NCBI GenBank assembly: GCA_020052095.1
Contig: JAGVPT010000185.1
Coordinates: forward strand, 4,769 to 68,768
Origin: Bacteroidota bacterium
Lineage (GTDB): Bacteria > Bacteroidota > Ignavibacteria > UBA10030 > UBA8401
Reading direction: 5' to 3'
Length of the DNA stretch: 64,000 nucleotides
Every line of letters begins with the position of its first letter. Within the stretch, counting starts at the first letter, position 1. Under the pieces are notes generated by a model, which did no database searches, had not been told where the DNA came from, and saw only the letters and a list, made by a program, of their open reading frames with translations. The translations under genes and the position numbers were made by a program. Below are positions 1 to 64,000 of this stretch, one piece after another.

Positions 1-1518
1 AAAGCCGCGAGATTCTCCACCAGTAGAGGCCATCGTCTGCGTCTTGAGATATTCGGGGCGCGTCGGAAAATTATCAACGTCCGCCGCAATTTTTCTGATA
101 TAGTCTACAACGAGCGATTGGCCTCCATAGTTTATTTTATCGGCGTCATCCGACGGCTTGTGGTAGTCGTCGTGAACGCCGGTGAAGAAGAAAAGAATCG
201 GCATATTCGCTCCATAGAATGATGCGTGGTCGCTCGGACCGAATCCATCCTTTACGGTTTTCAATACAAACGTCGAATCAGCGTTGTATTTCGAAAGGAG
301 GGAATCCCACTTGGACGACGTGCCTGTTCCCTGCACGGTCAACGTTCTGTCCTTCAGGCGTCCGACCATGTCGAGATTGATCATCATGATCGCATTTCCC
401 AATGACATCACGGGATGTTTCACGTAGTATTGCGAGCCGAGCAATCCTTCTTCTTCGCCGGAAAACGAGATGAACACCACGTTGCGTTTCAAAGACGTTT
501 TGCGCGACGAGAGCAAACGCGCAAGTTCAATTATGCCGCTCGTCCCCGAAGCGTTGTCATCGGCACCGTTATGGATTTCCACCTTGTCGGGTGCGAGTGA
601 GCCCTCGCCTCCAAAGCCGAGATGATCGTAATGGGCCCCGATGATCAAATGTTCCGCATTCGTCGTGTCCGCGACCCGAAGAAGTCCGATGACATTTGCC
701 GTTGTGTCTTTGAGTTCGATGATGTCGGAGGAGAGGGAAAGAGTGATGCCTGGGATTTCAAACGACGTCGGTTGTTTGGTGGCATTGATTCTTGACTGAA
801 GCGAGTCAAGATTTGTGCGTGATTGTTTGAGCCATCCATTGATGACGTTTCGCGTTACACTAAATACCGGAATTCCGCTGCTGCTGAAAGAATTGTCGTA
901 CCGCAATCTAATGAGTTGATCGGACGAGTCATCCGCAGAGCCGGTGACAACGATAAGAGCTTTGGCGCCTTTCTCCCGTGCTGTGAGGGTTTTGTACCGC
1001 AACGGCAAATATTTACTGAAATCTGAATGTGGATTATCTCCCGCAGGCGAGTAGCGCATCGCGATCACGATTTTATCTTTGACATCGACATTCTCATAGT
1101 CATCATATTTTAGGTCCATTGAGCTGATACCGTAGCCGGCGAAAACGATCGAGCCGGCAGCTTCAGCGTTTGACGAGAAGGCGAGGGGACGGAAATCTTT
1201 GTCCAGTTGGTACCACGTCTTGTTTTTTTCTTTGAGCGTCATCAGGGAGTTTTTCTCTCCGAGCTTCACGCCAGCCGTGAAGATAAAGGTCTGGAGATAA
1301 TTTCCGTTGTCGCCGACAGGAACCAGCCCACACGACGCAAATTGTTTCGCGATGTAATCGGCAGCCAGCTCTGCTCCTTTGCTCCCCGATTTTCTTCCTT
1401 CCATCCCATCGGATGCCAGGTATTCGATATGATGCCGCAGATACACAGAGGTCGAGTCGTCGAGGGCGAAGACTCTGCATGTGAGGAAAATGGTCAAGAC
1501 GGCAAAGACTTTTCTCAT
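1..1518 (-). CDS. M28-family Zn aminopeptidase with PA domain; partial, runs off the window start (C-terminus missing)
   Basis: ATG at 1518 on the minus strand gives MRKVFAVLTIFLTCRVFA (signal peptide). The frame is open for 506 codons to position 1, which is why the ORF track does not list it. M28 metal-ligand motifs are present: HYDHLGFG, GADDNASG, SGEEEGLLGS, DHASFY, HKPSDD. Confidence 0.75.
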   Translation of the reverse strand, partial: MRKVFAVLTIFLTCRVFALDDSTSVYLRHHIEYLASDGMEGRKSGSKGAELAADYIAKQFASCGLVPVGDNGNYLQTFIFTAGVKLGEKNSLMTLKEKNKTWYQLDKDFRPLAFSSNAEAAGSIVFAGYGISSMDLKYDDYENVDVKDKIVIAMRYSPAGDNPHSDFSKYLPLRYKTLTAREKGAKALIVVTGSADDSSDQLIRLRYDNSFSSSGIPVFSVTRNVINGWLKQSRTNLDSLQSRINATKQPTSFEIPGITLSLSSDIIELKDTTANVIGLLRVADTTNAEHLIIGAHYDHLGFGGEGSLAPDKVEIHNGADDNASGTSGIIELARLLSSRKTSLKRNVVFISFSGEEEGLLGSQYYVKHPVMSLGNAIMMINLDMVGRLKDRTLTVQGTGTSSKWDSLLSKYNADSTFVLKTVKDGFGPSDHASFYGANMPILFFFTGVHDDYHKPSDDADKINYGGQSLVVDYIRKIAADVDNFPTRPEYLKTQTMASTGGESRGF

Positions 1519-1522
1519 AAAC

Positions 1523-2290
1523 TCAGCCTTTCGTAAAGTGTTGTGCGTCGAATGATTTTCCCGTGACGTGTTTTGATTCGTCCGAGGCGAGATAAACAAA
1601 AACGTCCAGGATCTCCTCTGGCTTGCGCAGGTCGCGCTGGTCTTCCTGCGGATACGCTTGGTGTCTCATCTCTGTTGCAACTGCGCCCGGGCTCACCGAA
1701 TTTACTCGAATGCCTTTCGAGCGAAGCTCTATTGACAACGCCTGCGAAAATCCTTCCGCGGCAAATTTCGAAACCCCGTACGCCCCCCAATTGGGCTGCG
1801 CAATTTTGCCGACTGATGACGATACGTTAATGATGGATCCTCCGGCGGGAGCGAAGAAGGGGAGAGCGTTCCTCGTCATATAAAAAAGGCCGTTCAGGTT
1901 TACGGAAAGCACTTTCGTCCATTCCTGCGACAAATATCCTGAGAGCGGAACGCGTGGGCCGAGAATGCCAGCATTGTTCACGAGGATGTCTATCGGTCCG
2001 AAGTTCGATGAACATAAGGCAAGGAAATCCCGCACTTGTCCCTCGTCGGAAATATCTGTCTGTTCGAAGAATGACTTTCCGCCTGAAGACATGATCTCCA
2101 GGCTCGCCGTGCGTAACTGGTCGACATGGCGTGCGCACATACAAACAACAGCCCCTTCCGACGCGAATCGCTTCGAAAGGGCTTTGCCGATCCCTCGCGA
2201 TGCTCCGCTGATGACCGCAACTTTGTTGGTGAGCTTCAAGCTATTTCCAGTCTGCGACAAAAATATTGAACTCTCTCCGCTGCGTTGCAT
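1523..2290 (-). CDS. Short-chain dehydrogenase/reductase (SDR) family oxidoreductase
   Basis: Glycine-rich Rossmann motif KVAVISGASRGIGKA, NNAG, and the catalytic S...YxxxK (YGVSKFA). The listed ORF extends to 2395, but alignment of the TGxxxGIG motif favours an internal ATG at 2290 (MQRSGE...). Alternative starts are 2323 and 2395. Confidence 0.7.
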   Translation of the reverse strand: MQRSGESSIFLSQTGNSLKLTNKVAVISGASRGIGKALSKRFASEGAVVCMCARHVDQLRTASLEIMSSGGKSFFEQTDISDEGQVRDFLALCSSNFGPIDILVNNAGILGPRVPLSGYLSQEWTKVLSVNLNGLFYMTRNALPFFAPAGGSIINVSSSVGKIAQPNWGAYGVSKFAAEGFSQALSIELRSKGIRVNSVSPGAVATEMRHQAYPQEDQRDLRKPEEILDVFVYLASDESKHVTGKSFDAQHFTKG

Positions 2291-3251
2291 TGCGTCCGGA
2301 GGCGAAGACGAGCTTTTTTCCATCAGGACTGAACATCGGGAAACCGTCGAATGACTCGGAATATGTGACCTGCTCGAGATTCTTTCCGTCGACATCGATC
2401 AGGAAGACGTCAAAATTCCAGCCCTTGCTATCGTAAACGTTTGAGGAGAAAATTATTCGCATTCCATCGAGGGTAAAAAAAGGGGCGAAATTCGCAGCGC
2501 CGTTGTGCGTGATCTGTCGTTTATTTGAGCCTTCCGCATTCATCACGAAGATCTCCATGTTCGTAGGCTTGACCAATTGTTGGGCAAGCAATTCCTCTCC
2601 CTCTTTCCGGTCTTCCGGTCTCGTCGGGTGATGCGCGCGGTAGACAATTTGCTTCCCGTTGGGCGAGTAGAAGGCGCCGCCGTCGTAGCCTTTATCGAAG
2701 GTAAGCCTCTTTTGGTTCGTGCCATCGATGTTCATCGTATAGATCTCCAGATCTCCGTCCCTTGCGGAGGTGAACACGATCGATTTGCCGTCCGGCGAGA
2801 TTGTTCCCTCGGCGTCGTAGCCATCCGTGTCGGTAAGGCGCCGAAGGTCTGAGCCGTCTGCATTTGCGGAGAAAATGTCATAACTCTTGTAGACCGCCCA
2901 GACATAGCCTTTCGATCGGTCGGCGTCAGAAAGACAATCGCTGCTTCCCAAATGAGTCGATGCGTAAATAATCCGCTTGCCGTCTGGGAAGAAATATCCG
3001 CAAGTTGTTCTGCCAGTTCCTGTGCTTACTAGCGTGTCCCCAGTTCCGTCAACATTCATTGTAAAAATTCTGTCGCACCTATAGCCGCCTTTGGCTGATT
3101 GATAGATGAGCTTCGTTCCGTCGAAAGAAAAATAGGCCTCGGCGTTCAAGCCGCCAAAGGTGATCTGTTTGACATTCGTCAGATGTGTTTCCTTTTCGAC
3201 CTGTGAAAGTAGGACTGACGGAAGGAGAAGGAGGAACAGGCAGCGTTTCAT
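2241..3251 (-). CDS. TolB-like periplasmic beta-propeller (WD40/PD40 repeat) protein with signal peptide
   Basis: N-terminal MKRCLFLLLLPSVLLSQ signal peptide. Repeated SPDGK/FSPDGK, YSPNGK and 'DG...IYTMN' PD40-type blades. Confidence 0.65.
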   Translation of the reverse strand: MKRCLFLLLLPSVLLSQVEKETHLTNVKQITFGGLNAEAYFSFDGTKLIYQSAKGGYRCDRIFTMNVDGTGDTLVSTGTGRTTCGYFFPDGKRIIYASTHLGSSDCLSDADRSKGYVWAVYKSYDIFSANADGSDLRRLTDTDGYDAEGTISPDGKSIVFTSARDGDLEIYTMNIDGTNQKRLTFDKGYDGGAFYSPNGKQIVYRAHHPTRPEDRKEGEELLAQQLVKPTNMEIFVMNAEGSNKRQITHNGAANFAPFFTLDGMRIIFSSNVYDSKGWNFDVFLIDVDGKNLEQVTYSESFDGFPMFSPDGKKLVFASGRNATQRREFNIFVADWK

Positions 3252-3450
3252 CGGGAAGATCCTCTATATAGTGACCTGGAACATGATTAGGACGAGAGAT
3301 TTTTTTCAACACGGCAAAGAATCTGCTGATGGTGAGTCGAGAACTGACTAATGATACGAGTTGTCGTTGACATATTCAACATTTACATCGTATCGTGTAT
3401 ACATTCGTTGAAAAGAATTCTTTAATTGCATTGCAAGAACAATTTTCTTA

Positions 3451-3479
3451 TTGACAAACGTAACATATTTTGCTATATT
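3451..3479 (+). promoter_or_regulatory. Candidate sigma70-type promoter for the ferredoxin-Rieske-cyt b operon
   Basis: TTGACA (3451-3456), 17-nt spacer, TATATT (3474-3479), in an AT-rich intergenic region about 110 nt upstream of the 3592 ATG. Confidence 0.35.
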
Positions 3480-3591
3480 TTTTGCACAAAGTTGATGCAC
3501 CATACAGTGGGATGAGAAAAAGCCTTGATGGATTGCCGAACATCGAGGTCCTTGATACTACACCCAGAAAAATTCTACGATTCTCCATAGT

Positions 3592-3906
3592 ATGTCTGAA
3601 AACGTAACTGCCTTGCCAAAGGTCGCGACGCCGAAGAAGAAGAAAAAGTCGCCACTGGTAGCGATTGTCCATCCGGAAGGATGCACAGGCTGTGAAGTTT
3701 GCATCGAATTTTGTCCTGTCGATTGTCTCTACAAAGTACCCGGCCCCGAAAATCCTGGTGAACATTACAGCAATAATGTCAACGGAATCGTTATCGTTGA
3801 CGAAGAGGTTTGCATCGGCTGCAAACTCTGCGCAAAGTATTGTCCATGGGAAGTGATTGATATGGTTAAGCGCGAAGAAGATACCGCTGTTGCCGCAGCG
3901 GCATAA
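3592..3906 (+). CDS. 2[4Fe-4S] ferredoxin-type protein with Lys-rich N-terminus
   Basis: Two CxxCxxCxxxCP motifs (CTGCEVCIEFCP and CIGCKLCAKYCP) in 104 aa, with a KKKKK stretch near the N-terminus. Confidence 0.75.
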   Translation: MSENVTALPKVATPKKKKKSPLVAIVHPEGCTGCEVCIEFCPVDCLYKVPGPENPGEHYSNNVNGIVIVDEEVCIGCKLCAKYCPWEVIDMVKREEDTAVAAAA

Positions 3907-3972
3907 TTGTTTTTCTTCTTCAAACCCTGAATATCTATTCTACTGAATTTTCATTTTGTCAGAAAGAGTCAG

Positions 3973-4605
3973 TTGATGGCTGATGATATAACCTCTTCTT
4001 CACAGACAGTACCGCCACAGCGACCGCAGGCGTTATCGCAAGAATCACAGATTTCCGCGACACCGATTCCGAAAAAACCCAAACAGGATCGCGCGCCCGA
4101 AAACGACCCCGGCATCTGGAGGATGGGACGGAAGAGCTTTCTCTCTTTCGCAGGGTGGCTTTCGTTTCTCGGTTTCATCGGAATTTCCACAGTTGGTGCG
4201 CTTCGATTCATGTTTCCTCGAGTCCTTTTTGAGCCGCCGAGCAAGTTCAAGGCGGGACTCCCCGGCGACTACGTTATTGGCGAGGTTAATGAAAAATACA
4301 CGGAAGAGCAGCGTATTTGGATAGTGCGCGAGCGAGAGGGTTTCTACGCGCTCATCGCTATTTGCACGCATTTGGGATGCACCCCTCGCTGGCTGACTGC
4401 CGAGAATAAATTCAAGTGTCCTTGCCACGGAAGCGGATATTACAAGGACGGGGTAAATTTTGAAGGGCCGACGCCACGGCCATTGGAGCGCGCGCAAATC
4501 ACGGTGAACGACGACGGAGAAATTGTAATTGATAAGAGCATCAAGTTTCGGTATGAGCTTGGCGAATGGGGAAAAGCGGGATCGTTTCTGAAATATGTCG
4601 GTTGA
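3973..4605 (+). CDS. Rieske [2Fe-2S] iron-sulfur subunit of a cytochrome bc-type complex
   Basis: N-terminal TM helix (FLSFAGWLSFLGFIGISTVGA). Rieske box I CTHLGC and box II CPCHGSGY. Confidence 0.85.
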   Translation: MMADDITSSSQTVPPQRPQALSQESQISATPIPKKPKQDRAPENDPGIWRMGRKSFLSFAGWLSFLGFIGISTVGALRFMFPRVLFEPPSKFKAGLPGDYVIGEVNEKYTEEQRIWIVREREGFYALIAICTHLGCTPRWLTAENKFKCPCHGSGYYKDGVNFEGPTPRPLERAQITVNDDGEIVIDKSIKFRYELGEWGKAGSFLKYVG

Positions 4606-4628
4606 TTTTTTTTTGAAAGGATAGTCTC

Positions 4629-5408
4629 ATGATAAGTCCGATGGAGAAACTTCGGAAGACGGAAGTGTACAAGTCCATCTTTCGACATAAGTATGAGGAC
4701 ACGCCTCGAAATCGGGCACTCCAGATTGTCGACAACGTCTTCCTTCATCTTCATCCGGTGCGGGTTCCGCGTCATGCGACAAATATTGGATACACGTGGG
4801 GGATGGGAGGCATCACGTTTCTTCTTTTTCTCGTCCTGACGTTGACGGGCGTGATTCTGATGTTCTATTATCGGCCGACGGCGCAGTATGCGTACGAAGA
4901 TATGAAGTACTTGATGCATGATGTTCCGTTCGGTCCGCTCATCCGGAATATGCATCGCTGGGGGGCTCATGCAATGGTTATAACGGTTATGCTCCACATG
5001 TTTCGCGTTTTCCTCACCGGTTCATACAAGCCGCCGCGCCAATTCAACTGGGTCGTTGGTGTCGTTCTGCTTCTGCTGACTTTTCTTCTCAGCTTTTCGG
5101 GTTATTTGTTACCCTGGGATCAATTATCGATCTGGGCCGTCACGGTCGGAACAAACATGGCGCGCGCAACGCCGTTACTTGGGCATGAAGGTCCATTCGG
5201 ACCTCAACTAGGCATGCGCCCGGATGCTGACGTTCGTTTCGTCTTGCTGGGAGGAACACAAGTCGGCCCGCCGACATTGCTGCGATTCTATGTCGGTCAT
5301 TGCATCTTTCTTCCGCTCATCGCAACGATTTTTATGGTGGTGCATTTTTGGCGCATCCGAAAAGACGGAGGGATCTCTGGACCGGACACGGGCAAGAAGA
5401 ACTTTTAA
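4629..5408 (+). CDS. Cytochrome b (b6-like N-terminal half, 4 TM)
   Basis: Cyt b/b6 N-terminal signature ([46 protein letters not shown]); 259 aa. Confidence 0.85.
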
Positions 5409-5432
5409 TCCACTAGTCAACACCAAGAACTC

Positions 5433-6338
5433 ATGAACCATCTTTTAGAATTGGTAACGAAGCCGGACAATATTCCGATTGTCGGATTATTGCTGCTCGT
5501 AATTTTCTATTCGTGGCTTGCGTGGACGAAGGCGAGGAAGAACGACTCTCAACAGCTTCCAGACGAGGCACGGCTCGACGACAAAGTGCAAGTATGGCCG
5601 TACCTAGTTCGCGTTGAGTTCCTTGCGATGCTCGTCGTGCTCCTCATACTCGTCGTCTGGTCGGTGTTCATCAACGCGCCCCTGGAAGAACCGGCCAATC
5701 CGGCTCTGACACCAAATCCCTCGAAAGCACCATGGTATTTTTTGGGATTGCAGGAGTTGCTCGTCTATTTCGATCCATGGATTGCCGGCGTCGTGCTCCC
5801 CTCTATTATTATTGTCGGCTTAATGATCATCCCCTATGTGGATATCAACGAAAAAGGAAATGGGTACTACACATTCAAGGAGAGAAAGTTTTCGATACTG
5901 ACATTTTGTTTTGGATTTCTAATCCTGTGGGTTTCGTTGATCGTGCTCGGAACATTCATGCGGGGGCCTGGTTGGAATTTCTTCCTGCCCTGGCAAGATT
6001 GGGACACTCATAAAGTTGTCGTCTTGAACAACGTTGACCTATCCGAATATTTCGGGATGCCTTCTCACTTTCCGGATAACAGTCTCAACATTGCGGCATC
6101 AGCGTTTGGATTTCTGGTTATTGCTGCATTCTATCTCTCCCTTGGTGGCTGGCATTACATGAAATACAAGAACTCCGACGTTGTAAAGAAGCTCGGACTC
6201 GGACGCTACGCCCTCGTCCTTGGCCTTTTTCTGACGATGATGTTTGTTGTTTTGAAAATATTATTGCGTCTCGCTCCTCCGATTTTCGGAGGTTACCCGG
6301 TGAAATATATTTGGGTAACTCCGTGGTTTAATGTGTAA
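5433..6338 (+). CDS. Cytochrome bc-complex subunit IV-like (cytochrome b C-terminal half, extended)
   Basis: PEWY-region equivalent APWYFLGLQELLVYFDPW; multiple TM helices; follows the cyt b6-like gene after a 24-nt gap. Confidence 0.75.
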   Translation: MNHLLELVTKPDNIPIVGLLLLVIFYSWLAWTKARKNDSQQLPDEARLDDKVQVWPYLVRVEFLAMLVVLLILVVWSVFINAPLEEPANPALTPNPSKAPWYFLGLQELLVYFDPWIAGVVLPSIIIVGLMIIPYVDINEKGNGYYTFKERKFSILTFCFGFLILWVSLIVLGTFMRGPGWNFFLPWQDWDTHKVVVLNNVDLSEYFGMPSHFPDNSLNIAASAFGFLVIAAFYLSLGGWHYMKYKNSDVVKKLGLGRYALVLGLFLTMMFVVLKILLRLAPPIFGGYPVKYIWVTPWFNV

Positions 6339-6400
6339 GGACACCTCCGTGAGGTGTCCCTACGAAATTGTTTTCTTAATCCCCTAAGGAGTTCCGGTCA

Positions 6401-8962
6401 ATGTTGCAGAAGCGAGCAGAGACCCCCATTGAAAATAGAAACTACTCGAAGTTCTATCTGATCTTCAGCGGTTTATTGTTTCTTTCGACTCTGTGGGCTG
6501 TGGTCGATGAAGTTGCAGTCCGCCGGCCATGGAAAACGTACCAGGGCGAGTATTACTCCTTAAGCGCGGAAAAAATCCGCGAACAGTACAGAGAGGCCAT
6601 GGCAGCGGTTGACAGTAGTGCAGCCGCTGAGTTGTCAAGCCAACTTGCCGAAGCGAACCAGAGGCTCGAGAGCAAAGAGTATAAAGACGCTGTGAAGAAG
6701 GCTGATGATCTTCAACTCGCGCTTGCGAATGCGACGCGCCGATGGAGCTTTGCGCGCAGCAATTCAGACGCGGCATACTACGAGTACAAGACAACGGTGC
6801 ATGAGGGACATCCGAGCGAGAATTTGAAAAAGAAATTGGATGACCTCGATAATGAAATCGCCGGATATGCAAAGGAGATGGCAGACATTAGTACACAGCT
6901 CCAGTTCGTGAACGCGATCCTCGGCGGTTATAAAAACACAGCGGATAGTCTTGACGTTGCCCTGAAGGCATTGTACGCCGATGCGCACAAACTTAAATCG
7001 AAGTTTGAAGGGATCAAGAAAAGTTCGATCGATATCCGTCAAGTCCTGTTGAACGATTTCGACAAGTCGAATTTCGGAGAAGTCAAGGCGCGCGTCGACC
7101 GATGCCAGACGTGTCATCTCGGTTACAGCGACAAAAACATGTCCGACGCACCGCAGCCGTTCACGACCCACTCGAATCCTGAATTGCTGACGATCCACAA
7201 TCCGGAAAAATTCGGATGCACGCCGTGCCATCGCGGGCAGGGGCATGCGTTGACCGCCGGTAACGCACATGGCGATACAGACCATTATTGGGAAACTCCG
7301 GTCCTTCGGGGCAAAGATGTATACGCATCGTGCAATACGTGCCATTCGATGCGTCAGGCACTGAAAGGTGTCCCGTATTTTTCGAAAGCAAAGCAGACTC
7401 TGCTCGAATCCGGATGTTACGGGTGTCATGAGATAAACGGATTTACAAACCTCCCGAAGATCGGACCTCAGCTCAACACTCTTCCTGCAAAAGTAAAACC
7501 GGAGTGGGTCTATCGTTGGATGCGTAATCCGAAAGAATACAATCCTCGTACGCGCATGCCGAACTTCAGGCTGAGCGAAGAAGAGTCCGAAGCAATCACG
7601 GCATATTTGTTCAGCATCGGGCAAGAGAGCAGTTTCAAATTGGATCGGCCGAAGGGATCATATGCGGGCGGTTCGGCTTCGCGGGGCAGAGAGATTTTTG
7701 AGCTTGTAGGATGCAAAGGATGCCATGTCGTGGGCGACGATGAACGGGTTCGCAACGCTCGTGCGTCGAGCTATGATATTGCTCCCGAGCTGACTCATGC
7801 AGCCGGAAAATTAAATCCTGATTGGATTATTGATTGGATTAAGAATCCTCGTCACTATAATCCTACGACAAAAATGCCGAGCCTTCGTCTCACCGATCAG
7901 GAAGCCCGCGACATCGCAGCATTCGTCATGACGATGCGGGATGACCGGCCCAAAGAGACCTTCACCGGAGACATCGCCTCACACGAGAAGATCGCGCGGG
8001 GAGCAAAAGTGATCCGGGAGTATGGATGCTTCGGTTGTCATGAGATCAAAGGGATGGAGAACGAAAGCAAAGTGAGCGTTAATCTTTCTGATTTTGGCAG
8101 AAAGAAAGTGGAGCAGATGGATTTCGGCGACACTAAAGTGCACCACACCTGGTACGATTGGGTCGGGAACAAGCTGAAGAATTCCCGCGTGTTCCAGACG
8201 GAGCGCATCGTGCAAAAGATGGCGGTGTTTGCTTTTTCGGATGAAGAAGTCAGCCAGCTGAGAATGTTACTGATGAGCTTCCGCGTCGACAATCCCCAGC
8301 CGAAGTATCAGGAACTCGTCACACAACGGTTAACGGACATTGACGCTGGCCAGAAGCTGACGATCCGATACGGTTGCATCAACTGTCATCAGCTCGAGGA
8401 GCGGGGAAGTTACTTCGGTGCACTTCTCGATGAACCGGCGAAGGGTCCGCCGATGATCACCATTGAGGGAGCAAAAGTACAGGAGCCCTGGCTCCAGGGA
8501 TTTCTGAAATCGCCGTCGCCCATCCGCCCGTGGCTGAAAGTTCGGATGCCGACATTTTCGCTGACGGAAGATGAAATCAACACCGTGACAAAATATTTTC
8601 TCGGTTTATCGAAAATGAATCTCGAATTGCGCGATTACGCCGCGTTTACTCCGGATCCGCATCTGTTGCCGGATGGGAAAAAACTGTTCACCGAGTTTCA
8701 GTGCATCAAATGTCATCAACTCGGCGGCGCGGAGATCGACCCGGCGAGCGTCGGTCCGAATCTTGAACTTGCGCGAGGCCGATTGAAACCGGAATGGGTA
8801 GTTTCGTGGCTCAAAAACCCCGAAGCAATCCAACCGGGTACCATGATGCCGGGGTATTTTCCCGACGGACAATCGCCGATGCCCGACGTCATGCATGGAG
8901 ATGCGAAGTTGCAGATGGAAGCAATTCGGGATCATCTGTTTACGCTCGGAAAGAAGAAATGA
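6401..8962 (+). CDS. Membrane-anchored octaheme c-type cytochrome (putative cyt c subunit/electron outlet of the bc-type complex)
   Basis: Eight CxxCH motifs: CQTCH, CTPCH, CNTCH, CYGCH, CKGCH, CFGCH, CINCH, CIKCH. N-terminal TM helix and a coiled-coil-like segment. Several class-I-like modules carry NP..YNP...MP Met-ligand signatures. Confidence 0.8.
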   Translation: MLQKRAETPIENRNYSKFYLIFSGLLFLSTLWAVVDEVAVRRPWKTYQGEYYSLSAEKIREQYREAMAAVDSSAAAELSSQLAEANQRLESKEYKDAVKKADDLQLALANATRRWSFARSNSDAAYYEYKTTVHEGHPSENLKKKLDDLDNEIAGYAKEMADISTQLQFVNAILGGYKNTADSLDVALKALYADAHKLKSKFEGIKKSSIDIRQVLLNDFDKSNFGEVKARVDRCQTCHLGYSDKNMSDAPQPFTTHSNPELLTIHNPEKFGCTPCHRGQGHALTAGNAHGDTDHYWETPVLRGKDVYASCNTCHSMRQALKGVPYFSKAKQTLLESGCYGCHEINGFTNLPKIGPQLNTLPAKVKPEWVYRWMRNPKEYNPRTRMPNFRLSEEESEAITAYLFSIGQESSFKLDRPKGSYAGGSASRGREIFELVGCKGCHVVGDDERVRNARASSYDIAPELTHAAGKLNPDWIIDWIKNPRHYNPTTKMPSLRLTDQEARDIAAFVMTMRDDRPKETFTGDIASHEKIARGAKVIREYGCFGCHEIKGMENESKVSVNLSDFGRKKVEQMDFGDTKVHHTWYDWVGNKLKNSRVFQTERIVQKMAVFAFSDEEVSQLRMLLMSFRVDNPQPKYQELVTQRLTDIDAGQKLTIRYGCINCHQLEERGSYFGALLDEPAKGPPMITIEGAKVQEPWLQGFLKSPSPIRPWLKVRMPTFSLTEDEINTVTKYFLGLSKMNLELRDYAAFTPDPHLLPDGKKLFTEFQCIKCHQLGGAEIDPASVGPNLELARGRLKPEWVVSWLKNPEAIQPGTMMPGYFPDGQSPMPDVMHGDAKLQMEAIRDHLFTLGKKK

Positions 8963-9090
8963 TTTACACCCTTTGTGTCGTTGGCGTCCATTGCGGTTAG
9001 TCTTTAGTCAAATCAACGTGGAAACCGCCAAGGACGCAAAGAGAACAACAAGGAATTTCAAATTCACATTTTTAACAACAAGGAGTAACA

Positions 9091-9789
9091 ATGAAGATAT
9101 TTAATAGCGCGTTGATGTCATTTGCAGTGTTATCCATTAGTACAGTGACAATGTACGCTGGAGATATAGCCGGAAAGATTTCTTTCGATGGGAAGGCGCC
9201 CGCAGTTTCGCAGATCAAAATGAATGCGGATAAACAATGCTTGTCCATGCACCCAAATCCAGTCAACTCGGAAGAAGTTGTCGTCAATGGAAACGGCACG
9301 CTGAAAAACGTCTTTGTGTACGTGAAGGACGGATTGAACAAGAAGTTCGACGTGCCGACGACTCCGGTCGTTCTCGACCAGCATGGCTGCCAGTACACGC
9401 CTCACGTGTTCGGCGTACAGGCCGGACAGTCAATCGAAATTCGCAACAGCGACCCGCTGCTCCACAATATTCACGCCCTGCCGAAGAACAGCCCGCAGTT
9501 CAACAATGCGCAGCCGTTGAAGGGCATGAAGATGACGAAGAAGTTCGACAAGCCGGAGATCATGGTAAAGTTCAAGTGTGAAGTCCACAACTGGATGAAT
9601 TGTTACGCGGGCGTAGTGGATAATCCGTTCTACGCAGTCTCCGACGACAAAGGAACATTCACGATCAAGGGACTTCCGGCAGGAACATATACTGTCGAAG
9701 CATGGCACGAAAAGTACGGAACACAGCAATTGAAAGTTACTGTGAGCGATAAGGGCGCGGCAGCAGATTTCAAATACGCAGGCAAGTAA
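9091..9789 (+). CDS. Secreted cupredoxin-like (type-1 copper) protein, candidate electron carrier to the oxidase
   Basis: Signal peptide MKIFNSALMSFAVLSISTVTMYA. Plastocyanin/amicyanin-like ligand pattern: His in TPHVF and a C-terminal CEVHNWM (CxxHxxM). Confidence 0.5.
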   Translation: MKIFNSALMSFAVLSISTVTMYAGDIAGKISFDGKAPAVSQIKMNADKQCLSMHPNPVNSEEVVVNGNGTLKNVFVYVKDGLNKKFDVPTTPVVLDQHGCQYTPHVFGVQAGQSIEIRNSDPLLHNIHALPKNSPQFNNAQPLKGMKMTKKFDKPEIMVKFKCEVHNWMNCYAGVVDNPFYAVSDDKGTFTIKGLPAGTYTVEAWHEKYGTQQLKVTVSDKGAAADFKYAGK

Positions 9790-9884
9790 TTGAGATGGTG
9801 GATCGACTACGGTCCATCTCAAACAGAACTCACGTGTCATTCGGCTCACTCTAATCATCATACAGTAACCAAAAGGAAGTCACA

Positions 9885-11621
9885 ATGGAGGGCAACCATT
9901 CGCACGATCATGATCTTGGATTCTGGCGAAAATATATTTTTTCACAGGACCACAAGGTGATCGGAATTCAGTACGGATTTACGAGTCTTCTGTTTCTCCT
10001 TTTCGGATTTGGGTTGATGATTGTGATGCGCTGGCAGCTCGCCTATCCAGGCCAGCCCATTCCATTTATCGGGACTTGGTTTGGTGAAGATCGTGCGCCG
10101 GAGGGAATAATGCTGCCGGAATTCTACAATCAACTGGGCGCGATGCACGGAACGATCATGGTGTTCCTCGGAGTAGTTCCCCTCGCGGTTGGTGCATTTG
10201 GGAACTACATCGTGCCTCTGCAAATCGGCGCGCCGGACATGGCGTTTCCGAAACTCAACATGTCGAGTTACTGGGTCTACTTCGTGGGAGGAGTTACGAT
10301 GCTCGCGAGCTTTCTCATGCCCGGCGGTGCGGCAAATTCAGGTTGGACATCGTATCCGCCCCTTTCTGTCATTGCGACGACAGGGCAGACCTTCTGGCTC
10401 ATCGGGATGGTTTTTCTTATTACCTCCTCGTTGCTCGGCTCGGTGAATTTTATCGTCACGATAATCCAGTTGCGCGCAAAGGGCCTCACATTCATGCGCT
10501 TGCCATTCTTTGTCTGGGCGCAATTCGTGACCTCATTCCTCCTATTGCTCGCGTTTCCGCCGCTCGAAGCGGCTGGCGTCTTGCAGTTGATGGATCGTCT
10601 CGCCGGATCGAGTTTCTTCATGCCGAGCGGGCTCGTAGTGACGGGTCAGGCGCTGAACGTGAGCGGCGGCGGCAGCCCGCTGCTGTGGCAACACCTTTTC
10701 TGGTTTCTCGCGCATCCTGAGGTCTATGTCCTAATCTTGCCTGCGATGGGAATTGTTGGAGAAATAATCGCGAACAATACACGCAAACCATTGTGGGGAT
10801 ACAAATCGATGGTGTACGCGGTGATCTTTCTCGGGTTTATGTCATTCATCGTTTGGGCCCATCATATGTTCATGACGGGGATGGGAACAATCATCAGCAC
10901 ATTCTTCCAGACCACAACGATGATTATTTCGATCCCTTCGATCGTAATTCTCACCGCACTCTTCATTTCTCTCTGGGGCGGGTCAATTCGATTCACGACG
11001 CCGATGCTCTTCGCCCTCGCATTTCTTCCGATGTTCGGCATCGGGGGACTGACCGGATTGCCGCTTGGATTATCGGCGACAGATATTCCTCTTCACGACA
11101 CATATTATGTGATAGGGCATTTCCATTATGTGGTTGCCCCGGGAACAATCTTCGCGCTCTTTGCCGGCATTTATTATTGGTTCCCTAAAATGACGGGGAG
11201 AAAAATGAACGAAGTCCTCGGCAGGATTCATTTCTTCGGCTCACTGGTTTGCATGAACGCGATCTTCATGCCGATGTTCATCGTCGGTCTCGCGGGCGTC
11301 TCGCGTCGATTGTGGGATGGCGGCGCGCAATATGCACATGCTCAGCCGGTATTGCATTGGAATGAATTCATGTCCATGGGGGCCTGGACGCTTGGAATTT
11401 TCCAAATTCCCTTCATTATGAATATCTTCTGGAGCATTTGGAAAGGCAAGAAGGTCGAAGAGAACCACTGGGAGGCGACAACCCTGGAATGGGCAGCACC
11501 TTCGCCTCCGCCTCATGGAAATTTTCTTACAACTCCGGAAGTCTACCGTGCGCCGTACGAATACAGCGTTCCCGGACACAAGAAAGATTTTATTCCGCAG
11601 AATCAACCGATGGAGGCGTAA
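9885..11621 (+). CDS. ctaD: Cytochrome c oxidase subunit I (heme-copper oxidase, A-type)
   Basis: Canonical subunit I motifs: GAPDMAFPKLN, WFLAHPEVYVLILPAMG, HHMF, and a 12-TM pattern. Confidence 0.95.
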   Translation: MEGNHSHDHDLGFWRKYIFSQDHKVIGIQYGFTSLLFLLFGFGLMIVMRWQLAYPGQPIPFIGTWFGEDRAPEGIMLPEFYNQLGAMHGTIMVFLGVVPLAVGAFGNYIVPLQIGAPDMAFPKLNMSSYWVYFVGGVTMLASFLMPGGAANSGWTSYPPLSVIATTGQTFWLIGMVFLITSSLLGSVNFIVTIIQLRAKGLTFMRLPFFVWAQFVTSFLLLLAFPPLEAAGVLQLMDRLAGSSFFMPSGLVVTGQALNVSGGGSPLLWQHLFWFLAHPEVYVLILPAMGIVGEIIANNTRKPLWGYKSMVYAVIFLGFMSFIVWAHHMFMTGMGTIISTFFQTTTMIISIPSIVILTALFISLWGGSIRFTTPMLFALAFLPMFGIGGLTGLPLGLSATDIPLHDTYYVIGHFHYVVAPGTIFALFAGIYYWFPKMTGRKMNEVLGRIHFFGSLVCMNAIFMPMFIVGLAGVSRRLWDGGAQYAHAQPVLHWNEFMSMGAWTLGIFQIPFIMNIFWSIWKGKKVEENHWEATTLEWAAPSPPPHGNFLTTPEVYRAPYEYSVPGHKKDFIPQNQPMEA

Positions 11622-11627
11622 ACCGAA

Positions 11628-12212
11628 ATGGAAATTCCCTACACAATTAAAGCGCGGCCCGACACCGGTCTTTTTAACGCCAAGCTCGGGATATGGTTGT
11701 TTCTGGCCTCGGAGGTAATGTTATTCGGAGCGCTGTTTTCTTCGTATATCCTGCTGAGAATCGGATCCGTTGAATGGCCGCACCATGTGCTTGATGTTCC
11801 TCTTGCCACCGTGAACACTGCGGTGCTCATCACCTCGAGTATCACAATGGTGATGTCCTGGGCGTCGCTGATGATGAAGGATTTCAAGAAATACAGACTC
11901 TACATGGGAGCAACTGTTCTTCTCGGGTTCGGCTTCCTTATCATAAAGTACTTTGAGTACACGCACCATTTTCACAGCGGAGAATTACCGAGCCACAGCA
12001 CATTCTTTGCAATCTATTTTACGATGACCGGCCTTCACGGACTGCACGTAATCGGCGGGATGATCGTGAATTCGTATTTCTGGGGTCCTGGAAGCAAGAT
12101 GTGGAAAACGGAACCTGAGCGTTTTACGAATCGCATCGAAGTTGCCGGACTCTATTGGCACTTCGTCGATTTGGTGTGGATATTTCTCTTCCCAGTATTG
12201 TACCTACTTTAG
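11628..12212 (+). CDS. ctaE: Cytochrome c oxidase subunit III
   Basis: LGIWLFLASEVMLFGALFSSY and HGLHVIGG motifs; 194 aa; immediately downstream of subunit I. Confidence 0.85.
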   Translation: MEIPYTIKARPDTGLFNAKLGIWLFLASEVMLFGALFSSYILLRIGSVEWPHHVLDVPLATVNTAVLITSSITMVMSWASLMMKDFKKYRLYMGATVLLGFGFLIIKYFEYTHHFHSGELPSHSTFFAIYFTMTGLHGLHVIGGMIVNSYFWGPGSKMWKTEPERFTNRIEVAGLYWHFVDLVWIFLFPVLYLL

Positions 12213-12220
12213 GAGAATCT

Positions 12221-12520
12221 ATGGAACTAACCCATGCCGAAGATGTTAAAAAGCATGTCCGTGTTTATGTCACTGTTTTCGTTGCCCTACTTGCCTTGAC
12301 GATTGTGACCGTGACAATTTCGTATCTCAATCTCAGCGTCGTGCCTGCGATCATCGTCGCGTTGATCATTGCCTCAATCAAGGGGTCGCTCGTTGCGAGC
12401 TACTTCATGCATTTGATCTCTGAAAAGAAGTTGATTTTCGCGGCGCTCATTTTGACGGTGGTCTTTTTCCTCGCGTTGATTTTCATCCCACTTCTTGCAA
12501 TGTCGGATAGGATACACTAA
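12221..12520 (+). CDS. ctaF: Cytochrome c oxidase subunit IV (prokaryotic caa3/aa3-type small subunit)
   Basis: About 99 aa, 3-TM protein (KKHVRVYVTVFVALLALTIVTV...). AGGAGA RBS at 12211-12216 before the ATG at 12221. The listed ORF 12155 start overlaps ctaE and is likely too long. Confidence 0.6.
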   Translation: MELTHAEDVKKHVRVYVTVFVALLALTIVTVTISYLNLSVVPAIIVALIIASIKGSLVASYFMHLISEKKLIFAALILTVVFFLALIFIPLLAMSDRIH

Positions 12521-12522
12521 TT

Positions 12523-12729
12523 ATGTCACTCAAAGCATTCCATGTTTTTTTCATCTCCATCTCGATTCTTTTGTGTTTGACCGTGGGAGGATGGGGAATT
12601 CAATCGTTCGTCACCGGTTCGAACTCGGTCGGGATTCTGGTCGGACTATTTTTTATTCTTTTGGGATCCGCCCTCGTTGTCTATGAATTACGATTTCTTC
12701 GCAAATTCAAAAATGTGAGTTACTTATGA
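12523..12729 (+). CDS. Small 2-TM membrane protein of unknown function inside the oxidase operon
   Basis: 68 aa, two hydrophobic helices, 2-nt gap after ctaF. Confidence 0.4.
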   Translation: MSLKAFHVFFISISILLCLTVGGWGIQSFVTGSNSVGILVGLFFILLGSALVVYELRFLRKFKNVSYL

Positions 12730-13004
12730 AAATTGCCGAAACATTCGCCACCGTCGCATTCGTTGTTGCTCTCATCGCGCTTTTCAATCCGGCATCCGCT
12801 CTCGCGTGCGGGAGCTGTTATGGTGCAGCAGATACGCCTGCAACAAACGGGATGAACTTTGCTATCCTCAGTATGCTCGGGATTACGGGTAGCGTTCTTG
12901 CTGCGTTGACATCCTTCTTTTTGTACTTGCGCAAACGCGCCAGACTGAATCTCGCGACTATCGATGATCACGAAATGAGTAACGAAAAGGGAGGCATCCA
13001 ATAA
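12726..13004 (+). CDS. Small 2-TM membrane protein with CGSC (CxxC) motif, unknown function, inside the oxidase operon
   Basis: 92 aa; ALACGSCYGAADTP between two TM segments. Its stop abuts the ctaC start (TAA-ATG). Confidence 0.4.
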   Translation: MKIAETFATVAFVVALIALFNPASALACGSCYGAADTPATNGMNFAILSMLGITGSVLAALTSFFLYLRKRARLNLATIDDHEMSNEKGGIQ

Positions 13005-13973
13005 ATGAAGGAACTATTACATCTTCCTCTTGATGGCTCTGCACACGGATTGGCAATCGATAACATGCTTGCCGCGATTCACTGGCTCATGCTGATCCTT
13101 TTTCTCGGATGGGGAGCTTTTTTCATCTACACACTCATCCGGTTTCGTAAGAAGAAAAATCCTGTCGCCAATTATGCCGGTGTTAAGAGTCATCTCTCGA
13201 GTTATTTAGAAATTGCCGTCGCGGTCTTCGAAGCGGTGCTTCTTATCGGTTTCGCAGTGCCACTCTGGGCAAAACGTGTCAACGAATTCCCGGCGGAGAA
13301 GGACGCCACGATTGTCCGCGTGGTGGCTGAGCAATATTCCTGGAATATTCACTATCCGGGCGCCGATGGGATATTTGGAAGGACATCGATTTCGTTGATC
13401 ACGGATGACAATCCGCTCGGATTGGATCGCACCGATCCGAACGCCAAGGACGATATCGCCACGGTCAATCAGATGCACGTGCCTGTGAACAAGCCGGTGA
13501 TTGTCCGATTGTCATCAAAAGATGTCATTCACAGTTTCGGTGTGCCGACAATGCGGGTGAAGCAGGATGCTATTCCCGGCCAGGTTATCCCGCTTTGGTT
13601 CACGCCGACATTGACAACGGACCAGCTCGTTGCAGAAATGGCTGAGCAATTTCAGTTGAAGCCGGAAGGGACCTCGCCAAAACTATTTGAATACATCGCA
13701 TTGAAAGATTTCATCGCAAAAGACAGCACGGTGGTTTTGAAGAAAGGGGACGTGTTCAGCCAGGATGTCGTGAAATCACTTCTTGATGCCGGCGTTACGC
13801 AAGTCCTGGCCGCTCCCAACGTCACTACTGAAATCGCGTGCGCCCAGTTGTGCGGTCTTGGACATTACCGCATGCGCGGCTACCTGAGCGTTGACACGAA
13901 GGAAGCGTACGATGCGTGGATGGCGGACCAGGTATCCCAATTACCGCAGGATCCGGTCGCGGCGGTAAAATGA
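13005..13973 (+). CDS. ctaC: Cytochrome c oxidase subunit II (CuA-containing, no fused cytochrome c domain)
   Basis: Two N-terminal TM helices. CuA ligands: H in VIHSFGVP, then CAQLCGLGHYRM. About 75 aa inserted before the CuA Cys pair. No CxxCH anywhere. Confidence 0.9.
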   Translation: MKELLHLPLDGSAHGLAIDNMLAAIHWLMLILFLGWGAFFIYTLIRFRKKKNPVANYAGVKSHLSSYLEIAVAVFEAVLLIGFAVPLWAKRVNEFPAEKDATIVRVVAEQYSWNIHYPGADGIFGRTSISLITDDNPLGLDRTDPNAKDDIATVNQMHVPVNKPVIVRLSSKDVIHSFGVPTMRVKQDAIPGQVIPLWFTPTLTTDQLVAEMAEQFQLKPEGTSPKLFEYIALKDFIAKDSTVVLKKGDVFSQDVVKSLLDAGVTQVLAAPNVTTEIACAQLCGLGHYRMRGYLSVDTKEAYDAWMADQVSQLPQDPVAAVK

Positions 13974-13992
13974 TTTTCTGGAGAATACAACT

Positions 13993-15018
13993 TTGAAGTA
14001 CAACAAAGGATTACATCGATTTTCGTTCATCACGGTTGCGTGTACCTTCCTCCTCATCATTGCGGGCGGACTGGTTACGAGCACAGGATCGAGTCTGGCG
14101 GTTCCCGATTGGCCTCTTGCGTATGGCATGATCATGCCTCCGATGGTCGGAGGTATTTTGTATGAGCATGGGCACAGGATGCTCGCAACGTTTGTCGGGT
14201 TGTTGACGATTGTCCTTTCGGTTTGGCTATGGAAGAAGGAAGAGCGTCGCTGGTTGAAAATTCTTGGCATCGTTGCCCTCGGTGCGGTTATCACACAAGG
14301 ATTGCTTGGCGGCCTCACGGTTGTTTTCCTGCTTCCGACTGCAATTTCGGTGTCACATGCGACTCTTGCACAGACTTTTTTTGCGATTGTCGCGTCGATT
14401 GCGCTATTCACATCGCGATGGTGGCAATCGGACTATCCCAGATTGGCATCAGAAGGCAGCTTGGCGACGCTCCGGCTTTCATTCTTAACGACCCTTGCAG
14501 TCTTCGTTCAATTGATCTTTGGAGCGCTGATGCGCCATACAGGCTCAGGCCTCGTGGTTCCCGATTTTCCGATGGCGTACGGACAGCTTTTTCCATCTCT
14601 TGGCGCCGAATCACTCGCCCGGTATAATCACGACCTCATCTATTCTGATATTCGGCTTTTTGCCGATGGCGCGGTGACATCGTCCCAAATTGTCATCCAC
14701 ATGCTACATCGGATTTGGGCGGTTGTGGTTGCCGTTCTGATTGTCGCGCTGTCAGCAAATCTGTTAAGGCCATCGAACCTGACTTCTCGGATTAAACGTT
14801 TTGCTTATGCTCTTCCTTTTTTGTTGATCATTCAGATTACACTCGGAGCATACACAGTTCTATCGCGGAAAGCAGTTGAGGTCACCACAGCCCACGTTGC
14901 GACCGGCGCTCTTATCTTGGCAACCTGTCTTCTCGTTTTTCTACATCTTGTAAGAGTTTATCAAGTCCGCTTTAAGAAGTTCTCATTTGTTTATTCCACT
15001 GAAAGAGCGATTGCATGA
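13993..15018 (+). CDS. ctaA: Heme A synthase (COX15/CtaA family)
   Basis: Multi-TM protein with paired His-containing helices, typical of CtaA; positioned between ctaC and ctaB. Confidence 0.8.
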   Translation: MKYNKGLHRFSFITVACTFLLIIAGGLVTSTGSSLAVPDWPLAYGMIMPPMVGGILYEHGHRMLATFVGLLTIVLSVWLWKKEERRWLKILGIVALGAVITQGLLGGLTVVFLLPTAISVSHATLAQTFFAIVASIALFTSRWWQSDYPRLASEGSLATLRLSFLTTLAVFVQLIFGALMRHTGSGLVVPDFPMAYGQLFPSLGAESLARYNHDLIYSDIRLFADGAVTSSQIVIHMLHRIWAVVVAVLIVALSANLLRPSNLTSRIKRFAYALPFLLIIQITLGAYTVLSRKAVEVTTAHVATGALILATCLLVFLHLVRVYQVRFKKFSFVYSTERAIA

Positions 15019-15965
15019 TTGGTGATGCCGAAGCCGTAGCCGTAGCAGCTTTTCCTTATCCACGGTCCACCTGGAAATCTATCGCGGATTACATAGAATT
15101 GATGAAGCCGGAATTGACATCGCTTTCCGTATTGACGGCGCTCTGTGCGTTTTATGTCGCTCACACCGGGATCTGGAGTTCAATAGATACCTGGTTAGTG
15201 ACGAACCTCGCTCTCGGAACAACCCTCGTCGGCGGGGGCGCTGGTGCTCTCAATCAATACCTTGAACGAAAATATGATGGAATGATGAAAAGAACCGAGA
15301 AACGGCCGCTCCCTTCCGGCAGGCTGACTCCGGAAGCTGTCCTCTTTTTCGGAATTTTCATTTCGAGTGCAGGCCTTGTGGAGTTGACGTTTCTCGTGAA
15401 TGGTCTCACCGGATTTCTTGCCGTTGTCACTTTGACGACCTATTTATTTCTGTATACTCCGTTGAAGCGGATTTCGCCGATCGCGACGACCATCGGCGGG
15501 ATTCCTGGAGCATTGCCGCCGATGATGGGGTGGGCGGCCGCGCGAAATGGAATTTCATACGAAGTGATTGTATTTTTCGCGATTCTCTTTTTGTGGCAAA
15601 TGCCCCACTTTTTTTCATTGGCGTGGTTGTACAAGAAAGATTACGCGCGCGCCGGCTACAAATTGCTGACCGTCGAGGATGAGTCCGGCACAAAAACATC
15701 GCGCCACATTCTGGCGAATTGTGCGGCGCTTATCCCGATTAGCCTGATTCCGTCCGTACTCGGAATGACTTCCACCGTGTACTTCATAGGCACATTGGTA
15801 GCGGGGATCGCCTTTTTGTTTTTTGGAATCATGTTCGCGGTTTCATTCTTCTCGACAGAGGGCGACAAGCTCGCGCGGACGAACTTTTTTGCCCGCCGCC
15901 TTTTTTTCGCTTCGCTGGTTTACCTTCCCGTGATTCTCTTCCTAATGGTGATCGACAAGAGATAG
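15015..15965 (+). CDS. ctaB: Protoheme IX farnesyltransferase (heme O synthase, UbiA family)
   Basis: UbiA-family motifs (NQYLERKYDGMMKRTEKRPLPSGRL, D-rich loops); 4-nt overlap with ctaA. Confidence 0.9.
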   Translation: MIGDAEAVAVAAFPYPRSTWKSIADYIELMKPELTSLSVLTALCAFYVAHTGIWSSIDTWLVTNLALGTTLVGGGAGALNQYLERKYDGMMKRTEKRPLPSGRLTPEAVLFFGIFISSAGLVELTFLVNGLTGFLAVVTLTTYLFLYTPLKRISPIATTIGGIPGALPPMMGWAAARNGISYEVIVFFAILFLWQMPHFFSLAWLYKKDYARAGYKLLTVEDESGTKTSRHILANCAALIPISLIPSVLGMTSTVYFIGTLVAGIAFLFFGIMFAVSFFSTEGDKLARTNFFARRLFFASLVYLPVILFLMVIDKR

Positions 15966-15976
15966 GTTGCGAAAAA

Positions 15977-16007
15977 GCTATCCGATTGCTATCAGCAATC
16001 GGATAGC
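15977..16007. repeat. 31-bp perfect palindromic repeat (copy 1 of 4): GCTATCCGATTGCT-atc-AGCAATCGGATAGC
   Basis: 14-bp perfect inverted arms with a 3-nt loop. The same element recurs at 22453, about 24258 and 61951. Confidence 0.8.
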
Positions 16008-16013
16008 TACGAA

Positions 16014-16042
16014 TTGTTAGCAGCGCTATCTTTTCGTATATT
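16014..16042 (+). promoter_or_regulatory. Candidate sigma70-type promoter for the ABC exporter-SCO transcription unit
   Basis: TTGTTA (16014-16019), 17 nt, TATATT (16037-16042); 27 nt upstream of the ATG at 16069. Confidence 0.3.
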
Positions 16043-16068
16043 GTATATGATTTTCTCTCATTTTCTCT

Positions 16069-17016
16069 ATGAATGAATCTATAGTCATCGTTTCGGATTT
16101 AACACACGACTACGCGGAACGCCGCGCCCTGGATAACGTCTCCCTCGCTATCGCCAAAAATGAGATTTTCGGTTTCCTCGGGCCAAATGGCGGTGGGAAG
16201 ACGACAATGTTCAAGATACTCTCCACTGCGATAACGCCGACAAGCGGCCGCGCTGAAGTGTGCGGGTACGATGTTGTCAAACGTTCATCCGAAGTGCGAA
16301 GGCATATTGGCGTCGTGTTTCAATCGCCGAGCCTCGATGTCAAGTTGACTGTGAGGGAGAATCTGCGATTTCACGGACTTCTTCACGGATTGCATGGAAC
16401 GACGGCCTCGCAAAGAATTGACGACGTGCTGATCCATCTGAAGCTCGTCGACCGAGCGCATGATACCGTGGAGATGCTTTCCGGGGGCTTGCAACGGCGA
16501 GTCGAAATTGGAAAAGGCTTGCTTCATCGTCCTGATGTTCTCATTCTTGATGAACCGAGCACGGGACTCGACCCGGGGGCGCGGCGAGATCTGTGGGACT
16601 ATCTGCTTCAGCTCCGCAAGGAGACCGGGGTTACGGTTGTCGTCACTTCTCATATATTGGATGAAGCCGAACATTGCGACCGCCTCGTGATTCTCGACAA
16701 AGGAAAACTTGTCGCTATCGGAACGCCGGATAAGTTGAAACGAGAGGTCGGCGGCGAGGTCATTTCAATTGTAGCGAAAGATCCTGCTGAGGCGCGCATC
16801 TTGCTGAAAAGGAAATTCAAGCTGGCATCGACAATCGTGGAGAACACAATTCGCGTCGAAAAGAACAACGGGCATCAATTTGTTCCGAAGATTGTGGAGG
16901 CCTTCCCGGGTAAAATCGAAGCCATCTCTGTGGGAAAACCGACGCTCGAAGACGTCTTCATTCATCACACAGGACACAGAATGCGAAATGAAGAATCGAG
17001 CGGGGTGGATACGTAG
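16069..17016 (+). CDS. ABC transporter ATP-binding protein (ABC-2 exporter type)
   Basis: Walker A GPNGGGKTT, ABC signature LSGGLQRRV, Walker B LILDEPSTGLD, H-loop. Confidence 0.85.
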   Translation: MNESIVIVSDLTHDYAERRALDNVSLAIAKNEIFGFLGPNGGGKTTMFKILSTAITPTSGRAEVCGYDVVKRSSEVRRHIGVVFQSPSLDVKLTVRENLRFHGLLHGLHGTTASQRIDDVLIHLKLVDRAHDTVEMLSGGLQRRVEIGKGLLHRPDVLILDEPSTGLDPGARRDLWDYLLQLRKETGVTVVVTSHILDEAEHCDRLVILDKGKLVAIGTPDKLKREVGGEVISIVAKDPAEARILLKRKFKLASTIVENTIRVEKNNGHQFVPKIVEAFPGKIEAISVGKPTLEDVFIHHTGHRMRNEESSGVDT

Positions 17017-17052
17017 TGCTGCTCCGAAAAATAAATATTGTGCTTTGAAATG

Positions 17053-17170
17053 TCTTGTCATCCTTCGACGCAGCCGCGACGGTCATCCTGAGCAAGCAGA
17101 GCGCGTCGTCAACGACCCGATGGGTCGTCGACCCGTCGGGAAGGAGGCCGTCGCGGCTTTGCTCAGGATG
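17053..17170. repeat. GC-rich composite intergenic repeat, copy A (short form)
   Basis: Shares tgtcatcc..ttcgacgc and a 39-nt core, cgtcaacgacccgatgggtcgtcgacccgtcgggaagga, with 18909-18947 (36/39 identical). Contains interleaved inverted repeats gccgcgacgg/ccgtcgcggc and catcctgagcaa/ttgctcaggatg. Confidence 0.6.
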
Positions 17171-17290
17171 AGCACCATGATAAGAATGCAAGATTGTTTA
17201 ATTGTCGCGGTACTAGCAACGGGGAGCCTGGAAAGAGAAAAGTATTAATCAAATATCCAACAGCAACCCATTAATCCGAAATAGAAACCA

Positions 17291-18073
17291 ATGAACATCA
17301 CCACAGAAATCGTATTGCCGACATACTCGCTCTGGATGAGGGAGTTGATCCGCTTTTTTCGTCAGAGGAGCAGGATGATTGGCGTGATTGGTTCGCCGAT
17401 ATTGTTCTGGTTCTTCATCGGTTCCGGGCTGGGGAGTTCTTTTCGGATGAGTTCGCCGAAGGGAGATACAAGTTATCTTGAATACTTTTTCCCGGGCACG
17501 CTCCTCCTCATTATGCTGTTCACTGCGATTTTCTCGACGATCTCGATCATTGAAGATAGGAAAGAGGGCTTCCTGCAATCGGTTCTGGTGGCGCCGATTT
17601 CCGGCGCCGGAATTGCACTAGGGAAGATATTTGGCGGCACAACTCTCGCGGTCATTCAAGCGATTATTTTTCTTGCCTTCGCGCCCCTCATCGGCTTTCA
17701 ATTTAGCGTTCTGGAATTCCTTTCCCTTATCGTGTTGCTTTTCGTTATCGCCTTCGGACTAACCGGCCTCGGCTTCCTGATCGCCTGGCGGATGGAGTCG
17801 ACACAGGGGTTTCACGCTATCATGAATTTGTTTCTGATCCCGCTCTGGTTGCTTTCGGGTTCCTTGTTTCCGATGGAAGGGGCCCCGGGATGGCTGCGAG
17901 GAATTATGTCTATCAATCCCCTTACCTATTCCGTTTCTGCCACAAGGCTGATGTTATATCATCAGGCTCGCATCGAACACCCGGGGTTCATTTTTTCAGT
18001 GTGCGTCATTCTCTCATTTTGTGCTATTGTATTTATCGGGTCAATGCTCTCCGTAAGAAAGAAATCAATATGA
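17291..18073 (+). CDS. ABC-2 type transporter permease
   Basis: 260 aa, 6 predicted TM, ABC-2 family-like; downstream of the ATPase. Confidence 0.7.
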   Translation: MNITTEIVLPTYSLWMRELIRFFRQRSRMIGVIGSPILFWFFIGSGLGSSFRMSSPKGDTSYLEYFFPGTLLLIMLFTAIFSTISIIEDRKEGFLQSVLVAPISGAGIALGKIFGGTTLAVIQAIIFLAFAPLIGFQFSVLEFLSLIVLLFVIAFGLTGLGFLIAWRMESTQGFHAIMNLFLIPLWLLSGSLFPMEGAPGWLRGIMSINPLTYSVSATRLMLYHQARIEHPGFIFSVCVILSFCAIVFIGSMLSVRKKSI

Positions 18074-18705
18074 AGTTATCGACCGGTCATATTTCGTTCC
18101 GCACTTTTTTTCTTTGGGGATTACTCGGGTTTGTGATTGCTGCCACCATATTTTCCTTTCTCTACACCGAGATAATATCTCCCGCCAAAAGCTCTCTGCC
18201 GCGTACTGGAATAGTTCCAGAAATCACTCTTACAGAGCGTAGCGGCCGGAAACTCCCGCTCTCCGATCTGAAAGGGAAGGTGTGGATCGCCGATTTCATC
18301 TTCACAAACTGCGGCGGCAGTTGCCCCATCATGACCAGCACAATGGCGAGCTTTCAAGAACAGATTAAGAATGTGAACAATATTGTTCTTGTTTCGTTCA
18401 CCGTCGATCCTGAACGCGATTCTCCTCAAGCCCTCAGCGAATATGCGGAACTCTACAAGGCGTCTCCTTCTCGATGGCTCTTCCTGACAGGGGAGAAGAA
18501 GAAACTGAATTACCTGACGCGCGATTGCTTTCATCTTGCCGTTGCAGCTGATTCCGGATCGACCGTCGAACCAATCGTTCACAGTACGCTATTTGTTCTG
18601 GTCGATAAGCAGGGAGTCATCCGTGGATATTACGACTCAACTGACGAAAACGCGCTCGAGAAGATTGTCGCAGATGCCCGCGGATTGGCATCTGAAAAGA
18701 ATTGA
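18070..18705 (+). CDS. SCO1/SenC family copper chaperone (thioredoxin-like; CuA assembly)
   Basis: N-terminal TM anchor; CGGSCP (CxxxC) motif and a downstream His, as in SCO proteins. Its ATG overlaps the permease stop (ATGA at 18070-18073). Confidence 0.75.
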   Translation: MKLSTGHISFRTFFLWGLLGFVIAATIFSFLYTEIISPAKSSLPRTGIVPEITLTERSGRKLPLSDLKGKVWIADFIFTNCGGSCPIMTSTMASFQEQIKNVNNIVLVSFTVDPERDSPQALSEYAELYKASPSRWLFLTGEKKKLNYLTRDCFHLAVAADSGSTVEPIVHSTLFVLVDKQGVIRGYYDSTDENALEKIVADARGLASEKN

Positions 18706-18722
18706 AGACTATCTCAAAAACG

Positions 18723-18950
18723 CTCTGTCATCCGCCCTTCGACGCTCCCGAGTTCGTCGGTCGACGACTCGACTCGTCGAGGTCTATCGACCCGTCGGGT
18801 CGTTCTACGAATCTACGATTCGTAGAATCGTAGATAGACGACTCGTCGAGGATTGCTCAGGGTGAACAGGTTCCGTGTTCATCCTGAGGTGAGCGAAGCG
18901 AACGCATCGTCCACGACCCGATGGGTCGTAGACCCGTAGGGAAGGATTGA
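18723..18950. repeat. GC-rich composite intergenic repeat, copy B (long form)
   Basis: Same ends as copy A, plus about 130 extra nt containing gacgactcgactcgtcgagg, tcgacccgtcgggtcg and the hairpin ctacgaatc-tac-gattcgtag. Internal segment 18745-18810 matches 22650-22702 in inverted orientation. Confidence 0.6.
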
Positions 18951-19004
18951 TTGGAATGATTTTGAAATAGCTTATAGTCAACTACTCCATCCGAATCGCT
19001 GAGA

Positions 19005-19424
19005 GTGGTGATGGACTTGTCTTTTCTGCCAACCGTGAACGCTTTCTTGAATGGACTGACCGGCGCATTGCTGTTAGTTGGTTATTTTTTTATTCGAAAA
19101 GGGAACCGATCCATACACAAAAGAGTGATGCTGACTGCTTTCTCAACCTCAATCTTGTTCTTAATCTCCTACCTTTACTATCACGCTCACGTCGGATCCA
19201 TCCCCTTCAAAGGAACAGGCGTGGCGCGTCCCGTTTACTTTACAATTCTCGTCTCACATTCGATTCTTGCGGCAGTAATTGTGCCCATGGCAATCGTCAC
19301 GCTATCTCGCGCATTGTCATCCCGATTTGACAAACACAAAAAACTCGCTCGCTGGACGCTCCCAATTTGGCTTTACGTGTCGGTGACAGGAGTGACAGTA
19401 TATGTGATGCTGTATCATCTGTGA
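19005..19424 (+). CDS. DUF420-family membrane protein (CtaM-like oxidase accessory factor)
   Basis: 139 aa, 4 TM, conserved His-containing helices typical of DUF420, which is associated with aa3 oxidase operons. Confidence 0.6.
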   Translation: MVMDLSFLPTVNAFLNGLTGALLLVGYFFIRKGNRSIHKRVMLTAFSTSILFLISYLYYHAHVGSIPFKGTGVARPVYFTILVSHSILAAVIVPMAIVTLSRALSSRFDKHKKLARWTLPIWLYVSVTGVTVYVMLYHL

Positions 19425-19464
19425 AGAACAGACTTAGGTGGACTGAGGGGCCGGAAATGAAAAA

Positions 19465-19493
19465 GGCTGGTCCCGACGTGGTCGGGATCAGCC
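19465..19493. terminator. Bidirectional intrinsic terminator between convergent DUF420 gene and PNP gene
   Basis: GGCTGGTCCCGAC-gtg-GTCGGGATCAGCC hairpin (one mismatch), flanked by an A-run upstream and a T-rich stretch downstream. Confidence 0.5.
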
Positions 19494-19537
19494 TTTGTAT
19501 TGTACGAGCGGTGATGGCGCCGGAGAGATCCGGCCGG

Positions 19538-20368
19538 TTAACCGATATGCAATACAATTTCCGTCAATAGTCTTGTAAAATTGTGCTTCACTCTGTTGGC
19601 GACTTCAGTGACCTCGGCATGGTTTAGCTTGTTACTGCTTAATCCGGTCGCCAAATTGGTGACGCAGGAAATTCCAAGCACCTCCATTCCATAATTCGCG
19701 GCGACGATTACCTCGGGAACGGTGGACATACCGACGGCATCTGCGCCGAAGTTTGCCATCATGCGGATCTCCGCTGCCGATTCGTACATCGGCCCCTTCG
19801 TCCAACAATAGACTCCTTCCTTAAACGGAATGTTGTTTTCGAGCGCAATCGATTGTGCCTTTAAAAGCAATTCATGACTGAATGGGGATCGCCCTCTACC
19901 GGTCTCGTTCGTTTTCCTTCCGATGAGAGGACTTTCAAATGTTGCATTGATGTAATCTTTTATGAACATCAAATCGCCAGGCGAAAGCTGTGGGTTAATT
20001 CCCCCGGCGGCGTTAGTCACAATGATTGTTTTGATGCCGATACGATGTGCGACTTCGATGGGATAGACGACGATATCGTTGTCGTTACTTTCATACAAAT
20101 GAATCCGACCTTGAAACACCATCAGATCGGCCGATGTGCCACTCCCCGATCGGATTTTGCCGAAGAGAATCTTACCGGCATGACCTTCAACTGATGAAAT
20201 TGGGTAATGCGGAATGTTTTTTGTGTCGATCGAAATCTTGCCGATGAGTTGGTTGCCGAAATCCCCGAGGCCCGAACCAAGCACAACGCTGATTGTAGGC
20301 TGCGTCGATATTTTTGATTTGATGTATTCGACGGAAGCGTTGATATGCGATTGATAATCGACGTTCAT
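19538..20368 (-). CDS. Purine nucleoside phosphorylase (PNP family I, PunA/MTAP-like)
   Basis: PNP-I motifs (VVLGSGLG, VEGHAGKILFG, MSTVPEVIVA); 276 aa. Confidence 0.85.
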   Translation of the reverse strand: MNVDYQSHINASVEYIKSKISTQPTISVVLGSGLGDFGNQLIGKISIDTKNIPHYPISSVEGHAGKILFGKIRSGSGTSADLMVFQGRIHLYESNDNDIVVYPIEVAHRIGIKTIIVTNAAGGINPQLSPGDLMFIKDYINATFESPLIGRKTNETGRGRSPFSHELLLKAQSIALENNIPFKEGVYCWTKGPMYESAAEIRMMANFGADAVGMSTVPEVIVAANYGMEVLGISCVTNLATGLSSNKLNHAEVTEVANRVKHNFTRLLTEIVLHIG

Positions 20369-20369
20369 C

Positions 20370-21722
20370 TTATGAGCCTACCAAGATGCCGGCAATAGTT
20401 GCGGTCATTAAAGTGGCCAAACTCCCACCAAGCACGGCGCGGAGTCCGAGGGAGGCGATGTCTTTCTTCCGCTCAGGCGCGAGGGGGCCGATTCCGCCGA
20501 TCTGAATCGCGATGGAGGAAAAATTCGCAAAACCGCAAAGAGCATAGGTTGCCATCATCACTCCCTTTTCACTCATTGCATTTGCTTTTAGAAGGGAAGC
20601 GAGATCGAGATATGCGACGAATTCATTAAGGACAATCTTTGTTCCGAACAAGCTGCCGAAGTGCATGGCATCCGCCCATGGAACGCCGATGCCAACCGCA
20701 AGATATCGCAAGACAAGTCCGAAAATGAGTTGCAGTGAAAGGGGCGCTCCATAATTCGCCTGTAACATTCCGTTCACGTGAAGAAGGTCGCCGACGGCAA
20801 GAAAGAGGTAATTGAAGAGGGCAATGAGCGCGATGAAGGCGAGAAGCATGCCGGCGACGTTGAGCGACAATTGCAGTCCATCTCCTGCGCCGGTTGCAGC
20901 GGCCTCAATCACGTTGGATGCATTTTTTGGAATGTCGAGTTTCACGGTCCCCCTCGTAACCGGCTCGCCTACCTCGGGATAAATTATTTTTGAAATCGCA
21001 AGCGAGGCGGGAGCCGCCATCGTGCTTGCGGCGAGTAACTGCACCGCAAATTTTAATTGTGCCTCCGCCAATGGAATATGGTGCGCCTCGGCAAACGACT
21101 GTCCCAGCATTTGAATGTACCCTGCCATGACGCCGCCGGCGATCGTTGCCATTCCACCGACCATAATGGTGAGGATTTCTGAATTTGTCATTTTCCCTAT
21201 ATACGGACGAATGAACAACGGTGCTTCCGTCTGTCCGACGAAGATATTTGCCGTATTGGAAAGGGATTCAGCTCCGCTCGTTCCCATCGACTTTGCCATG
21301 ACCCATGCCATACCCTTCACAACCAATTGAAGTATCCCCAGATAGTACAGAATCGAAGTAAGTGACGATACGAAAATGATTGTGGGGAGGACTTGAAATG
21401 CAAAAAAGAAGCCAATGCTATCGGGACCAGAATTGATCGCGAGTTTCCCAAAAACGAACTCCGACCCCTTCGTCGTGAATCCGAGCAGGCTTACTACAGC
21501 GCCGCCAAGCCAGTCCACGCTGTCCTTCAACCATCCAAGCGGAAAGAACCATGAACGAAGCGTCTCGCTATGAATGATCAGGATGGCAAAACCGAGCTGT
21601 ATACCCAAGCCGGTGGCCACCAGACGCCAATTTACTCTCCTCTTATTGTTCGAAAAAAGAAAGGCGATTCCAATCAGCAGGATGATTCCTAGAATTCCAC
21701 GAAGCACGGAGATCATATCCAT
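20370..21722 (-). CDS. nupC: Concentrative nucleoside transporter (NupC/CNT family)
   Basis: 450 aa polytopic membrane protein with NupC-like conserved segments (GFTTKGSEFVFG, IALIALFNYL). Confidence 0.75.
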   Translation of the reverse strand: MDMISVLRGILGIILLIGIAFLFSNNKRRVNWRLVATGLGIQLGFAILIIHSETLRSWFFPLGWLKDSVDWLGGAVVSLLGFTTKGSEFVFGKLAINSGPDSIGFFFAFQVLPTIIFVSSLTSILYYLGILQLVVKGMAWVMAKSMGTSGAESLSNTANIFVGQTEAPLFIRPYIGKMTNSEILTIMVGGMATIAGGVMAGYIQMLGQSFAEAHHIPLAEAQLKFAVQLLAASTMAAPASLAISKIIYPEVGEPVTRGTVKLDIPKNASNVIEAAATGAGDGLQLSLNVAGMLLAFIALIALFNYLFLAVGDLLHVNGMLQANYGAPLSLQLIFGLVLRYLAVGIGVPWADAMHFGSLFGTKIVLNEFVAYLDLASLLKANAMSEKGVMMATYALCGFANFSSIAIQIGGIGPLAPERKKDIASLGLRAVLGGSLATLMTATIAGILVGS

Positions 21723-21759
21723 CGTTTATCTCTTCTTCATTTAGTGAAAAAGCTACGAG

Positions 21760-22332
21760 CTATTCTTTGGGAGGTCTGAAACAGAGACGGCAGCGCGCCT
21801 CGTAGAGATCTTTCGCGCCGACCACGACGCGTTCGTGAGAATCGGATGTTCGCTGGGTACGGTCTGCCGGGTTTCCACATACGACACAGATGGCGAGCGT
21901 CTTGGTGATGTACTCGGCAACGGCAAGAAGCTGCGGCATTGGCTCGAAAGGCTTGCCTCGATAATCTTGGTCAAGCCCCGCGACGATAACTCGCTTACCT
22001 TCATTCGCCAGTTGCTCGCAGACGTCAACAATTTTCGCACTGAAGAATTGTCCTTCATCCACGCCGATGACCTGCGCTTCGGAGGAAAGCGCTAGAATCT
22101 CTTCGGCTGTTTCAACGACTGTAGAAATGAGCGATTGTTCGCTATGCGAGACTATGTGATTCGAGCTGTACCGATTGTCTATGCGGGGTTTGAAGATTAT
22201 CACTTTCTGTCGGGCGATCTGTGCGCGCCGCATCCGGCGAATTAATTCCTCAGTCTTGCCGCTGAACATACATCCGGCGATGACTTCGATCCATCCTGTG
22301 TTTTTCGGGTTGGAATGAAGGGTTGTTTCCAT
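21760..22332 (-). CDS. tdk: Thymidine kinase
   Basis: P-loop [11 protein letters not shown] and C-terminal Zn ribbon CVVCG...CRLC. The start is set at the internal METTLHS; the listed ORF start at 22425 adds a non-conserved extension. Confidence 0.85.
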
Positions 22333-22452
22333 TAAGGGGAGTGGATTCTGGTGATATTGACGGTGATTTCCGTGAAAAATATAGAAAAATGGACTCGGAA
22401 AAGCAAGGGAAGGCTGGTGCCTCATCTTGGAGGACTTGCAGCAGTGAACCAG

Positions 22453-22483
22453 CTATCCGATTGCTGCGAGCAATCGGATAGCT
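22453..22483. repeat. 31-bp perfect palindromic repeat (copy 2): GCTATCCGATTGCT-gcg-AGCAATCGGATAGC, plus conserved 3' tail tcgaaactgcaccactgcc
   Basis: Exact arm identity with copy 1. The tail is shared with copies 3 and 4. Confidence 0.8.
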
Positions 22484-22589
22484 CGAAACTGCACCACTGC
22501 CAAGGAAGGCGTTCGATGTGTTGTGTCTCTGTTGTCCTTGAAGAGGGAGAGTCTCGTTGGTGAACTCCATTTTCTCGTTAAGCACCACC

Positions 22590-22760
22590 CCTTAGTCTCC
22601 TCCTCAATGAGGAAGGGCAGGCCCGGCCTGTCCGCTCAACGAGTCGTCTACGACCCTAAGGGTCGGTAGAGCTCAACGAGTCGAGTCGTCGACCGTAGGG
22701 AGTCTTCGACCGTCTTTTTGGCGGACCTGTCCGCCGTCTTTTTGGCGGAAGCGCCAGGGG
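22590..22760. repeat. GC-rich composite repeat, copy C (partial, inverted) with adjacent short direct repeat
   Basis: cgtctacgaccctaagggtcggtagagctcaacgagtcgagtcgtcgacc is about 80% identical to the reverse complement of 18757-18806. Followed by ccgtctttttggcgga repeated twice, around a ggcggac/gtccgcc hairpin. Confidence 0.5.
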
Positions 22761-22840
22761 TGGTGGCAAACAATCCCGCTAGAAGTGTCTCACTTTCCTT
22801 GGGACACGGAGAGCTTCATTGTTGGCTCCCATCGGCAAGC

Positions 22841-24073
22841 TTACTGTAGTGTAATTTTTGTGATTTCCGGCGGGCAATTCACACGGAAGGGGACACCGAC
22901 GGTTCCGATCCCCCGTGTAACATACATTTGGGCATTGTTAAATTTATAGAGTCCCCAAACGTATTTGGAAAATAACGTCGCCGGCGAGATGTACGTGTTG
23001 CCGATCTTCGCAAAAACAACCTGCCCACCGTGTGTATGTCCGGCGAGGGTTAGGTCGATGTTATGTCCGGCGATCGTCTCGAGAAAGTACGGTTTGTGGC
23101 AGAGTAGGATCTTTGGGTTGGAATTCTGGACCGATGATAGCGCGCGGGCAAGATATGTTTCGGGTTTGCCGCTCATCGGAATATCGTCGACCCCAATCAC
23201 GTTAATGAATGAATTTCCTTTGTGAATCTTGACTGCACCGTCCCGCAAAAGCTTGACGCCGCAAGCATCGACTTCTTTTGCCACAACATCCACATCGGCA
23301 AAGTAATCGTGGTTGCCAAGACAGCCGTAGATTCCGTACGGCGCACGTAGGGCGGAAAACGCTTCCGCGAATGGATAGACTTCCTCAGTCTGACTGTTGA
23401 CGAAATCCCCCGGTACGAAAATTATATCGGTTTTCAGATTATTGAGGGCGGCAACATAGTCATCCATCTCCGGCTTTGTCATGAACACGCTGGAATGAAT
23501 GTCGCTCATCAATCCAACAGTGAATCCCTTGAATTCATCCGGCAGATTAGCGATTTGCACGGTCTTTTCAATGATGTCATATTCGTCTCGGTCGATTACT
23601 CCTTTTGCAGCGCCGATAAAGGAATATGCAGACAACGCCACTGCGCCTGTTTTCAAGAAGACACGACGCGACTTGTCAAAATGTTCGTATCCCGGTGTCG
23701 ATTTCATTGCAATAATTTTTCGCTGAAGTGGATGATTGAGTTTTCCTAGCTGATAGATCATGTCAAAGGGAAGTTTGAGAATTCTCAGAATTCCCAGCGC
23801 CAAAAAAATAAAAAAAGTCGCACCATGCCACACATAAAAAGGCAAAACGGCCGCGTAGAGAAAAGGCTTCGAGAACTCAGTCAAGAAGACGCGATGAAAG
23901 AGGAGAACCAGGAGCGGCGCGTTGAACAGAAGGAAAAGAAACGACACAAGGCGCGAAGTCCACGGAGGGATTTTTCCATTGCTCTTGATCGACGAAAGGG
24001 AGCGCTTGTGCAAATACCATTGAATTAGTGTAACCAATATTTGAAAAATGAAAAATCCCGTCGTTCGGTTCAT
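22841..24073 (-). CDS. Membrane-anchored metallophosphoesterase (calcineurin-like phosphoesterase)
   Basis: Several N-terminal TM helices, then GDFV, GNHD and GHTHGGQ metallophosphoesterase motifs. Confidence 0.75.
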   Translation of the reverse strand: MNRTTGFFIFQILVTLIQWYLHKRSLSSIKSNGKIPPWTSRLVSFLFLLFNAPLLVLLFHRVFLTEFSKPFLYAAVLPFYVWHGATFFIFLALGILRILKLPFDMIYQLGKLNHPLQRKIIAMKSTPGYEHFDKSRRVFLKTGAVALSAYSFIGAAKGVIDRDEYDIIEKTVQIANLPDEFKGFTVGLMSDIHSSVFMTKPEMDDYVAALNNLKTDIIFVPGDFVNSQTEEVYPFAEAFSALRAPYGIYGCLGNHDYFADVDVVAKEVDACGVKLLRDGAVKIHKGNSFINVIGVDDIPMSGKPETYLARALSSVQNSNPKILLCHKPYFLETIAGHNIDLTLAGHTHGGQVVFAKIGNTYISPATLFSKYVWGLYKFNNAQMYVTRGIGTVGVPFRVNCPPEITKITLQ

Positions 24074-24250
24074 CGATATCCGATGTTGGTGAATGCCCCA
24101 TAAATCCCTGCGAGAATACGTATGATCTTAGAGCGGGGGACTTTGAATAGATTGACGTTCTTTTGCAAAAGGGATTGTATAATATAACGATTTTCCCAGA
24201 AATTTGATGCATTCATCTCTATAAGGTAATGCCGCATTTGCAGCGGGCAA

Positions 24251-24305
24251 GAAACTGTCCGATTGCTGAGAGCAATCGGATAGCTCGAAACTGTACCGCT
24301 GCCCT
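24251..24305. repeat. Palindromic repeat copy 3 (left arm partly degenerate) with conserved tail
   Basis: gaaactgTCCGATTGCTgagAGCAATCGGATAGCtcgaaactgtaccgctgcc. The arms are 12/14 relative to the other copies, and the tail is identical in pattern to copy 2. Confidence 0.7.
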
Positions 24306-24473
24306 CTATGAAGAATCACCGATTTCATTGATTCTATTGAATAACAACCCGACGAAACCTATAATTCCGATCCCGAAAATAATCCTTGATTTTCGGGGAC
24401 GGTTTTGCTATTTTTGTTTCAGTTCAGACGCCCAAAGACACGGGCTTTTTTGGTTTGAGAGGAGTAAGATATT

Positions 24474-24815
24474 ATGTATTCGTTCCTGTTAGCAATTGAG
24501 ATCATTGTCAGTATTCTTCTAATAATAGTAATTCTGATGCAAAACAGTAAGGGGGGAGGTCTGGCAGGTTCTTTGGGAGGCGGAAATTTTGGGACAGTAT
24601 TTGGTGTGCGACGCACCGCAGATTTTCTGACACGTGCTACAACAATACTGGCAACAACGTTCATAGCCCTGGCTTTGATCATCAACATCTTCTACTTACC
24701 TGGAAAAGGTGCTTCATCCAAGGAAAGCGTGATCCAGAGCGGCCAGACAACTGTGCCGCCGGCACAATTGCCACCGCAAACTCAACCATCGCCCACAAAT
24801 TCGCCCCAAAAATAG
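24474..24815 (+). CDS. secG: Preprotein translocase subunit SecG
   Basis: Two TM helices with a Gly-rich loop QNSKGGGLAGSLGGGNFG; P/Q-rich C-terminal tail. Confidence 0.7.
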   Translation: MYSFLLAIEIIVSILLIIVILMQNSKGGGLAGSLGGGNFGTVFGVRRTADFLTRATTILATTFIALALIINIFYLPGKGASSKESVIQSGQTTVPPAQLPPQTQPSPTNSPQK

Positions 24816-24831
24816 GCCTTAGGTTGTCCAA

Positions 24832-24904
24832 GCACCCATGGCTCAATTGGTAGAGCAACTGACTCTTAATCAGTGGGTTCCAGGTTCGAGTCCTGGTGGG
24901 TGCA
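24832..24904 (+). tRNA. tRNA-Lys (anticodon CTT)
   Basis: Hand-folded cloverleaf. Acceptor gcaccca/tgggtgc, D stem gctc/gagc, anticodon stem actga/tcagt with loop cTCTTaa, T arm ccagg-ttcgagt-cctgg. 73 nt, CCA not encoded. Confidence 0.9.
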
Positions 24905-24913
24905 CAGAAAAAT

Positions 24914-24936
24914 GTCCGCAAAAGCGGACTTTTTTT
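24914..24936 (+). terminator. Intrinsic terminator after secG-tRNA-Lys
   Basis: GTCCGC-aaaa-GCGGAC hairpin followed by TTTTTTT. Confidence 0.6.
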
Positions 24937-25017
24937 ATAAATAGGCCGATAATTCACCCATCGACTAGTCTTTTTTGCCGGATTGACCGTTTTTCTCGCT
25001 AATTGGCTGTTTTCTTC

Positions 25018-25045
25018 TTGACAAATCTAAAAATTCTGTTATATT
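25018..25045 (+). promoter_or_regulatory. Candidate sigma70-type promoter for the 25184-30495 operon
   Basis: TTGACA (25018-25023), 16 nt, TATATT (25040-25045). Confidence 0.3.
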
Positions 25046-25183
25046 ACTGCCAATTACACGATAGTATGCAAGCAGTATTTAAGTTGTTTGCGGTAATTTC
25101 TTCTAGAACGTAATGCTGGTTTTTGGGATTGTGCCGCAGGGTATTCTAAAAACTCATACACTCACAATGCGCAGACAAACATT

Positions 25184-26308
25184 ATGCACTCCCGGTCCAA
25201 TTATCTTTTTGTAATTGGTTTCATCGTCATTTCCAGTGTTTTACTCCCCGTTGTAGCCGGAGCCCAGCAGCAACCCCAAGATCAAGCAGCACTCGCAACA
25301 AAAATTCCTGTTACGGAGAACTCCGCCCTTATCTCAATATTCCCAAAATTTGAAATAGCGGTCGATACTGCACTCGCATCAATGTCACAAGCAGCCCGGG
25401 AAGTCAGCCCTAGCATCAGAACCTTGTTGGTGTACAAATTGAAAGTGCGATGGCCGTTTAAGGAGGAATTGCGGTATTCGGAAATTCAGTTCCTCTCCAG
25501 CTACTTTGAACAGAAGTTGAAGAATGCTCTCACCCGCGATCGGAGATTTGCAGCAGTGGGGGCACAGGATCTAAAGACCCTTTCATTTAAAGCGACCGAC
25601 AGTTCTCTTCAAGTGAAGAATACGTACTCAGAAGATGAAATCCGCAACTATGCAAGAGCCCATAGTGTCGACGGCATTGTGTCTGCAGATGTTTTGATTT
25701 CTTCGAATCAGATCCTAATGTTTGTTAGCATCAATGATCTGAATGGTGTGACGGTATGGAGCAAGGAATTGAAAGCGGAATACCGGGTTCTCCCCACCGA
25801 TCCCGCAGCGGAACTTGCCAACCAATATGCGCTGAAAAGAAAAACCGGATTGATCGAAAATTATTTAACTGTTGGATTCCAACTTGGGACACCCTACAGG
25901 TTGGGTCAAAAAGATTCTGCGGGGAGTGTCGGCTTTTATTCGGTAGGATATCGCCTCAACGAAATGGCGACCATTTTGGATTTTCTCAAATTCTATATCG
26001 ATTCACGATTGATCGGCACCTCGAAACTTGGGCTTATGGGAATAATTGTACAGCCGGGATTTTCTTTCGAAATCATCGGCGATGAACAAATCGGTCCGGG
26101 GATATTAATGCTTGACCTTGGAGGTGGCTTCGACCTCTCGTTCAAGAATGGGGGAATTGCCGAATCCTACTACGGGGGATTATCGTTGCGTTTGAGCAGA
26201 AACGTCGGGATAACAGGATTCTATAACGGCATTGCAATCAAGGATAGCTTCGACAGTTATGACTTAGGTGGTCCGGTGTACGGAATGCAAGTGAACTTCG
26301 TTTTATAA
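25184..26308 (+). CDS. Secreted beta-rich protein (possible outer-membrane protein), unknown function; first gene of the MotAB/FliG-like operon
   Basis: Signal peptide followed by AQQQ. The C-terminal third has alternating hydrophobic beta-strand-like segments (GILMLDLGGGFDLSF, YGGLSLRLSRN, GMQVNFVL). Confidence 0.5.
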   Translation: MHSRSNYLFVIGFIVISSVLLPVVAGAQQQPQDQAALATKIPVTENSALISIFPKFEIAVDTALASMSQAAREVSPSIRTLLVYKLKVRWPFKEELRYSEIQFLSSYFEQKLKNALTRDRRFAAVGAQDLKTLSFKATDSSLQVKNTYSEDEIRNYARAHSVDGIVSADVLISSNQILMFVSINDLNGVTVWSKELKAEYRVLPTDPAAELANQYALKRKTGLIENYLTVGFQLGTPYRLGQKDSAGSVGFYSVGYRLNEMATILDFLKFYIDSRLIGTSKLGLMGIIVQPGFSFEIIGDEQIGPGILMLDLGGGFDLSFKNGGIAESYYGGLSLRLSRNVGITGFYNGIAIKDSFDSYDLGGPVYGMQVNFVL

Positions 26309-26327
26309 CAGAGATCAGGATTACACA

Positions 26328-27056
26328 ATGAATAGATTGTTAGGTATTCTGGTCGTTGGCGGGTTGATGTCAACGTACTGTTTATCGCAGGATAACGCGG
26401 CGGCGACAGACACAACCGTTCGATCGGAAGCAAAGCCCTCCAACACGCAACAACAGAAAGAAAGTTATCAGCAGAGAGAGAGTGGCACGCCATCGGCCCC
26501 GGCATCGGTGAAGTTGAATACGCCTACGCTTAACATGGACGTGTTGCTCGACCTCTACAACAAAGACATCGATTTTACGATTGACTATTCGGGTCAAGCC
26601 TTGAAGCAGCCCAGACAAGGTACGGCGGGAGAGGGTGAGGAGGGAAAACCTCAGACGGCTAAACAGAAGAAGCGGGCAGCAGAAGTGACCGAAGATCTGT
26701 TGAAACCGCGTGAAGAGGACCTTTCCACCGATATCCAAGATATTGTCGACACGTCAAGGGCAAGAAAGAAGCAAGCGAAGCAGGGGACCTATACAAAGGA
26801 GGACGCTGACTATAATAAAGCGCTCTTCAACCTTCAAGAAGCTCAGAAACTTTTCTCGGAACGGCGTTACCCGCAGGCTCTTGTGGAAATAAATAAGTCC
26901 GTCGATTCGGCCCCGAACATGGCGTTGGCTTATGCAGTGCGCGGATCCATTTATTATATGTTGAGGCAATTTCAAGAAGCGAAATCAAGTTGGGAAAAGG
27001 CGCTCGAGCTTGACCCATCAATGGACAATGTGAGAGCAATTCTCTATCGAATGTAA
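26328..27056 (+). CDS. Secreted TPR-repeat protein
   Basis: Signal peptide, a low-complexity Q/K-rich region, and C-terminal TPR-like helices (ALFNLQEAQKLFSERRYPQALVEINKSV...AYAVRGSIYYMLRQFQEAKSSWEKALELDP). Confidence 0.6.
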   Translation: MNRLLGILVVGGLMSTYCLSQDNAAATDTTVRSEAKPSNTQQQKESYQQRESGTPSAPASVKLNTPTLNMDVLLDLYNKDIDFTIDYSGQALKQPRQGTAGEGEEGKPQTAKQKKRAAEVTEDLLKPREEDLSTDIQDIVDTSRARKKQAKQGTYTKEDADYNKALFNLQEAQKLFSERRYPQALVEINKSVDSAPNMALAYAVRGSIYYMLRQFQEAKSSWEKALELDPSMDNVRAILYRM

Positions 27057-27074
27057 TTAATTGAAAGGTCCACA

Positions 27075-27923
27075 ATGAATTCAACCTTTATCGGATATAT
27101 TCTTTTCGGGATCGGTGCTTACATCCTCCTGATTATCGGTCAGGACACGGCGACGGTCGAGGCATTACAAAAAGGATATGTTCCAGAGTCCATGATCAAT
27201 TACATTCATATCCCGGGAATTATCTTTGTCGTTCTGGGAGTAAGCTCATCGATGCTCATCAGCTACAATTTCAGAGAGTTGATCGGAGCCGCTCGAGCCT
27301 TGTATTTCGTGTACATCAAGAACAAAATCAATTTTTCTATCTATCTGGACGCGATCAAGGATATCGCTCAGTACTCCAACACGCACGACATCGAATCGCT
27401 CGAGGAATATGCGAACCAAATCAAGTATCCATTCCTTCGAGACGGGGTTCTCATGCTCGTGAACGGCTATAAGAAGGAAGAGGTGAAGGAGATTCTCGTC
27501 TCACGCATTGAGAATGAAGCGCAACGAGAGCTGACCGATGTGAATATCTTTAAAGCTGCGGCACGCTACTCACCGGGCTATGGCATGTTGGGAACAACAG
27601 TCGGTTTGATCCAGATGTTTTCAACGAAGATCGATGCCGCTGCAGGATTTGGACCGATCCTGCAGGCTTTGGCGGTGGCCTTCACGACAACACTCTACGG
27701 ATTGTTACTTTCCAATTTTATTTTTGCACCATTCGCCGATAAGATCGAGAAACGGACGGACGAAGAGGCTCTCCTGAAGACCATGATCATCGAAGGATTA
27801 TGCCTCATAGTCGACAAGAAGCATCCTATATTCATCCAAGATAAATTAGGATCATATGTTCCCCAAAGCCGGGCACTGGCTGTTCCGGCGGTGACGCAAC
27901 TTTCGACTGAAGGCGGAGGCTAA
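27075..27923 (+). CDS. motA: MotA/PomA-family proton-channel stator protein
   Basis: 4-TM architecture with the MotA/TolQ/ExbB C-terminal signature GPILQALAVAFTTTLYGLLLSNFIFAPFADKIEKR. Confidence 0.8.
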   Translation: MNSTFIGYILFGIGAYILLIIGQDTATVEALQKGYVPESMINYIHIPGIIFVVLGVSSSMLISYNFRELIGAARALYFVYIKNKINFSIYLDAIKDIAQYSNTHDIESLEEYANQIKYPFLRDGVLMLVNGYKKEEVKEILVSRIENEAQRELTDVNIFKAAARYSPGYGMLGTTVGLIQMFSTKIDAAAGFGPILQALAVAFTTTLYGLLLSNFIFAPFADKIEKRTDEEALLKTMIIEGLCLIVDKKHPIFIQDKLGSYVPQSRALAVPAVTQLSTEGGG

Positions 27924-27928
27924 GAACA

Positions 27929-28597
27929 ATGAGGGCGCCACGACAAAAAAAGCAGGAAGAACAGCACTGGCAAGTAAGCTACATCGATTTGCTCACTGCA
28001 TTGCTTGCGACATTTACGCTGCTCCTCTCGTTGTCAGTTCCTGATCAATCCAAATTGGACAGTTTGGCGTCTTCAGTCTCGGAGGCCGCGAAACAACAAG
28101 CGAACCTGGGGAGTCTATCGAAGGAGTTGATGGCGACGATAGAAAAGAACGCTTCGCTCAAAGGGCAGATCAACGTCGTCATGACCGATGCAGGCATCGA
28201 ACTTCGCTTCGGAAGCAATTTGCTTTTCCCGCCGGGCAAAGCGGCATTGCGTGCGGAAGGCTATGACGCGATCTACAGCATCGGCAAAATACTCGGCTAT
28301 TTCGTCAAGGCGCGTAACGCGTTTATCGCCGTCGAGGGACATACGGACGACACACCCCTTAGGACAACGACTGAATTTCGCTCCAACTGGGAATTGTCCT
28401 CGACCCGGGCAACAGAGGTCGTTCACTATTTGCAGGATACTGTCATGATCGAGGGGAAGCGGCTTTCGAGCACCGGGTTTTCCGATGCACGCCCGCAAAC
28501 TAGGGAGAAAGACCCGGCAACAGGCCAATTTACGGATCGGGCGCGCAACGATAATCGGCGCGTGGTTATTCGGATCTACTACCATCGTGAGGTCTAG
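27929..28597 (+). CDS. motB: MotB-family stator protein with OmpA-like peptidoglycan-binding domain
   Basis: N-terminal WQVSYIDLLTALLATF TM/plug segment with the conserved Asp. C-terminal OmpA-like domain (IAVEGHTDDTP...NRRVVI). Confidence 0.8.
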   Translation: MRAPRQKKQEEQHWQVSYIDLLTALLATFTLLLSLSVPDQSKLDSLASSVSEAAKQQANLGSLSKELMATIEKNASLKGQINVVMTDAGIELRFGSNLLFPPGKAALRAEGYDAIYSIGKILGYFVKARNAFIAVEGHTDDTPLRTTTEFRSNWELSSTRATEVVHYLQDTVMIEGKRLSSTGFSDARPQTREKDPATGQFTDRARNDNRRVVIRIYYHREV

Positions 28598-28635
28598 CGG
28601 ATGAAATTGTTATCAAAAACATTCTCGGGAAAATT

Positions 28636-30495
28636 ATGAAAACTCGATTCGGAAGTGTGGTTCTTCTCCTTGTGGTAGTCTTTCAGGCACAGCTCTTTGC
28701 CGTGGACCTCGAACTCGAAAAGAAAAAGATGGAGCGGGATCTCGAAGATCGCACTTCCACGGAAATCCGCCGTTATTTTTCAGATCTTAATTTCCTTGTC
28801 ACTGCCGAAGTAACTCTTGTCGATTTAACTCCTCCTGTGAAGAAAGACAGAGGCGACAATAAGGATTTTCTCCTTCCCGGAGTTTCCGGTTTTCAGGCCG
28901 AGACTCAACGTTCGGAGGAATCGGCAAAACCTCAAATCGGTATTGAATCCATCGTCATCAAATTGTTGATTGACAAGAATAGGACGATGGAAGAAAAGGA
29001 CTTGCTCACAAACATCACGTTCTATACCGGCAAGCTCAATAAGGTTCGAGGAGACAGAGTTGATATCCAGGAAATGTCTTTTCCGGCAAGCACGCTGCAG
29101 GTCCAGCGGGAGCAACAGAGAGCAGAACAGGAAAAGCGCATTCAGGAACTGGAGAAGGCGAAACAGGATGCCGATCTCCGCGCGGCCCAACAACAAAAGG
29201 CCCAACCAGATCAGCTCACGCCGGCGAAACAACCTGAAAGTTTTCTGAGCCCCACAACAATGTTGTTATTGGGTCTTGGTCTGTTATTGCTGATTATTAT
29301 CGTCGTACTGCTGGCACGGGGAAGGAAGCAAAGTACCCCGGAAGCACAACAACCGCCGGCGCAGATGATGCCAGCGCAGCAGGGAATTCAGGGGGCGGAA
29401 GGCCAGGGGCAATCAGGTCTTCAGCAAGCCGTGATCGAACAGAATACAGAATTCCAAGAAGCGATGGAAGTCGATAAGGTGCGTCATAATCTCATTGCGA
29501 CATGCGCCGGCGAATCCGACTTAACGTCGAACGTCATCCGAGACATGATCGCGGATGCCACTCAGAAAGAACGACTCATGTTGGTGATATCGCAACTTGG
29601 GAATAGTCTTCTGCAGGTCATGAGAGACTATTTTTCCATCGACGAGATGAAAGTGCTTCAGGAGTTATCCCTTGAAAAGCAGGAAAAAACGCCGATGGAA
29701 ATCCGGGAGGCGCTCGCATCATTCCAGAACCAGCTTGCGATAAAGCGATTCTCCCAGGCCCGAAACACAAAGCAAAATCCATTTGCATTCCTTGAAAAAC
29801 TTTCGGAACCGCAGCTATATCTGTTAATGAAAGACGAACCGCCCGGAATCATTGCAATCATCTTGTCGCAGCTCAGTACGCCGATCGCAAGCTCTATGCT
29901 TAAGAACCTCCCGTCAATGCAGCAGGGAGAGGTCGCGTTGGAATTGGGCAAACTGCGTCGCCTGACCTCGGATACGTACGTTTCCGTCGCAAAGCAGCTC
30001 GCGGGGAAGGCAGCGACCATTCCGGTGATCAACAACGTTCAAGTGCAGGGGACTGATCTCTTGCTCGACATCTTTGACAATATTGACGAAACGGCAGAGT
30101 CGTCAATCATCGAATTCATTAAGGTGGTTAATCTTGATTTGTATCGGGAAATAACGAGTCAGCGCGTTTCCTTTAGTGCAATCAATCAGTTGGATGAAAG
30201 ACTTCTCCGTCAGATTGTGAAAGATATCTCTGGGGATGAGATGGCAATCGCTCTGAAGAATGCGCCGAAGGAAATCAGTGAACGCTTCTTCTCCGTCCTG
30301 CCGTCAAAGTCGAGAATTATTTTGGAAGACCGGCTGACATCTATGAAGAGCGTCTCTCCGGACGACGAATTGAAGGCACGCCGGCGAATTACACGAATGG
30401 TGCGGACGTATATGAAGTCTGGCGGCGCGTCTCTGGCCGCGGCCCCGGCAGCAGAGGGAACGGGAGAAGAGGCTAAGGAAGAGCAGCTTCAGTGA
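28636..30495 (+). CDS. Membrane-tethered FliG-like protein: signal-anchor plus about 200-aa periplasmic coiled-coil region plus TM helix plus complete FliG (N, M, C domains)
   Basis: Residues about 270-600 align by eye with E. coli FliG across its length. The middle domain has KDEPPGIIAIILSQL, corresponding to DEHPQIIATIL. The C-terminal torque-helix region is LLRQIVKDISGDEMAIALKNAPKEISERFFSVLPSKSRIILEDRL, corresponding to IQRLLQEVDSESLLIALKGAEQPLREKFLRNMSQRAADILRDDL. The N-terminus has a hydrophobic signal/anchor, a Q/E/K-rich coiled coil, and a second TM (TMLLLGLGLLLLIIIVVLL). Confidence 0.7.
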   Translation: MKTRFGSVVLLLVVVFQAQLFAVDLELEKKKMERDLEDRTSTEIRRYFSDLNFLVTAEVTLVDLTPPVKKDRGDNKDFLLPGVSGFQAETQRSEESAKPQIGIESIVIKLLIDKNRTMEEKDLLTNITFYTGKLNKVRGDRVDIQEMSFPASTLQVQREQQRAEQEKRIQELEKAKQDADLRAAQQQKAQPDQLTPAKQPESFLSPTTMLLLGLGLLLLIIIVVLLARGRKQSTPEAQQPPAQMMPAQQGIQGAEGQGQSGLQQAVIEQNTEFQEAMEVDKVRHNLIATCAGESDLTSNVIRDMIADATQKERLMLVISQLGNSLLQVMRDYFSIDEMKVLQELSLEKQEKTPMEIREALASFQNQLAIKRFSQARNTKQNPFAFLEKLSEPQLYLLMKDEPPGIIAIILSQLSTPIASSMLKNLPSMQQGEVALELGKLRRLTSDTYVSVAKQLAGKAATIPVINNVQVQGTDLLLDIFDNIDETAESSIIEFIKVVNLDLYREITSQRVSFSAINQLDERLLRQIVKDISGDEMAIALKNAPKEISERFFSVLPSKSRIILEDRLTSMKSVSPDDELKARRRITRMVRTYMKSGGASLAAAPAAEGTGEEAKEEQLQ

Positions 30496-30515
30496 TTCGT
30501 GTGCGTTATGTCTAC

Positions 30516-30556
30516 AAAGAAAGAGCACCTTGGGAAAGGTGCTCTTTCTTTTTCTA
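30516..30556 (+). terminator. Strong intrinsic terminator closing the MotAB/FliG-like operon
   Basis: 14-bp perfect stem AAAGAAAGAGCACC / GGTGCTCTTTCTTT with an 8-nt loop, followed by a T-run. Confidence 0.7.
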
Positions 30557-30592
30557 TGTGAAGTTATTTTCTCGTTTGTTCTGTTGAATAAG

Positions 30593-31639
30593 ATGAGTAT
30601 GGAAACAGTTGAGTCATATGTCGGGACGGAATTGCACCGATTAACGCTCCACCCCCGGTACGAAGAACTGGGCGTTCCATTCATGGAATACGATGGTTGG
30701 CTTTTGCCGCGTAAATTCCGGGACCTCGGTGAAGAAGTGGCGCTGCTCGAAGATGGAAGGGGGTACATCGATTTTTCTGACCACGGATTCCTTAGAATGG
30801 AGGGGAACGACGCAGTCGACTTACTTCATCGGATATCCACGAATGATTTTCGCAGCTTTAAAGAAGGCAGCGCTGTGCAAACAGTTCTGTTGAGTGAAAA
30901 AGGGCGGCTCGTCGATTCTATCGTCATCCTTCATCGGAACGATCATCTTCTGGTGATTACAAGCCGCGGTGCACATCAACACGTTGCGCAATGGATTGAG
31001 AAATTCATAATTATGGAGGATGTAAAACTGTCCAATGAGACGGGTCGTCATCTTCTTTTCTTCCATTGCACGCCACACCATGGACATCATGCCCCGGTAT
31101 CAAATGGAGCGAAGCTCTATACCTTCAGAACGAAGTATTTTGACCTTGACAGCACATTCTATATTGGCGAGGTTGCCTCATCGATTAGGGCCGTGGTCGA
31201 ATCCGCGGCACTGGTTCAAGTTGGAAACGAGGCCTATGAATTGTTCCGCATTCGCAAGGGGATCTCAGCGTACGGTAAGGAAATCATCGCTGAGTACAAT
31301 CCTCTTGAATTGGGTTTGAGGGGACAAATGAGCTTTGCAAAAGGATGTTACATCGGTCAAGAAGTAATAGCTCGACTTGATACCTACAAAAAAGTGCAGA
31401 AGAAATTATGCCGTGTTCATATTGATAAGATTCTCCCTTCGAACAGAGAATATCGGTTTTTTGCAGACGATAAGGAGGCAGGGAGTCTAACGAGCCACGT
31501 CCCGAACATCGGAGGAGAATCTGGTTCAATGGGACTTGCGATGGTGAAGAGTGTTTTCGCAAGCGCCGGAGCGCGATTTCTTCTTGACCGTCATGGTTCT
31601 GTTTTGACTATTGAAGACTTTGCTGAGAACGTACGGTAA
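30593..31639 (+). CDS. GcvT-like folate-binding protein (YgfZ/aminomethyltransferase family)
   Basis: GcvT-fold N-terminal domain (FSDHGFLRMEGNDAVDLLHRISTNDF) and C-terminal barrel. The start is set at the internal MSMETV; the listed ORF begins at 30530 inside the terminator hairpin. Confidence 0.65.
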   Translation: MSMETVESYVGTELHRLTLHPRYEELGVPFMEYDGWLLPRKFRDLGEEVALLEDGRGYIDFSDHGFLRMEGNDAVDLLHRISTNDFRSFKEGSAVQTVLLSEKGRLVDSIVILHRNDHLLVITSRGAHQHVAQWIEKFIIMEDVKLSNETGRHLLFFHCTPHHGHHAPVSNGAKLYTFRTKYFDLDSTFYIGEVASSIRAVVESAALVQVGNEAYELFRIRKGISAYGKEIIAEYNPLELGLRGQMSFAKGCYIGQEVIARLDTYKKVQKKLCRVHIDKILPSNREYRFFADDKEAGSLTSHVPNIGGESGSMGLAMVKSVFASAGARFLLDRHGSVLTIEDFAENVR

Positions 31640-31644
31640 CGTGA

Positions 31645-32124
31645 ATGGAAACAATCACAATTACTACCGAGTCCAAAAAGGAGCGATACGAGGAATTGCT
31701 TCCACAGATATCGGCCCTCCTCGCTGATGAAAGCGATCTCATTGCCAATTTGGCGAATGTGAGCGCAGCGCTGAAAACGGCATTTAGTCATTATTCATGG
31801 GTGGGCTTTTATCTTCTGAAGAATGATGAACTGGTGCTAGGCCCATTTCAAGGGAAAGTCGCATGCGTTCGCATTGCATTGGGCAAAGGAGTATGTGGTA
31901 CTGCAGCCATGCGAAGGGAGACAGTTGTTGTCCAGGATGTGACAGAATTTCCGGGGCACATTGCCTGCGATTCAGACTCACGCTCGGAAATCGTCGTCCC
32001 AATGGTTCGAGGGATGTATCTTTGCGGTGTTATTGACGTCGATAGCTATGAGCGTGACTCGTTTGATGAAACTGATCGAACGTACCTGGAAAAAATCGCA
32101 GAGATCGTGAGCGAAAAATTCTGA
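31645..32124 (+). CDS. GAF-domain protein, free methionine-(R)-sulfoxide reductase-like (fRMsr/YebR family)
   Basis: 159 aa; conserved GKGVCGTAA and HIACDSDSRSEIVVP motifs, characteristic of fRMsr. Confidence 0.7.
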   Translation: METITITTESKKERYEELLPQISALLADESDLIANLANVSAALKTAFSHYSWVGFYLLKNDELVLGPFQGKVACVRIALGKGVCGTAAMRRETVVVQDVTEFPGHIACDSDSRSEIVVPMVRGMYLCGVIDVDSYERDSFDETDRTYLEKIAEIVSEKF

Positions 32125-32146
32125 TCAGTCAAGTTAATACGTCACG

Positions 32147-32989
32147 ATGAAAACGCCCAAAAGGAATGCTGGCCCAATACGAGCCTATAAAAACCTCGGA
32201 TTTCTTAACAGCAAAGATGCAAGGCCGATTCGGATTCTGTCAGAATTTCTGGAACCTCTGAGCAGGTTCAAATACTATGGAATAAAGGACATCATTGTGT
32301 TCTTCGGCTCGGCGAGGATCAAATCGCGGGCGGTTTGCAAAAAGCAACTAGCGCAAGTGCGGCGGACGATTCGAAGCTCCAAGAGAAAAAGCCCCGAATT
32401 GGAGAGAGATCTTAAAAGCGCTGAAATTGCGCTCTCAATGTCGAGGTACTATGAGGAGGCAGTCGACCTGGCTCGTCTCCTAACGAAGTGGTCAAAGTCT
32501 TTAAAGGACAAGCACAGGTTTGTGGTATGTTCGGGGGGTGGCCCTGGAATAATGGAAGCTGCCAATAGGGGCGCTCTTTTGGCGAAAGGGAAGTCTATTG
32601 GATTGAACATAGGTTTGCCTTTTGAACAGAGTTCTAATGAGTATATTACACCAGAACTGAATTTGGAATTCCACTATTTTTTTATGCGAAAATATTGGTT
32701 TATGTATCTTGGGAAAGCGCTGGTGGCGTTCCCCGGGGGCTTTGGCACTCTCGATGAACTGATGGAGCTGCTTACCCTGCTCCAGACAGGCAAGATTAAG
32801 AAGAAGATGACTGTGATCCTGTACGGCCGCACCTTTTGGGAGCAGATAATAAATCTCCCAAGATTGGAAGAACTAGGGATGATTAGTCGAGAAGACTCCC
32901 AGCTATTTAAGTTTGCAGATTCTCCGCGAGAAGCATTCGCGTTTCTCAAAAACGGCTTGACCCTTAACTATCCAGAAAGACCATTTTGA
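32147..32989 (+). CDS. LOG-family protein (TIGR00730, nucleotide 5'-monophosphate nucleosidase-like)
   Basis: VVCSGGGPGIMEAANRGA and PGGFGTLDELMELLT (PGGxGTxxE) motifs. Confidence 0.75.
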   Translation: MKTPKRNAGPIRAYKNLGFLNSKDARPIRILSEFLEPLSRFKYYGIKDIIVFFGSARIKSRAVCKKQLAQVRRTIRSSKRKSPELERDLKSAEIALSMSRYYEEAVDLARLLTKWSKSLKDKHRFVVCSGGGPGIMEAANRGALLAKGKSIGLNIGLPFEQSSNEYITPELNLEFHYFFMRKYWFMYLGKALVAFPGGFGTLDELMELLTLLQTGKIKKKMTVILYGRTFWEQIINLPRLEELGMISREDSQLFKFADSPREAFAFLKNGLTLNYPERPF

Positions 32990-33855
32990 CACCTATTAAT
33001 CGCTTTAATGAAAGTGATATAACTCGTGTTAAATCATTGATTAATCTACTTGATGATGAAGATAATTCTATTTATATTATTGCACGCGATCATTTGATAT
33101 CAATGGGTGAACTGGCGCTTCCACTTCTTGAAAGTCACCTTCAAGCCAACGAGCCAGTTCTTCAAGAGCGCGTTAAGGAGGCCTACAAAGTCATTACTTC
33201 TGCAATACTGAAGGAACAGATACGCGCGTACCGTGAAAAATACAAGGAGGAAATGAACCTGGAGGAGGGGGTGCTCCTCATCGCAAAATATGGATATCCC
33301 CAGATCGATATGCGCACGTTTTCTGATCTGCTTAACTTCTTCGCTTCGGAGTTACAGGGGCGACTTGATTTTGCGGACCCACCGGAGGAGATTGCAATAA
33401 AGGTCGGAAAGTACTTTTCCGAAGAGAAGGGCTTCAGCGGAAGCGAAATAGATTACTACGACGGTGATTACCATTACATCAACAAAGTAATTGAAACGAA
33501 AAAGGGAGTGCCTATTTCGCTCTCTGTAATCTATTTATTGGTCTTGAAGAGGTTAAATCTGCCCGTAAAAGGGATCGGAATGCCGGGACATTTCATCATC
33601 AGATATGAATTTGGGAGCAAACACATACTGGCAGATCCTTTTCATGCTGGAAAAATTTTGTCTCTTGAAGACTGCAAAAATTATTTAGTTCGAATGGGAT
33701 ATACCTTTAGTAGTGAATACCTTGACCCAGTCAGTAATAAGCAAATTCTTGAACGGATGATTAGAAATTTGATTTTGGTTTTTGAGAAGCAAAATCAGCC
33801 TGCGAACGTTCAGACTTTTCTACAGTGTATTGATATTCTGAACATGAATCTTTAA
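32986..33855 (+). CDS. Transglutaminase-like/SirB1-family protein
   Basis: Transglutaminase-like core (GVPISLSVIYLLVLKRLNLPVKGIGMPGHFIIRY) followed by a helical C-terminal region; 4-nt overlap with the upstream gene. Confidence 0.6.
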   Translation: MTPINRFNESDITRVKSLINLLDDEDNSIYIIARDHLISMGELALPLLESHLQANEPVLQERVKEAYKVITSAILKEQIRAYREKYKEEMNLEEGVLLIAKYGYPQIDMRTFSDLLNFFASELQGRLDFADPPEEIAIKVGKYFSEEKGFSGSEIDYYDGDYHYINKVIETKKGVPISLSVIYLLVLKRLNLPVKGIGMPGHFIIRYEFGSKHILADPFHAGKILSLEDCKNYLVRMGYTFSSEYLDPVSNKQILERMIRNLILVFEKQNQPANVQTFLQCIDILNMNL

Positions 33856-33865
33856 ATTGGAATAA

Positions 33866-34231
33866 GGGGGTGAATGGTTTCGACGAGGTCGAAGATGGTT
33901 GGACATAAGCATACCGTGCTCTCCGAGTTGCACGTAAATAAAGCGGAAACAATACAAGTGCAGACTACAACTACGCACTCGCTGCTTAATTAAACATTAA
34001 GTGGCGCATCTTCTTGAGACCCCGCCTGGCGGGTTTCTTGTAAGGTGTCGACTTCAGCCAGGCGTGCTAATATCCATGCTGGTGCGATATTGGCGAGAGC
34101 AAATCCCAGATAGCTTTGAGCATGGCGAGTTCATCCTGCCGGCTCCGGGCGAAATCGCACGAGATGAACTGAGTATGGAGAAGGTCTAATGGTCGTCACT
34201 TCGGACCGGGGTTCGAATCCCCGCACCTCCA
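33866..34231 (+). ncRNA. ssrA: tmRNA (ssrA), tag peptide ...ADYNYALAA
   Basis: 5' end GGGGGTGAATGGTTTCGACG (tRNA-like domain with the GGnTTCGACG box). 3' end GGACCGGGGTTCGAATCCCCGCACCTCCA pairs with the 5' acceptor (one G-U). Internal tag ORF gca-gac-tac-aac-tac-gca-ctc-gct-gct-TAA ends in YALAA*. Confidence 0.8.
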
Positions 34232-34265
34232 CGACGTTTTACGCCTCACCACTACTGCCATTCGA

Positions 34266-35147
34266 ATGGAGAAGGAAAAGATCGAGCAAATCGACTTTTT
34301 GAAAATGTCGGGAGCTGGAAACGACTTTGTCGTAATTGACAATCGCCGGGGAACCGTCACGGAGCCAGTTGCATTTGCCCGCGTCGTATGCGATCGACGC
34401 AGGGGAGTGGGTGCTGACGGACTGCTTCTGCTTGAGAATAGCAATAGGTCAGATTTTCAAATGAAGTATTACAATGCCGACGGAAGTTACGGCGGCATGT
34501 GTGGGAATGGTGGTCGGTGCATCAGCCGATTCGCCTACCTCAAAGAAATAGTTGCATCGGAACAGATGAAATTCGACGCCCTTGATCATGTCTATCGAGC
34601 ACAGATTTTGAAAGACGATGTAAAATTGACGATGAAAAATCCCTCCGACATACGATCAAACGAGATGCTCCCGATGGACGGGCTCAATCTAATCTCTCAT
34701 TACATCGATACCGGATCTCCGCATTGTGTCATTTTTCTAGATCAGAATAAAGATATCCTTGGAACTCTTCGCGACTTGGATGTGTATGGAATAGGAAAAA
34801 CTATTCGCTATCACAAATCATTTTCTCCAAACGGAACGAACGTGAATTTTGTCGAAGGTGTCGATTCAAATACCATACGCATAAGAACTTATGAGCGAGG
34901 TGTTGAAGCGGAAACTCTGGCTTGTGGAACAGGATCGGTCGCCTCGGCGATCTTGGCAAATCAAATTGGTGGAGTCCGTGCGCCTGTAGTTGTCCAGACG
35001 CAAAGCGGGGAATCACTCCAGGTCGACTTTCAGAATCGAGGCATGTCTGTTTATGAGGAAGTCTCACTCTTAGGAAGTGCTCACGTTACGTTCGCCGGAG
35101 CAATCCGCTATAATCCCTCCTCACACACCATAGTCGACCAAGCATAG
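34266..35147 (+). CDS. dapF: Diaminopimelate epimerase
   Basis: N-terminal FLKMSGAGNDFVVID; active-site cysteines in MCGNGGRC and ACGTGSVA. Confidence 0.85.
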   Translation: MEKEKIEQIDFLKMSGAGNDFVVIDNRRGTVTEPVAFARVVCDRRRGVGADGLLLLENSNRSDFQMKYYNADGSYGGMCGNGGRCISRFAYLKEIVASEQMKFDALDHVYRAQILKDDVKLTMKNPSDIRSNEMLPMDGLNLISHYIDTGSPHCVIFLDQNKDILGTLRDLDVYGIGKTIRYHKSFSPNGTNVNFVEGVDSNTIRIRTYERGVEAETLACGTGSVASAILANQIGGVRAPVVVQTQSGESLQVDFQNRGMSVYEEVSLLGSAHVTFAGAIRYNPSSHTIVDQA

Positions 35148-36046
35148 TGCTCCCGACTTTTTTTATTGTCAATCCCCATTCCGGAAACGGAAACGTCGCA
35201 AGGACCATTCCTCTCATCCGGCAGCACTTCGAGGAAGCGGCCGTTCCATTCGAAATCTACCTGACAAAGAAGGCAAACGATGCAACTGCTGTAGCTCGTG
35301 AAATGTCTGACAAATTTCCCGTTCTTGTGGCGGTGGGAGGGGACGGGACGATCAACGAGTTGGTTAATGGGATGGGACCTTCGAACATCCTAGGTGTTCT
35401 ACCGACGGGGTCCGGAAACGATTTCTCCAAAATGCTGCAGCTTCCCCATGGCACAAATAGAATCCTCCAAGTTATTGCCAAACAGAAGACTAAGCTCATT
35501 GATCTCGGACATATTACTGCTATAAACAGCAGGTTGGAGAAGATCGAAAAATATTTTGTAAACTCAGTTGGAATCGGACTTGATGCAAAAGTCGCCTATG
35601 AAGCACGCAAGTTGCAGATGTTGCGTGGGCTTGCAAAGTACGTTGTCTCAGCAATGAAGAGTATATTTTCTTACCGTCCCGCCATCGCGCACGTGAGTTT
35701 TGGCTTACGCGAGAGCCACGGAAAGCACTTGCTGATAGCAATTGGCAATGGGAAAAGTGCTGGCGGCGGCTTCTATCTGACGCCCGACGCAATTCTCGAC
35801 GACGGATTACTGGACATCTGCCTGGCAAAAGATATTTCTGTTTTGGAGACGCTGAAGATCTTCCCGTTCGTTCTCAAAGGAAAGCATGGCCGCTTTGACA
35901 AGATAGAATTCGGGCGGTCAGCTAAATTTAACGTCAAAGGCGATGACGACTTGCCGGTTCATGTGGACGGAGAGGTTGTCGGGCTCGACAATCGTGAAAT
36001 CGCAATTGACTTGAAGCCACGATCATTGAGGGTGATCGTCCCATAA
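35147..36046 (+). CDS. Lipid kinase, diacylglycerol-kinase catalytic domain family (YegS/BmrU-like)
   Basis: GGDGTINELVNG motif of the DAGK_cat family; 299 aa. Confidence 0.75.
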   Translation: MLPTFFIVNPHSGNGNVARTIPLIRQHFEEAAVPFEIYLTKKANDATAVAREMSDKFPVLVAVGGDGTINELVNGMGPSNILGVLPTGSGNDFSKMLQLPHGTNRILQVIAKQKTKLIDLGHITAINSRLEKIEKYFVNSVGIGLDAKVAYEARKLQMLRGLAKYVVSAMKSIFSYRPAIAHVSFGLRESHGKHLLIAIGNGKSAGGGFYLTPDAILDDGLLDICLAKDISVLETLKIFPFVLKGKHGRFDKIEFGRSAKFNVKGDDDLPVHVDGEVVGLDNREIAIDLKPRSLRVIVP

Positions 36047-36148
36047 GGTAATTAGAGGGAAGAAACAGACGAAATTCAATATGCTAATTAGCGATATAAT
36101 ATGTGTTATGTAAAGTTACATTTCTTGAGAATTACACCCGCAAACAAG

Positions 36149-38395
36149 TCACGAACTCATTCTCTTCCCTAGTGAATCTGAATATACCTCACGAAGCTCC
36201 TCTCCATCCAGAATTGCAATTTCATTGATCGAGACTTTGTCCTCCTGAGTGACAACTCCCAAGAGACAATAATCCACATTGGACTGCCTGATCAATGTCG
36301 TTACCTCCCTTTGATTGTCCCTTGGACACGTAATGATTATTCTAGACTGTTCTTCTCCGAATAGCAAGAAATCATTCCTTAAGGATTTTTCATTTGGGAT
36401 TTGCACTGCACATCCGAACGAGCTGAAAATGGCCGCTTCGGCGATGGCGATTGCTATACCTCCATCGGAAACGTCGTGTGCAGAAGCAACAAGGTTCCTT
36501 TGGATTAGTTTAAGACAGCACTCCTGGATTCTCCGTTCCTCCTCAATGTCGAAATGCGGAGCATCAGTGCCCGCGAATCCAAAGAGTTGCTGAAGGTACT
36601 CGCTGCCGTTGATATCGCCACGGTTTTTGCCCAACAGAATAATGTCATCACCAGGATTTTTGAATGCAGCTGTGGTGATGTGGAATCTGTTCTCTATCAA
36701 CCCGACCATGCCGATTACCGGAGTTGGATAAATCGAGCTTTCAGGACTTTCGTTGTAGAAGCTGACGTTTCCCCCGGTGACGGGCGTGTTGAAAACGCGA
36801 CACGCGTATCCAATCCCCGCAACCGCTTCCTTGAATTGCCAGAACGACTCCGGTTTATAAGGGTTTCCAAAGTTCAAGCAGTTTGTTATTCCAATCGGTG
36901 TAGCTCCCGAGCAGACAACGTTTCGGGCAGCTTCGGCAACTGCAATTTCTGCCCCCTTCCGTGGACTTAAGTATACATAACGACCATTGCAATCGGTTGT
37001 CATCGCAAGAAATTTTTCAGTTCCTTTGATTCGAACGACTGCCGCATCCGACCCGGGAAGTACGCTTGTGTTGGTTCTGACCATGGAGTCGTACTGCTCA
37101 AAAACCCAACGCTTGCTGGCGATGTTCGGTGACGCCAACAATGTCTTGATGCTCCGGCCGTAATCCGGAATCGACCGAAGCGATTGAAAATCCATCGCTT
37201 TGCGATCCCTGATGTATGCCGGTTCAGCCGCATTGCGAATGTACACAGGAGCTCCACCGCCGAGCACGAGCGATTCAGCAGGGACTTCTGCTTTCAATTC
37301 TCCCCCTTTAAATACCCGCACGATGCCGTCATTCGTGACCTCGCCGATGACAACGGAATGAAGATCCCATTTGTCGAAAATTGATTTAACCTGTTCCTCA
37401 CAACCTTTTTTTACGACGAGCAGCATCCTCTCCTGCGACTCGGACAACATAATCTCATATGCGGACATTTCTGATTCTCGGACCGGGACCTTGTCAAGGT
37501 CTACTCTCATACCGGACTTCCCTTTTGCACTCATTTCCATTGTTGAACAAGTGATTCCAGCAGCGCCCATATCTTGTATTCCGATAAGATAGCCCGCCCG
37601 AATTACTTCAAGTGTAGCTTCGAGCAACAATTTTTCAGTAAAAGGGTCGCCCACTTGCACGGAAGGGCGCTTGCTTTCTGACTTTTCAGAAATTTCTTCG
37701 GAAGCGAATGTCGCACCGTGGATTCCATCTCGTCCGGTCGCCGAACCTACAATCATGACCGAATTGCCAACTCCATGCGCGGTGGCAGACGCAACGTCAG
37801 AATGTTTCACGACTCCCACTGCCATCGCATTAACAAGTGGGTTTCCTTGATAGAATTTATTGAAGTACACTTCGCCGGCAACTGTCGGGACGCCGAAACT
37901 GTTGCCGTAATCTCCGATCCCTTTCACCACGCCTCTGAACAATTGACGGGCACGTGAATCACTCAGCTCACCGAATCGCAATGAATTGAGCGCTGCGATT
38001 GGCCGTGCTCCCATGGTAAAGATATCGCGCATGATCCCCCCCACTCCAGTTGCGGCCCCTTGATACGGCTCCACCGCCGACGGATGATTGTGGCTTTCAA
38101 TCTTGAATGCAACGGCCAGTCCGTCACCGATATCAACAAGCCCGGCATTCTCCTCACCTGCGCTGACGAGTAATCGTCCGCCTGAACGAGGAAGCGTCTT
38201 GAGCAGAGCAATTGAGTTCTTGTAGCTGCAATGCTCGCTCCACATGACGCTATAAATCCCCAGTTCGGTGTACGTTGGAGTACGCCCAAGAATGCTCAGG
38301 ACCTTGTCGTATTCTTCGTCAGTGAGCCCGTGGTGAAGAGCAAGCTCTCGGGTGACTTCCGGTTCGGCTCTGTTCGGACTTATCATATTCTTCAA
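36149..38395 (-). CDS. purL: Phosphoribosylformylglycinamidine synthase subunit II
   Basis: PurL signature segments ([33 protein letters not shown], duplicated AIRS-like domains); 748 aa. Confidence 0.9.
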
Positions 38396-38529
38396 TATCC
38401 GCTTTCTAAGTTATTGGCTACCACTCTGACAGGCCTTCGGACACAAAGTCCTAAGAACGAAGAAGATCTAAGATTATTTGGTTCTCGAGCGACCAAGTGA
38501 AGATTTTCATACGACTTGCCTCGAATGAG

Positions 38530-39033
38530 TCATGCTATCGTCATGAGGAGCTCTCCCTTTTCGACAACTTGTCTCTCTTTCACGAGCATCCTCTTGATCA
38601 CACCTCCTGTGTTGGCTCGAATCTCATTTTCCATTTTCATCGCTTCAAGTATGAGCAACCCATCTCCCGGTTTGACCTTAGTCCCCTCCTGAACCTCGCA
38701 TCGAACCACCATGCCGGGCATCGGCGAACGAACTTCGGTGTCAATGGCGGTCCGCCTTGTTCCACCGAGAACCTTCGAAGCCAATTGTTTTGTTGAGTCT
38801 TCAGTACTTACTCTAATGAAGTTTCCATTGATTATGATATCATAGTTCAAGTCATTTTTAGTGACCATAACGAAGTAGGACTTTCCTTTAAAGAGTATTG
38901 AAACTCCGTTGGGGGAAATTTTTGTTACTTCTACGGGAATCTTTTCTCCGGCAAGAGACACTGTACCGTCGTCATCAAATCGCCAGTGGAATTTTCTGGT
39001 TCCTATGGTCGAAATTATTGTAGCCACGCTCAT
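38530..39033 (-). CDS. Biotin-carboxyl-carrier-like protein (biotinyl domain with non-canonical N-terminal domain)
   Basis: C-terminal biotinyl domain with LEAMKMENEI (AMKM biotinylation motif). The N-terminal roughly 90 aa are beta-rich and lack the usual Pro/Ala linker. Confidence 0.65.
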   Translation of the reverse strand: MSVATIISTIGTRKFHWRFDDDGTVSLAGEKIPVEVTKISPNGVSILFKGKSYFVMVTKNDLNYDIIINGNFIRVSTEDSTKQLASKVLGGTRRTAIDTEVRSPMPGMVVRCEVQEGTKVKPGDGLLILEAMKMENEIRANTGGVIKRMLVKERQVVEKGELLMTIA

Positions 39034-40529
39034 TCGTCAAACCGCTTATTCTTCCAATTTCCGGAGGAGATGCTGTGCTCCCTCATCTCTTTCCCTTTGC
39101 CACTATCCCAATTGTGCATCGATGCGGCGGCTAGAGAGGCAATGAGTTCTTCCTCTTCGCTCCGGATTAATTTGTCAGGATGGTAATATTTTTCTACAAA
39201 ATGAATATCGTATTCGCCCTCGATGAACTTGGGATGGGAGATGACGAATGCACAGAACGGAATAGTTGTCGACACGCCCGAGATCTTAAATTCCTCGAGT
39301 GCACGTTTCATCTTTCGAATGGATTCTGATCGATCGGCGCCCCAAACCACTAATTTTGAAAGCAGAGGATCATAAAAATGAACGATCTCAGAACCGCGCA
39401 TGATTCCGGAGTCATGACGGATTCCGTAGCCCTCGCTCGGCATGTAATCTTCCACTCTTCCGGTTGACGGAATAAATCCTTCCAGGGGATCCTCCGCATA
39501 TATCCTGCATTCGATCGCATGTCCGCGAGGAACGACCTGCTCTTGCGTAAGAGACAACTCTTCGCCTTGCGCAATTCGAATCTGAGCTTTCACGAGATCC
39601 AGGCCGAACACCATCTCAGTAACCGGATGTTCGACTTGGAGTCTTGTATTCATCTCGAGAAAATAGAATGACTTGTCCGAGTCCATCAAGAACTCAACAG
39701 TTCCGGCATTTACGTAGCCACACTTTTGCACCGCATTGACGGCAGCTTCTCCCATCCTCTTTCGGATATCAGGAGTCAATAAAGAGCTCGGACATTCCTC
39801 CACGACCTTCTGATGTCGACGCTGAACGGAGCATTCCCTTTCTCCCAGGTAAATCACATTTCCATGCATGTCTGCGAGTATTTGTATCTCAATATGCCTG
39901 GGATTTTGGAGGTACTTTTCAATGAACACGCTCTCGCTTCCGAAAGAACTCTTCGATTCAGACTTTGCCTGACTAAATGACTGCTCAAGTTCTCCCACTT
40001 CATCGACCTTCCGCATTCCTTTTCCCCCACCTCCGTGTACGGCTTTGATCAGAATTGGATATCCAATACTCTTGGCAACTTTAGCCGCCTCAGTAAAATC
40101 CTTTAATGGATATGTAGTTCCCGGGATTATTGGAACATTTGCTTTCGCCATCAATTCGCGGGCACCTGTCTTACCCCCCATGGATCTCATGGCCGCACTT
40201 GAAGGGCCAATGAAAATTAAGCCGGCCGATGTCGTTGCGTCGACGAAATCTGGGTTCTCGGAGAGGAATCCGTAACCGGGGTGAATAGCGTCACAATGGC
40301 TTGCATGAGCTATATCTATTATTTTTTTGATATCAAGATAAGTATCTTTTGATAAATTTCCGTTGAGAGAATACGCTTCGTTCGCTTGAAGAACGTGCGG
40401 AGCACGCCTGTCCGCGTCCGAAAATATCGCCACCGTTTGAATCCCCATCTCGGAGGCAGAGCGGTGAATTCGAAGAGCAATCTCTCCCCGGTTTGCAATC
40501 AGGATTTTCTTTATGACCTTCGGTTTCAT
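39030..40529 (-). CDS. accC: Biotin carboxylase (ATP-grasp) subunit
   Basis: KILIANRGEIALRI, ATP-grasp motifs and the EMNTRLQVEHPVTE catalytic segment. Start taken at MKPKV (ATG at 40529), which overlaps the mutS2 stop (TAATG); the listed start at 40577 lies inside mutS2. Confidence 0.9.
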   Translation of the reverse strand: MKPKVIKKILIANRGEIALRIHRSASEMGIQTVAIFSDADRRAPHVLQANEAYSLNGNLSKDTYLDIKKIIDIAHASHCDAIHPGYGFLSENPDFVDATTSAGLIFIGPSSAAMRSMGGKTGARELMAKANVPIIPGTTYPLKDFTEAAKVAKSIGYPILIKAVHGGGGKGMRKVDEVGELEQSFSQAKSESKSSFGSESVFIEKYLQNPRHIEIQILADMHGNVIYLGERECSVQRRHQKVVEECPSSLLTPDIRKRMGEAAVNAVQKCGYVNAGTVEFLMDSDKSFYFLEMNTRLQVEHPVTEMVFGLDLVKAQIRIAQGEELSLTQEQVVPRGHAIECRIYAEDPLEGFIPSTGRVEDYMPSEGYGIRHDSGIMRGSEIVHFYDPLLSKLVVWGADRSESIRKMKRALEEFKISGVSTTIPFCAFVISHPKFIEGEYDIHFVEKYYHPDKLIRSEEEELIASLAAASMHNWDSGKGKEMREHSISSGNWKNKRFDE

Positions 40530-42895
40530 TAGTCCTTCAGCTCGACAACAGTGACTCCGGCGCCACCTTCGTTCCATTCTCCAAGACGATGGGATTTGAT
40601 CCTTTTGTCTGACTGGAGATATGAATTTATTCTCTTTCGCAGGACCCCAGTCCCCTTTCCGTGAATAATATCGATTCGATGTAATCCACTAACAGTGGCG
40701 CTGTCAATGAATTTGTCAACCGCCTCAATAGCGTCGTCTCCATAGAATCCCCTAACGTCAAGTTCACGCTGAGGCTTCCCTTCCAGAAAAATTGGTGCAG
40801 ACGCTCGCGGAGCGGCGGACTGGCCTGTCAAAGGAACTACGTCGCTGATGTGCACCTTCATCTTCAGGCTGTCAAATGCGACTTGAAGCAGGCCATTGGA
40901 ATCGGAGACCTGCACCACTTCGCCTACCTGCGAATTTGATTTGAGTCGAACAAGACTCCCTTTTGCGACAATGGAGCTGCTATCAGTTGAATGAAGCTCA
41001 AGTTCGCCCAAAGATCTCTCAATACGATGAATCTCAGCCTCCAGCTCATGCACTTCTGCCTTTGATTCCCGAATGACGGATTTCTCCGCCTGACTCTGCC
41101 TTATCTCCTTCACCGAGCGCTCAATTACTGAGTTCGCCTTGCTTATGATCGCCTTTGCTTCTTCTACTGCTTTCGATTTTATGAGTTTCAATTCTCGTTG
41201 GAGTGACTTTAATTTTGTTTCATACTCGGTCACTAATTCATTTAACTGTATCTTTTCCCGGTCGATTGCCTCTAACTGTTTCGAGAGCGCTTGCGAACGA
41301 TTTTCCAAATCAAGAATTAGTTTTTCGAGATGGGATTTCTGCTCTCCAGCCATCGCCTCGGCTTCGGAAATTAGTGAACTTGAAATCCCGAGACGCTTCG
41401 CAATCTCCAGAGCGTAGCTGCTACCTGGCACACCCACTCGGAAATTGTATGTCGGTAAAAGAGATCTTTGGTCGAATTCCATCGCCCCGTTTTCCATCCC
41501 TTCAGTCTCGTGTGCAAACGCCTTTAGTGCAACCTGGTGTGTTGTAGCAATAGTAAATGCTCCCGCCTTTGTGAGCTGGCGAAGAATTGCCGCAGCAAGT
41601 GCCCCACCTTCTACGGGATCTGTCCCTGCTCCTATCTCGTCCACCAAGACCAGGCTTCGACCATCGGCTGTTGAGAGAATCTCTTTCAGTCTGGCGATGT
41701 GGGAAGTGAAAGTGCTGAGATCATTTTCGATTGACTGATCATCACCGATATCGACATGCAATTGAGTAAAAATCGGAAATTCAGAGTCAGGCGACGATGG
41801 GATATGAATTCCTGACTGCACCATCATGACCAATATCCCAACAGTTTTCATGGCGACACTTTTGCCGCCAGCATTCGGTCCTGTAATCAACAATGTCGTA
41901 AAGCCGTTACCAATTTCGATCGAGAGGGGGATTACCTTCTCGCGAGGATGATGCAACAGGAGAATCGGATGCCGCGCCTGGCAAATCTTGAGAGGGCCGG
42001 ATTCTTTTAGAAAGGGTTTATTCCCTTTAATCTCAATGGAATACCTTGCTTTGGCATAAATCAAATCTAGGTGAGCCAGGATATCTAAGTCCCTCAACAA
42101 ATCTAGATGCACTTCGCGAACCTGAGATGTCAATACCCGGAGGATCTTTTCGATTTCTCGCAATTCCTTAAAATGAAGCTCGCGAATTTCGTTATTGAGA
42201 GCCAAAGTCTCGGCCGGTTCAATAAATACAGTCGACCCCGTTGCGGACGAACTGTGAATAAAGCCCGGTACATGGTGCTTCTCCTCCACCTTGACAGGAA
42301 TTACCATCCTTCCGTCCCTCGTGGTAATGATCTCGTCTTGTGCAAAGCCTTTTTCAGAGACACTTCTTAGGATCCGCTCGAGTTGTTTGCGAAGCGACTC
42401 GTACATTGAAACGATGTCATTTCGAATCGTCTTCAATTCTTTACTTGCGTTGTCTCGCACTAACCCATTTTCATCAATGGCTTGAATGATGTTGTACTCA
42501 AGTACTTTATTGGTAGCGATACCTTCACAGAAAGAAGACAATTCAAGATACCCATCACTTCCTTTTTGGATGAAGGTCTTAAGGTTTCTTGAAGTTTGGA
42601 GTGTCTGAGCTATTGCGAGGAGGTCTGACGGCTTGAGAATGCTGTTTTCTATTCCTGACCTCTGCAGCGCTTCTCGGTTATCGTGGAGGCCATCGATCGG
42701 AAAAGGGCCGTCACTTTCCAAAATCCTTTTCAGCTCATCGACCAGAGTCAATTCCCTTGCTACCTCGTCCAAAACAGAGATGGGCGACAAATGCTCCGCC
42801 GCTCGCTTTCCCAATTCGGACGTGACATACGATTGCAGTCGGATGAGTATTTTATTAAACTCAAGTTTTTCGACTGCAGATTGGAATTGGATCAT
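40529..42895 (-). CDS. mutS2: Endonuclease MutS2 (MutS domain plus C-terminal Smr domain)
   Basis: Walker A GPNAGGKS, MutS domains, and a C-terminal Smr domain (LDVRGFYGDDAIEAV...HGKGTGVLR). Confidence 0.85.
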   Translation of the reverse strand: MIQFQSAVEKLEFNKILIRLQSYVTSELGKRAAEHLSPISVLDEVARELTLVDELKRILESDGPFPIDGLHDNREALQRSGIENSILKPSDLLAIAQTLQTSRNLKTFIQKGSDGYLELSSFCEGIATNKVLEYNIIQAIDENGLVRDNASKELKTIRNDIVSMYESLRKQLERILRSVSEKGFAQDEIITTRDGRMVIPVKVEEKHHVPGFIHSSSATGSTVFIEPAETLALNNEIRELHFKELREIEKILRVLTSQVREVHLDLLRDLDILAHLDLIYAKARYSIEIKGNKPFLKESGPLKICQARHPILLLHHPREKVIPLSIEIGNGFTTLLITGPNAGGKSVAMKTVGILVMMVQSGIHIPSSPDSEFPIFTQLHVDIGDDQSIENDLSTFTSHIARLKEILSTADGRSLVLVDEIGAGTDPVEGGALAAAILRQLTKAGAFTIATTHQVALKAFAHETEGMENGAMEFDQRSLLPTYNFRVGVPGSSYALEIAKRLGISSSLISEAEAMAGEQKSHLEKLILDLENRSQALSKQLEAIDREKIQLNELVTEYETKLKSLQRELKLIKSKAVEEAKAIISKANSVIERSVKEIRQSQAEKSVIRESKAEVHELEAEIHRIERSLGELELHSTDSSSIVAKGSLVRLKSNSQVGEVVQVSDSNGLLQVAFDSLKMKVHISDVVPLTGQSAAPRASAPIFLEGKPQRELDVRGFYGDDAIEAVDKFIDSATVSGLHRIDIIHGKGTGVLRKRINSYLQSDKRIKSHRLGEWNEGGAGVTVVELKD

Positions 42896-42912
42896 TGAGG
42901 AAATGGCTGCTC

Positions 42913-43440
42913 CTAGGGATTGGCCTTTTTCTTCACCGATTTCATTATTTCCTGATAAAAGTCCTCAGACTCGGGCAAGAAAGTATTAATGCTGTCAAAT
43001 AGACGCGGCGCAAAATTCTTAAGAGGTTTATAGAGAAGGGATTCGGAACGAGTTTCATCGGATGGATAATGAAAATAGATGCTGAGAAAAATGACTGTTA
43101 CGCTTACCAACAGTCCCCCCTCAAGCAATCCCATCAGAAGCCCTCCGATCTTATTCCACAGCCCCTCGCCCAGTTTCTTGATGACGAGCCTGTAAAAGAT
43201 TGCCTGCGAGATCATGATTACACATACGATGACGATGAACGAGAGCGTTGTGCCGGTGCCGGGGGAAAGTCCGAGCGGTCCGGAGATCTCATCGCTGACC
43301 GTCGAGGCGAACTTTGTTGCGACCACGAGGGAAAGTGCGAGACAAATGAGAGCAATAAGCTTCCGCAGTAATCCCTTGCGCCAGCCGGCGAACATGAAGA
43401 CGGAGAGTACGAGCGCCAGAATAATATCGAAGCTACCCAT
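42913..43440 (-). CDS. cvpA: CvpA-family membrane protein (colicin V production protein-like)
   Basis: 4-TM protein whose N-terminus MGSFDIILALVLSVFMFAGWRKGLLRKL is typical of CvpA. Confidence 0.7.
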   Translation of the reverse strand: MGSFDIILALVLSVFMFAGWRKGLLRKLIALICLALSLVVATKFASTVSDEISGPLGLSPGTGTTLSFIVIVCVIMISQAIFYRLVIKKLGEGLWNKIGGLLMGLLEGGLLVSVTVIFLSIYFHYPSDETRSESLLYKPLKNFAPRLFDSINTFLPESEDFYQEIMKSVKKKANP

Positions 43441-43891
43441 TGTATTTTTCGAGCTTTTGTTTTACAATTTCCGAGATTATTTTTGAATCGATCTTGCCCT
43501 TTAGTTCCTTCATCGCCAACGGCATAACTTTACCCATCTCTTTCAAAGAAGAGGCTCCCGACTCTTGTATAACCTTCACTATGATCGCCTCCGCCTCCTC
43601 TTGGGACAATTGTTTCGGCAAGTACTCGAAGATGATTTTGAGTTCCTTTGTCTCCTGCTCGACCAGCTCTGTCCTTCCGGCGGCCTTGAATTGCTCAATT
43701 GACTCATTCCGTTTTTTTACAGCAGAAACAAGGATTGACATTTCATCGTCCTCATTCATCGGACGGTCCAGCCCCTTTTTCTCGAATTCTATAATTTGTG
43801 CGCGCACCATGCGGAGCGTTTCGAGCCGGGTTTTATCCCCGGCTTTCATTGCTGCCTTCAAGTCATCATTTATTTTTTGTGCAAGTGCCAT
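43433..43891 (-). CDS. GatB/YqeY-domain protein
   Basis: YqeY-like helical protein. Start set at MALAQKINDDLKAAMKAGDK by analogy with YqeY N-termini; the listed ORF start is 43954. Confidence 0.7.
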   Translation of the reverse strand: MALAQKINDDLKAAMKAGDKTRLETLRMVRAQIIEFEKKGLDRPMNEDDEMSILVSAVKKRNESIEQFKAAGRTELVEQETKELKIIFEYLPKQLSQEEAEAIIVKVIQESGASSLKEMGKVMPLAMKELKGKIDSKIISEIVKQKLEKYNG

Positions 43892-43919
43892 GATACCGTC
43901 TTTCCTAATACGTTTCTTT

Positions 43920-44630
43920 TTAGACGCCGCCGTATATTCGTACGGTCTGACCATTAATTGCCGATGCTTGGTCAGAGGCCAGAAATAGGACTACGTTCGC
44001 CGCCTCATCGAGTGTGACCCATGCCGCACTCTCCTCCTTGGAGGCAGACTCTCTGTTCGCCGCTGTCAGGAGTATGCTGGGCGCAATTGCATTAACAGTG
44101 ATGTCTGAGTCGAGATATGATTTTGCTTCTTCTCCGGCGATGTGCGTAAAAGTAGCAACTCCAGCTTTCGCAATTCCGTATGCTCCCCTTCCCGCTCCGG
44201 GAGAAAGTCCGGCCATCGCGGAGACGTTGATAATTCTGCCGTATTTATTTTTGCGCATTATCCGGAGAGCGCTTTGCGAACAAAGAAAGCACGTCTTCAA
44301 GTTCAGAGCAAACATAAATTCCCATTCTCTCTCTTCCAAATCAGCGATGTCTTTCTTCGGCATGTAACCCCCGACAAGATTGCAGACTATATGCACGGTC
44401 TTTTTCTTATCCAAAAGAGTTGCGAAGACGCCCTGAACATCTTTCTCTTTTGATAAATCTCCTTTCAGCATTACTGCGCCAGGAAAGTCCTTCATGAACT
44501 GAGGAACGTCGGAGTCGCTGCGATATGTAACAACGACCTCGGCGCCGGCGGCGATAAATCTCTTCGTCAAAACTCTTCCTAATTCACCCGTGCCGCCTGT
44601 GATCAGGGTTATTTTCCCTGTAAGATTCAT
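43920..44630 (-). CDS. SDR-family oxidoreductase (3-oxoacyl-ACP reductase-like)
   Basis: TGGTGELG Rossmann motif, NVSAMAG...YGIAKAG catalytic tetrad region. Confidence 0.75.
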   Translation of the reverse strand: MNLTGKITLITGGTGELGRVLTKRFIAAGAEVVVTYRSDSDVPQFMKDFPGAVMLKGDLSKEKDVQGVFATLLDKKKTVHIVCNLVGGYMPKKDIADLEEREWEFMFALNLKTCFLCSQSALRIMRKNKYGRIINVSAMAGLSPGAGRGAYGIAKAGVATFTHIAGEEAKSYLDSDITVNAIAPSILLTAANRESASKEESAAWVTLDEAANVVLFLASDQASAINGQTVRIYGGV

Positions 44631-44708
44631 CCCGTTGACCTTCCAGCAACAATATATTACAAGCGCGTGCGAAAATCAATCCGATAAATTGATTATTACG
44701 CCAATAGC

Positions 44709-46391
44709 ATGTATATTTATCAAAATTTCATTCACCAATTAAGCATTGAAATGGATTGGATCGATTTCAAACAAATTCAAAACTTCGAGCTTGGGATCAC
44801 CCCCCTTTTTGTGGATTATCTTCATGACTTCGAAAAAGTGGAGCAGTATTTTGCCGTCGATTTTCGAAATAGAAAAGGCTGGAAGAAGCTTCTTGAGAGC
44901 GTGCTTTCGAAGCAAAAAGACCGATCGACGCTGGTTCGCGTTCTGACCGAACAGAATAAGGAACACCATTGCGGGATCAAGACGCTTGCAAATATTGACC
45001 TCCTCGGAAATGACAACACGGTCGCAATCGTCACCGGTCAACAAGTTGGGATTTGTAGCGGTCCTTTGTATACAATCTACAAAACAATCACGGCGATAAA
45101 ATTGGCGGAGCAACTAGCCACGCAATTCCCTGACCACAACTTTGTCCCTGTTTTTTGGGTTGAAGGCGAGGATCATGATTTCGACGAAGTCAACAAGTTC
45201 AATCTTATAAACCCGGGGGGCCAATTCGAGAAAATAGAGTATCTGTGGGGAGGCAAACCGCTGGAAAAGAACCCCGGCCCTGTTGGCAACCTCCTGATCG
45301 ATGGCTTCATTGATAAGTTCTTCGACGACGTGCAATCGAGTTTACAGGAAACCGAGTTCAAGGCGCAAATATTTGCCTCGCTGCGCGGGCATTATCGCGC
45401 TGGTTCGACCCTTGGGAAAGCCTTCCTGGGATTGATGAATCAATTGTTTGAGGAGACTGGACTGATTTTTCTCAACCCGGACAACAAAGAATTCAAGCAA
45501 ATTCTGAAACCCATTTTCCAAAAAGAAATTGCGGCGATAACGAAGACGTCACAGATGGTGATCGAGAGAAGCGCCGAACTTGAAGAGCATTATCATGCGC
45601 AAATCAAAGCGAAAGCGCTAAACCTTTTCATGCTCCATAAGGGGGGACGGTACCTTATCGAAGCAAGAGAACATGATTACAGCCTGAAAGGGACGCGGCA
45701 GTTCTTCTCTAAGGAGGAGTTGAATGCAATCGTGGAGAATACTCCGGAGATGATTTCTTCTAATGTCGTCCTCCGGCCTATTTGCCAGGATACGATTTTG
45801 CCGACGCTCGCGTATGTCTGTGGACCGTCGGAAATCGCGTACTTCGCGCAACTAAAACCGGTGTACGAATTCTTCGGCGTCCCGATGCCGGTTGTCTACC
45901 CGCGCGCAAGTGTGACGATCGTGGAAGAAAAGGTAAAGAATATTCTCGAAAAATTTCAGGTGGACTTCACCGAAGTAATATCAAACCTCGACCCCGTTCT
46001 CATTAGGATCGCAGAACAGGTATCAGAAGTCAAGCTTGAGGCGTTGTTTGAGAGCTTGAACCGCCGTGTGAGGGAGGCAGTCGTTGAATCTCGGTTCGGC
46101 ATTCAACAAATAGATCCCACTCTTTCGGGAGCAGTCGATTCGACATTGGCAAGAATTGAGGGACAAATTAACGTGCTGAAAGAAAAGACCCAACAAGCGC
46201 AACAGCGGCGGCAGGATGTGACGGTGAAGCAGGTACAAAAAGTGGCGTTGAATATTTTCCCTAACTCAAATTTTCAGGAAAGGGAATTCAACGTTGTCTA
46301 TTACATGAATAAATATGGACCGGATTTTGTAAAGTGGCTCGCGGGTGAAATCGTTATCGACCGGTTTCAGCATCAACTGATTGAACTCTGA
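44709..46391 (+). CDS. bshC: Bacillithiol biosynthesis cysteine-adding enzyme BshC
   Basis: Diagnostic VTGQQVGICSGPLYTIYK (GQQxGLxxGPLYTxxK) motif and coiled-coil C-terminus; 560 aa. The true start may be the internal MDWIDF at 44751. Confidence 0.7.
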   Translation: MYIYQNFIHQLSIEMDWIDFKQIQNFELGITPLFVDYLHDFEKVEQYFAVDFRNRKGWKKLLESVLSKQKDRSTLVRVLTEQNKEHHCGIKTLANIDLLGNDNTVAIVTGQQVGICSGPLYTIYKTITAIKLAEQLATQFPDHNFVPVFWVEGEDHDFDEVNKFNLINPGGQFEKIEYLWGGKPLEKNPGPVGNLLIDGFIDKFFDDVQSSLQETEFKAQIFASLRGHYRAGSTLGKAFLGLMNQLFEETGLIFLNPDNKEFKQILKPIFQKEIAAITKTSQMVIERSAELEEHYHAQIKAKALNLFMLHKGGRYLIEAREHDYSLKGTRQFFSKEELNAIVENTPEMISSNVVLRPICQDTILPTLAYVCGPSEIAYFAQLKPVYEFFGVPMPVVYPRASVTIVEEKVKNILEKFQVDFTEVISNLDPVLIRIAEQVSEVKLEALFESLNRRVREAVVESRFGIQQIDPTLSGAVDSTLARIEGQINVLKEKTQQAQQRRQDVTVKQVQKVALNIFPNSNFQEREFNVVYYMNKYGPDFVKWLAGEIVIDRFQHQLIEL

Positions 46392-46404
46392 TTTTGCGCG
46401 CTGA

Positions 46405-47508
46405 TCATATCACCTTCTCGGTTGCCTTATCGAAGAAGTGCGCTTTCGCCATATCGAAGGCAACGTCCATCTCCTTGCCTGCCGCAGGTTCTACGGTTGT
46501 GACGATACGCGCGACGTATTGCGTCGGGCCGCCGGACGTAAAGTACACAAAAATCTCATTCCCCATCGGCTCTACAATGTCCACCTTTACTCTGCAGCGG
46601 GCATGTTCCTTGCTTGTTGTCTTCTTTGCGTCCACGATATGTTCGGGTCGGATTCCGAGCCACACTTCTTTCTCGCGATACTTCTTCAGAGCGGCGTGAT
46701 GTTCCTTTGGTAGTTTCAAGGAAAGCCCCGTTCCCTTCTCCTTAAAGAGCAAACCTTTCTTTTCGGTAATCATTCCGTCCATAAAATTCATTGCCGGACT
46801 GCCGATAAATCCTGCAACAAATTTGTTTACGGGGTTATGGTAGAGGTTCAGCGGTGTGTTCGTTTGGTGAACAAGTCCATCCTTCATCACAACGATCCTG
46901 TCTCCCATGGTCATCGCTTCAGTCTGATCGTGGGTTACATAGATCATAGTGGCCTCAAGGCGCATGTGGAGCTTGGATATTTCCGTCCGCATTTGCACGC
47001 GCAGCTTCGCGTCGAGATTACTCAAAGGTTCATCGAAAAGGAAAACCTTTGGCTTGCGGACGATCGCTCTCCCGACTGCAACACGCTGGCGCTGTCCTCC
47101 GGACAATGCTTTCGGTTTTCGATCAAGATAATCCTCGATACCGAGAATGTCAGCGGCGTCGCGTACACGATTGTCGATTTCCGCTTTCGGATATTTGCGG
47201 AGTCTCAGTCCGAATGACATGTTTTCATACACCGTCATATGTGGATAGAGAGCATAATTTTGAAATACCATCGCGATATCCCGGTCTTTCGGCGCGACAT
47301 CATTAACGACTTTCCCATCGATAGAAACGGAGCCGCTGCTGATGTCCTCCAGCCCGGCAATCATACGGAGTGTTGTCGATTTTCCGCAACCCGATGGTCC
47401 GACGAGGACGACGAATTCTTTGTCGGCAATATCAATGTTAACATCTTTGACGGCAACCACGCCGCCGTCGTATTCTTTTCGGACATTTTCCAGCTTGACG
47501 CTTGCCAC
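46405..47508 (-). CDS. Sugar-type ABC transporter ATP-binding protein (MalK/UgpC/MsmK-like), orphan
   Basis: Walker [31 protein letters not shown], plus a C-terminal MalK-type regulatory/TOBE domain. The start is called at the GTG at 47508 (VASVKLENV aligns with MalK MASV...); the listed ATG at 47577 runs into aroA. Confidence 0.85.
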
Positions 47509-47519
47509 GGTATGCCTCG

Positions 47520-48803
47520 TCAGTTTGCCAACGTGTGAAGAACATCCCAGAATGTCGGGAAGGAAATACCCACGCACTCTGATTCTCGAAGAGTCGACTC
47601 GCCGGGAAGCCCAATCGCTGCAACGCCGAACGCCATCGCGATCCGGTGATCTCCGAAGCTATCAAAGTGCGAAGGAATTAAATTATTATTTGACTCAAAT
47701 GCAAATCCGTCATCGAACTCCTCAACGTCAATCCCCATAAGCAAGAGATTTTCGCACACAGCGCCGATTCTGTCGCATTCCTTGTTCCGCAACTCGAAAG
47801 CGTCTCGCACTTCAAATCTTCCAGGCGCAAACGCTGCCGCGACGGCAAGGATCGGGATTTCGTCGATAATGTTTGGGATGACAGAACCTTTCAACACGAT
47901 ATCCGAATGGAGTGCTGAGGTTGTCACGAGAATATCTCCTACGGGTTCGCCGCCGATGGAACGCTCATTTTCCATGCGGATATTTCCGCCCATCGCGCGC
48001 AAGGTCTCCAGAAATCCTGTTCTCGACGGATTCAGCCCCACATTTCTTATCAGGACCTCGGAATTTGGCACAATGAGCGCGGCAACGATAAAGAACGCTG
48101 CCGACGAGGGATCTCCGGGAATGAAAAAACGAGACGCCTCAACGCGCCTTCCCCCTTCTACCGCAACGATTTTCTTTCCGTGCGAGGAAGTCGATGAGAG
48201 TCCGAGCATTCGCTCCGTATGATCGCGGGACGGTTGGGATTCCTCCACTCGTGTCAGCCCCTCGGCATAAAGCCCGGCGAAAAGGATCGCGGATTTCACC
48301 TGCGCACTGGGCACAGGGAGCTCGTATGTTATTGCATGAAGTCTGTCGGAAGGAAATATTTTCAGCGGGGCAGTGAACTTGTCCGTTCCGACGATCTGTG
48401 CTCCCATTTCCGTCAGTGGGTCGATAATGCGTTTCATCGGTCGGCGCAACAGATATTGGTCACCGGTGATCTGTGAGGGAAATCTTTGGCCGGACAAGAT
48501 TCCTGAAAGAAGACGCATTGTGGTTCCTGAGTTACCTGCATCCAACATTGCGTCAGGCTTATGATAGCCGTGAAGCCCTCTGCCGATTATCCGGAGTGTC
48601 TGCGAAGTCAGAGTCGTTTCGATGCCCAAAGCCCTGATGCACTCCAATGTGCTGCGCGGGTCGGCAGCGTTAAGGAAACCGTCGATCTCCGAAGTACCTT
48701 CACCGATCGAACCGATCATAACCGCGCGGTGCGAAATAGATTTATCTCCCGGAACGTTTAGTTCGCCCCTGAGATGATGTGCCGTGATGAGCGTTTTATC
48801 CAT
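47520..48803 (-). CDS. aroA: 3-phosphoshikimate 1-carboxyvinyltransferase (EPSP synthase)
   Basis: [12 protein letters not shown]-terminal motif and two-domain EPSPS architecture; 427 aa. Confidence 0.9.
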
Positions 48804-48856
48804 ATAAAAAATCCTCGCCTATACTTACAGCGGGGATGCTGATTCATCCGAGTTTC

Positions 48857-50968
48857 TTAGTTGTGTTGCGGCACTTCTTCCTTTTTCTTTTCCGCAATCA
48901 AAACCGCTTTCCGGCTGAGGTTGAGGCGTCCTTTATCATCGATCTCCATCAGTTTCACCACCATCACATCGCCGACCTTTACAAAGTCCGCGACTTTTTC
49001 GATGCGCTTGATGTCGAGCTGTGAAACATGAACTAGTCCTTCCTTGCCGGGAAGAATCTCGACAAAGGCTCCAAAGTCCATGATTTTTTTCACCGTCGCC
49101 GAATATGTTTTTCCGACTTCAGGGGATTCGGTAATTCGACCAATCATCTGTCTCGCCTTCTCACTTGCATCTTTCGACGTGGCAGCGATAATAATTGTGC
49201 CGTCGTCTTCGACGTTTATTTCTGCGCCAGACTCTTTCACGATATTTCGAATATTCTTGCCACCCGGACCGATAAGCGCACCGATCATGTCGACAGGGAT
49301 TTTGAGCGTCGTCAACCGTGGGGCGTATTGACTCAGGTCGGAACGGGGAGCGGAAATAACAGCGTCCATCTTTTCGAGTTTGTGAAGGCGTCCCTCCTTC
49401 GCTTGCTGAACGGCCGTCTCGATGATAGCGAATGAAATACCTTTGATCTTAATATCCATTTGGAATGCGGTGATACCGTCCCGGGTTCCGGCAACCTTGA
49501 AATCCATATCGCCGAGATGGTCTTCATTCCCGAGAATATCGCTGAGGACTGCAACGCGATCCCCTTCTTTTACGAGACCCATCGCTATTCCTGCGACGGA
49601 TTTCTTCAACGGAACACCGCCATCAAACAGAGCAAGAGACCCGGCACACACTGTCGCCATAGAGGACGAACCGTTCGACTCGAGGATATCGGAGACAATG
49701 CGGACGGTGTAGGGAAAATCCTTTTCATCGGGCATGATGTTCTTAAGCGCACGCTCAGCCAAATTTCCGTGCCCTACTTCGCGCCGGCCAGTGCCAAGCC
49801 TTCCGGCTTCGCCGACACTGAACGGCGGGAAATTATAATGAAGCATAAAGCGTCGCGTCGTCTTTGGGAGGAGCCCGTCGAGCATTTGTTCGTCGAGCTT
49901 TGTGCCAAGAGTCATTGTTGTCAACGACTGCGTTTCGCCGCGCGTGAAGAGCGCTGAGCCGTGTGTGCGCGGCAAAAGCCCCAACTCGATCGAAATAGGG
50001 CGTATGTCTTTGAGGCTGCGACCATCCAATCGCTTTTTCTTGGAAAGGATCATCTCGCGCATCTCATACTTTTCGATATCGTGGAGAATCTGTTTGATGA
50101 CAGATTCTTGCTCTGGATACTTTTCGGCGAGCGCTGTGAGCACCTCAGTCTCGATTGCAGCATTCGAGTTTGAGCGTTCGTCCTTAGTAAGAACAGTATT
50201 CACCGCCGAACGAATTTTGTCCGCCGCAATTGATTTCACGTCCGCGAGCAATTCCGGATTGATTACCGGGACCACAACGGAACGCTTCTGCACTTTCACT
50301 TCCCCGGCAAGCTCTTTCTGTAATGCGCATATTTTCTTGACAGCACCGTGGCCGAACTTCAGCGCTTCTAAAATGTCGGCTTCCGAGATCTCGCGCGATT
50401 CACCTTCTACCATAACGATAGAATCGTCGGTGCCGGCGAGAGTCACATCCATGTCGCTGAGATCCAATTCCTCGAACGTGGGATTAATGATCAATGTCCC
50501 GTTCACCCTGCCGATCCGCACCTCCGCAATCGGTTCGTCGAATGGGGAATCCGAGATCATGAGTGCGGCGGAGGCGGCACACGCGCCGAGCACGTCCGCA
50601 TCATTCTGTTGGTCCGATGAATAGACACTCACGATGATCTGTGTTTCGTTGTGATATCCCTCGGGAAACATAGGCCGAATGGGACGGTCTATGAGCCGTG
50701 CAGAAAGGACTTCTTTGTCGGAAGGCCTTCCTTCGCGTTTCAAAAATCCTCCGGGAATTTTTCCGGCCGCAGACATCTTCTCGCGATATTCGACCTGAAG
50801 AGGAAAATAATCCGAATCATCTTTCGCCTCTTTCGGTGCGACGACCGTTGCGAGGACCATCGTATCTGCGTACCGCGCCATCACGGCTCCGTCCGCTTGT
50901 TTTGCAAACCGGCCTGTCTCGAAGGAGAGAGTCTTGTTGCCCAATTGAATTTCTTTTTTGACTACCAT
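48857..50968 (-). CDS. pnp: Polynucleotide phosphorylase
   Basis: Two RNase PH domains, KH and S1 C-terminal domains; 703 aa. Confidence 0.95.
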   Translation of the reverse strand: MVVKKEIQLGNKTLSFETGRFAKQADGAVMARYADTMVLATVVAPKEAKDDSDYFPLQVEYREKMSAAGKIPGGFLKREGRPSDKEVLSARLIDRPIRPMFPEGYHNETQIIVSVYSSDQQNDADVLGACAASAALMISDSPFDEPIAEVRIGRVNGTLIINPTFEELDLSDMDVTLAGTDDSIVMVEGESREISEADILEALKFGHGAVKKICALQKELAGEVKVQKRSVVVPVINPELLADVKSIAADKIRSAVNTVLTKDERSNSNAAIETEVLTALAEKYPEQESVIKQILHDIEKYEMREMILSKKKRLDGRSLKDIRPISIELGLLPRTHGSALFTRGETQSLTTMTLGTKLDEQMLDGLLPKTTRRFMLHYNFPPFSVGEAGRLGTGRREVGHGNLAERALKNIMPDEKDFPYTVRIVSDILESNGSSSMATVCAGSLALFDGGVPLKKSVAGIAMGLVKEGDRVAVLSDILGNEDHLGDMDFKVAGTRDGITAFQMDIKIKGISFAIIETAVQQAKEGRLHKLEKMDAVISAPRSDLSQYAPRLTTLKIPVDMIGALIGPGGKNIRNIVKESGAEINVEDDGTIIIAATSKDASEKARQMIGRITESPEVGKTYSATVKKIMDFGAFVEILPGKEGLVHVSQLDIKRIEKVADFVKVGDVMVVKLMEIDDKGRLNLSRKAVLIAEKKKEEVPQHN

Positions 50969-51037
50969 AGCGCTCTTTGCTGTAAATGAATTCGTGTGAC
51001 CGCTGAATTAGTTCAGCGTGTGTCGTGCTTCTGATCG

Positions 51038-51307
51038 TTACTTACGGATCTCAAGTTCCTGGATGATCTTTCGATAGCGTTCGATATTCTTCACCACGAG
51101 ATAATCGAGAAGACGGCGTCGCTTTCCGACCATCCGCAGCAAGCCGACGCGTGAATGATTATCCTTCTTATGCCCTTCAAAGTGCGACGAAAGGGCGTTA
51201 ATGTTCGCTGTGAGTATTGCTATTTGCACTTCGGGGGTCCCGGAATCGTTCGGGGACTTTCCGTATTTCTTTATGAAATCTACTTTTTGAGTTTTTGAGA
51301 TCGACAT
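51038..51307 (-). CDS. rpsO: 30S ribosomal protein S15
   Basis: 89 aa; S15 signature ([23 protein letters not shown]...[15 protein letters not shown]). Confidence 0.9.
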
Positions 51308-51328
51308 GCGTACTCCTTAAGAATGTAG

Positions 51329-52294
51329 TTATAGTTGAATATTTTCGAAAATGTTTTTGCCGGCTATCTTGTCCTTGTCCATTTCTTTCACCAGCTCATC
51401 TGCCGACGCAAATTTTTTTTCTCCGCGGATCCATTCAAGACATTCGACGGTGATGTTTTTTCCGTAGATATCCTTGTCAAAATCGAAGATGTACACTTCA
51501 CACAATCGCGGGTGGTTTTCATAGAATGTCGGCACTACGCCGATGCTCATAAGTCCGCGATGCGAGTTGCCGTCGATATCGGCCGTTACGGCATACACTC
51601 CGTTGCGCGGGAGCATTTTTCTCGGATCGCTGACTGCAATGTTTGCCGTGGGATATCCAAGAGCCTTACCTCGTTTGTCTCCAGCAATCACTTTTCCTGA
51701 AAAACTGAACCGTCTTCCAAGCAGCCGGTTGGCTTTTGCGATAGCGCCCTCTGAGAGGAAGGTTCGAATGCGCGAACTGCTCACAACCTCCTCTCCGGCT
51801 GTGAACGGCTTCTCGGCAACAACCGAAAACTTGAATTCCCGCCCCAAGGCAAGAAGCTCTGAAAGTCCAGCTTCGCGATCGCGGCCGAAACCGTGGTCGT
51901 ATCCCTCAATCACCTCGCTCACGCCGATGCCGTTGATAATATATTCAGAATAGAACTCGCGAAACGGCTTGCGCGAAAATTCGTACGTAAACGGAACCAC
52001 GAAGACCAGATCAATATCCAATTGCGAAAGCAGCTCAAGTTTTTCTTCGTGAGTCGTGAGCAGCCCGACCGCATGCGTTTCATCCCCCCCATCGTTCGGC
52101 TTTTTCCGGCCGACGATCTCTTTTGGGTGAGGATCGAAGGTGACGACAACGCTTCGTCCGTTCCGTTCCTTCGCCCGCTGCCGCACCTCGCCGATTATTT
52201 TCTGATGTGCGAGATGGACGCCGTCAAAAGTTCCTATGGTGATGACAGAATCTTTGTTTCGCCGGACTTCATCGATTGAATGAACGATGATCAT
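51329..52294 (-). CDS. ribF: Bifunctional riboflavin kinase / FMN adenylyltransferase
   Basis: GTFDGVHLAHQKI N-terminal FAD synthetase motif and a C-terminal riboflavin kinase domain. Start taken at MIIVHSID (52294); the listed 52381 start overlaps truB. Confidence 0.85.
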   Translation of the reverse strand: MIIVHSIDEVRRNKDSVITIGTFDGVHLAHQKIIGEVRQRAKERNGRSVVVTFDPHPKEIVGRKKPNDGGDETHAVGLLTTHEEKLELLSQLDIDLVFVVPFTYEFSRKPFREFYSEYIINGIGVSEVIEGYDHGFGRDREAGLSELLALGREFKFSVVAEKPFTAGEEVVSSSRIRTFLSEGAIAKANRLLGRRFSFSGKVIAGDKRGKALGYPTANIAVSDPRKMLPRNGVYAVTADIDGNSHRGLMSIGVVPTFYENHPRLCEVYIFDFDKDIYGKNITVECLEWIRGEKKFASADELVKEMDKDKIAGKNIFENIQL

Positions 52295-52298
52295 GGTC

Positions 52299-53036
52299 TT
52301 AGCAGCCGTTCTGCGCGCTGAAGCGCTGGCCGAGAACATGAAGATCTTCAATGTGCAGCGCTTGTTGCAGCGACAGTGCACCGATTCGAGTACGGCGGAG
52401 TTCCTTTAAATATGCCCCACATCCTAATTTTGATCCGCATTCGTCGACCATTGCCCGAATGTAAGTTCCACTCGAGCACACGACGCGGAAGTGAATGAAC
52501 GGCAGATCCATCTTTACCAAATCAAATCTCGAGATAACGATTTCGCGCGATTGGCGCTCCACCGTTCGGCCTCTTCTCGCATATTTGTACAGGGGCTTTC
52601 CGCCATATTTCACTGCCGAATACATCGGAGGCGTTTGCAACTGCGTCCCGAGGAACCCGCGAAACATGTTCTGAATCTGCTCTTCAGTCACCGATAAAAA
52701 ATCCTTCGCATCTTGCTCCGGAGTCTCCGAATCGAAGCTTGCGGTCGTCGCTCCGAGCTGCATAATGCCTTCGTACTCCTTCTCCTGCGCGGTAAATCCG
52801 TCGATCGATTTAGTTTTTTTTCCGGTGCAGAGTATCAAAAGGCCTGTGGCTTTCGGATCGAGCGTCCCTGCATGGCCGACCTTTTTAACGTGAAAAAGGT
52901 CTCGCACCCGATGAACAACGTCGAACGAAGTCCAGTTAAGCGGCTTATCGATCAATAGGATTTCACCGTTCTCAAAATCGAGCGTCCGGACGTTTGAATT
53001 CGGTGTGATCGGCTCACTGTGCGTTGTCATTTCCAT
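52299..53036 (-). CDS. truB: tRNA pseudouridine(55) synthase
   Basis: LLIDKPLNWTSFDVV...GHAGTLDPKATGLL with the catalytic Asp motif. Confidence 0.85.
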   Translation of the reverse strand: MEMTTHSEPITPNSNVRTLDFENGEILLIDKPLNWTSFDVVHRVRDLFHVKKVGHAGTLDPKATGLLILCTGKKTKSIDGFTAQEKEYEGIMQLGATTASFDSETPEQDAKDFLSVTEEQIQNMFRGFLGTQLQTPPMYSAVKYGGKPLYKYARRGRTVERQSREIVISRFDLVKMDLPFIHFRVVCSSGTYIRAMVDECGSKLGCGAYLKELRRTRIGALSLQQALHIEDLHVLGQRFSAQNGC

Positions 53037-53367
53037 GAATTTTCTTTATCAGGTTCTCCAAGTTCTCGACGCGGTCCATCGTGTCGTCGTGGTAGAACTG
53101 CAATGCCGGGGTATATTTCAGATTGATATGCGATGCAAGGAGACCTCGGATGTGGGCTTTCTCGCTTTCCAGGCGTGCGAGCGTCTTCGTCTTCACGGCT
53201 GGTGTTCCCAGAATGCTGACATATATTTTTGCGATTTTGAGGTCAGGAGTCACGCGCACTTCCGTTACGGTGCTAAATCCCAATTCGCCGCCGCTGAATT
53301 CTCGGCTGATAATAGTCCCAACTTCGTGGCGTATAACCGACGCGACTCTCTCCGTTCGAACTGACAT
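53014..53367 (-). CDS. rbfA: Ribosome-binding factor A
   Basis: KH-like RbfA fold sequence (RTERVASVIRHEVGTII...VTEVRVTPDLKIAKIYVS). Start taken at the internal MSVRTERV. Confidence 0.8.
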   Translation of the reverse strand: MSVRTERVASVIRHEVGTIISREFSGGELGFSTVTEVRVTPDLKIAKIYVSILGTPAVKTKTLARLESEKAHIRGLLASHINLKYTPALQFYHDDTMDRVENLENLIKKIHGNDNAQ

Positions 53368-53409
53368 TTCATTTCCTTCTGATCCGTGGTGACTGGACAC
53401 CGAAACGAA

Positions 53410-56079
53410 TTACAGCGTCCGCTTCGTTTCGACAAGCTTATAAGCTTCGATAACGTCTCCGACTTTCACATCGTTGAAGTTTTCAAATCCGACCCCGCAT
53501 TCAAATCCCTGTTCGACCTCGCGCACATCATCCTTGAATCGTCGGAGTGAAGCGAGGGTTCCATCGAAAATCGAGATGCCCTCGCGAAGCAGACGCACTT
53601 TGTTGTTGCGAACGATTTTGCCGTCGGTGACAAAGCAACCAGCGATGGTCCCGATTTTCGGCACCTTGAATGTATCGCGTACTTCCACCGTGGCCGTCAC
53701 TTCCTCGGAAATCGAGGGCGCAAGCAATCCTTCGAGCGCACTGCGCACTTCATTGATCGCGTCGTAAATAATATTGTACAGACGAATGTCGACTTTTTCT
53801 TGTTCGGCAAGCCGCCGTGCATTCAAATTCGGACGGACGTGGAAGCCCACGATGACAGCTTTCGAAGCGGCGGCGAGCAACACGTCGCTCTCCGATATCC
53901 CGCCAACGCCTTTATGAATGACGCGTATTTTAACCTCTGCCGTGGAAAGCTTCGCCAGCGAATCTGCAAGAGCTTCCACGGATCCGTCAACGTCTCCTTT
54001 AACAACCATCGACAGTTCGCGGACTTGTTGACCAGCCTGAATTTGTTCGGAGATTTCGTCGAGCGTAACAAAGTGAATTTGCCTGAAATCCTGTTCGCGC
54101 TTCAATTGCTGACGCTTCAGGCTTATTTCGCGGGCCACGCGGTCTGAATCGACAGCGATGAATTGATCTCCGGCTTGGGGAATGCCGTCGAAGCCCAGAA
54201 GTTGCACAGGCGTAGATGGTCCGGCGACCTCCGTACGGCGGCCGCGCTCGTCAAACATCGCTTTCACTTTGCCGCTGTAAATACCTCCGACGAAAGGATC
54301 TCCGACCCGAAGCGTTCCTTTCTGGACCAAAATTGTTGTGAGAATTCCCTTTCCCTTGTCGATCTGAGCTTCGACAACCGCTCCCCGTGCGTTGCGGATC
54401 GGGTTTGCTTTCAAATCGAGAACCTCCGCTTCAAGTAAAATCTTTTCCAGCAGGAGATCCACCTTCAAACCCTTTTTCGCCGAGACTTCGACACACTGAT
54501 ATTTTCCACCCCATTCTTCAACCAAAATGCCTTTATCGGCAAGTTGCTGGCGAATGCGGTCGGGATTGGCCTCGGTCTTGTCAATTTTATTGATCGCTAT
54601 AATAATCGGAACATTTGCTGCGCGTGCATGACTAATAGCCTCAAGTGTCTGCGGCATAACGTTGTCCTCGGCTGCAACCACAAGCACAACAATATCGGTC
54701 AGTTGAGCACCGCGCGCACGCATTGCTGTAAAGGCTTCGTGGCCCGGCGTGTCGAGAAAAGTAATCTTCTTCCCGCTTTCCAGACTTAGCTCGTAGGCTC
54801 CGATGTGCTGTGTAATTCCGCCGGCTTCGCCCGCAACGACGTTCGTGCGGCGGATGTAATCCAGCAACGATGTCTTTCCGTGATCGACATGCCCCATGAT
54901 GGTTACGACGGGGGAGCGAGACACCAAAGTCTCGGGAGCATCGGGCTTGTCTTCAAGAGAGTCGATCGTGAACTCTTCGTGGAACTCCACCTGCAAGCCG
55001 AATTCATCTGCGAGAAGAGTGATATTGTCTTTATCTAGCCGCTGGTTGATCGAAACCATCAATCCCAATCCGATGCATTTGGCGATGACGTCTGCGACAG
55101 ATGCATTCATAAGATTGGCAAGCTCTCCGACGGTAACATATTCTGTCACACGGAGCTTTCCCTCTTCACTTTGCGCTGCTTCTAATAATCGAGCTTGCTC
55201 TTCTTCACGCTCTCGCTTTCTTTTTTTTCTGTTGACTGCCCGCAGGCTGACTACATTTTCATCCATCTCGGCGAGCGTCCGTTTAATGGCCTCGTTCACC
55301 TGCATATCGTCGACTTCATGGACACGGAGCTTCTTCTTCTTTTTCTTCTTCTTCGCAAGCTCCTCGATGTCGCTTTCGGTGATTTCCTTCAGCTTCTCGT
55401 CTTTGACCTTCTTCTTTTTCTTTTTCCTCTTGTGCAGATCCTCCGATTCCGGCGTGGCTGCTCCCGGCTCCTTTTCCGGAGTCTCAGCGGCCTCCTTCAA
55501 CTCAATTTTTCCTTTGATGGTCAATCCCCGTCGCCGCGCGCTCACCTGATCGAGCGGTGACCTGTAAGACCTCTCACCTTTCTTTTTCCGATCTACCGAT
55601 TCTTGTTTCACTTCTTTGCCCGCAGGCGCTGCGTCGGGCTCAACCTTAATCTTTGCCGCAGGACCCTCTTCTTTCGTCTGGAGCTTCTCGTCTTGCTGGA
55701 GTATCGGCTCTCTTCTCCCTTCTTCCTGATCGGCTGGAACTTCTTCAACTTTCTGTACAAGCGTTGCGGGAGCTTCTTCTGCCCCTTTCTTTTTTGGAGC
55801 AGGTTCCTTGGTTTCTTCTTCAGCTTCTTTTTTCTTTTCAGCGGTCTTCCTTTTTGTTTCCTTTATTTCTGCGATTTTTCGCTGATGACGCTCCGCGACA
55901 TCTTTGTCCTTTTTGAAATGGGACATGATGTCCTTCATCATGTCGTTTTCAACGACAGACATCGGCCCTTTAAGCTTGTACCCTTTCTTCGTGAGGAATT
56001 CAATAATAGTACCGCTCGCCAGGTTTAGTTCCTTGGCAAGATTAAATATTTTGATTTTCTTTTCTGCAGTTTCCGTCAT
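53410..56079 (-). CDS. infB: Translation initiation factor IF-2
   Basis: GTPase domain [12 protein letters not shown]...DTPGHEAF...NKID; K/E-rich low-complexity N-terminal region; 889 aa. Confidence 0.95.
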
Positions 56080-56129
56080 TCAAAATCCTTCAGTAAAAGG
56101 AAACAGGGAGTGAGTCCGCACTTTGCGGA

Positions 56130-57500
56130 TTATAGTGTCTCTGCATTTTCTTCTTTGGGAGACTCGGTCTGTTCGTGGGAGACAGTCTCTTCTTTCTGCT
56201 TTTCGTCAGCTGGCCTTGCCTCTTTGGCTACCGTCTCTTTTCCTTTTTCCTCATCGCCATCTTCATCGTCTACTTCAGCCTCTTCAAATTCCTTCTTCAC
56301 AAGAGCGACAATTTCTTTGATCTTCTCTTCGTCCAGTTGAAGTTCGTCAACCAAGTCTTCGATGTCGGCGTCGATAACTTGCTGTGCCGTATCGTAGCCG
56401 TTTTCAATAAACTTATCATAGATCTCCTGACCGATTTCATCGCGGAATTCAATCAACTCTATGTCGTACTCCGCACCCTCTTTTACGAGTTGGAGGTCGA
56501 ATCCGGAAAGTTTGCCCGCAAGCCGGATATTCTGTCCTCCTTTTCCGATGGCAAGCGATACCTGGTCTTCTGCAACAAGGATAGTCGCTTTCTTCGTTTC
56601 GAGATCGAGTTCGACCTTTTTCAATTTCGCAGGAGCGAGCGCCCGCGTGATCATGATAAGCGGTTCTTCGCTGTAGTTGATGACGTCGATATTTTCATTG
56701 TTCAACTCGCGAACGATTGCGTGAATGCGCACACCCTTCATTCCAACGCATGCGCCGACGGCATCAATGCGGTCGTCGTGCGATTCAACGGCCACTTTGG
56801 CCCGGTCACCCGGCTCGCGCGCAATGCCTTTGATCTCGATAATGCCGTCGTAGATTTCCGGAATTTCAATTTCGAACAACCGTGCAAGGAACTTCGTGTC
56901 GGACCGGGAGACGATAACGGTTGGGTTTCCGGAATTCTTTCGGACTTCCTTGATAACCGCACGAATCGTGTCGCCCTTCTTGTAGCGTTCTTTCTGAATC
57001 TGCTCGCTCTTCGGCAAGACGACTTCGTTCTTGTTATGCATGACGAGAATTTCATTTTTCCGAATCTGATACACCTCGCCGACAAGTATTTCGCCGATGG
57101 TATTGCTGTATTCGTTATAGATGAGTTCCTTCTCGAGTTCCTTAATCCTCTGATTGAGATTCTGTTTTGCCGTGATGATCAATCGGCGGCCAAAATCAGC
57201 CAGGTTCACAATTTCCACAAAGTCTTCACCGACGTCCAAGGGTTCGCCGGATTTCTTTCGTGCAGATTCGACATCAATTTGCGTTACCGGGTCGATCACC
57301 GTCTCAACGACCTGCTTTTCGAGATAGATTTCAATATCTCCTTTTTCCATATTGACAACGACGTCGAACTTGGCCTCTTGCCCGAACTTCTTTCTCACCA
57401 TCATGCCAAAAATATCCTCGACAATTCCTACAAGAATATCCTTGTCAATTGATTTTTCGCGAACCAGTGATGAAAATGATTCGACAATCTCATAATTCAT
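56130..57500 (-). CDS. nusA: Transcription termination/antitermination factor NusA (with acidic C-terminal extension)
   Basis: N-terminal domain, S1 and two KH domains, and an acidic tail. Start taken at MNYEIVE. Confidence 0.9.
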   Translation of the reverse strand: MNYEIVESFSSLVREKSIDKDILVGIVEDIFGMMVRKKFGQEAKFDVVVNMEKGDIEIYLEKQVVETVIDPVTQIDVESARKKSGEPLDVGEDFVEIVNLADFGRRLIITAKQNLNQRIKELEKELIYNEYSNTIGEILVGEVYQIRKNEILVMHNKNEVVLPKSEQIQKERYKKGDTIRAVIKEVRKNSGNPTVIVSRSDTKFLARLFEIEIPEIYDGIIEIKGIAREPGDRAKVAVESHDDRIDAVGACVGMKGVRIHAIVRELNNENIDVINYSEEPLIMITRALAPAKLKKVELDLETKKATILVAEDQVSLAIGKGGQNIRLAGKLSGFDLQLVKEGAEYDIELIEFRDEIGQEIYDKFIENGYDTAQQVIDADIEDLVDELQLDEEKIKEIVALVKKEFEEAEVDDEDGDEEKGKETVAKEARPADEKQKEETVSHEQTESPKEENAETL

Positions 57501-57542
57501 TGAAGCCTCCAAAGTGAAAATTGTAATTCATCTACTTACACA

Positions 57543-57998
57543 CTATTTGAATCTCGGAAGAACATATGTTTCACGGATATCCTTCAGCGCCACCGGAACT
57601 GAATGCTTCTCTCCTGTCGACAACGTCAACGACGTCTCAGTGACTTCTTCCAATATTCCAGTTAGTGGTTCACTGTTTGCGTTCGAAATTATCCTCAACT
57701 GGCGTCCAATATTCTTGCGAAACTGCCGTTCGAGTTTCAGCGGGCGCTCTAATCCCGGTGAGGAGACCTCTATTCTGTATCTTCCAGTGAAAATACTTTG
57801 GCTTTCAATCTCCGGGGAAATCCTCCGGCTGACCTCGGCGCATTCATCCGCCGTGATGCCGTTGTCCGTATCAACAAATACTTCGAGGACTGTGGTGCCG
57901 GCTTCGCCCCGCATGTTCAGATCGACGAGATAACCCTTTATCGGCTCAAGAATCGGCGTCGTGAATCTTGAAATCTGCTCAAAAAGCTCTGTTTTCAT
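57543..57998 (-). CDS. rimP: Ribosome maturation factor RimP
   Basis: RimP N- and C-domain pattern (GYLVDLNMRGEAGTTVLEVFVDTDNGITADEC...YRIEVSSPGLERPLK). Start taken at MKTELFEQ. Confidence 0.8.
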   Translation of the reverse strand: MKTELFEQISRFTTPILEPIKGYLVDLNMRGEAGTTVLEVFVDTDNGITADECAEVSRRISPEIESQSIFTGRYRIEVSSPGLERPLKLERQFRKNIGRQLRIISNANSEPLTGILEEVTETSLTLSTGEKHSVPVALKDIRETYVLPRFK

Positions 57999-58014
57999 GG
58001 TCTCTTCCACCGTC

Positions 58015-58089
58015 AAAAAAAAGTCCCGCTTGAGGCGGGACTTTACATTGCGGCGCATATAATATACCCAACGCTAGGCTTAGAAGCAA
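58015..58089 (-). promoter_or_regulatory. Leader of rimP-nusA-infB: candidate promoter followed by terminator-like hairpin plus U-run (possible attenuator); also terminates the upstream gene
   Basis: On the minus strand: TTGCTT (58089-58084), 17 nt, TATATT (58066-58061). Then hairpin AGTCCCGC-ttgag-GCGGGACT (58042-58022) followed by TTTTTTTT (58022-58015), 17 nt before the rimP ATG. Confidence 0.35.
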
Positions 58090-58113
58090 GAGAAATGTTC
58101 ATGAAATCGAGCG

Positions 58114-61100
58114 CTAGAAAAAGGCACGCACTTCCGCCCTGGCGGTATGAATCGGTGCGCGAAATTGTTCGGACCGCCCCATGTATTGCAGCGATGATTG
58201 AAGATTGCCGCTGAGGCGATAGTCAAACGTAACGCCCCAGAGGAAAGTTTTCCCGTCTCCTCTTCCGCCAGTGAGCTCAAACGGGATCAACAAACCCGCC
58301 GGCGCGTTTTCCAGTAGAATTTCCTCGCGAGAAAAATCTATGCGCACCTGACCTGCATTCCGGAACGAGACGGCCGTCCGGAGCGATTGGCTGTTGAAGT
58401 TCGCTGCTACCAGAGCGGACGGGTAGGCATCTTCAGACCTTGACACTTCGATTTTGAATCCGACTTCCACGTTTTGCTCGGGGCGGTACGAATAATCGGA
58501 ACTTAGACCATCGGACGCGATCATCCTTGAACGGGCGCTGTTCACCGATGCCCTAACGTTGTCTTGCTTGTTGATGTACTCAAGTTGGTTAGAAATCTCG
58601 GTGACCAATTGCAATCGGACTCGAATCGATCGCTCGCGAGAGTAGCTTTGCTCCAGCCCGGAGCTGTATTGTCCCAATCCTCTTCGTTGTTGATAACGGA
58701 AGCGAAATGAAAAATCGGACCTATTCTCAAAGAGAAAAATATCTTGCTGGAGAAGCTGGCTGCCGAGAATAGTTGTCGCCGGCTGAAGAAATCTGCTGAA
58801 ATCCAAAAGGTAGATTTTCCTTGTGTCAGTCTCTGAACTTTTCTCTTCGATACGGACATAACTTTCAGTTGAAACGACGGCGAGCGCTTTCTCCGACCAC
58901 GAGGATGGAGAATTAATAAATCGGGTTGGCGTGAATCGGAGCCGGATTGACGTCTTCAAGTCGATAACGGGATACAGCTCGTCACTGGGTATTGTGATGA
59001 CAATATAGTCGCCGTCAAACCTGCTGAGACGGAAATCTCTTTCATCAGCAACGTCGACCCTGCCGTTGCGAATGCCGTCTGTCCAGACGTATTGTCCGTC
59101 TCCCTTCCGGACTTGGTAGAATATTCTTTCGAGCTTGGCAGAGCGTTGGGTTGAAACCTCATAGAAGACGTCGGCGTCGATACTTCGCCGGAGGGGCGCG
59201 TAGCGCGATTGAGATCGAAGCAAAATCGTCTGAACGTCGCCGTTTGTGAGTCGAAACGTACCATTGTACATTTTTTCCCGAAGAATAACGTTTGCCCCGG
59301 ATGAAAAATTCGCGATCTCAGGGAGCGACCAATTATACGCTTGCGTCAAGGAGCGAGATTGCGGATGAAGTCTCCCCTCGATGGGCGCTCTGTCGTCTCG
59401 CATCTCAAATTCGGCGGAGACATTCATACTATAAATCCCCGTTGCAGAGACTTTCGGTGCGACGGTCGTAAAGCCGAAACTCGCAGGGTTCAACGAATCG
59501 GTTGCTCCAGTTTCAAGCGTTCTTTTTTCAGTTTCAAAACGAAAGCTCGGCGTGATTGTGCTTAGGGTGTAGGAAATCGTACCTCTTTGCCGTAGCCAGA
59601 CATTCTTCCCGACAGATGCCTTTTGCGAGCTGGTGATCTGCTCAATAGTGTAGTCGCCATTGGGGAGTGAATCGGCATTCATTTGAATGAATGCGTCTAT
59701 TCTGTCTGCAGAGAATTGATTTCCCCGTCTATTACTCCCAAGCGAGCCCCCGATGGAAACAGTCTGCAGTGGATTGTACGCCATGCGAGCTTCACGAATC
59801 TCTTCCGATGCGGGCTGCACGGTCACCGTGCTGTCCAAACTCCACTTCCTCCCGAACTCCACGTCGTCGGAGCGGTCAATGGAAATAAAATTCTTGTTCA
59901 CATATCTGTCGGACAGCGAAAAATCGAATGAACCGATGTCGTTCCCGCCTATTTTCACGTTTGCAGGAGTATAATGGGCCAATAATTTCATTGCCCCGCC
60001 AGTTTTATCGTCGCCGACTGAAAACCTATTTGCATTGTAACTGCTCCCGGCATATTCGCCTGCTATCGAAAAATTCTTCATAACTTGGATAGTTGTCTTC
60101 ACATCCGCTAGCTGCTGAAGTTGCGGGGAGGGCAAGATCACAATCGGTAAATATTGTCCATTGTGAGATCCCACGTAACGGTAGCGCCCCAAAGACTCTC
60201 GAATATAGTCACCCTGCCCTCCTCCGACAAAAGAGAACGCGACGTTAAACTGCGCTTCGGGTGTTCCAGGTGAGAATCTGTACAACCTGACATTCGCTCC
60301 TTGCAGTGCGGTATCTACAGCAATATACTGCCCTTTTCCGAGGTTCGAAGAATCGACACCAACCGAGTCTACCCCAGATTTTGTCGCCGTAGTGCTCCCA
60401 CTTTGTTGTAAAATTTTCTTGTCACTGTCGCTCAAAGATAGATCAATTGGAGCGTTGGGATCGTCTCCCTCCCTCGCGTAGACGATGGAAAGTTTCACGT
60501 CGTCGTGAATCGTCTGAGACATAGTTTGCGCAGCGAAGAAGTTTCTCGTGTAGGCGCGGTCTGTGTATTGAAAGTCCACCACAATGCGTGAAGCACTCGT
60601 AATTAACCTCTTGGAGGAAAAGACTATTTCAGAGCTGGCATAATCAATCGCGTAATCGTTAGTTTCGCCCCTTAACATTAAGTTGCCATCGACGTAAACT
60701 TTCTCTGTTCCGGCGATGACTATGATATTGCGCTCATTGTTCTTTCCGAACAAGCGATAGGGCCCTTGCACTCCTTCAATCCCTGCAAATTGATTTATAT
60801 TGAACTTTCCCCTCGAGGTCGCACCGATCACCGTCCCTGAGTTGGAAATGGCCCCTGTCGAATAATATGCGGTCCCCTTTGCTCCTTGTAGCTTTCGACT
60901 CAAGCGCCCAAAGTCACTCCCCACAAGATCGATGTAGAAATCTCCTAGGGTCGCTTCGTAATTAGTGCTTTTTACTTCCACAAACACTTTGTCCAGTTCT
61001 TGTAGGGTCTGTGTGTTTCCCTCCGGCTGTATGGGCGTATTCTCATCTGTGAGAGCGGCAAGAATCTCAACGTCGGAAGAGAGTTTTCCTGCAAATTGAA

Positions 61101-61638
61101 GTCGAAAACCAGAATTGAGAGTCAAATCTCTGTTGGAGCCGACACTGAATCCTCTAAAAATGCTGCCACTTTTTTGAAGTTCATTTCCGAAGATATCACT
61201 GAGCGGAGACACATTCGTTGTCACGATTGTGGCGCGATGATTAATGCTGTCTCGACGGACAGTATAGTTTTTATGCCAATAAGGAGATTGAAATGAAAAC
61301 GGTAAGAAATTGTATTGTAGGTAGATATTGACTTCTCTGTCTTTAAAATCTATGTCTCTTTTCAGATTTATGGTAACCCTCCCAGTGGAATTTTCGATGA
61401 CATAGTCCACCCCTCGATTGAGCTTTAAGGAGTCGAGATGCAGAGATTCCGAATTTGGAATTATGAGATCGTGGGAGAGCTGGATCGAAGTATCGGGTCT
61501 AGAGATGCGGAAATGGTCGAATGTTTGGGTGATTTGCTGGAGAGGTTGAGCGTAAGCTGCTCCCAAGCGGAAGGCAAAGATGAGAGCTAGTAAGAATAGG
61601 GTAGTACGTATGTCGGAAGTCGGTCTCAAGGAAGACAA
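58114..61638 (-). CDS. Large (1174 aa) secreted, beta-rich, outer-membrane-like protein of unknown function
   Basis: N-terminal signal peptide (LFLLALIFAFRLGAAYAQ). Pervasive alternating-residue beta-strand patterns, many Tyr/Gly/Ser/Asn, and a C-terminus ...AEVRAFF with terminal aromatic residues, typical of OM beta-barrels. Confidence 0.6.
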   Translation of the reverse strand: MSSLRPTSDIRTTLFLLALIFAFRLGAAYAQPLQQITQTFDHFRISRPDTSIQLSHDLIIPNSESLHLDSLKLNRGVDYVIENSTGRVTINLKRDIDFKDREVNIYLQYNFLPFSFQSPYWHKNYTVRRDSINHRATIVTTNVSPLSDIFGNELQKSGSIFRGFSVGSNRDLTLNSGFRLQFAGKLSSDVEILAALTDENTPIQPEGNTQTLQELDKVFVEVKSTNYEATLGDFYIDLVGSDFGRLSRKLQGAKGTAYYSTGAISNSGTVIGATSRGKFNINQFAGIEGVQGPYRLFGKNNERNIIVIAGTEKVYVDGNLMLRGETNDYAIDYASSEIVFSSKRLITSASRIVVDFQYTDRAYTRNFFAAQTMSQTIHDDVKLSIVYAREGDDPNAPIDLSLSDSDKKILQQSGSTTATKSGVDSVGVDSSNLGKGQYIAVDTALQGANVRLYRFSPGTPEAQFNVAFSFVGGGQGDYIRESLGRYRYVGSHNGQYLPIVILPSPQLQQLADVKTTIQVMKNFSIAGEYAGSSYNANRFSVGDDKTGGAMKLLAHYTPANVKIGGNDIGSFDFSLSDRYVNKNFISIDRSDDVEFGRKWSLDSTVTVQPASEEIREARMAYNPLQTVSIGGSLGSNRRGNQFSADRIDAFIQMNADSLPNGDYTIEQITSSQKASVGKNVWLRQRGTISYTLSTITPSFRFETEKRTLETGATDSLNPASFGFTTVAPKVSATGIYSMNVSAEFEMRDDRAPIEGRLHPQSRSLTQAYNWSLPEIANFSSGANVILREKMYNGTFRLTNGDVQTILLRSQSRYAPLRRSIDADVFYEVSTQRSAKLERIFYQVRKGDGQYVWTDGIRNGRVDVADERDFRLSRFDGDYIVITIPSDELYPVIDLKTSIRLRFTPTRFINSPSSWSEKALAVVSTESYVRIEEKSSETDTRKIYLLDFSRFLQPATTILGSQLLQQDIFLFENRSDFSFRFRYQQRRGLGQYSSGLEQSYSRERSIRVRLQLVTEISNQLEYINKQDNVRASVNSARSRMIASDGLSSDYSYRPEQNVEVGFKIEVSRSEDAYPSALVAANFNSQSLRTAVSFRNAGQVRIDFSREEILLENAPAGLLIPFELTGGRGDGKTFLWGVTFDYRLSGNLQSSLQYMGRSEQFRAPIHTARAEVRAFF

Positions 61639-61751
61639 TACTAAATAGTCAAACCTACATCGTAAAAACGGGACGCCCGACCTCCAAAAAAATGCAGAAA
61701 GAGTTGTTTTGAAAAAAAGTCATCTGGCAGCATGCTTGATGACTTTTACAG

Positions 61752-61837
61752 TACCAAAGGTCGGACTCGAACCGACACCTGGGGTAAGCCAGACTGGATT
61801 TTGAGTCCAGCGCGTCTACCAATTCCGCCACTTTGGC
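61752..61837 (-). tRNA. tRNA-Leu (anticodon CAA), type II with long variable arm
   Basis: Hand-folded. Acceptor gccaaag/ctttggt (one G-U), anticodon stem ctgga/tccag with loop ctCAAaa, long variable arm, T arm gtcgg-ttcgagt-ccgac. 86 nt. Confidence 0.85.
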
Positions 61838-61950
61838 TTATTCGTATCATAATATAAGCAACTTAGTCTGGCAAGGCAAGAGTTTTTCGGGTGATAGTAA
61901 GCTTTTCGACGTAGCTTCCATTCTCGGCGTAGGAACGATGTCACGAACAA

Positions 61951-61981
61951 GCTATCCGATTGCTGAGAGCAATCGGATAGC
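61951..61981. repeat. 31-bp perfect palindromic repeat (copy 4): GCTATCCGATTGCT-gag-AGCAATCGGATAGC
   Basis: Identical arms to copies 1 and 2; lies between tRNA-Leu and the TonB-like gene. Confidence 0.8.
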
Positions 61982-62080
61982 TCCTAACCGTACCGGCACC
62001 TTCTTTCGTGTTCATGGTGATTGGTCTAAGCTGCAAGGTCAAACAGCATTACCATGAAACAATGAAATTTTTTCTAGTAA

Positions 62081-62812
62081 TCACCTTTGAATTTTGTACT
62101 CAAATGTGACCGATGCCCAAACGCCGATTGGTGTTCCTTTGACTGTCGCCGGCGAGAATTCCCAATTCATCACCGAAGCTACTGAGCTTTCCACGAAGAT
62201 AGGATCAGAGCTTTGAACAACTTGATGTTTTTTGGGTAATCCATCCTTATCAATCCACAATCTCAAAATCACCGCACCTTCCAGACGTCTTGACGCTGCT
62301 CCGGGAGGATATTCAGTGTTTGCCCGAACCAACGGAACCGGCTTTTGATCAACAAGCGCGCTCTGGGCCGCGGCGGTGTCCTTCCTATCAACTGCTCCGA
62401 CGTAAATTGAATCGCGCTCTACTGCAAGGGCAGCAACTGAGTCTCTCTTGGTGGAGACGCCGAAGTTCTTTGGTAATTTTATTGTCGGGACATTCCCTGC
62501 GGTGCGACGCTGTTCGGCCCTCGGTTTTCGCTGCCAAATTGTTATCTTCGTGGGGCCAAAGTCTTTTGTGACTTCAAGGAGCGAATCTACATCAATAGTT
62601 ATGATCTGAGCAATTTTATGCTTAGTTACTTCTAAATAAAGAGTTGTGCCTTCGAATTTAAGAATCTTTCCCCTAAATGGTTTTCCCCTGATGGGCACAA
62701 TCTCATCGGGATAATTTGGCCTCTCCTCTCTCAGTTGGGCTGTCGCTCCAACAGAGAGAAGAAGAAAGACGATACCGTGAGCCATGACGAGATTCCAAGA
62801 TCCGATGTTCAT
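62081..62812 (-). CDS. TonB-family energy-transducer-like protein (N-terminal TM anchor, C-terminal TonB domain)
   Basis: TM anchor WNLVMAHGIVFLLLSV; C-terminal region with TonB_C-like PxYP..A....EG.V.L...ID..G motifs (TEYPPGAASRRLEGAVILRLWIDKDG). ATG at 62812 overlaps the upstream stop (ATGA). Confidence 0.55.
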   Translation of the reverse strand: MNIGSWNLVMAHGIVFLLLSVGATAQLREERPNYPDEIVPIRGKPFRGKILKFEGTTLYLEVTKHKIAQIITIDVDSLLEVTKDFGPTKITIWQRKPRAEQRRTAGNVPTIKLPKNFGVSTKRDSVAALAVERDSIYVGAVDRKDTAAAQSALVDQKPVPLVRANTEYPPGAASRRLEGAVILRLWIDKDGLPKKHQVVQSSDPIFVESSVASVMNWEFSPATVKGTPIGVWASVTFEYKIQR

Positions 62813-63885
62813 TTTTTTGAGGGCCTTTCGTATAAGAATGCGCAATCCAGCAAACGACTTCCTCCGCCATCGTTCACTACGTACTTCCCATTGCTCCATA
62901 TGGAGGCGCTCCCATGTTCTCCTTTGCGGCTGATCGCGTAAAATTTCACATCAAAATTCGGACGTCCGGAACCATCGAGCAGCCTTTTTTCCTTCGTGTG
63001 CTCCACTATTCTCCTACACGCCAAGAGGCACGCCTCTTCGGGAGACTTACCCTGTCTCATGTATTCGACTATCATGACGCTGCTGCAGTTCGCAAGGTTT
63101 GCTTCGCCGCGTCCGGTGGAACCGGCGGCACCTACAGCATTGTCCACATAGAGGCCGGCACCGATAATGGGTGAGTCCCCCACACGTCCGGGTATCTTGT
63201 AAGCCAAGCCGCTCGTGGTAGTAACGCCTGAAATATTTCCCTGTAAGTCCAATCCCAGACAATTAATAGTTCCATATGTCTGAAGAGCTTTCTTGATCCT
63301 TTCTCCGATATTCAGGTCATCGATTGAATGTGGCGGAAGATAATCATCTTCTTTGCTCAGACTCTCTTTCCATTTCACCCACTCCTCCCTTGATTCATCG
63401 GTAAGGAGATTCTCTTCAACAAACCCATGCATCTTTGCGAACCGCAGGGCGCCTTCCCCCACCAAAAGAACATGGTCGGTTCGCTCCATTACGGCCCTTG
63501 CGACTTTAGATGGGTTTTTGATATTCCGCAAAGCTGCTACTGCTCCCGCTCTGTGCGACGGACCGTGCATCACGGAAGCGTCGAGTTCAACATCGCCATC
63601 AGCGTTTGGCAATCCGCCAAGCCCAACGCTCATATCGTTAGGATCGTCTTCGACAATATTGACGCCGGCTATGACGGCATCCAAAGCATCTTTCCCGTCC
63701 CGCATCAATTGCATCGCTTTCTCGGTTGCCCGAATTCCGTTTGCACTTGAGATAGCCAAGGCTTTAGAGGTCTTTTCAGTTTGAGAACTCGCATATGACA
63801 TCCCCTCTCGCGGAAAGAGCACAGAGCCGACTCCGGCCAGGGTTGCGGCTTTCAGGAAATGGCGGCGTGACAGTGTAAGGTTCAT
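62809..63885 (-). CDS. Ntn-hydrolase asparaginase-family protein (isoaspartyl peptidase / glycosylasparaginase-like) with Tat signal
   Basis: Twin-arginine signal SRRHFLKAATLAGVGS. Asparaginase_2 family segments (DAVIAGVNIVEDDP, GTINCLGLD, GAGLYVDNAVGAAGSTGRGE). Confidence 0.7.
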   Translation of the reverse strand: MNLTLSRRHFLKAATLAGVGSVLFPREGMSYASSQTEKTSKALAISSANGIRATEKAMQLMRDGKDALDAVIAGVNIVEDDPNDMSVGLGGLPNADGDVELDASVMHGPSHRAGAVAALRNIKNPSKVARAVMERTDHVLLVGEGALRFAKMHGFVEENLLTDESREEWVKWKESLSKEDDYLPPHSIDDLNIGERIKKALQTYGTINCLGLDLQGNISGVTTTSGLAYKIPGRVGDSPIIGAGLYVDNAVGAAGSTGRGEANLANCSSVMIVEYMRQGKSPEEACLLACRRIVEHTKEKRLLDGSGRPNFDVKFYAISRKGEHGSASIWSNGKYVVNDGGGSRLLDCAFLYERPSKK

Positions 63886-64000
63886 AATATTTTTCTCCGC
63901 TGTTGATGGATAACCTTCAAGCGTCGGCTGAGGGGAGTCCGACTGCTACTTATTTAATGAGAACCATCCTTTTGATGTCGATGAAACTTCCCGCTGTCAG

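Follow-up and report, generated by a model that had tools for sequence, protein, structure and literature searches.

A conserved gene cluster for a putative quinol-to-oxygen respiratory chain in an uncultured bacterium of the Ignavibacteria lineage

A run of co-directional genes in an uncultured Bacteroidota bacterium of the Ignavibacteria lineage raises the question of whether a whole respiratory chain, from quinol to oxygen, is encoded in one place, and by what path electrons would travel along it. The run occupies positions 3592-19424 of the window (the entire 64,000-nucleotide stretch of DNA that was analysed) and, according to open reading frame calls and Pfam and NCBIfam searches, is filled by 18 genes, all on the + strand. 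Their order is 2x[4Fe-4S] ferredoxin, Rieske protein, split cytochrome b, octaheme cytochrome c and cupredoxin, followed by ctaD-ctaE-ctaF, two small membrane proteins, ctaC, ctaA, ctaB, an ABC-2 pair, SCO and DUF420/CtaM. The initial annotation had counted sixteen genes, but its single orientation was correct, every gene it named being recovered in place on the + strand, and so were its limits: PD40 and SDR genes upstream and PNP, nucleoside transporter and thymidine kinase genes downstream all lie on the opposite strand. On a 92%-identical contig, independent gene calls recover these genes up to the point where that contig ends. For comparison with relatives, a synteny sample was formed from the best 80 of 579 octaheme matches; the frequencies given below describe this sample alone.

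The 209-aa Rieske [2Fe-2S] subunit (3976-4605; PF00355) carries CTHLGC and CPCHGSGY motifs, which are kept in 65/66 sampled loci. It scores below the cut-offs of the NCBIfam b6f and bc1 Rieske models, and its start matches the gene call in a related locus (L081). The four-helix cytochrome b6-like subunit (4629-5408; PF00033, E 7e-46) scores 278.6 bits with the ExtP model (cut-off 290), and the four heme-ligand histidines can be read from its sequence. By comparison with b6, it presumably has a glycine at the position of the b6f heme-cn cysteine. The cytochrome b C-terminal subunit (5433-6338; PF00032) is an extended, 301-aa form of subunit IV, in which 'TPNPSKAPWYFLGLQE' is unchanged across 74 loci among the best 80 of 579 and the uncharacterised Qo motif APWY is found. 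Reverse operation has been proposed for the APWY clade of Rieske/cytochrome b complexes (PMC4122944), a view that runs against the direction of electron flow favoured below. The membrane-anchored cytochrome c (6401-8962; 853 aa; Cytochrom_C x4 and Cytochrome_C7) contains exactly eight CXXCH motifs, all invariant among 14 homologues. An N-terminal TM helix, a coiled-coil region of ~180 aa and three closely spaced c7-like hemes are followed by five class-I cytochrome c modules. The protein has 1991 homologues, with relatives in 579 species genomes; a search for a solved structural relative found none.

Pfam names the 232-aa product of the next gene (9091-9789) only as CarboxypepD_reg, with Copper-bind reaching only E 0.03, so its assignment as a periplasmic cupredoxin-containing protein needed structural support, which was obtained from an AF2 prediction (pLDDT 86) and Foldseek. 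In the predicted structure, an amicyanin/plastocyanin-like domain (about residues 90-176) is inserted in a CarboxypepD_reg-like β-sandwich formed by strand 23-33 plus residues 181-230; amicyanin and plastocyanin were the top Foldseek matches, with probability 1.00. Residues H125, C163, H166 and M169 are invariant in the homologue alignment, as are C50, C100, H105 and H128, and the C-x2-H-x2-M ligand set has what we take to be amicyanin spacing. As its N-terminal helix could serve either as a signal peptide that is cleaved off or as an anchor, the protein may or may not be a soluble shuttle.

CtaD (9885-11621) is an A-family heme-copper oxidase subunit I (COX1; PF00115, E 9e-134; TIGR02891, 581.8 bits against a cut-off of 670.75). 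Its alignment to the aa3 subunit of Paracoccus denitrificans (1ar1_A) spans the full length and shows that the six histidine metal ligands, the cross-link tyrosine and the D-channel D/N/E are all present. The K-channel lysine of canonical A-family enzymes, however, is replaced by isoleucine; the site is hydrophobic (Ile, Val or Leu) in 29/29 island homologues and in every cluster representative at an identity of at least 50%. That an oxidase lacking this lysine would be catalytically competent is an assumption, and the substitution counts against the reading favoured below. CtaE (11628-12212) is a short, 194-aa subunit III (COX3; PF00510, with CyoC and actinobacterial CtaE models), and CtaF (12221-12520) is subunit IV (COX4_pro; PF03626; TIGR02229, 42.9 bits against a cut-off of 37.25). 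Of the two proteins encoded next, s68 (12523-12729), with two helices, 68 aa and the conserved N-terminus MSLKAFH, is probably a small oxidase subunit. The 92-aa hairpin membrane protein s92 (12726-13004), whose conserved ACxxCxG loop is predicted by the positive-inside rule to be periplasmic, could be an assembly factor for CuA or thiols, or else a small subunit. Pfam and NCBIfam searches assigned neither to a family, and the position of both is kept in 25 further loci among the best 80.

Subunit II, the 322-aa CtaC (13005-13973; COX2, PF00116), carries the CuA motif, with ligands H176, C279, C283, H287 and M290 invariant among homologues, and a search for CXXCH found none, so a heme-c domain is lacking. 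Its predicted fold matches aa3 subunit II in a structure search. An α/β module of ~70 aa (about 205-275; AF2 pLDDT 85-89) is inserted in its cupredoxin domain throughout the clade, is duplicated in homologues P0273 and P0331, and gives sub-threshold matches to PF07697. The remaining genes encode heme A synthase CtaA (13993-15018; PF02628, E 4e-40), heme O synthase CtaB (15015-15965; TIGR01473, 280 bits against a cut-off of 210), a DrrA-like ABC transporter ATPase (16069-17016; PF00005, PF13732; TIGR01188 below cut-off), a DrrB-like ABC-2 permease (17291-18073; PF01061; TIGR01247 below cut-off), the SCO1/SenC copper chaperone (18070-18705; PF02630, E 4e-24; 211 aa when counted from the ATG overlapping the permease stop) and a DUF420 oxidase assembly protein (19005-19424; PF04238, E 1e-45) of the CtaM type, DUF420 being CtaM (PMC4958251).

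Thus, what had been annotated by eye (a split b6-like cytochrome b, an octaheme cytochrome c, a blue-copper protein, an A-type oxidase whose subunit II has CuA and no heme-c domain, and the ctaA/ctaB, ABC-2, SCO and DUF420 genes) agrees with our results, and the open reading frame positions bear out the ctaD-E-F-x-x-ctaC order. The APWY motif, the embedding of the cupredoxin in a β-sandwich, the K-channel substitution and the subunit II insert had been missed, as had the restriction of the ferredoxin and ABC/SCO genes to certain lineages.

The cluster is bounded by a promoter-like site and a terminator hairpin as well as by opposite-strand genes. The former, a σ70-like promoter candidate on the + strand (3451-3479; TTGACA-17-TATATT with TG), lies 113 nt upstream of the ferredoxin gene and, by consensus match only, is the top match (11/12) in an 18-kb scan; the Bacteroidetes-type TAnnTTTG motif is absent from every intergenic gap checked. 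The latter (19462-19496), a hairpin of 16 bp with an A-run on one side and a U-run on the other (region −54.7 kcal/mol, z −5.4), lies where the DUF420 and PNP genes converge and is a candidate bidirectional terminator. A 7-bp GC-rich hairpin on the + strand (3884-3901; −13.8 kcal/mol, z −2.1), overlapping the end of the ferredoxin gene and followed 8 nt past the stem by a T-run, is a weak attenuator/terminator candidate. From Rieske to ctaB, intergenic gaps measure −4 to 128 nt and no canonical terminator was found; the octaheme-cupredoxin spacer holds a + strand stem-loop (8969-9040; −33.2 kcal/mol, z −2.8) without a U-run. After ctaB, a REP-like palindrome with a 15-bp perfect inner stem and a subsequent U-rich tract (15960-16031; −38.7 kcal/mol, z −5.1) is a candidate internal terminator or RNA-stabilising element; it belongs to repeat family D1, with other copies at 22436, 24238 and 61935. 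A MITE/REP-like palindromic element of repeat D2 (17081-17173; −68.7 kcal/mol, z −4.5) fills the gap between the ABC ATPase and permease genes, and two further palindromic elements with computed folds, a second D2 copy and the inverted repeat I1, occupy the SCO-DUF420 gap (18730-18957). In a related locus (L001), the ABC genes abut each other, as do SCO and DUF420, the repeats of the latter gap being missing. A single transcript would run from Rieske to ctaB, with candidate RNA boundaries after ferredoxin and after ctaB; transcription may be broken up by the hairpins there and by the repeats that separate the distal genes. Co-regulation of the cluster genes and a supercomplex of their products may be conjectured from sequence.

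Scattering of the genes in close relatives would have spoken against the initial annotation, and none was seen. Among 41 informative genomes of Ignavibacteria-like species in the best 80 of 579 matches, 26 repeat the full gene order, with cupredoxin and oxidase genes directly downstream of the octaheme gene, 15 have neither of the two, and 0/41 are discordant. The same 15 lack the entire cupredoxin-to-DUF420 block, which is a clean presence/absence cassette at a single chromosomal site, always between the octaheme gene and the convergent PNP gene, with BshC upstream. The order ctaD-E-F-s68-s92-ctaC-ctaA-ctaB is retained down to about 50% octaheme identity; the ABC and SCO genes, present in a minority of loci, are lineage-specific add-ons. 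The bc-octaheme genes lack an adjacent oxidase in 15/41 clade loci and in 14/16 sampled loci of other phyla, so the complex must serve other acceptors too. In the other phyla of the sample, the bc-octaheme-cupredoxin core mostly stands alone; a cupredoxin gene follows the octaheme gene in 15/20 loci, which ties the cupredoxin to the bc complex as well. In Binatia (L063, L078) the same core is joined downstream to a canonical ctaC-ctaD oxidase, a junction that arose independently, and in Kryptonia an oxidase cluster lies upstream of it.

The reading that we favour, with a probability of roughly 0.7 for the whole, is that 3592-19424 is a chromosomal cluster for a complete (mena)quinol-to-oxygen chain of two modules. 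In the first, the Rieske protein, b6-like cytochrome b, extended subunit IV and octaheme cytochrome c would make up an APWY- or clade-G-type Rieske/cytochrome b complex, oxidising quinol at its Qo site and passing one electron by way of the Rieske cluster to the eight hemes of the octaheme protein, which would act as a wire anchored in the membrane. The second, the cassette of cupredoxin, ctaD-E-F, the two small membrane proteins, ctaC, ctaA, ctaB and DUF420 (in some lineages also ABC-2 and SCO), would supply an amicyanin-like type-1 copper protein, an aa3-type A-family oxidase and heme A and copper assembly factors. The likeliest path would lead from octaheme c through cupredoxin, CuA and heme a to heme a3-CuB and O2. 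Gene identities, cofactor motifs, folds, the conserved order and the strict joint inheritance of cupredoxin and oxidase in this clade are shown here; the direction of flow, the cupredoxin as carrier, the single transcript and menaquinol as substrate are what we infer.

A possible though doubtful alternative dispenses with a diffusible carrier: in an obligate supercomplex, the ~70-aa insert in the CuA domain of subunit II would serve for docking of the octaheme subunit, which would pass its electrons straight to CuA. The cupredoxin would then be bound as a subunit, lead electrons off to other acceptors or deliver copper. The octaheme subunit is thereby likened to the diheme QcrC of actinobacterial bcc-aa3, which passes electrons directly to CuA. 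Its N-terminal TM helix and long helical region fit such a role, the related Kustd1485, as modelled (PMC12954380), having long helices that wrap around its complex, and so do the confidently folded insert of a heme-c-less subunit II throughout the clade, actinobacterial supercomplex CtaC chains among the structural matches of this subunit, the two extra small membrane proteins of the oxidase operon, and the extra β-sandwich domain and possibly uncleaved helix of the cupredoxin. However, every cupredoxin homologue has a complete type-1 copper ligand set, and the cupredoxin accompanies the bc complex in other phyla even without an adjacent oxidase, which an electron carrier fits better than an oxidase assembly factor.

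It is less probable again that the modules are functionally independent neighbours brought together by an insertion hot-spot, the APWY bc-octaheme complex running in reverse or feeding anaerobic acceptors and the oxidase donor being encoded elsewhere. The clean indel at one site, the completeness of the bc-octaheme operon without the cassette in 15/41 clade genomes and most other phyla, and the published view that APWY complexes may work in reverse (PMC4122944) would agree with this. Yet cupredoxin presence equals oxidase presence in 41/41 informative clade genomes of the sample; strand, order and short spacers are retained over deep divergence; and oxidase clusters adjoin the same bc core, differently arranged, in Binatia and Kryptonia. 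Moreover, a subunit II without heme c depends on an external electron donor, and the gene for such a donor is close by.

The 104-aa 2x[4Fe-4S] ferredoxin (3592-3906; Fer4 families; two CxxCxxCxxxCP motifs) is Lys-rich at its N-terminus and lacks a signal peptide. Its gene precedes Rieske in 20/44 Ignavibacteria-like loci and 0/15 others among the best 80 of 579, with an identity of 71-90% in the former (comparable to or above that of Rieske in most loci) and 57-58% in the two Kryptonia loci; it is a lineage-specific add-on, not a constant cluster member. Cytoplasmic FeS/NAD(P) proteins are found together with cytochromes b of clade G (PMC5600118; PMC12954380). That the ferredoxin, as a counterpart of the NAD(P) oxidoreductase subunits in clade-G complexes of anammox bacteria, is an n-side (cytoplasmic) partner of the b6-like complex in a bifurcating or ferredoxin-linked scheme, not a plain Q-cycle, is very improbable in spite of this co-occurrence, its conservation across the subclade and the location of its gene, which is co-directional with Rieske, ends 69 nt before it and is preceded by the only strong promoter-like site, since it is missing from 24/44 clade and 15/15 other-phylum loci in the sample, in ferredoxin-less clade loci (oxidase carriers included) Rieske is the first gene of the operon and is preceded by a divergent BshC gene, a hairpin separates the two genes, cytochrome b presumably has glycine in place of the heme-cn cysteine, and the Lys-rich N-terminus is the sole membrane-association feature.

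The cluster is confirmed as real and conserved in related genomes, and its component types are already known. The type strain of I. album, which is reported to possess ACIII plus caa3 and to lack a Rieske/cytochrome b complex (PMC3362086), is an inapt comparator. Rieske/split-b/octaheme operons were previously noted in Nitrospina, Kuenenia and Methylomirabilis. In the chain proposed here, the cupredoxin would take the place that a soluble or fused cytochrome c holds in other systems.

Eighteen consecutive plus-strand ORFs were called at window positions 3592-19424, and Pfam and NCBIfam searches assigned families to 16 of them. The coordinates and gene list of the initial annotation, which had described this stretch as one respiratory island, are correct, but its count of 16 genes has to be raised to the 18 ORFs found. 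The cluster opens with a gene for a 104-aa 2x[4Fe-4S] ferredoxin, followed by genes for a Rieske protein, a b6-like cytochrome b of four helices, a subunit-IV-like protein of 301 aa and an 853-aa cytochrome c in which exactly eight CXXCH motifs occur (the octaheme protein). Next is the gene for a 232-aa cupredoxin-containing protein, whose only Pfam name was CarboxypepD_reg. COX1, COX3 and COX4 occupy the seventh to ninth positions, and two small ORFs of 68 and 92 aa (12523-12729 and 12726-13004), for which no Pfam or NCBIfam family was found even at E up to 10, separate COX4 from COX2. The latter is followed by CtaA, CtaB, an ABC ATPase and an ABC-2 permease, with SCO1 and DUF420 as the last two genes; DUF420 is the CtaM family, which Staphylococcus needs for aa3 function (PMC4958251). 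On either side of the cluster the neighbouring genes are on the opposite strand, PD40 and SDR genes upstream and PNP, nucleoside transporter and thymidine kinase genes downstream. The public contig nearest to the octaheme gene of the window is 92% identical and has the same context, and independent gene calls on this contig agree with ours as far as it extends; no exact match to the octaheme protein was present in public assemblies. The GC content along the cluster (0.49-0.52) is inside the range of the window, and thus base composition does not indicate recent transfer of the cluster.

Relatives of the octaheme protein were collected by an alignment-seeded scan of one genome per species, which detected them in at least 579 species, and the 18 cluster proteins were compared by tblastn with the best 80 of the 579 loci. 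The Rieske subunit matches PF00355, and its boxes, CTHLGC and CPCHGS, are kept in 65 of the 66 aligned loci among these 80. Cytochrome b is split between separate genes, a b6 gene that matches PF00033 across the entire four-helix bundle (E 7e-46) and an extended subunit IV gene (PF00032, 301 aa). The b6-like translation contains HRWGA, MLHMF, GHCIF and VVHFW, which probably hold the four His ligands for two b hemes. The heme-cn cysteine (CxGG) is absent from the window cytochrome b, which reads W-G-M-G-G-I-T against Y-C-x-G-G-I-T of b6; a glycine sits where b6f has this cysteine. The canonical Qo (quinol-oxidation site) motif, PEWY or PDWY, is likewise absent, and APWY, invariant in 74 related loci among the best 80 of 579, stands in its place. 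Judged by this motif, the complex is placed in the "APWY clade" of Kao and Hunte, equivalent to clade G of Dibrova. The APWY clade had no characterised member as of 2014 and was proposed to operate in reverse (PMC4122944); the description of clade G takes in Methylomirabilis oxyfera, and the heme-cn CxGG motif of b6 is described in the same work (PMC5600118). Neither cytochrome f nor c1 is present as the Rieske acceptor, the octaheme protein replacing it; its match to Cytochrom_C1 (E 0.004) is below the cut-off. In the octaheme protein, an N-terminal TM helix and a coiled-coil of ca. 180 aa are followed by three c7-like hemes and then by five cytochrome c modules of class I. A matching description has been published for Kustd1485, whose long helices wrap the complex (PMC12954380). 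A search of the octaheme protein against PDB sequences returned a single trivial monoheme match and no solved relative.

The AF2 model of the 232-aa protein (pLDDT 86) contains a central domain that, among PDB structures, is matched best by amicyanin and plastocyanin (Foldseek probability 1.00, TM about 0.68 relative to target), and the Pfam Copper-bind match is weak (E 0.03). In the model, the cupredoxin is inserted in a transthyretin-like beta-sandwich that contributes one strand N-terminally and the remainder C-terminally. Among 51 homologues taken from the loci and 30 from the database, no variation occurs at H125 (or H128), C163, H166 and M169, nor at two Cys and two further His residues. 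The ligand spacing is C-x2-H-x2-M, which we take to be that of amicyanin. Thus, the fold match and the invariant ligand set bear out the assignment of a cupredoxin, and the protein is predicted to be a type-1 (blue) copper cupredoxin of the amicyanin/plastocyanin kind that binds copper and transfers electrons. Its N-terminal helix may be a cleaved signal or an anchor, which leaves the label "soluble", used in the initial annotation, unproven.

CtaD (subunit I) aligns end to end with Paracoccus denitrificans subunit I and, in this alignment, has the six His residues for heme a, heme a3 and CuB and the cross-linked Tyr of HPEVY. An NO reductase identity was rejected, as the cross-link Tyr and the three CuB His residues are present. 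The D-channel is present and of the A1 subtype (the Asp of PDMAFP, Asn residues and the Glu of HPEVY), with the Glu conserved in clade representatives. The K-channel lysine (P. denitrificans K354) aligns to Ile, and the position is occupied by Ile, Val or Leu in all 29 island CtaD homologues; Binatia homologues retain the lysine. All 50%-cluster representatives at least 50% identical to the window CtaD have I, L or V at this site, and of the 131 representatives aligned across it, 75 have a lysine, none of them with more than 48% identity. Several further clusters of distant, A-family-like subunit I proteins (P0412, P0427 and P0461 among them) carry Gln, Leu, Met or Glu there, and lysine-less variants thus do not seem to be confined to one lineage. 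Family A has been described as having two conserved channels (PMC11214002). Since K-channel loss inside family A has been reported and discussed for archaea (PMC8239418), the absence of the lysine is unusual but not unprecedented.

CtaC (subunit II) has the fold of an aa3 subunit II in a whole-protein fold search, and its CuA ligands H176, C279, C283, H287 and M290 (H...CxxxCxxxHxxM) are invariant in 30 sequences. As had been proposed, it carries no cytochrome c domain: it contains zero CXXCH, and PF00116 was found alone across 120 homologues. An alpha/beta module of ca. 70 aa, present throughout the clade of Ignavibacteria-like loci and modelled by AF2 with pLDDT 85-89, is inserted between the CuA His and the CxxxCxxxHxxM loop. 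In P0273, P0331, P0292 and other homologues of 360-457 aa, the insert is duplicated or further expanded, so it evolves as a repeatable unit. The only sequence match of the insert is a sub-threshold one to the C-terminal module of PF07697 (7TMR-HDED), obtained in three long variants, and the whole-protein fold search, dominated by subunit II, gives it no name. Its motif may resemble the "BBM2" module of RNA polymerase subunits, which we treat as a lead only. Heme A is the cofactor predicted from the presence of the CtaA and CtaB genes in the cluster. The two small ORFs are kept in position among the loci compared by tblastn; one has an invariant MSLKAFH N-terminus, and in the other an ACxxCxG loop connects two helices.

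The sole strong σ70-like candidate site, found by its match to the consensus, lies 113 nt upstream of the ferredoxin gene, and no Bacteroidetes-type -7 motif (TAnnTTTG) is present in any intergenic spacer of the cluster. From Rieske to ctaB, the spacers measure -4 to 128 nt, and this stretch contains no canonical terminator; a weak hairpin overlaps the ferredoxin stop, and behind the octaheme gene there is a stem-loop that lacks a U-run. After ctaB comes a REP-like palindrome of 15 bp with a U-rich tail; it belongs to a family of four repeats of ca. 66 nt (15961-16026, 22436-22501, 24238-24303 and 61935-62000) with the perfect palindrome core AGCTATCCGATTGCT...AGCAATCGGATAGCT. All four copies are intergenic and at gene ends, and they look like REP-like or terminator-like repeats. 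The two long spacers, between the ABC ATPase and permease genes and between SCO and DUF420, are occupied by palindromic repeat elements; MITE/REP-like palindromes (GTCATCCTGAGC...GCTCAGGATGAGC, core GACCCGATGGGTCG) were located at 17081-17173 and 18730-18957 and also at 22650-22695. In the closest relative, locus L001, the palindromes are missing from both spacers and the genes abut. The end of the cluster is marked by a 16-bp hairpin between an A-run and a U-run. We infer from this arrangement that a single Rieske-to-ctaB transcript is plausible and that the distal genes may be separate transcription units.

Outside the cluster, the window carries a tmRNA gene at 33866-34232 (tag peptide ADYNYALAA) and, on the minus strand, tRNA-Lys(CTT) at 24832-24905 and tRNA-Leu(CAA) at 61751-61837. 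A MotA/ExbB-type channel gene (27075-27923, plus strand) adjoins a gene for a 619-aa protein (28636-30495, plus strand) that contains the middle and C-terminal domains of FliG; the window ORFs scanned included no further flagellar genes. A minus-strand ORF of 1174 aa at 58114-61638 matches no Pfam family at E <= 1e-5.

The gene order is shared with related genomes. MAGs of Ignavibacteria/Bacteroidota whose octaheme proteins are as little as about 50% identical have the whole series again, Rieske to ctaB followed by DUF420, and thus the co-location pointed out in the initial annotation extends to relatives, where the genes are not scattered. Among the clade loci within the best 80 of 579, 41 were informative, with 3 kb or more of sequence beyond the octaheme gene; cupredoxin and ctaD are both present in 26 of them, both are missing from 15, and none is discordant. 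The conserved chromosomal frame consists of a minus-strand BshC gene, the Rieske-to-octaheme genes with or without ferredoxin in front, the cupredoxin-to-DUF420 genes where present, and minus-strand genes from PNP to thymidine kinase; in clade genomes with neither cupredoxin nor ctaD, PNP begins within about 100 nt of the octaheme stop. Since the frame is fixed and PNP abuts the octaheme gene where the intervening genes are missing, the oxidase half is a 7-10 kb cassette that is present or absent at a single site. In the window, the bacillithiol synthesis gene bshC lies at 44709-46391 (plus strand), 25 kb from the cluster, while in most related genomes it is divergent and immediately upstream of the Rieske (or ferredoxin) gene, which points to a rearrangement in the lineage of the window.

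Within the best 80 of the 579 loci, 48 of 69 have the cupredoxin gene directly 3' of the octaheme gene. Among loci from other phyla (Binatia, Methylomirabilota, delta-proteobacterial and Myxococcales MAGs), it comes after the octaheme gene in 15 of 20, and an oxidase adjoins in 2 of 16. Both of the latter are Binatia loci, where ctaC precedes ctaD as in the canonical order, CtaC is short and CtaD contains the lysine. In Kryptonia, the oxidase genes are upstream instead. Within the same 80 loci, ferredoxin is present in 20 of 44 clade loci and in 0 of 15 others, and clade operons that lack it begin at Rieske; ferredoxin was rejected as a constant subunit, being missing from 24 of 44 clade loci and from every locus of other phyla. 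The ABC-2 and SCO genes are limited to a minority of the 80. The ABC-2 pair was considered as NosFY- or CcmAB-like, a candidate identity set aside as only generic DrrAB-type matches were obtained. In a Myxococcales MAG (L067, 12.7-16.9 kb), ctaB and SCO come after the cupredoxin gene, together with an ABC-2 pair in inverted orientation that is 52-55% identical to the pair of the window; thus, a distant phylum also has this exporter beside genes for heme O and copper assembly. At about 13.7-16.0 kb in three delta-proteobacterial and Binatia loci (L066, L074 and L076), a gene shortly after the cupredoxin gene encodes a 447-481-aa protein with the N-terminal dinucleotide-binding motif VGAGPAG, which may be the NAD(P)-binding partner reported with clade-G cytochromes b.

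We conclude that the cluster is real and well conserved, and that it is a new combination of known kinds of parts. The best-supported reading is a two-module quinol-to-O2 chain, in which an APWY-type bc complex would feed an A-family oxidase lacking heme c, and the cupredoxin would bridge the octaheme outlet of the former and the CuA site of the latter; the path and direction of the electrons, and the quinone type, we infer. The main competing explanation is a carrier-free supercomplex of the actinobacterial kind, in which the subunit II insert would dock the octaheme subunit; what the comparison shows is the identity of the genes and the linkage and co-inheritance of the two modules. Functional independence of the bc and oxidase modules comes second and a ferredoxin-linked n-side reaction third, and the distribution data agree less well with either. 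A more far-reaching version of the cupredoxin-bridged chain would join a forward-running APWY complex III, an eight-heme wire, a dedicated cupredoxin docking on the CtaC insert and an oxidase that pumps through the D-channel but has given up the K-channel lysine, possibly as a bc-Cu-aa3 supercomplex in which the two small ORFs could supply new subunits; this joint reading is tentative, and we give it roughly three chances in ten.

The locus provides a genetic context for a widespread and biochemically untouched class of bc complexes, with octaheme relatives in at least 579 species genomes. That the complex is strictly paired with a cupredoxin, and in one clade also with an O2 reductase, is an argument for APWY-type enzymes being able to act as forward quinol oxidases, and the published idea of reverse operation becomes testable. 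An oxidase subfamily that keeps the D-channel, lacks the K-channel lysine and carries a CuA-domain insert is a ready natural case for studies of proton delivery and partner docking, and the presence or absence of the cupredoxin-to-CtaM cassette is a simple genomic marker of Ignavibacteria-like lineages that carry it. None of these points overturns current understanding.

In the literature searched, we found no description of the fused cluster in Ignavibacteria-like genomes, which is not proof of novelty, nor any of the cupredoxin as a conserved partner or of an oxidase clade that lacks the lysine and bears the insert. The closest known systems are the clade G, or APWY clade, operons of Nitrospina gracilis, Ca. 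Kuenenia stuttgartiensis (Kustd1480-1485) and Ca. Methylomirabilis oxyfera, which, like the window locus, encode side by side a Rieske protein, a b6-like cytochrome b of four helices, an extended subunit IV and an octaheme cytochrome c of an atypical kind. Such a Rieske/split-b/octaheme operon has been pointed out in all three (PMC3578206), and the same type of content is described elsewhere (PMC12954380, PMC5600118). Two Methylomirabilota loci, L073 and L075, have the same core at 35% octaheme identity. Unlike these operons, the window locus has no NAD(P) oxidoreductase subunit, a small ferredoxin being found instead in a subclade only, and no heme-cn cysteine; the clade of the window also has a cassette for an aa3-type oxidase joined to these genes. 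Cupredoxin-like proteins are mentioned, in the passages of PMC3578206 consulted, only in a separate NXR cluster and not in the operon.

The actinobacterial bcc-aa3 system (qcrCAB and ctaCDEF) shares with the window a complex III whose multi-heme c subunit is anchored in the membrane, an aa3 subunit II without heme c, a short subunit III and the placement of the genes of both complexes together. Actinobacterial NCBIfam models match CtaD, CtaE and CtaC, all far below cut-offs, and bcc-aa3 chains are among the structural matches. The cytochrome c here has eight hemes, whereas there it has two; cytochrome b is split here and long there, and APWY replaces the actinobacterial Qo motif. The window encodes a dedicated cupredoxin, whereas actinobacteria are not known to have a carrier.

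ACIII-caa3 clusters (alternative complex III; Ignavibacterium album, Flavobacterium johnsoniae and Rhodothermus marinus) come from the same phylogenetic neighbourhood as the window and likewise have quinol oxidoreductase genes adjoining A-family oxidase and heme A genes, an arrangement described in PMC3362086. In the window, the oxidoreductase is a Rieske/cytochrome b complex and not ACIII, subunit II has no fused cytochrome c, and the order is ctaD-E-F-x-x-ctaC; the I. album type strain was reported to be without any Rieske/cytochrome b complex (PMC3362086).

The Acidithiobacillus ferrooxidans rus operon (cytochromes c, coxBACD and rusticyanin) also combines an aa3-type oxidase with c-type cytochromes and a cupredoxin. 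Oxidase and cupredoxin operons are known from iron oxidisers; the rus cupredoxin carries electrons toward the oxidase, and the operon often ends with heme A genes (PMC8239418). Extracellular Fe(II) is the electron source there, not a quinol-oxidising bc complex of the same operon, and the cupredoxin family and gene order differ; nothing at the window locus indicates iron oxidation.

Finally, the window locus resembles the cytochrome b6f-plastocyanin pair in that a split cytochrome b complex would donate to a small type-1 copper protein, plastocyanin being among the best structural matches of the cupredoxin domain. In contrast to that pair, the locus has no cytochrome f, heme-cn cysteine or photosystem; the acceptor is a two-domain protein, amicyanin-like in its ligand spacing, and an octaheme wire is placed between the Rieske and copper proteins.

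Follow-up and report, generated by a model that had tools for sequence, protein, structure and literature searches.

The window, by which we mean the whole 64-kb stretch of DNA analysed here, contains four palindromes of the form AGCTATCCGATTGCT-N3-AGCAATCGGATAGCT (Table 1), and all four are real. Copy 1 starts 10 nt past the stop codon of ctaB (15015-15965, +) and lies 60 nt ahead of an ABC-transporter ATPase gene (16069-17016, +). Copy 2 is found between a metallophosphoesterase gene (22841-24085, -), from which it lies 357 nt downstream, and tdk (21760-about 22335, -). Copy 3 occupies the divergent region between the same metallophosphoesterase gene (-) and secG (24474-24815, +) with tRNA-Lys (24832-24905, +), while copy 4 is located 98 nt downstream of the stop codon of a TonB-C-domain gene (62081-62899, -) and 112 nt upstream of tRNA-Leu-CAA (61751-61837, -). 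An earlier sequence-only reading of the window had assigned copies 1, 3 and 4 to these same surroundings, but had put copy 2 after tdk, whereas it lies upstream of that gene. The only Rfam matches in the window are the tmRNA and two tRNAs, and no Rfam family overlaps the copies even at E <= 10 (gathering and permissive thresholds). Literature string searches with the arm sequences returned unrelated primer or siRNA matches only. The window also holds a separate, canonical-looking terminator with A/T tracts (30516-30551).

Build of the palindromes and fate of their sites

Our analyses revealed a unit of 33 nt, in which a 15-bp perfect stem, closed by an A...T pair, carries a 3-nt loop. The sequence-only reading had described 31-bp palindromes with 14-bp arms; the palindromic build and the variable 3-nt loop stand, while the perfect arms extend to 15 nt, and copies 2 and 3 lie one base lower than it had placed them (14-nt arms at 22452-22482 and 24254-24284). 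When up to two mismatches are allowed, the 14-mer has 8 arm matches in the window against 0.43 expected, a number reached in 0 of 100 shuffles, and the paired pattern CCGATTGCT-N3-AGCAATCGG has 4 matches against 0.05 expected, in agreement with the claim of four dispersed palindromes. Outside the four pairs, the 10-mer and 9-mers of single arms are absent from the window, save for two isolated 9-mer matches. The left arm of copy 3 is slightly degenerate, as the sequence-only reading had said, with two mismatches in the foot (ACTG for GCTA). Scoring a covariance model along the whole window, position by position, yielded no fifth copy. All four copies are singletons, with neither REPIN inverted doublets nor BIME-style clusters, and the label BIME-like is not upheld. 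The hairpin is very stable, with an RNA fold of -24.7 kcal/mol and z = -8 for copy 1.

Table 1. Positions of the palindromes and of their one-sided tails in the window
Feature	Position	Strand	Score (bits)	Description
Copy 1, probable REP	15976..16008	.	57	perfect 15-3-15 palindrome, AGCTATCCGATTGCT-atc-AGCAATCGGATAGCT
Copy 2, probable REP	22451..22483	.	58.6	perfect palindrome, loop gcg
Tail of copy 2	22484..22501	+		one-sided, CGAAACTGCACCACTGCC
Copy 3, probable REP	24254..24284	.	51	degenerate left foot (ACTGTCCGATTGCT), intact right arm, loop gag
Tail of copy 3	24285..24303	+		one-sided, TCGAAACTGTACCGCTGCC
Copy 4, probable REP	61950..61982	.	60	perfect palindrome, loop gag
Tail of copy 4	61983..62000	+		one-sided, CCTAACCGTACCGGCACC, diverged version of the shared tail

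A 3' tail accompanies copies 2-4 (TCGAAACTGCACCAC, TCGAAACTGTACCGC and TCCTAACCGTACCGG), in keeping with the sequence-only reading, which had described one for three copies, and is faint at copy 1. The end of the copy 2 tail pairs with GCAGTG at 22442-22447, generating an outer stem round the hairpin, and CCGCTGC in the copy 3 tail pairs with GCAGCGG at 24240-24246 to give an outer stem that is present in the minimum-energy fold. Beside copies in three other genomes, GAAACTG is found at 6 flanks against 0.24 expected, one of which belongs to an orthologue. The tail CGAAACTGTACC... is restricted to a subset of the family that includes three window copies; we considered it as a universal family feature and rejected this idea, given that it accompanies only about 5 of the 47 copies found elsewhere. 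Neither a GTAG nor a CGTC tag adjoins the stem, the foot being AGC-N-A with all bases paired and the CGAAACTG... tail being present in a subset only. The hairpin family belongs with the 'untagged' palindromic repeats.

Three close relatives, L143 (98%), L144 (91%) and L145 (87%), were compared with the window, and the correspondence with L140 and L141 was set by BLAST. Copy 1 has an orthologous copy in L145, again 10 nt past ctaB, which bears a similar tail, CCTGACCGTAC. At the site of copy 2, L144 has a decayed palindrome that retains the tail and the outer stem, and L145 has nothing. An identical copy 3 with the same defect is present in L143, while L144 has a decayed or interrupted site and L145 an empty one. 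Copies are thus gained, kept and decayed among close relatives. One orthologous copy in L145 shows a 1-bp insertion mirrored in both arms, and the arms there could have been copied from each other rather than changed by independent compensatory mutations. Copies 2 and 3 bracket the metallophosphoesterase gene in direct orientation, and we considered this gene as mobile cargo; the idea was rejected because relatives without one or both copies have the gene at the same site.

The hairpin family in related genomes

The sequence-only reading would have been contradicted by a repeat confined to the four sites of the window. This is not so: the hairpin is dispersed beside unrelated genes in several related, uncultured genomes of the Bacteroidota/Ignavibacteria type. 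Exact-core copies number at least 10 loci in the 4.2-Mb chromosome OY970334.1 and at least 11 in the MAG CAYJMS, and 6 copies of the same core are found in the Ignavibacteriales MAG JACPGG. With about 3 exact-core copies per Mb, the two relatives sampled best have a density far below that of classical REP-rich genomes. Some relatives (L034, L046, L054 and the ctaB-ABC spacer of L145) contain mixed clusters with other hairpin families.

The inner 10 bp (TCCGATTGCT/AGCAATCGGA) were fixed by the search pattern, and their conservation across genomes is seen at the one orthologous site compared, where three species keep the copy with an invariant core and compensatory changes in the outer stem. The outer 5 bp are free in sequence provided that they pair, and the loop is variable. 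In the covariation alignment, columns 8/34 form UA 18, CG 14, AU 5, GC 3 and UG 1 pairs, with none unpaired, and columns 6/36 form GC 28, CG 7, AU 4 and UA 1 pairs. Overall, 99% of the alignment cells pair, and the covariation score was reached by 0 of 500 shuffles.

The copies show a marked preference for gene ends. While called ORFs cover 83% of the bases, 45 of 48 copies are extragenic, and 22 of the 45 begin no more than 12 nt from the 3' end of an ORF, compared with 119 of 1720 random intergenic positions (7%); with a 20-nt threshold, Fisher's test gives p = 3e-12. A TTTT run occurs within 10 nt at only 10 of 94 flanks. In 230 kb of related loci, all copies that the covariance model detected were paired.

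A RAYT gene flanked by the hairpin

REPs are short, non-autonomous hairpin elements that owe their spread and maintenance to a single-copy, domesticated Y1/HUH transposase (RAYT/TnpA-REP), and a RAYT gene between two REP copies constitutes a REPtron. The sequence-only reading had proposed either a REP/BIME-like repeat or a site bound by a protein such as a RAYT-type transposase. A regex scan of the 64-kb window found no RAYT gene, and the link to the host genome's own RAYT is therefore drawn from relatives, where such a gene is indeed flanked by the hairpin. No protein family recurs beside the copies in an all-against-all BLAST of 1,295 ORFs from the loci; the RAYT genes at these loci surfaced in a motif scan, after the BLAST of neighbour ORFs.

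In OY970334.1 (locus L042), a 191-aa protein contains HUH (NHYH) and Y (YIHLNP) motifs and matches Pfam Y1_Tnp (E = 2e-8) as well as NCBIfam NF047646, 'REP-associated tyrosine transposase' (63 bits, E = 2e-17). The RAYTs score 63-72 bits, under the NCBIfam equivalog cutoff of 80. A perfect hairpin copy is located 20 nt upstream of the start codon of the L042 gene, and a degenerate copy 4 nt past its stop codon. In all, four related genomes (L042, L136, L137 and L138) have a RAYT-type Y1 gene with hairpins of this type on its 5' and 3' sides. The orthologues in the three other assemblies are 68-84% identical and lie at the same site, after a 3-hydroxyacyl-CoA dehydrogenase gene and before amidase_3; the neighbours shared by the three assemblies are 3HCDH genes upstream and amidase_3, YajQ and saccharopine dehydrogenase downstream. 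Judging from this synteny, the RAYT is probably inherited vertically at a fixed chromosomal site as a putative single-copy gene. A PDB sequence search with the RAYT gave no match at E <= 0.01.

In the Bacteroidota/Ignavibacteria/Calditrichota group, RAYT homologues number over 7,600. Residues H55, H57, Y115, N119 and P120 are invariant across 19 of them, and under strict criteria matching palindromes with a 3-nt loop bracket the gene at 21 of 84 homologue loci. Most of these palindromes share the 15-3-15, A...T build with a lineage-specific sequence, and those around more distant homologues keep the 15-3-15 build but differ in sequence. Across the 84 homologous loci, the hairpin sequence tracks the RAYT sequence: arm identity rises from 0.40 at 40-50% RAYT identity through 0.76 at 60-70% to 0.93 at 70-85%, with a Spearman coefficient of 0.34 over 595 pairs (p = 2e-17). 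In the MAG CAYJMS, a different hairpin, ACATCCCCGTTTTCT..., lies on either side of the sole RAYT seen (L046), and the TCCGATTGCT hairpin sits just outside this RAYT and its ACATCCCCGTTTTCT... flanks, which weakens the case for their pairing in this genome.

The window organism belongs to this group of relatives: its proteins show 68-76% identity to their counterparts in OY970334.1 and in the MAG JBAUMC, and the cognate RAYT is present in both. We infer the copy number and the cognate RAYT of its own genome from these relatives. Taken together, the window palindromes are very probably a REP family with a cognate RAYT, and the main interpretation of the sequence-only reading is thereby supported.

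Alternative explanations and known systems

Some of the properties described above would also be expected of a cis-acting 3' UTR RNA element, either a stabiliser or a site for an RNA-binding protein, which the host selects independently of any transposase and whose association with the RAYT is incidental. The stem covaries, the fold is very stable, the bias to the first 12 nt past stop codons is strong, and the orthologous site in three species combines an invariant core with compensatory outer-stem changes. We nevertheless regard this explanation as improbable. Copies lie in either orientation to genes, and the unit is a perfect palindrome, so that both strands read alike; others are found upstream of genes and in divergent promoter regions (copies 2 and 3), and close relatives differ by gains and losses of copies. 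Moreover, four genomes have the hairpin on either side of a RAYT gene, the hairpin sequence follows that of the RAYT across the family, and Rfam has no matching family. An RNA role may exist as a secondary effect. Ordinary rho-independent terminators that share their sequence by chance are still less probable. The position of many copies directly past stops, in some cases between convergent genes, and the stable, partly G+C-rich stem would suit terminators, but the scarcity of TTTT runs leaves most flanks without the U-tract of an intrinsic terminator, the identical 10-bp core lies behind unrelated genes in different genomes, and copies also occur upstream of genes and 5' of RAYT genes. In the window, the canonical-looking terminator with A/T tracts at 30516-30551 is separate from the copies, which also counts against this reading.

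Two further readings of the palindrome seem highly unlikely. The sequence-only reading had offered a regulator's binding site as its other possibility, and a duplex operator of a dimeric DNA-binding regulator governing the neighbouring genes would agree with the conserved 10-3-10 inverted repeat and with the position of copy 3 within a divergent promoter region. However, the neighbouring genes are unrelated in function, the majority of copies follow stop codons and are not at promoters, the copies have no recurrent regulator gene as neighbour, and the covariation of the outer 5 bp is unexpected for a duplex operator. Inverted pairs of a DNA-uptake-type signal, like the Neisseria DUS pairs that double as terminators, would likewise lie downstream of genes and consist of two inverted copies of a conserved 10-mer around a variable loop. 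This idea was rejected given that single arms are not over-represented: the 10-mer and 9-mers are practically confined to the four window pairs, and the related loci hold paired copies only.

For the REP/RAYT reading, the mechanism can be proposed by analogy with RAYT and IS200/IS605 systems. The RAYT would bind the hairpin as folded single-stranded DNA, and would cut and rejoin at its foot, whereby the element would be copied or moved. A hairpin just past a stop codon may act as an mRNA 3' barrier, as a stabiliser or a weak or bidirectional terminator, and may affect translation termination of the upstream gene; such a role would account for the half of the copies that begin no more than 12 nt from a stop codon. 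E. coli REPs within 15 nt of a stop codon reportedly lower translation of the upstream gene, as found by Liang, Rudd and Deutscher in 2015. Half of the copies here lie within 12 nt of a stop, and a corresponding effect on translation is hypothetical.

Most REP superfamilies described so far, such as those of Di Nocera 2013, are defined by a tetranucleotide, GTAG or CGTC, that is conserved and left unpaired at one foot of the stem. The present family has no such foot tag, and its conserved part is the stem sequence. It otherwise resembles the REPtrons of E. coli, Stenotrophomonas maltophilia and Marinomonas, which also consist of short (20-40 nt) dispersed extragenic palindromes, mostly downstream of genes (Ton-Hoang 2012; Corneloup 2021, PMC8266576; Bertels and Rainey 2011, PMC3116915). 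A group of REPs that are perfect palindromes has already been recognised (PMC8266576). Both systems have a vertically inherited Y1/HUH gene, here putatively single-copy, that is flanked by the repeat and tracks it in sequence. The differences are that here the copies stand singly and not in REPIN doublets or BIME clusters, that their number is low in the sampled relatives, that the hosts are uncultured bacteria of the Bacteroidota/Ignavibacteria type, and that the RAYT falls under the NCBIfam equivalog cutoff. The ends of IS200/IS605 elements and their miniature derivatives (PATEs) may be analogous in that a Y1/HUH enzyme recognises subterminal hairpins in single-stranded DNA. However, the present gene is syntenic across species and putatively single-copy, its Y motif is Y...NP instead of Y..NQ, and the hairpins are dispersed alone, with no IS body.

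It is conceivable, though doubtful, that the window copies are the tip of a large undescribed REPtron superfamily in Bacteroidota, Ignavibacteria and Calditrichota, made of A...T palindromes with a strict 15-bp stem and a 3-nt loop, lacking GTAG/CGTC and inserted or retained within about 12 nt past stops. With no GTAG/CGTC guide, the enzyme would then read the stem sequence itself, and retention so close to stops would imply that targeting or function is coupled to gene ends. To our knowledge, REP/RAYT work so far has dealt almost entirely with Proteobacteria. The feature is of an ordinary kind, and it adds a REP/RAYT example from uncultured bacteria of a little-studied lineage, the Bacteroidota/Ignavibacteria type, in which the conserved part of the REP is the stem and not a GTAG tag. 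The hairpins that shift in step with the RAYT across relatives provide natural 'swap' pairs for recognition experiments, and the strong bias to the first 12 nt past stops lends itself to tests for an effect on mRNA ends or translation termination. In annotation, the copies should be marked as repeat elements and not as terminators, operators or small RNAs; they also account for contig breaks and local rearrangements in the MAGs of this group.

Quentin et al. 2018 (PMC6006769) describe RAYT subclass 2.6 (Bertels group 5) as that of Bacteroidetes, with 'atypical secondary structures' flanking the gene and copies elsewhere, and subclass 2.1 (group 1) as TIRYT-like, with a long C-terminal HTH extension and no REP found. 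On motifs only, the present RAYTs (NHYH, LFQ, YIHLNP) fit the subclass 2.1 signature NH[YF]H / FQ / Y[IV]HLNP, but they are 182-202 aa long and lack that extension, while subclass 2.6, as described, is matched by the host range in Bacteroidetes and by the unusual hairpins beside the gene. If they do belong to subclass 2.1, their clear flanking REPs contradict the statement that this subclass has none. A second RAYT, in the relative L141, has the subclass 2.6 signature YIHQNP.

Hairpin copies in the window and in related genomes

The four palindromes proposed by the sequence-only reading are all present in the window. The 14-mer GCTATCCGATTGCT, with up to two mismatches, gives 8 arm matches against 0.43 expected (0 of 100 shuffles reach eight), and the paired pattern CCGATTGCT-N3-AGCAATCGG gives 4 against 0.05. 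While the arms had been put at 14 nt, direct reading and an inverted-repeat scan revealed perfect arms of 15 nt, the repeat unit being AGCTATCCGATTGCT-N3-AGCAATCGGATAGCT, 33 nt in total. The one-sided 3' tail ascribed to three of the copies is real in copies 2-4 and faint in copy 1. A covariance model scored at every window position yielded no fifth copy, and no isolated single arms were found in the window. Rfam had no match at the copies even at E <= 10, its window matches being one tmRNA and two tRNAs only.

Table. Hairpin copies of the window, with neighbouring genes named by Pfam, and the RAYT locus L042 of OY970334.1
Feature	Position	Form	Context
Copy 1	15976-16008	perfect 15-nt arms	starts 10 nt past ctaB stop; ABC ATPase gene follows
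Copy 2	22451-22483	perfect 15-nt arms	between metallophosphoesterase gene and tdk, both minus strand; upstream of tdk
Copy 3	24254-24284	left foot with two mismatches	between divergent metallophosphoesterase and secG/tRNA-Lys genes
Copy 4	61950-61982	perfect 15-nt arms	between TonB-C-domain gene stop and tRNA-Leu
L042 RAYT gene	7128-7703	191 aa	
L042 5' hairpin	7075-7107	perfect copy	
L042 3' hairpin	~7708-7740	degenerate copy	

Further copies were looked for with the pattern TCCGATTGCT-N(2-6)-AGCAATCGGA, each species being represented by a single genome. Of the 55 loci obtained, about two thirds are 3-nt-loop copies in MAGs labelled Bacteroidota or Ignavibacteriales, and the family is dispersed within related genomes: 10 loci in OY970334.1 (a 4.2-Mb chromosome), 11 in MAG CAYJMS and 6 in MAG JACPGG. 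The remaining matches, scattered singles in unrelated phyla with other loop lengths and without the extended stem, are taken to be chance matches. The window itself comes from an uncultured bacterium of Bacteroidota/Ignavibacteria type, the best matches of its proteins being sequences 92-98% identical and MAGs labelled Bacteroidota or Ignavibacteria.

In family members the stem reaches 4-6 bp past the searched core, and its outer part differs between copies yet remains complementary. Covariation can be judged from the outer 5 pairs alone, because the search fixed the inner 10 bp. In a 41-sequence alignment, columns 8/34 hold UA 18, CG 14, AU 5, GC 3 and UG 1, with 0 unpaired, and columns 6/36 hold GC 28, CG 7, AU 4 and UA 1; no shuffle out of 500 scores as high for covariation, and pairing falls to 12-38% in slid controls. 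The loop sequence is free, TAA and TTA being most frequent, and the RNA fold reaches -24.7 kcal/mol (z = -8). One further locus has retained the hairpin behind an orthologous gene in three species, whose proteins are 85-91% identical; the core shows no change there, the outer stem covaries and the loop is variable.

Downstream of the conserved hairpin at L016 (~7130-7260) and, on the reverse strand, at L040 and L041, a promoter-like pair, TTGACA...TATATTG, is conserved, and a stretch found with it, GGTGTCCCGTC...GACGGGATGAAAAGGGAA, may correspond to the start of a cobalamin riboswitch.

The partner transposase

Scanning every ORF at these loci for motifs revealed two HUH/Y1 proteins directly beside copies. 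The L042 protein matches Pfam Y1_Tnp and scores 63 bits against NCBIfam NF047646, 'REP-associated tyrosine transposase' (RAYT), under the 80-bit cutoff. At E <= 1e-10 it has >7,600 homologues, which come from MAGs of Bacteroidota, Ignavibacteriales and Calditrichota and many of which JGI names 'REP element-mobilizing transposase RayT'. All 19 homologues that were aligned share the HUH histidines, the catalytic Tyr and the N-P of the Y...NP motif. Three orthologues (84, 71 and 68% identical) share one syntenic site (3-hydroxyacyl-CoA dehydrogenase genes, RAYT, then amidase_3 and YajQ), and each has the same hairpin type on both sides, in which minor mirrored variants occur (CGATCTGATTGCT/AGCAATCAGATCG, for instance). 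The proposed link to a RAYT-type transposase is therefore borne out in the relatives, in which Y1/HUH genes are flanked on both sides by the hairpin. A single fixed location is expected of a domesticated RAYT, not of an insertion sequence (Bertels 2017), and the one syntenic site is what is expected of the former.

Scanning metagenomes with the RAYT alignment added 80 loci at 35-51% identity. The TCCGATTGCT core occurs at 0 of these 80; many carry on both sides a perfect palindrome that shares the build (a 15-nt arm A...T and a 3-nt loop) but has a lineage-specific sequence (for example AGGTGCGACGCACTT, AACCTTGCGAAGGTT, AGAAACCGGATTTCT and AAGTGACAGTCACCT). By strict criteria, hairpins stand on both sides at 21 of 84 RAYT loci, many contigs being too short to tell. 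Arm identity rises with RAYT identity, from 0.40 at 40-50% to 0.76 at 60-70% and 0.93 at 70-85% (Spearman 0.34, p = 2e-17). This trend is co-evolution as described for REP/RAYT pairs (PMC6006769, PMC8266576).

By analogy with studied RAYT and IS200/IS605 enzymes, the RAYT would bind the folded single-stranded hairpin, then cut and join at its foot. Since there is no GTAG-like tag and the inner stem is constant where checkable, recognition likely reads the stem itself. The perfect-palindrome REP group is reported to be recognised by a strategy different from that of E. coli (Corneloup 2021, PMC8266576).

The RAYT genes nearest the cognate type hold a REP-like palindrome in frame, such as AAGCCATCCGATAGCT-taa-AGCTATCGGATGGCTT, at L042 7563-7591 and at 10433-10467 in L136 and L137, two loci with orthologues. 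It encodes ~12 extra residues (NPSDSSKLSDGF) past the Y motif, scores 41-48 bits with the hairpin model and is missing from more distant homologues. REP insertions inside tnpA-REP genes were reported for subclass 2.4 (Quentin 2018, PMC6006769).

Placement, turnover and alternative explanations

The copies are mostly extragenic: with redundancy removed, 45 of 48 fall outside called ORFs, though ORFs cover 83% of the sequence. The intergenic sites initially described hold after ctaB, in the divergent region and beside tRNA-Leu, whereas copy 2, placed after tdk, is upstream of this minus-strand gene. Of the 45, 22 begin no more than 12 nt from the 3' end of an ORF, a share that is 7% for random intergenic positions of the same loci (Fisher p = 3e-12 at a 20-nt threshold). 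In some copies the stop codon abuts the first stem base. With less confidence, the hairpin in transcripts may protect 3' ends or weakly terminate, and very near a stop codon it may influence translation termination; such an effect, or selection against promoter disruption, could explain the placement bias.

This placement, together with the covariation, would also suit a host RNA motif independent of RAYT. Such a motif does not fit the symmetry of the palindrome, the presence of copies at promoters and 5' of RAYT genes, the hairpin-RAYT co-evolution or the turnover of copies among relatives. Nor are the copies canonical intrinsic terminators, because a T run occurs on only 10 of 94 flanks; against ordinary terminators stand the missing U tract and the recurrence of one core after unrelated genes. 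The genes beside the copies are not related to each other, which also counts against a duplex operator, as do a position that is wrong for most copies and the covarying outer stem. The lack of single arms argues against uptake-signal pairs.

The turnover is seen in syntenic relatives of the window, namely L143, L144, L145 and L146 (OY970334.1), with 98, 91, 87 and 68% metallophosphoesterase identity. Copy 3 is identical in L143, defective foot included, heavily decayed and interrupted in L144, and absent from L145. The palindrome of copy 2 is decayed in L144, its tail and outer-stem sequences still recognisable, and the entire ~150-nt segment is missing from L145. The copy 1 orthologue in L145 (19843-19877, 10 nt past ctaB) carries an additional base pair, mirrored in its two arms (AGCTATCCCGATTGCT/AGCAATCGGGATAGCT; ATCCCGAT / ATCGGGAT), and so forms a perfect 16-3-16 palindrome. 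The mirrored insertion suggests copying of one arm from its partner, or replacement by a variant element, more than two separate mutations. Against 103 nt in the window (15966-16068), the ctaB-ABC spacer measures 495 nt in L145 (19393-19888), where it holds a second, partly deleted copy ~420 nt from the first, with other hairpins between them, such as CGCTCCCAAG-ttccg-CTTGGGAGCG. On its left, window copy 1 has a flank matching that of the first L145 copy, and on its right one matching that of the second; one arrangement thus derives from the other by repeat insertion or inter-repeat recombination. Copies are thus gained, long kept, decay and mark rearrangement points, as expected of REP elements.

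The region beside the metallophosphoesterase gene varies among relatives. L145 (1-9400) carries genes for TIR, HEPN/ApeA and DUF87 domains in a defence-island-like block, and L146 (8935-9939) has an rve-family integrase/IS directly upstream.

Relation to known systems and other repeats

The hairpin family and its RAYT are a REP/RAYT (REPtron) system. The family shows neither a GTAG/CGTC tag nor a REPIN/BIME arrangement, and therefore belongs with the untagged perfect-palindrome REPs; of the original "REP/BIME-like" label, the REP half stands (dispersed, extragenic, and flanking RAYT genes in relatives) and the BIME half is not supported in the window. By motif, the RAYTs (NHYH, LFQ, YIHLNP) would fit subclass 2.1, a subclass without REPs found (Quentin 2018, PMC6006769). 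A literature search found no description of this particular hairpin family. Its existence is not surprising; it is of use in annotation, and recognition studies gain a natural series from it.

The CAYJMS RAYT (L046) has a different hairpin on both sides, ACATCCCCGTT(A/T)TCTTAnAGA(T/A)AACGGGGATGT (4322-4352 and 4950-4985), which repeatedly adjoins TCCGATTGCT copies in BIME-like mixed pairs (L046; L034 ~5600; L054 ~4515).

A second REP family, AAGTCATGCCATGACT-taa-AGTCATGGCATGACTT, occurs in L141 (an 81% relative; locus 2865-3465), 22 nt ahead of a second RAYT gene; it remains as a lone hairpin in L140 (4733-4767), with a further site at L009 ~740-770. By motif, this RAYT (182 aa, YIHQNP) would fit the Bacteroidetes subclass 2.6, described as flanked by atypical structures with copies elsewhere (Quentin 2018, PMC6006769). 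As L141 3742 aligns to window position 2, the locus would fall just upstream of the window start.

Within the window, an imperfect 15-3-15 hairpin, AAAAGTCATCTGGCA-tgc-TGCTTGATGACTTTT (61714-61748), directly 3' of tRNA-Leu (minus strand), has the geometry of the REP copies and 15 bits with the REP model, and is probably the terminator of that tRNA. At 30516-30551, 20 nt past a gene ending at 30495, stands a perfect 16-4-16 hairpin, AAAGAAAGAGCACCTT-ggga-AAGGTGCTCTTTCTTT, bordered by A/T tracts on either side; unlike the REP copies, it looks like an ordinary bidirectional intrinsic terminator. Short inverted repeats, CTCAGGGTGAACAggttccgTGTTCATCCTGAGG among them, cluster at 18740-18935; a 59-nt piece of it recurs reversed in a 190-nt insertion in L140 (13397-13593; contig 89% identical) that is absent from the orthologous window site (9789-9812), and this repeat looks like a second small mobile repeat.

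Follow-up and report, generated by a model that had tools for sequence, protein, structure and literature searches.

What are the GC-rich composite repeats that occupy three intergenic spacers of the window (that is, the whole 64-kb stretch of DNA analyzed here), where do they begin and end, and do they serve the host or only themselves? An earlier note on this DNA recognized related segments at 17053–17170 and 18723–18950 and a third, inverted piece farther downstream, and took them for MITE-like or otherwise mobile, selfish repeats. The follow-up supports this interpretation: the termini of the elements are defined, the orthologous sites in close relatives are empty, and the family is multi-copy in other genomes, so that neither of the two findings named in the note as evidence to the contrary, a lack of further copies and a lack of defined termini, applies. 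The limits given at that time were too small and are replaced by those in Table 1. The three elements, here called A, B, and C, are very likely non-autonomous MITEs of nested, modular structure that recently entered spacers between the genes of housekeeping operons.

Limits and empty sites of the three elements

Table 1. Elements, their parts, and neighboring genes in the window (TIR, terminal inverted repeat).
Feature	Position	Strand	Evidence or remark
ABC ATPase gene	16069–17016		flanks A
Left TA of target-site duplication of A	17014–17015		one TA here in relative L065 (...GGGTACGTA-GCAAAG...)
Element A, non-coding MITE, 198 nt	17016–17213	+	end-to-end fold; profile match; clean excision relative to L065
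32-nt double-hairpin unit of A, TCAACGACCCGATGGGTCGTCGACCCGTCGGG	17109–17140	+	identical unit in Bacteroidetes MAG copies L011, L033, L041, and L043
Right TA of target-site duplication of A	17214–17215		comparison with L065
ABC-2 permease gene	17291–18073		flanks A
SCO1 gene	18070–18705		flanks B; stop codon at 18703–18705
Element B, MITE of the TA-GAAGCYATCTCAAAAATG family, 271 nt	18704–18974	+	profile match; TIRs; fold; absent in L065
Left TIR of B	18704–18722		TA of left flank degraded to T
~90-nt palindromic module inside first internal hairpin of B	18760–18849	+	canonical copies run ...TTCGTCGG-GATTGCTC... without the module
32-nt double-hairpin unit of B, TCCACGACCCGATGGGTCGTAGACCCGTAGGG	18910–18941	+	site CATCG-unit-AAGGAT, empty in L043b and L043c
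Right TIR of B	18957–18974		
TA at right flank of B	18975–18976		
DUF420 gene	19005–19424		flanks B
Element C, ~186 nt, ends CACCACCCC...GGGGTGGTG	22582–22767 (approx.)	−	inverted termini; shared modules; fold z −5.4; absent in relatives
Inverted module in C	22650–22695		
CCGTCTTTTTGGCGGA, two copies	22710 and 22734		

Element A separates the ATPase and permease genes of an ABC operon, as described before. In the relative L065, which is 97% identical by the permease protein, a single TA is found where the window has element A between two TAs, and this site is therefore an empty site revealing a target-site duplication. Indeed, when 17016–17215 is removed from the window, the two sequences align without gaps, with a single TA at the junction. 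Duplication of TA on insertion, for which a search had been recommended, is thus proven for A, and for A only among the three. The left TA is also bases 1 and 2 of the ATPase stop codon TAG, the G of which is supplied by A, and the left end of B overlaps the stop codon of SCO1; hence the claim that the repeats are strictly intergenic is nearly, not fully, correct. The gap between the ATPase and permease genes is 63 nt in a 91% relative (spacers there are 60–63 nt overall) and 61 nt in one 79% relative. In a second relative of 79% identity, the genes overlap or lie 4 nt apart, the overlap of the ATPase and permease genes being 4 nt.

Between SCO1 and DUF420, the window has about 300 nt where L065, without B, has the SCO1 stop codon, 5 nt, and the DUF420 start codon. 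Some 30 nt of the ancestral spacer are missing from L065 at this site as well, and the difference is therefore not a clean excision. B matches the MITE profile with an E-value of 4.9e-26 (nhmmer) and has a predicted fold of −132.3 kcal/mol (z −8.2). The match of A (E 2e-11) is confined to its interior; A is predicted to fold from end to end with −84.9 kcal/mol (z −5.3), and nine terminal bases pair in this fold, one pair being G-U. Terminal inverted repeats, also to be looked for according to the earlier note, are about 20 bp in B and its homologues and weak in A (GTGCTGC.../...GCGGTAC, ~60% alike), where the family profile is unmatched. The elements are GC-rich, as noted before (0.58–0.64 vs. 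0.38–0.45 beside them), and the only ORFs across them are short and overlapping.

The shell of C differs from the others. Its TIR is 9–10 bp (CACCACCCC/GGGGTGGTG), and its termini have no homologue in any DNA compared. Inside are the inverted module, GACCCTAAGGGTC, and two tandem CCGTCTTTTTGGCGGA hairpins, modules in common with B and with “Bacteroidota-type” repeats. The corresponding spacer of two relatives (L067 and L069) is without C. Because of its inverted termini, the shared modules, and its absence in 79% relatives, C is regarded as a transposon. An integron attC site was also considered for C and was rejected, as there is no GTTRRRY end, no array, and core sites are lacking. Only the related “Bacteroidota-type” repeats show GCTCAAC...GTTAGGC ends.

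Folds as stable as these (z −5.3 to −8.2) might also be expected of host-functional structured RNAs or operon punctuation under selection, such as mRNA stabilizers, RNase III sites, or attenuators. As the operon around A and B is co-directional, both are probably transcribed, and the module common to B and C is oriented alike with respect to local transcription. Such a function is extremely unlikely, nevertheless, because the same sites in relatives of 97, 91, 88, and 79% identity are without the elements, and because the genes flanking the core copies and units are different in every genome. Furthermore, 39 scorable core copies show no orientation bias (16 co-directional vs. 11 anti-directional), and promoter and terminator scans stay at background level. 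Rfam 15 gave no match to the elements at E ≤ 5 on 16900–23000, and at the gathering threshold the window and 30 related loci yielded tmRNA and tRNAs only.

The terminal shell and its probable enzyme

The small size of the elements (198, 271, and ~186 nt) without coding capacity, their TIRs, and, for A, the target-site duplication seen against an empty site are the properties of MITEs. Eleven homologues of B, 173–322 nt long, were recovered from TIR to TIR, and the family has lengths of 165–320 nt and TIRs of ~18–20 bp (TA-GAAGCYATCTCAAAAATG...). A profile search of the window found A and B only, C sharing modules only. Elsewhere, several copies of the family occur per genome in MAGs of Chitinophagaceae and Bacteroidetes, with ~18 loci in one Chitinophagaceae MAG, and ~15 loci are found in one Planctomycetia MAG. 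Core copies lie outside long ORFs in 59 of 66 cases. The core pattern had 0 matches in viral contigs, and neither B nor a canonical copy was matched in plasmids (blastn, distant mode). Strings of the element sequences led only to unrelated primers in the literature, the TIR sequence GAAGCYATCTCAAAAATG had no match in the text and sequence searches made, and no description of this TA-duplicating bacterial MITE family was found in these searches.

TA duplication is the signature of IS630/Tc1-mariner-type DDE transposases; it is observed in A, and TA is present at both flanks in most family copies. An enzyme of this type, which we infer from the duplication, is thus most likely to move the shell. 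The shell with its TIRs would insert at TA and duplicate it, as shown for A and as is consistent with the flanks of the B homologues, and it would be cut and pasted in trans by a transposase whose gene lies elsewhere in the genome. The 20 window ORFs scanned include no transposase with matching TIRs, and none of the homologous loci examined has a transposase between long TIRs. The effect on the host appears incidental: A would split the ATPase-permease pair, A and B would each supply or abut a stop codon, and both would put very stable hairpins into polycistronic mRNA.

Nested modules and the 32-nt unit

Each element is nested, the TIR shell enclosing GTCATCCTGAG-type palindromes and these the 32-nt double hairpin; in A, for example, a GTCATCCTGAG...CTCAGGATGA palindrome surrounds the unit. 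All of the internal similarities reported earlier were reproduced. The direct repeat of A and B (17089–17145 and 18890–18946) covers 57 nt at 84% identity, and the inverted repeat (18758–18803 and 22650–22695) covers 46 nt at 89%, higher than the ~80% claimed. GACCC-N3/4-GGGTC occurs four times, always inside the three loci, vs. 0.06 expected, and the duplicated CCGTCTTTTTGGCGGA occurs exactly twice vs. 0.08 expected. The ends said to be shared (TGTCATCC..TTCGACGC; CATCCTGAG) are present, but they are internal segments and not termini. The extra DNA seen in B also exists, and is mainly the nested ~90-nt module plus a rearranged CTCAGG/CCTGAG hairpin. This module has GACCCGTCGGGTC and GAATC/GATTC palindromes, and part of it recurs inverted in C. 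It is absent from the canonical copies aligned, and homologues are found in the MITE of L004 (31/31 nt identical) and in L030.

The 32-nt unit has the consensus TCnnC GACCC-N3-GGGTC-N3-GACCC-N3-GGG, and its loop and spacer changes (TAC:GTA to GAC/GAT:GTC) suggest covariation that fits either one long hairpin or two short hairpins. MITE copies that agree in all other respects differ in whether they carry the unit, and no duplication accompanies it: L043a reads CATCG-(32 nt)-AAGGAT, and L043b and L043c read CATCG-AAGGAT. Its sequence hardly varies among many bacterial phyla (six or more phylum-level groups), and in other phyla it is a discrete insertion in tRNA-derived leaders of small GIY-YIG nuclease genes, where it splits duplicated tRNA 5′ fragments at varied positions and in both orientations.

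The composite appearance is thus best explained by insertion of small hairpin elements into each other and later amplification of the complete shell. The inner modules each have their own history of presence and absence, namely the GTCATCCTGAG...CTCAGGATGA(C)-type hairpin, the ~90-nt module (B only), and the 32-nt double hairpin, which is gained or lost precisely and without target duplication; in part, precise deletion of a hairpin instead of insertion could account for its distribution. In copy A, modules in the order X-Y...X′-Y′ recall an H-type pseudoknot, but stems of ~11 and ~13 bp with zero linker nucleotides are sterically implausible, and rearrangement of modules explains the order better. 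A CRISPR or other tandem array was rejected as well, as the spacing is irregular.

By its 32-nt size and GC-rich hairpins, the unit resembles REPs, and it could be a REP/REPIN-like sequence moved by RAYT, an IS200/IS605-type tyrosine transposase, with the composites as BIME-like mosaics. Insertion without target duplication is compatible with HUH-type chemistry. GTAG appears twice in most versions of the unit (GGGTCGTAGACCCGTAGGG), CGTC-type versions being found in the window and in one MAG. REPs tagged with GTAG or CGTC are known in Planctomycetes, Bacteroidetes, and Chlorobi, and so are REPs nested in long palindromes, such as GTAG-15 of Anabaena variabilis inside longer AT-rich palindromes (Di Nocera et al., 2013, PMC3733652). 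Still, a RAYT-driven origin is quite unlikely. The unit contains a palindrome of REP size, but GTAG or GTCG sits between its hairpins and varies together with the spacers (GTA, GTC, GAA, and GGA), and there is no conserved terminal tag. Near-identity across phyla is unexpected for REPIN-RAYT systems, which are described as mostly inherited vertically within lineages (10.1101/2022.05.22.493013). Moreover, among 129 ORFs within 1.5 kb of units elsewhere, the recurrent families (top 25 of 151) include no Y1 transposase, no RAYT, and no other transposase.

The lack of a recurrent transposase in that sample also bears on another candidate, the GIY-YIG nucleases. In 13 assemblies, belonging to Omnitrophota, Patescibacteria, Gammaproteobacteria, Ignavibacteria, Saganbacteria, and Planctomycetia, the unit adjoins a GIY-YIG ORF (PF01541), and in 12 of them it lies just upstream. 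Between such cassettes the unit is 33/33 identical, and the proteins share only ~35–47% identity with the sequence that heads the alignment; six of the cassettes and a GGCCC variant make up one protein clade. Furthermore, L017 has a complete GTCATCCTGAG...CTCAGGATGAC composite whose loop is occupied precisely by a GIY-YIG ORF (GAAGGATCTTAACG-ORF-ATAAGATCCTTC), and copies of this composite without the ORF are abundant in the same MAG. In five more contexts of this protein family, GTCAYNCTGAG/CTCAGNATGAC repeats lie at both sides, with a density of 2.16 per kb vs. 0.011 in control loci and 0.006 expected. The hairpin modules, possibly together with whole composites, might therefore be satellites of small GIY-YIG nucleases, in parallel to REP/REPIN and RAYT, although this is doubtful. 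The nuclease would spread the hairpins by recognizing or cutting them, and the ORF-less palindromes would be its non-autonomous derivatives or its preferred landing pads, a scheme which we consider rather unlikely. Stated for the modules, the GACCC double hairpin and the GTCATCCTGAG...CTCAGGATGAC palindromes could tentatively be viewed as dispersed satellites, themselves without ORFs, of GIY-YIG nucleases (~90 aa) that belong to two widespread families, inserted into hairpin loops (tRNA D-arm or anticodon-arm copies, or loops of other repeats) without target duplication.

Several observations disagree with this partnership. There is no GIY-YIG ORF in the window, adjacency to the unit or to the GTCAT...CTGAG palindrome being found in 13 + 6 other loci, and the TA duplication and TIRs of the shell indicate a DDE enzyme rather than a GIY-YIG nuclease. 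In the reverse test, 0 of 80 metagenomic GIY-YIG relatives had the GACCC motif upstream, other hairpins or a ACCCCCACACC leader being found instead, which rules out the GACCC unit as an obligatory cis-element of these cassettes. Co-location could simply mean that the same permissive hairpins are landing sites for elements of both kinds, as REPs are for IS elements, and the leader type following the protein clade may be plain co-inheritance. A nested MITE shell, most likely moved by an IS630/Tc1-mariner-type enzyme, remains the preferred explanation of A, B, and C.

Apart from the origin of the three elements, a second GIY-YIG family in other genomes is consistently flanked by GTCAT...CTGAG palindromes, and the literature searched yielded nothing that connects GIY-YIG genes with dispersed repeats lacking an ORF. 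The GTCATCCTGAG...CTCAGGATGAC palindromes presumably also give rise to the very common spurious ORFs of the “VILSEAKDL/RFAQND” type.

Significance and comparison with known systems

For this genome, the three stretches are best masked as mobile repeats, and ORFs that overlap them are to be disregarded. The elements have remodeled a cytochrome-oxidase assembly operon by splitting an ATPase and a permease gene whose counterparts overlap in one relative or more, and by supplying or abutting two stop codons. The locus is a base-resolved example of a TA-duplicating bacterial MITE family and illustrates that composite repeats can arise from the nesting of very small hairpin units. A, B, and C are an ordinary kind of selfish DNA; what stands out is the cross-phylum 32-base module. 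Two side observations concern this module and its neighbors: the unit is better conserved across phyla than the neighboring protein, and two GIY-YIG families are physically tied to hairpin repeats. If the GIY-YIG partnership were true, it would be REP-RAYT-like but run by a GIY-YIG enzyme, and would offer a candidate mobilizer for tagged REPs, which are said in the literature to lack a dedicated transposase.

Like REPs, REPINs, and BIMEs, the unit belongs to the 20–40-nt GC-rich palindromes that are often doubled, carry GTAG or CGTC motifs, tolerate G-T pairs, are sometimes nested in longer AT-rich palindromes, and lie between co-directional and convergent genes (Bertels and Rainey, 2011, PMC3116915; PMC3733652). 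It differs in a tag that is neither terminal nor invariant, in the lack of RAYT nearby, and in the occurrence of the same 32-mer across phyla and inside a TA-duplicating TIR shell.

Free-standing GIY-YIG homing endonuclease genes, e.g., those of the phage T4 Seg proteins, are similar to the cassettes as small stand-alone ORFs by or in tRNA genes or operon spacers with patchy spread across phyla, whereas the cassettes have a duplicated tRNA 5′ fragment with a GC-rich hairpin in between or lie in the loop of a palindromic repeat. The small dispersed repeats (SDRs) of Nostoc and Anabaena, reportedly 21–27 nt long and hairpin-forming, are said to insert precisely without target duplication and often to be nested in one another or in MITE-like hosts; they are not known to have an enzyme. 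Tiny, precise hairpin units nested in MITE-like hosts are common to both systems, but the sequences and the phylum are different, and the unit described here is 32 nt long, multi-phylum, and repeatedly beside GIY-YIG genes.

Finally, the elements as a whole agree with IS630/Tc1-mariner-derived MITEs, of which RUP of Streptococcus pneumoniae is an example (Correia elements of Neisseria also duplicate TA): they are non-coding, 100–300 nt long, bounded by TIRs and a duplicated TA, intergenic and often within operons, form an end-to-end hairpin if transcribed, and are present or absent between close relatives. They differ from these MITEs in the unmatched TIR GAAGCYATCTCAAAAATG, for which no parent IS was found, and in an interior pieced together from smaller palindromes, which show individual patterns of presence and absence.

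Insertion of the elements and their relatives

Elements A and B lie in a cytochrome-oxidase assembly cluster, and C lies between the thymidine kinase and metallophosphoesterase genes. The repeats reported in the earlier note, both the direct repeat shared by A and B and the inverted recurrence of part of B in C, are confirmed (see the table), as are its other observations: all four GACCC-N3/4-GGGTC sites fall within the three loci (0.06 expected), CCGTCTTTTTGGCGGA has two exact copies (0.08 expected), and local GC is 0.58-0.64 compared with 0.38-0.45 nearby.

Features of the window, in window coordinates
Feature	Position	Strand	Remark
CtaA	13993-15018		
CtaB	15015-15965		
AT-richer palindrome	15976-16008, 22451-22483, 24255-24285, 61950-61982		surrounded by 66-nt family D1
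ABC ATPase	16069-17016		
Element A	17016-17213		
Direct repeat	17089-17145, 18890-18946		57 nt, 84% identity
ABC-2 permease	17291-18073		
SCO1	18070-18705		
Element B	18704-18974		full family member
Inverted repeat	18758-18803, 22650-22695		46 nt, 89% identity
Extra module of B	18760-18849		~90 nt
Sigma-70-like match	18951-18978	+	TTGGAA-16-TATAGT
DUF420	19005-19424		
Nucleoside phosphorylase, then nucleoside transporter	after DUF420	-	
Thymidine kinase	21760-22425	-	
Element C	~22582-22767		
Metallophosphoesterase	22841-24073	-	
tmRNA	33866-34234	+	unremarkable
tRNA	24832-24904	+	unremarkable
tRNA	61752-61837	-	unremarkable

Names carried by homologues place the window in a Bacteroidota / Ignavibacteria-Kapabacteria-like bacterium. 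Orthologous loci of relatives, ranked by permease identity (L065, 97%; L066, 91%; L154, 88%; L067-L073, 79%), were compared with the window. In L067, the ATPase and permease genes overlap by 4 nt and SCO1 is separated from DUF420 by 4 nt; L071, another 79% relative, has 61 nt between ATPase and permease, L066 has about 60 nt in each of the two spacers, and the ATPase-permease spacer of L154 is free of the element. In L065, DUF420 starts only 5 nt past the SCO1 stop, so B is absent there. With 17016-17215 (A plus one TA) removed, the window aligns to L065 without a gap. The L065 junction reads ...GGGTACG-TA-GCAAAGAGGAG... and that of the window ...GGATACG-TA-(198 nt)-TA-GCAACGGGGAG...; a single TA in the relative thus corresponds to two in the window, and insertion of A duplicated its TA target. 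TAG, the stop codon of the ATPase, now consists of TA from the target and G, the first base of A. Since the ATPase-permease spacer of L065 (1105-1225) carries different palindromes (TGTCATGCCAGCGAAAGCTGGCAT..., ATTCCGGCTTTCGCCGGAATGACA and CCCCGCTTTCGCGGACGTGACA), this spacer is a hotspot of rapid turnover, invaded independently in two close relatives. The thymidine kinase-phosphoesterase spacer of L067 and L069 lacks C. Also missing from it is a perfect palindrome that is richer in AT and unrelated to C, AGCTATCCGATTGCT-N3/4-AGCAATCGGATAGCT, which occupies four intergenic sites in the window, one about 100 nt from C.

When GACCCNNNGGGTCGNNGACCCGNNGGG was searched against 185,579 species-representative genomes, 64 loci matched, where about one match is expected at uniform base composition; about six of them come from actinobacterial or archaeal DNA of high GC and appear to be chance matches. 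Alignment of the matches with window-like flanks, from one Chitinophagaceae MAG and one Bacteroidetes MAG, gave a complete MITE unit of about 185 nt with the layout TA-GAAGCYATCTCAAAAATG ... CCCTTCGACGC - hairpin - TTGCTCAGGGTGAAC..GTTCATCCTGAG - spacer - 32-nt core - AAGGAT ... CATTTTTGAGATRGCTTC-TA. Eleven copies were recovered from one terminal inverted repeat (TIR) to the other (173-322 nt), most with TA at both flanks. Element B is a complete member of the family (nhmmer E 4.9e-26), and A matches the family profile in its interior only (E 2e-11). The end-to-end fold of A spans 17014-17215 and that of C runs from CACCACCCC to GGGGTGGTG, with folding energies far below those of shuffled sequences (z -8.2 for B, -5.3 for A and -5.4 for C). 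No Rfam family matches the repeat region, even at E<=5. The right TIR of B contains a sigma-70-like match oriented outward to DUF420; such a match is expected at background frequency, and its relevance in Bacteroidota is doubtful.

Nested modules

Copies of the same MITE vary by entire modules. For example, among three copies on one contig, L043a reads ...GCGCATCG-TCAACGACCCGATGGGTCGTCGACCCGTCGGG-AAGGATC..., compared with ...GCGCATCG-AAGGATC... in L043b and L043c; the 32-nt core is thus a unit of its own, precisely gained or lost without duplication. Within its first hairpin, B carries an extra module, part of which is the sequence recurring inverted in C; a homologous module is found in the 322-nt Chitinophagaceae MAG member, with one stretch identical at 31/31 nt. 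In A, the arms GTCATCCTGAG...CTCAGGATGA surround the core instead of lying beside it, an arrangement matching abundant composites of a Planctomycetia MAG (GTCATYCTGAG - hairpin - core - GAAGRATCTT..AAGATYCTTC - hairpin - CTCAGRATGAC). Core spacers co-vary across genomes (TAC/GTA/GTA, GAT/GTC/GTC, TTC/GAA/GTA, TAC/GTA/GGA), which is compatible with one 11-bp hairpin and also with two short hairpins.

Two further repeat types were observed. "Bacteroidota-type" repeats (L018, L004, L007, L024, L026, L054, L059, and L038 with three copies in 3.4 kb in the same orientation) have a longer conserved frame of >250 nt around GTCAAC-GACCCTTCGGGTCGAAGACCCGTAGGG-AGTCGTAGAC; their ends, GCTCAAC...GTTAGGCGGC, are similar to integron attC core sites, and they have no match in Rfam. 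In Saganbacteria and Ignavibacteria, a 16-nt unit is repeated in tandem, (GGGTCGAAGACCCGTA)n, as a head-to-tail form of the core-type hairpin (L006, 4100-4185; L010, 7470-7540; L021); the array of L006 sits in a duplicated 5′ part of tRNA-Met and precedes a GIY-YIG ORF.

GIY-YIG ORFs beside hairpin repeats in other genomes

In 13 assemblies (Omnitrophota, Patescibacteria, Gammaproteobacteria, Ignavibacteria, Saganbacteria, Planctomycetia and unclassified bacteria), the 32-nt unit adjoins a small GIY-YIG ORF (PF01541), just upstream of it in 12/13. In most of them, the unit is a clean 32-nt insert in a second copy of the 5′ part of the tRNA gene found downstream of the ORF, and its position and orientation vary between duplicates: GGTAG-unit-CTCA in tRNA-Asn, CCTG-unit-TAGCTCAG, GTAGCT-unit-CAGTCGG with the unit reversed in tRNA-Phe, and a 66-nt version in the D-loop of tRNA-Ala. 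Small GIY-YIG ORFs lie between such a hairpin-interrupted duplicate, which stops a few bases short of the ORF start, and an intact tRNA gene for Asn, Phe, Ala or Met (L016 1735-2180(-), L062 6560-6973, L015, L029, L001/L040, L006, L060). Cassettes with an identical unit (33/33) encode proteins that are only about 35-47% identical to the first sequence of the alignment. No hairpin insertion was seen in the tmRNA and two tRNA genes of the window, which has no GIY-YIG ORF.

In the reverse direction, the GACCC motif was found upstream of 0/80 metagenomic GIY-YIG relatives. A same-strand tRNA lies <=250 nt downstream in 26/80, and many carry, at the same D-arm position, a different GC-rich double hairpin (16-32 nt), such as CCTCTGGCCCTACGGACCATAGGCCCGGAGGG and CCCCGCCnnnGCGGGGTCCCGCTGTGGCGGGA; short hairpins are enriched 5.6-fold in the 100 nt upstream of these ORFs, and leader type tracks protein clade. 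In 29/80 loci (L074-L153), another conserved leader, ACCCCCACACC(W), precedes the start codon by about 25 nt and marks a large clade of tRNA-unlinked ORFs.

Furthermore, the Planctomycetia MAG harbors a 93-aa GIY-YIG ORF exactly in the central-hairpin loop of a complete composite palindrome. Its protein family spans phyla, with thousands of members that are 75-89% identical, and in five further contexts (Anabaena, Anaerolineales, and three between hsdM and hsdS or fic) GTCAYNCTGAG / CTCAGNATGAC repeats lie on both flanks, at 2.16 per kb compared with 0.011 in other GIY-YIG loci and 0.006 expected. The cases of a ~93-aa ORF with flanking GTCAT...CTGAG palindromes in type I restriction-modification operons, placed between hsdM and hsdS (or fic), belong to three separate protein clusters (L159-L163, L164-L167, L168-L169). 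These arrangements suggest that GIY-YIG nucleases may be partners of hairpin repeats such as the 32-nt unit and the GTCAT...CTGAG palindromes; a literature search found no report linking GIY-YIG genes to REPs or MITEs.

Probable selfish character and known families

The elements are best read as selfish, not functional. At the non-chance loci, 59/66 core copies lie outside long ORFs, next to unrelated housekeeping genes and with unbiased orientation (16 co-directional, 11 anti-directional, 7 divergent and 5 convergent); promoter-like and terminator-like sites are no more frequent than background. The core has no match among 2.9 million viral contigs, nor the elements in plasmids. The TA target suggests that an IS630/Tc1-mariner-type DDE transposase acts in trans on the shell, the outer TIR-bounded body; no gene for such an enzyme was found among the scanned window ORFs or ORFs near core copies. 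Stable hairpins would form in the operon mRNA, and translational coupling of ATPase and permease would probably be lost.

The 32-nt unit is similar to REPs and to the small dispersed repeats of Nostoc reported by Elhai in 2008. It departs from REP-RAYT systems, where that test is applicable: no RAYT lies nearby among the families listed, and the GTAG-type tag is neither terminal nor invariant. GTAG- and CGTC-tagged REPs are known, some nested in long palindromes (PMC3733652). The window elements are of moderate-to-low importance, and the cross-phylum 32-nt unit and its GIY-YIG links are more worthwhile. The mobile, MITE-like reading of the earlier note was right, given the TIRs, the TA duplication (at A), absence in close relatives and copies elsewhere, in multi-copy families with independently varying inner modules. 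By small size, TIR, target-site duplication and non-coding nature, the shell fits the definition of a MITE, and A, B and C are a real feature: a new family of a known kind, the TA-duplicating MITE, in which the nesting is unusually clear.
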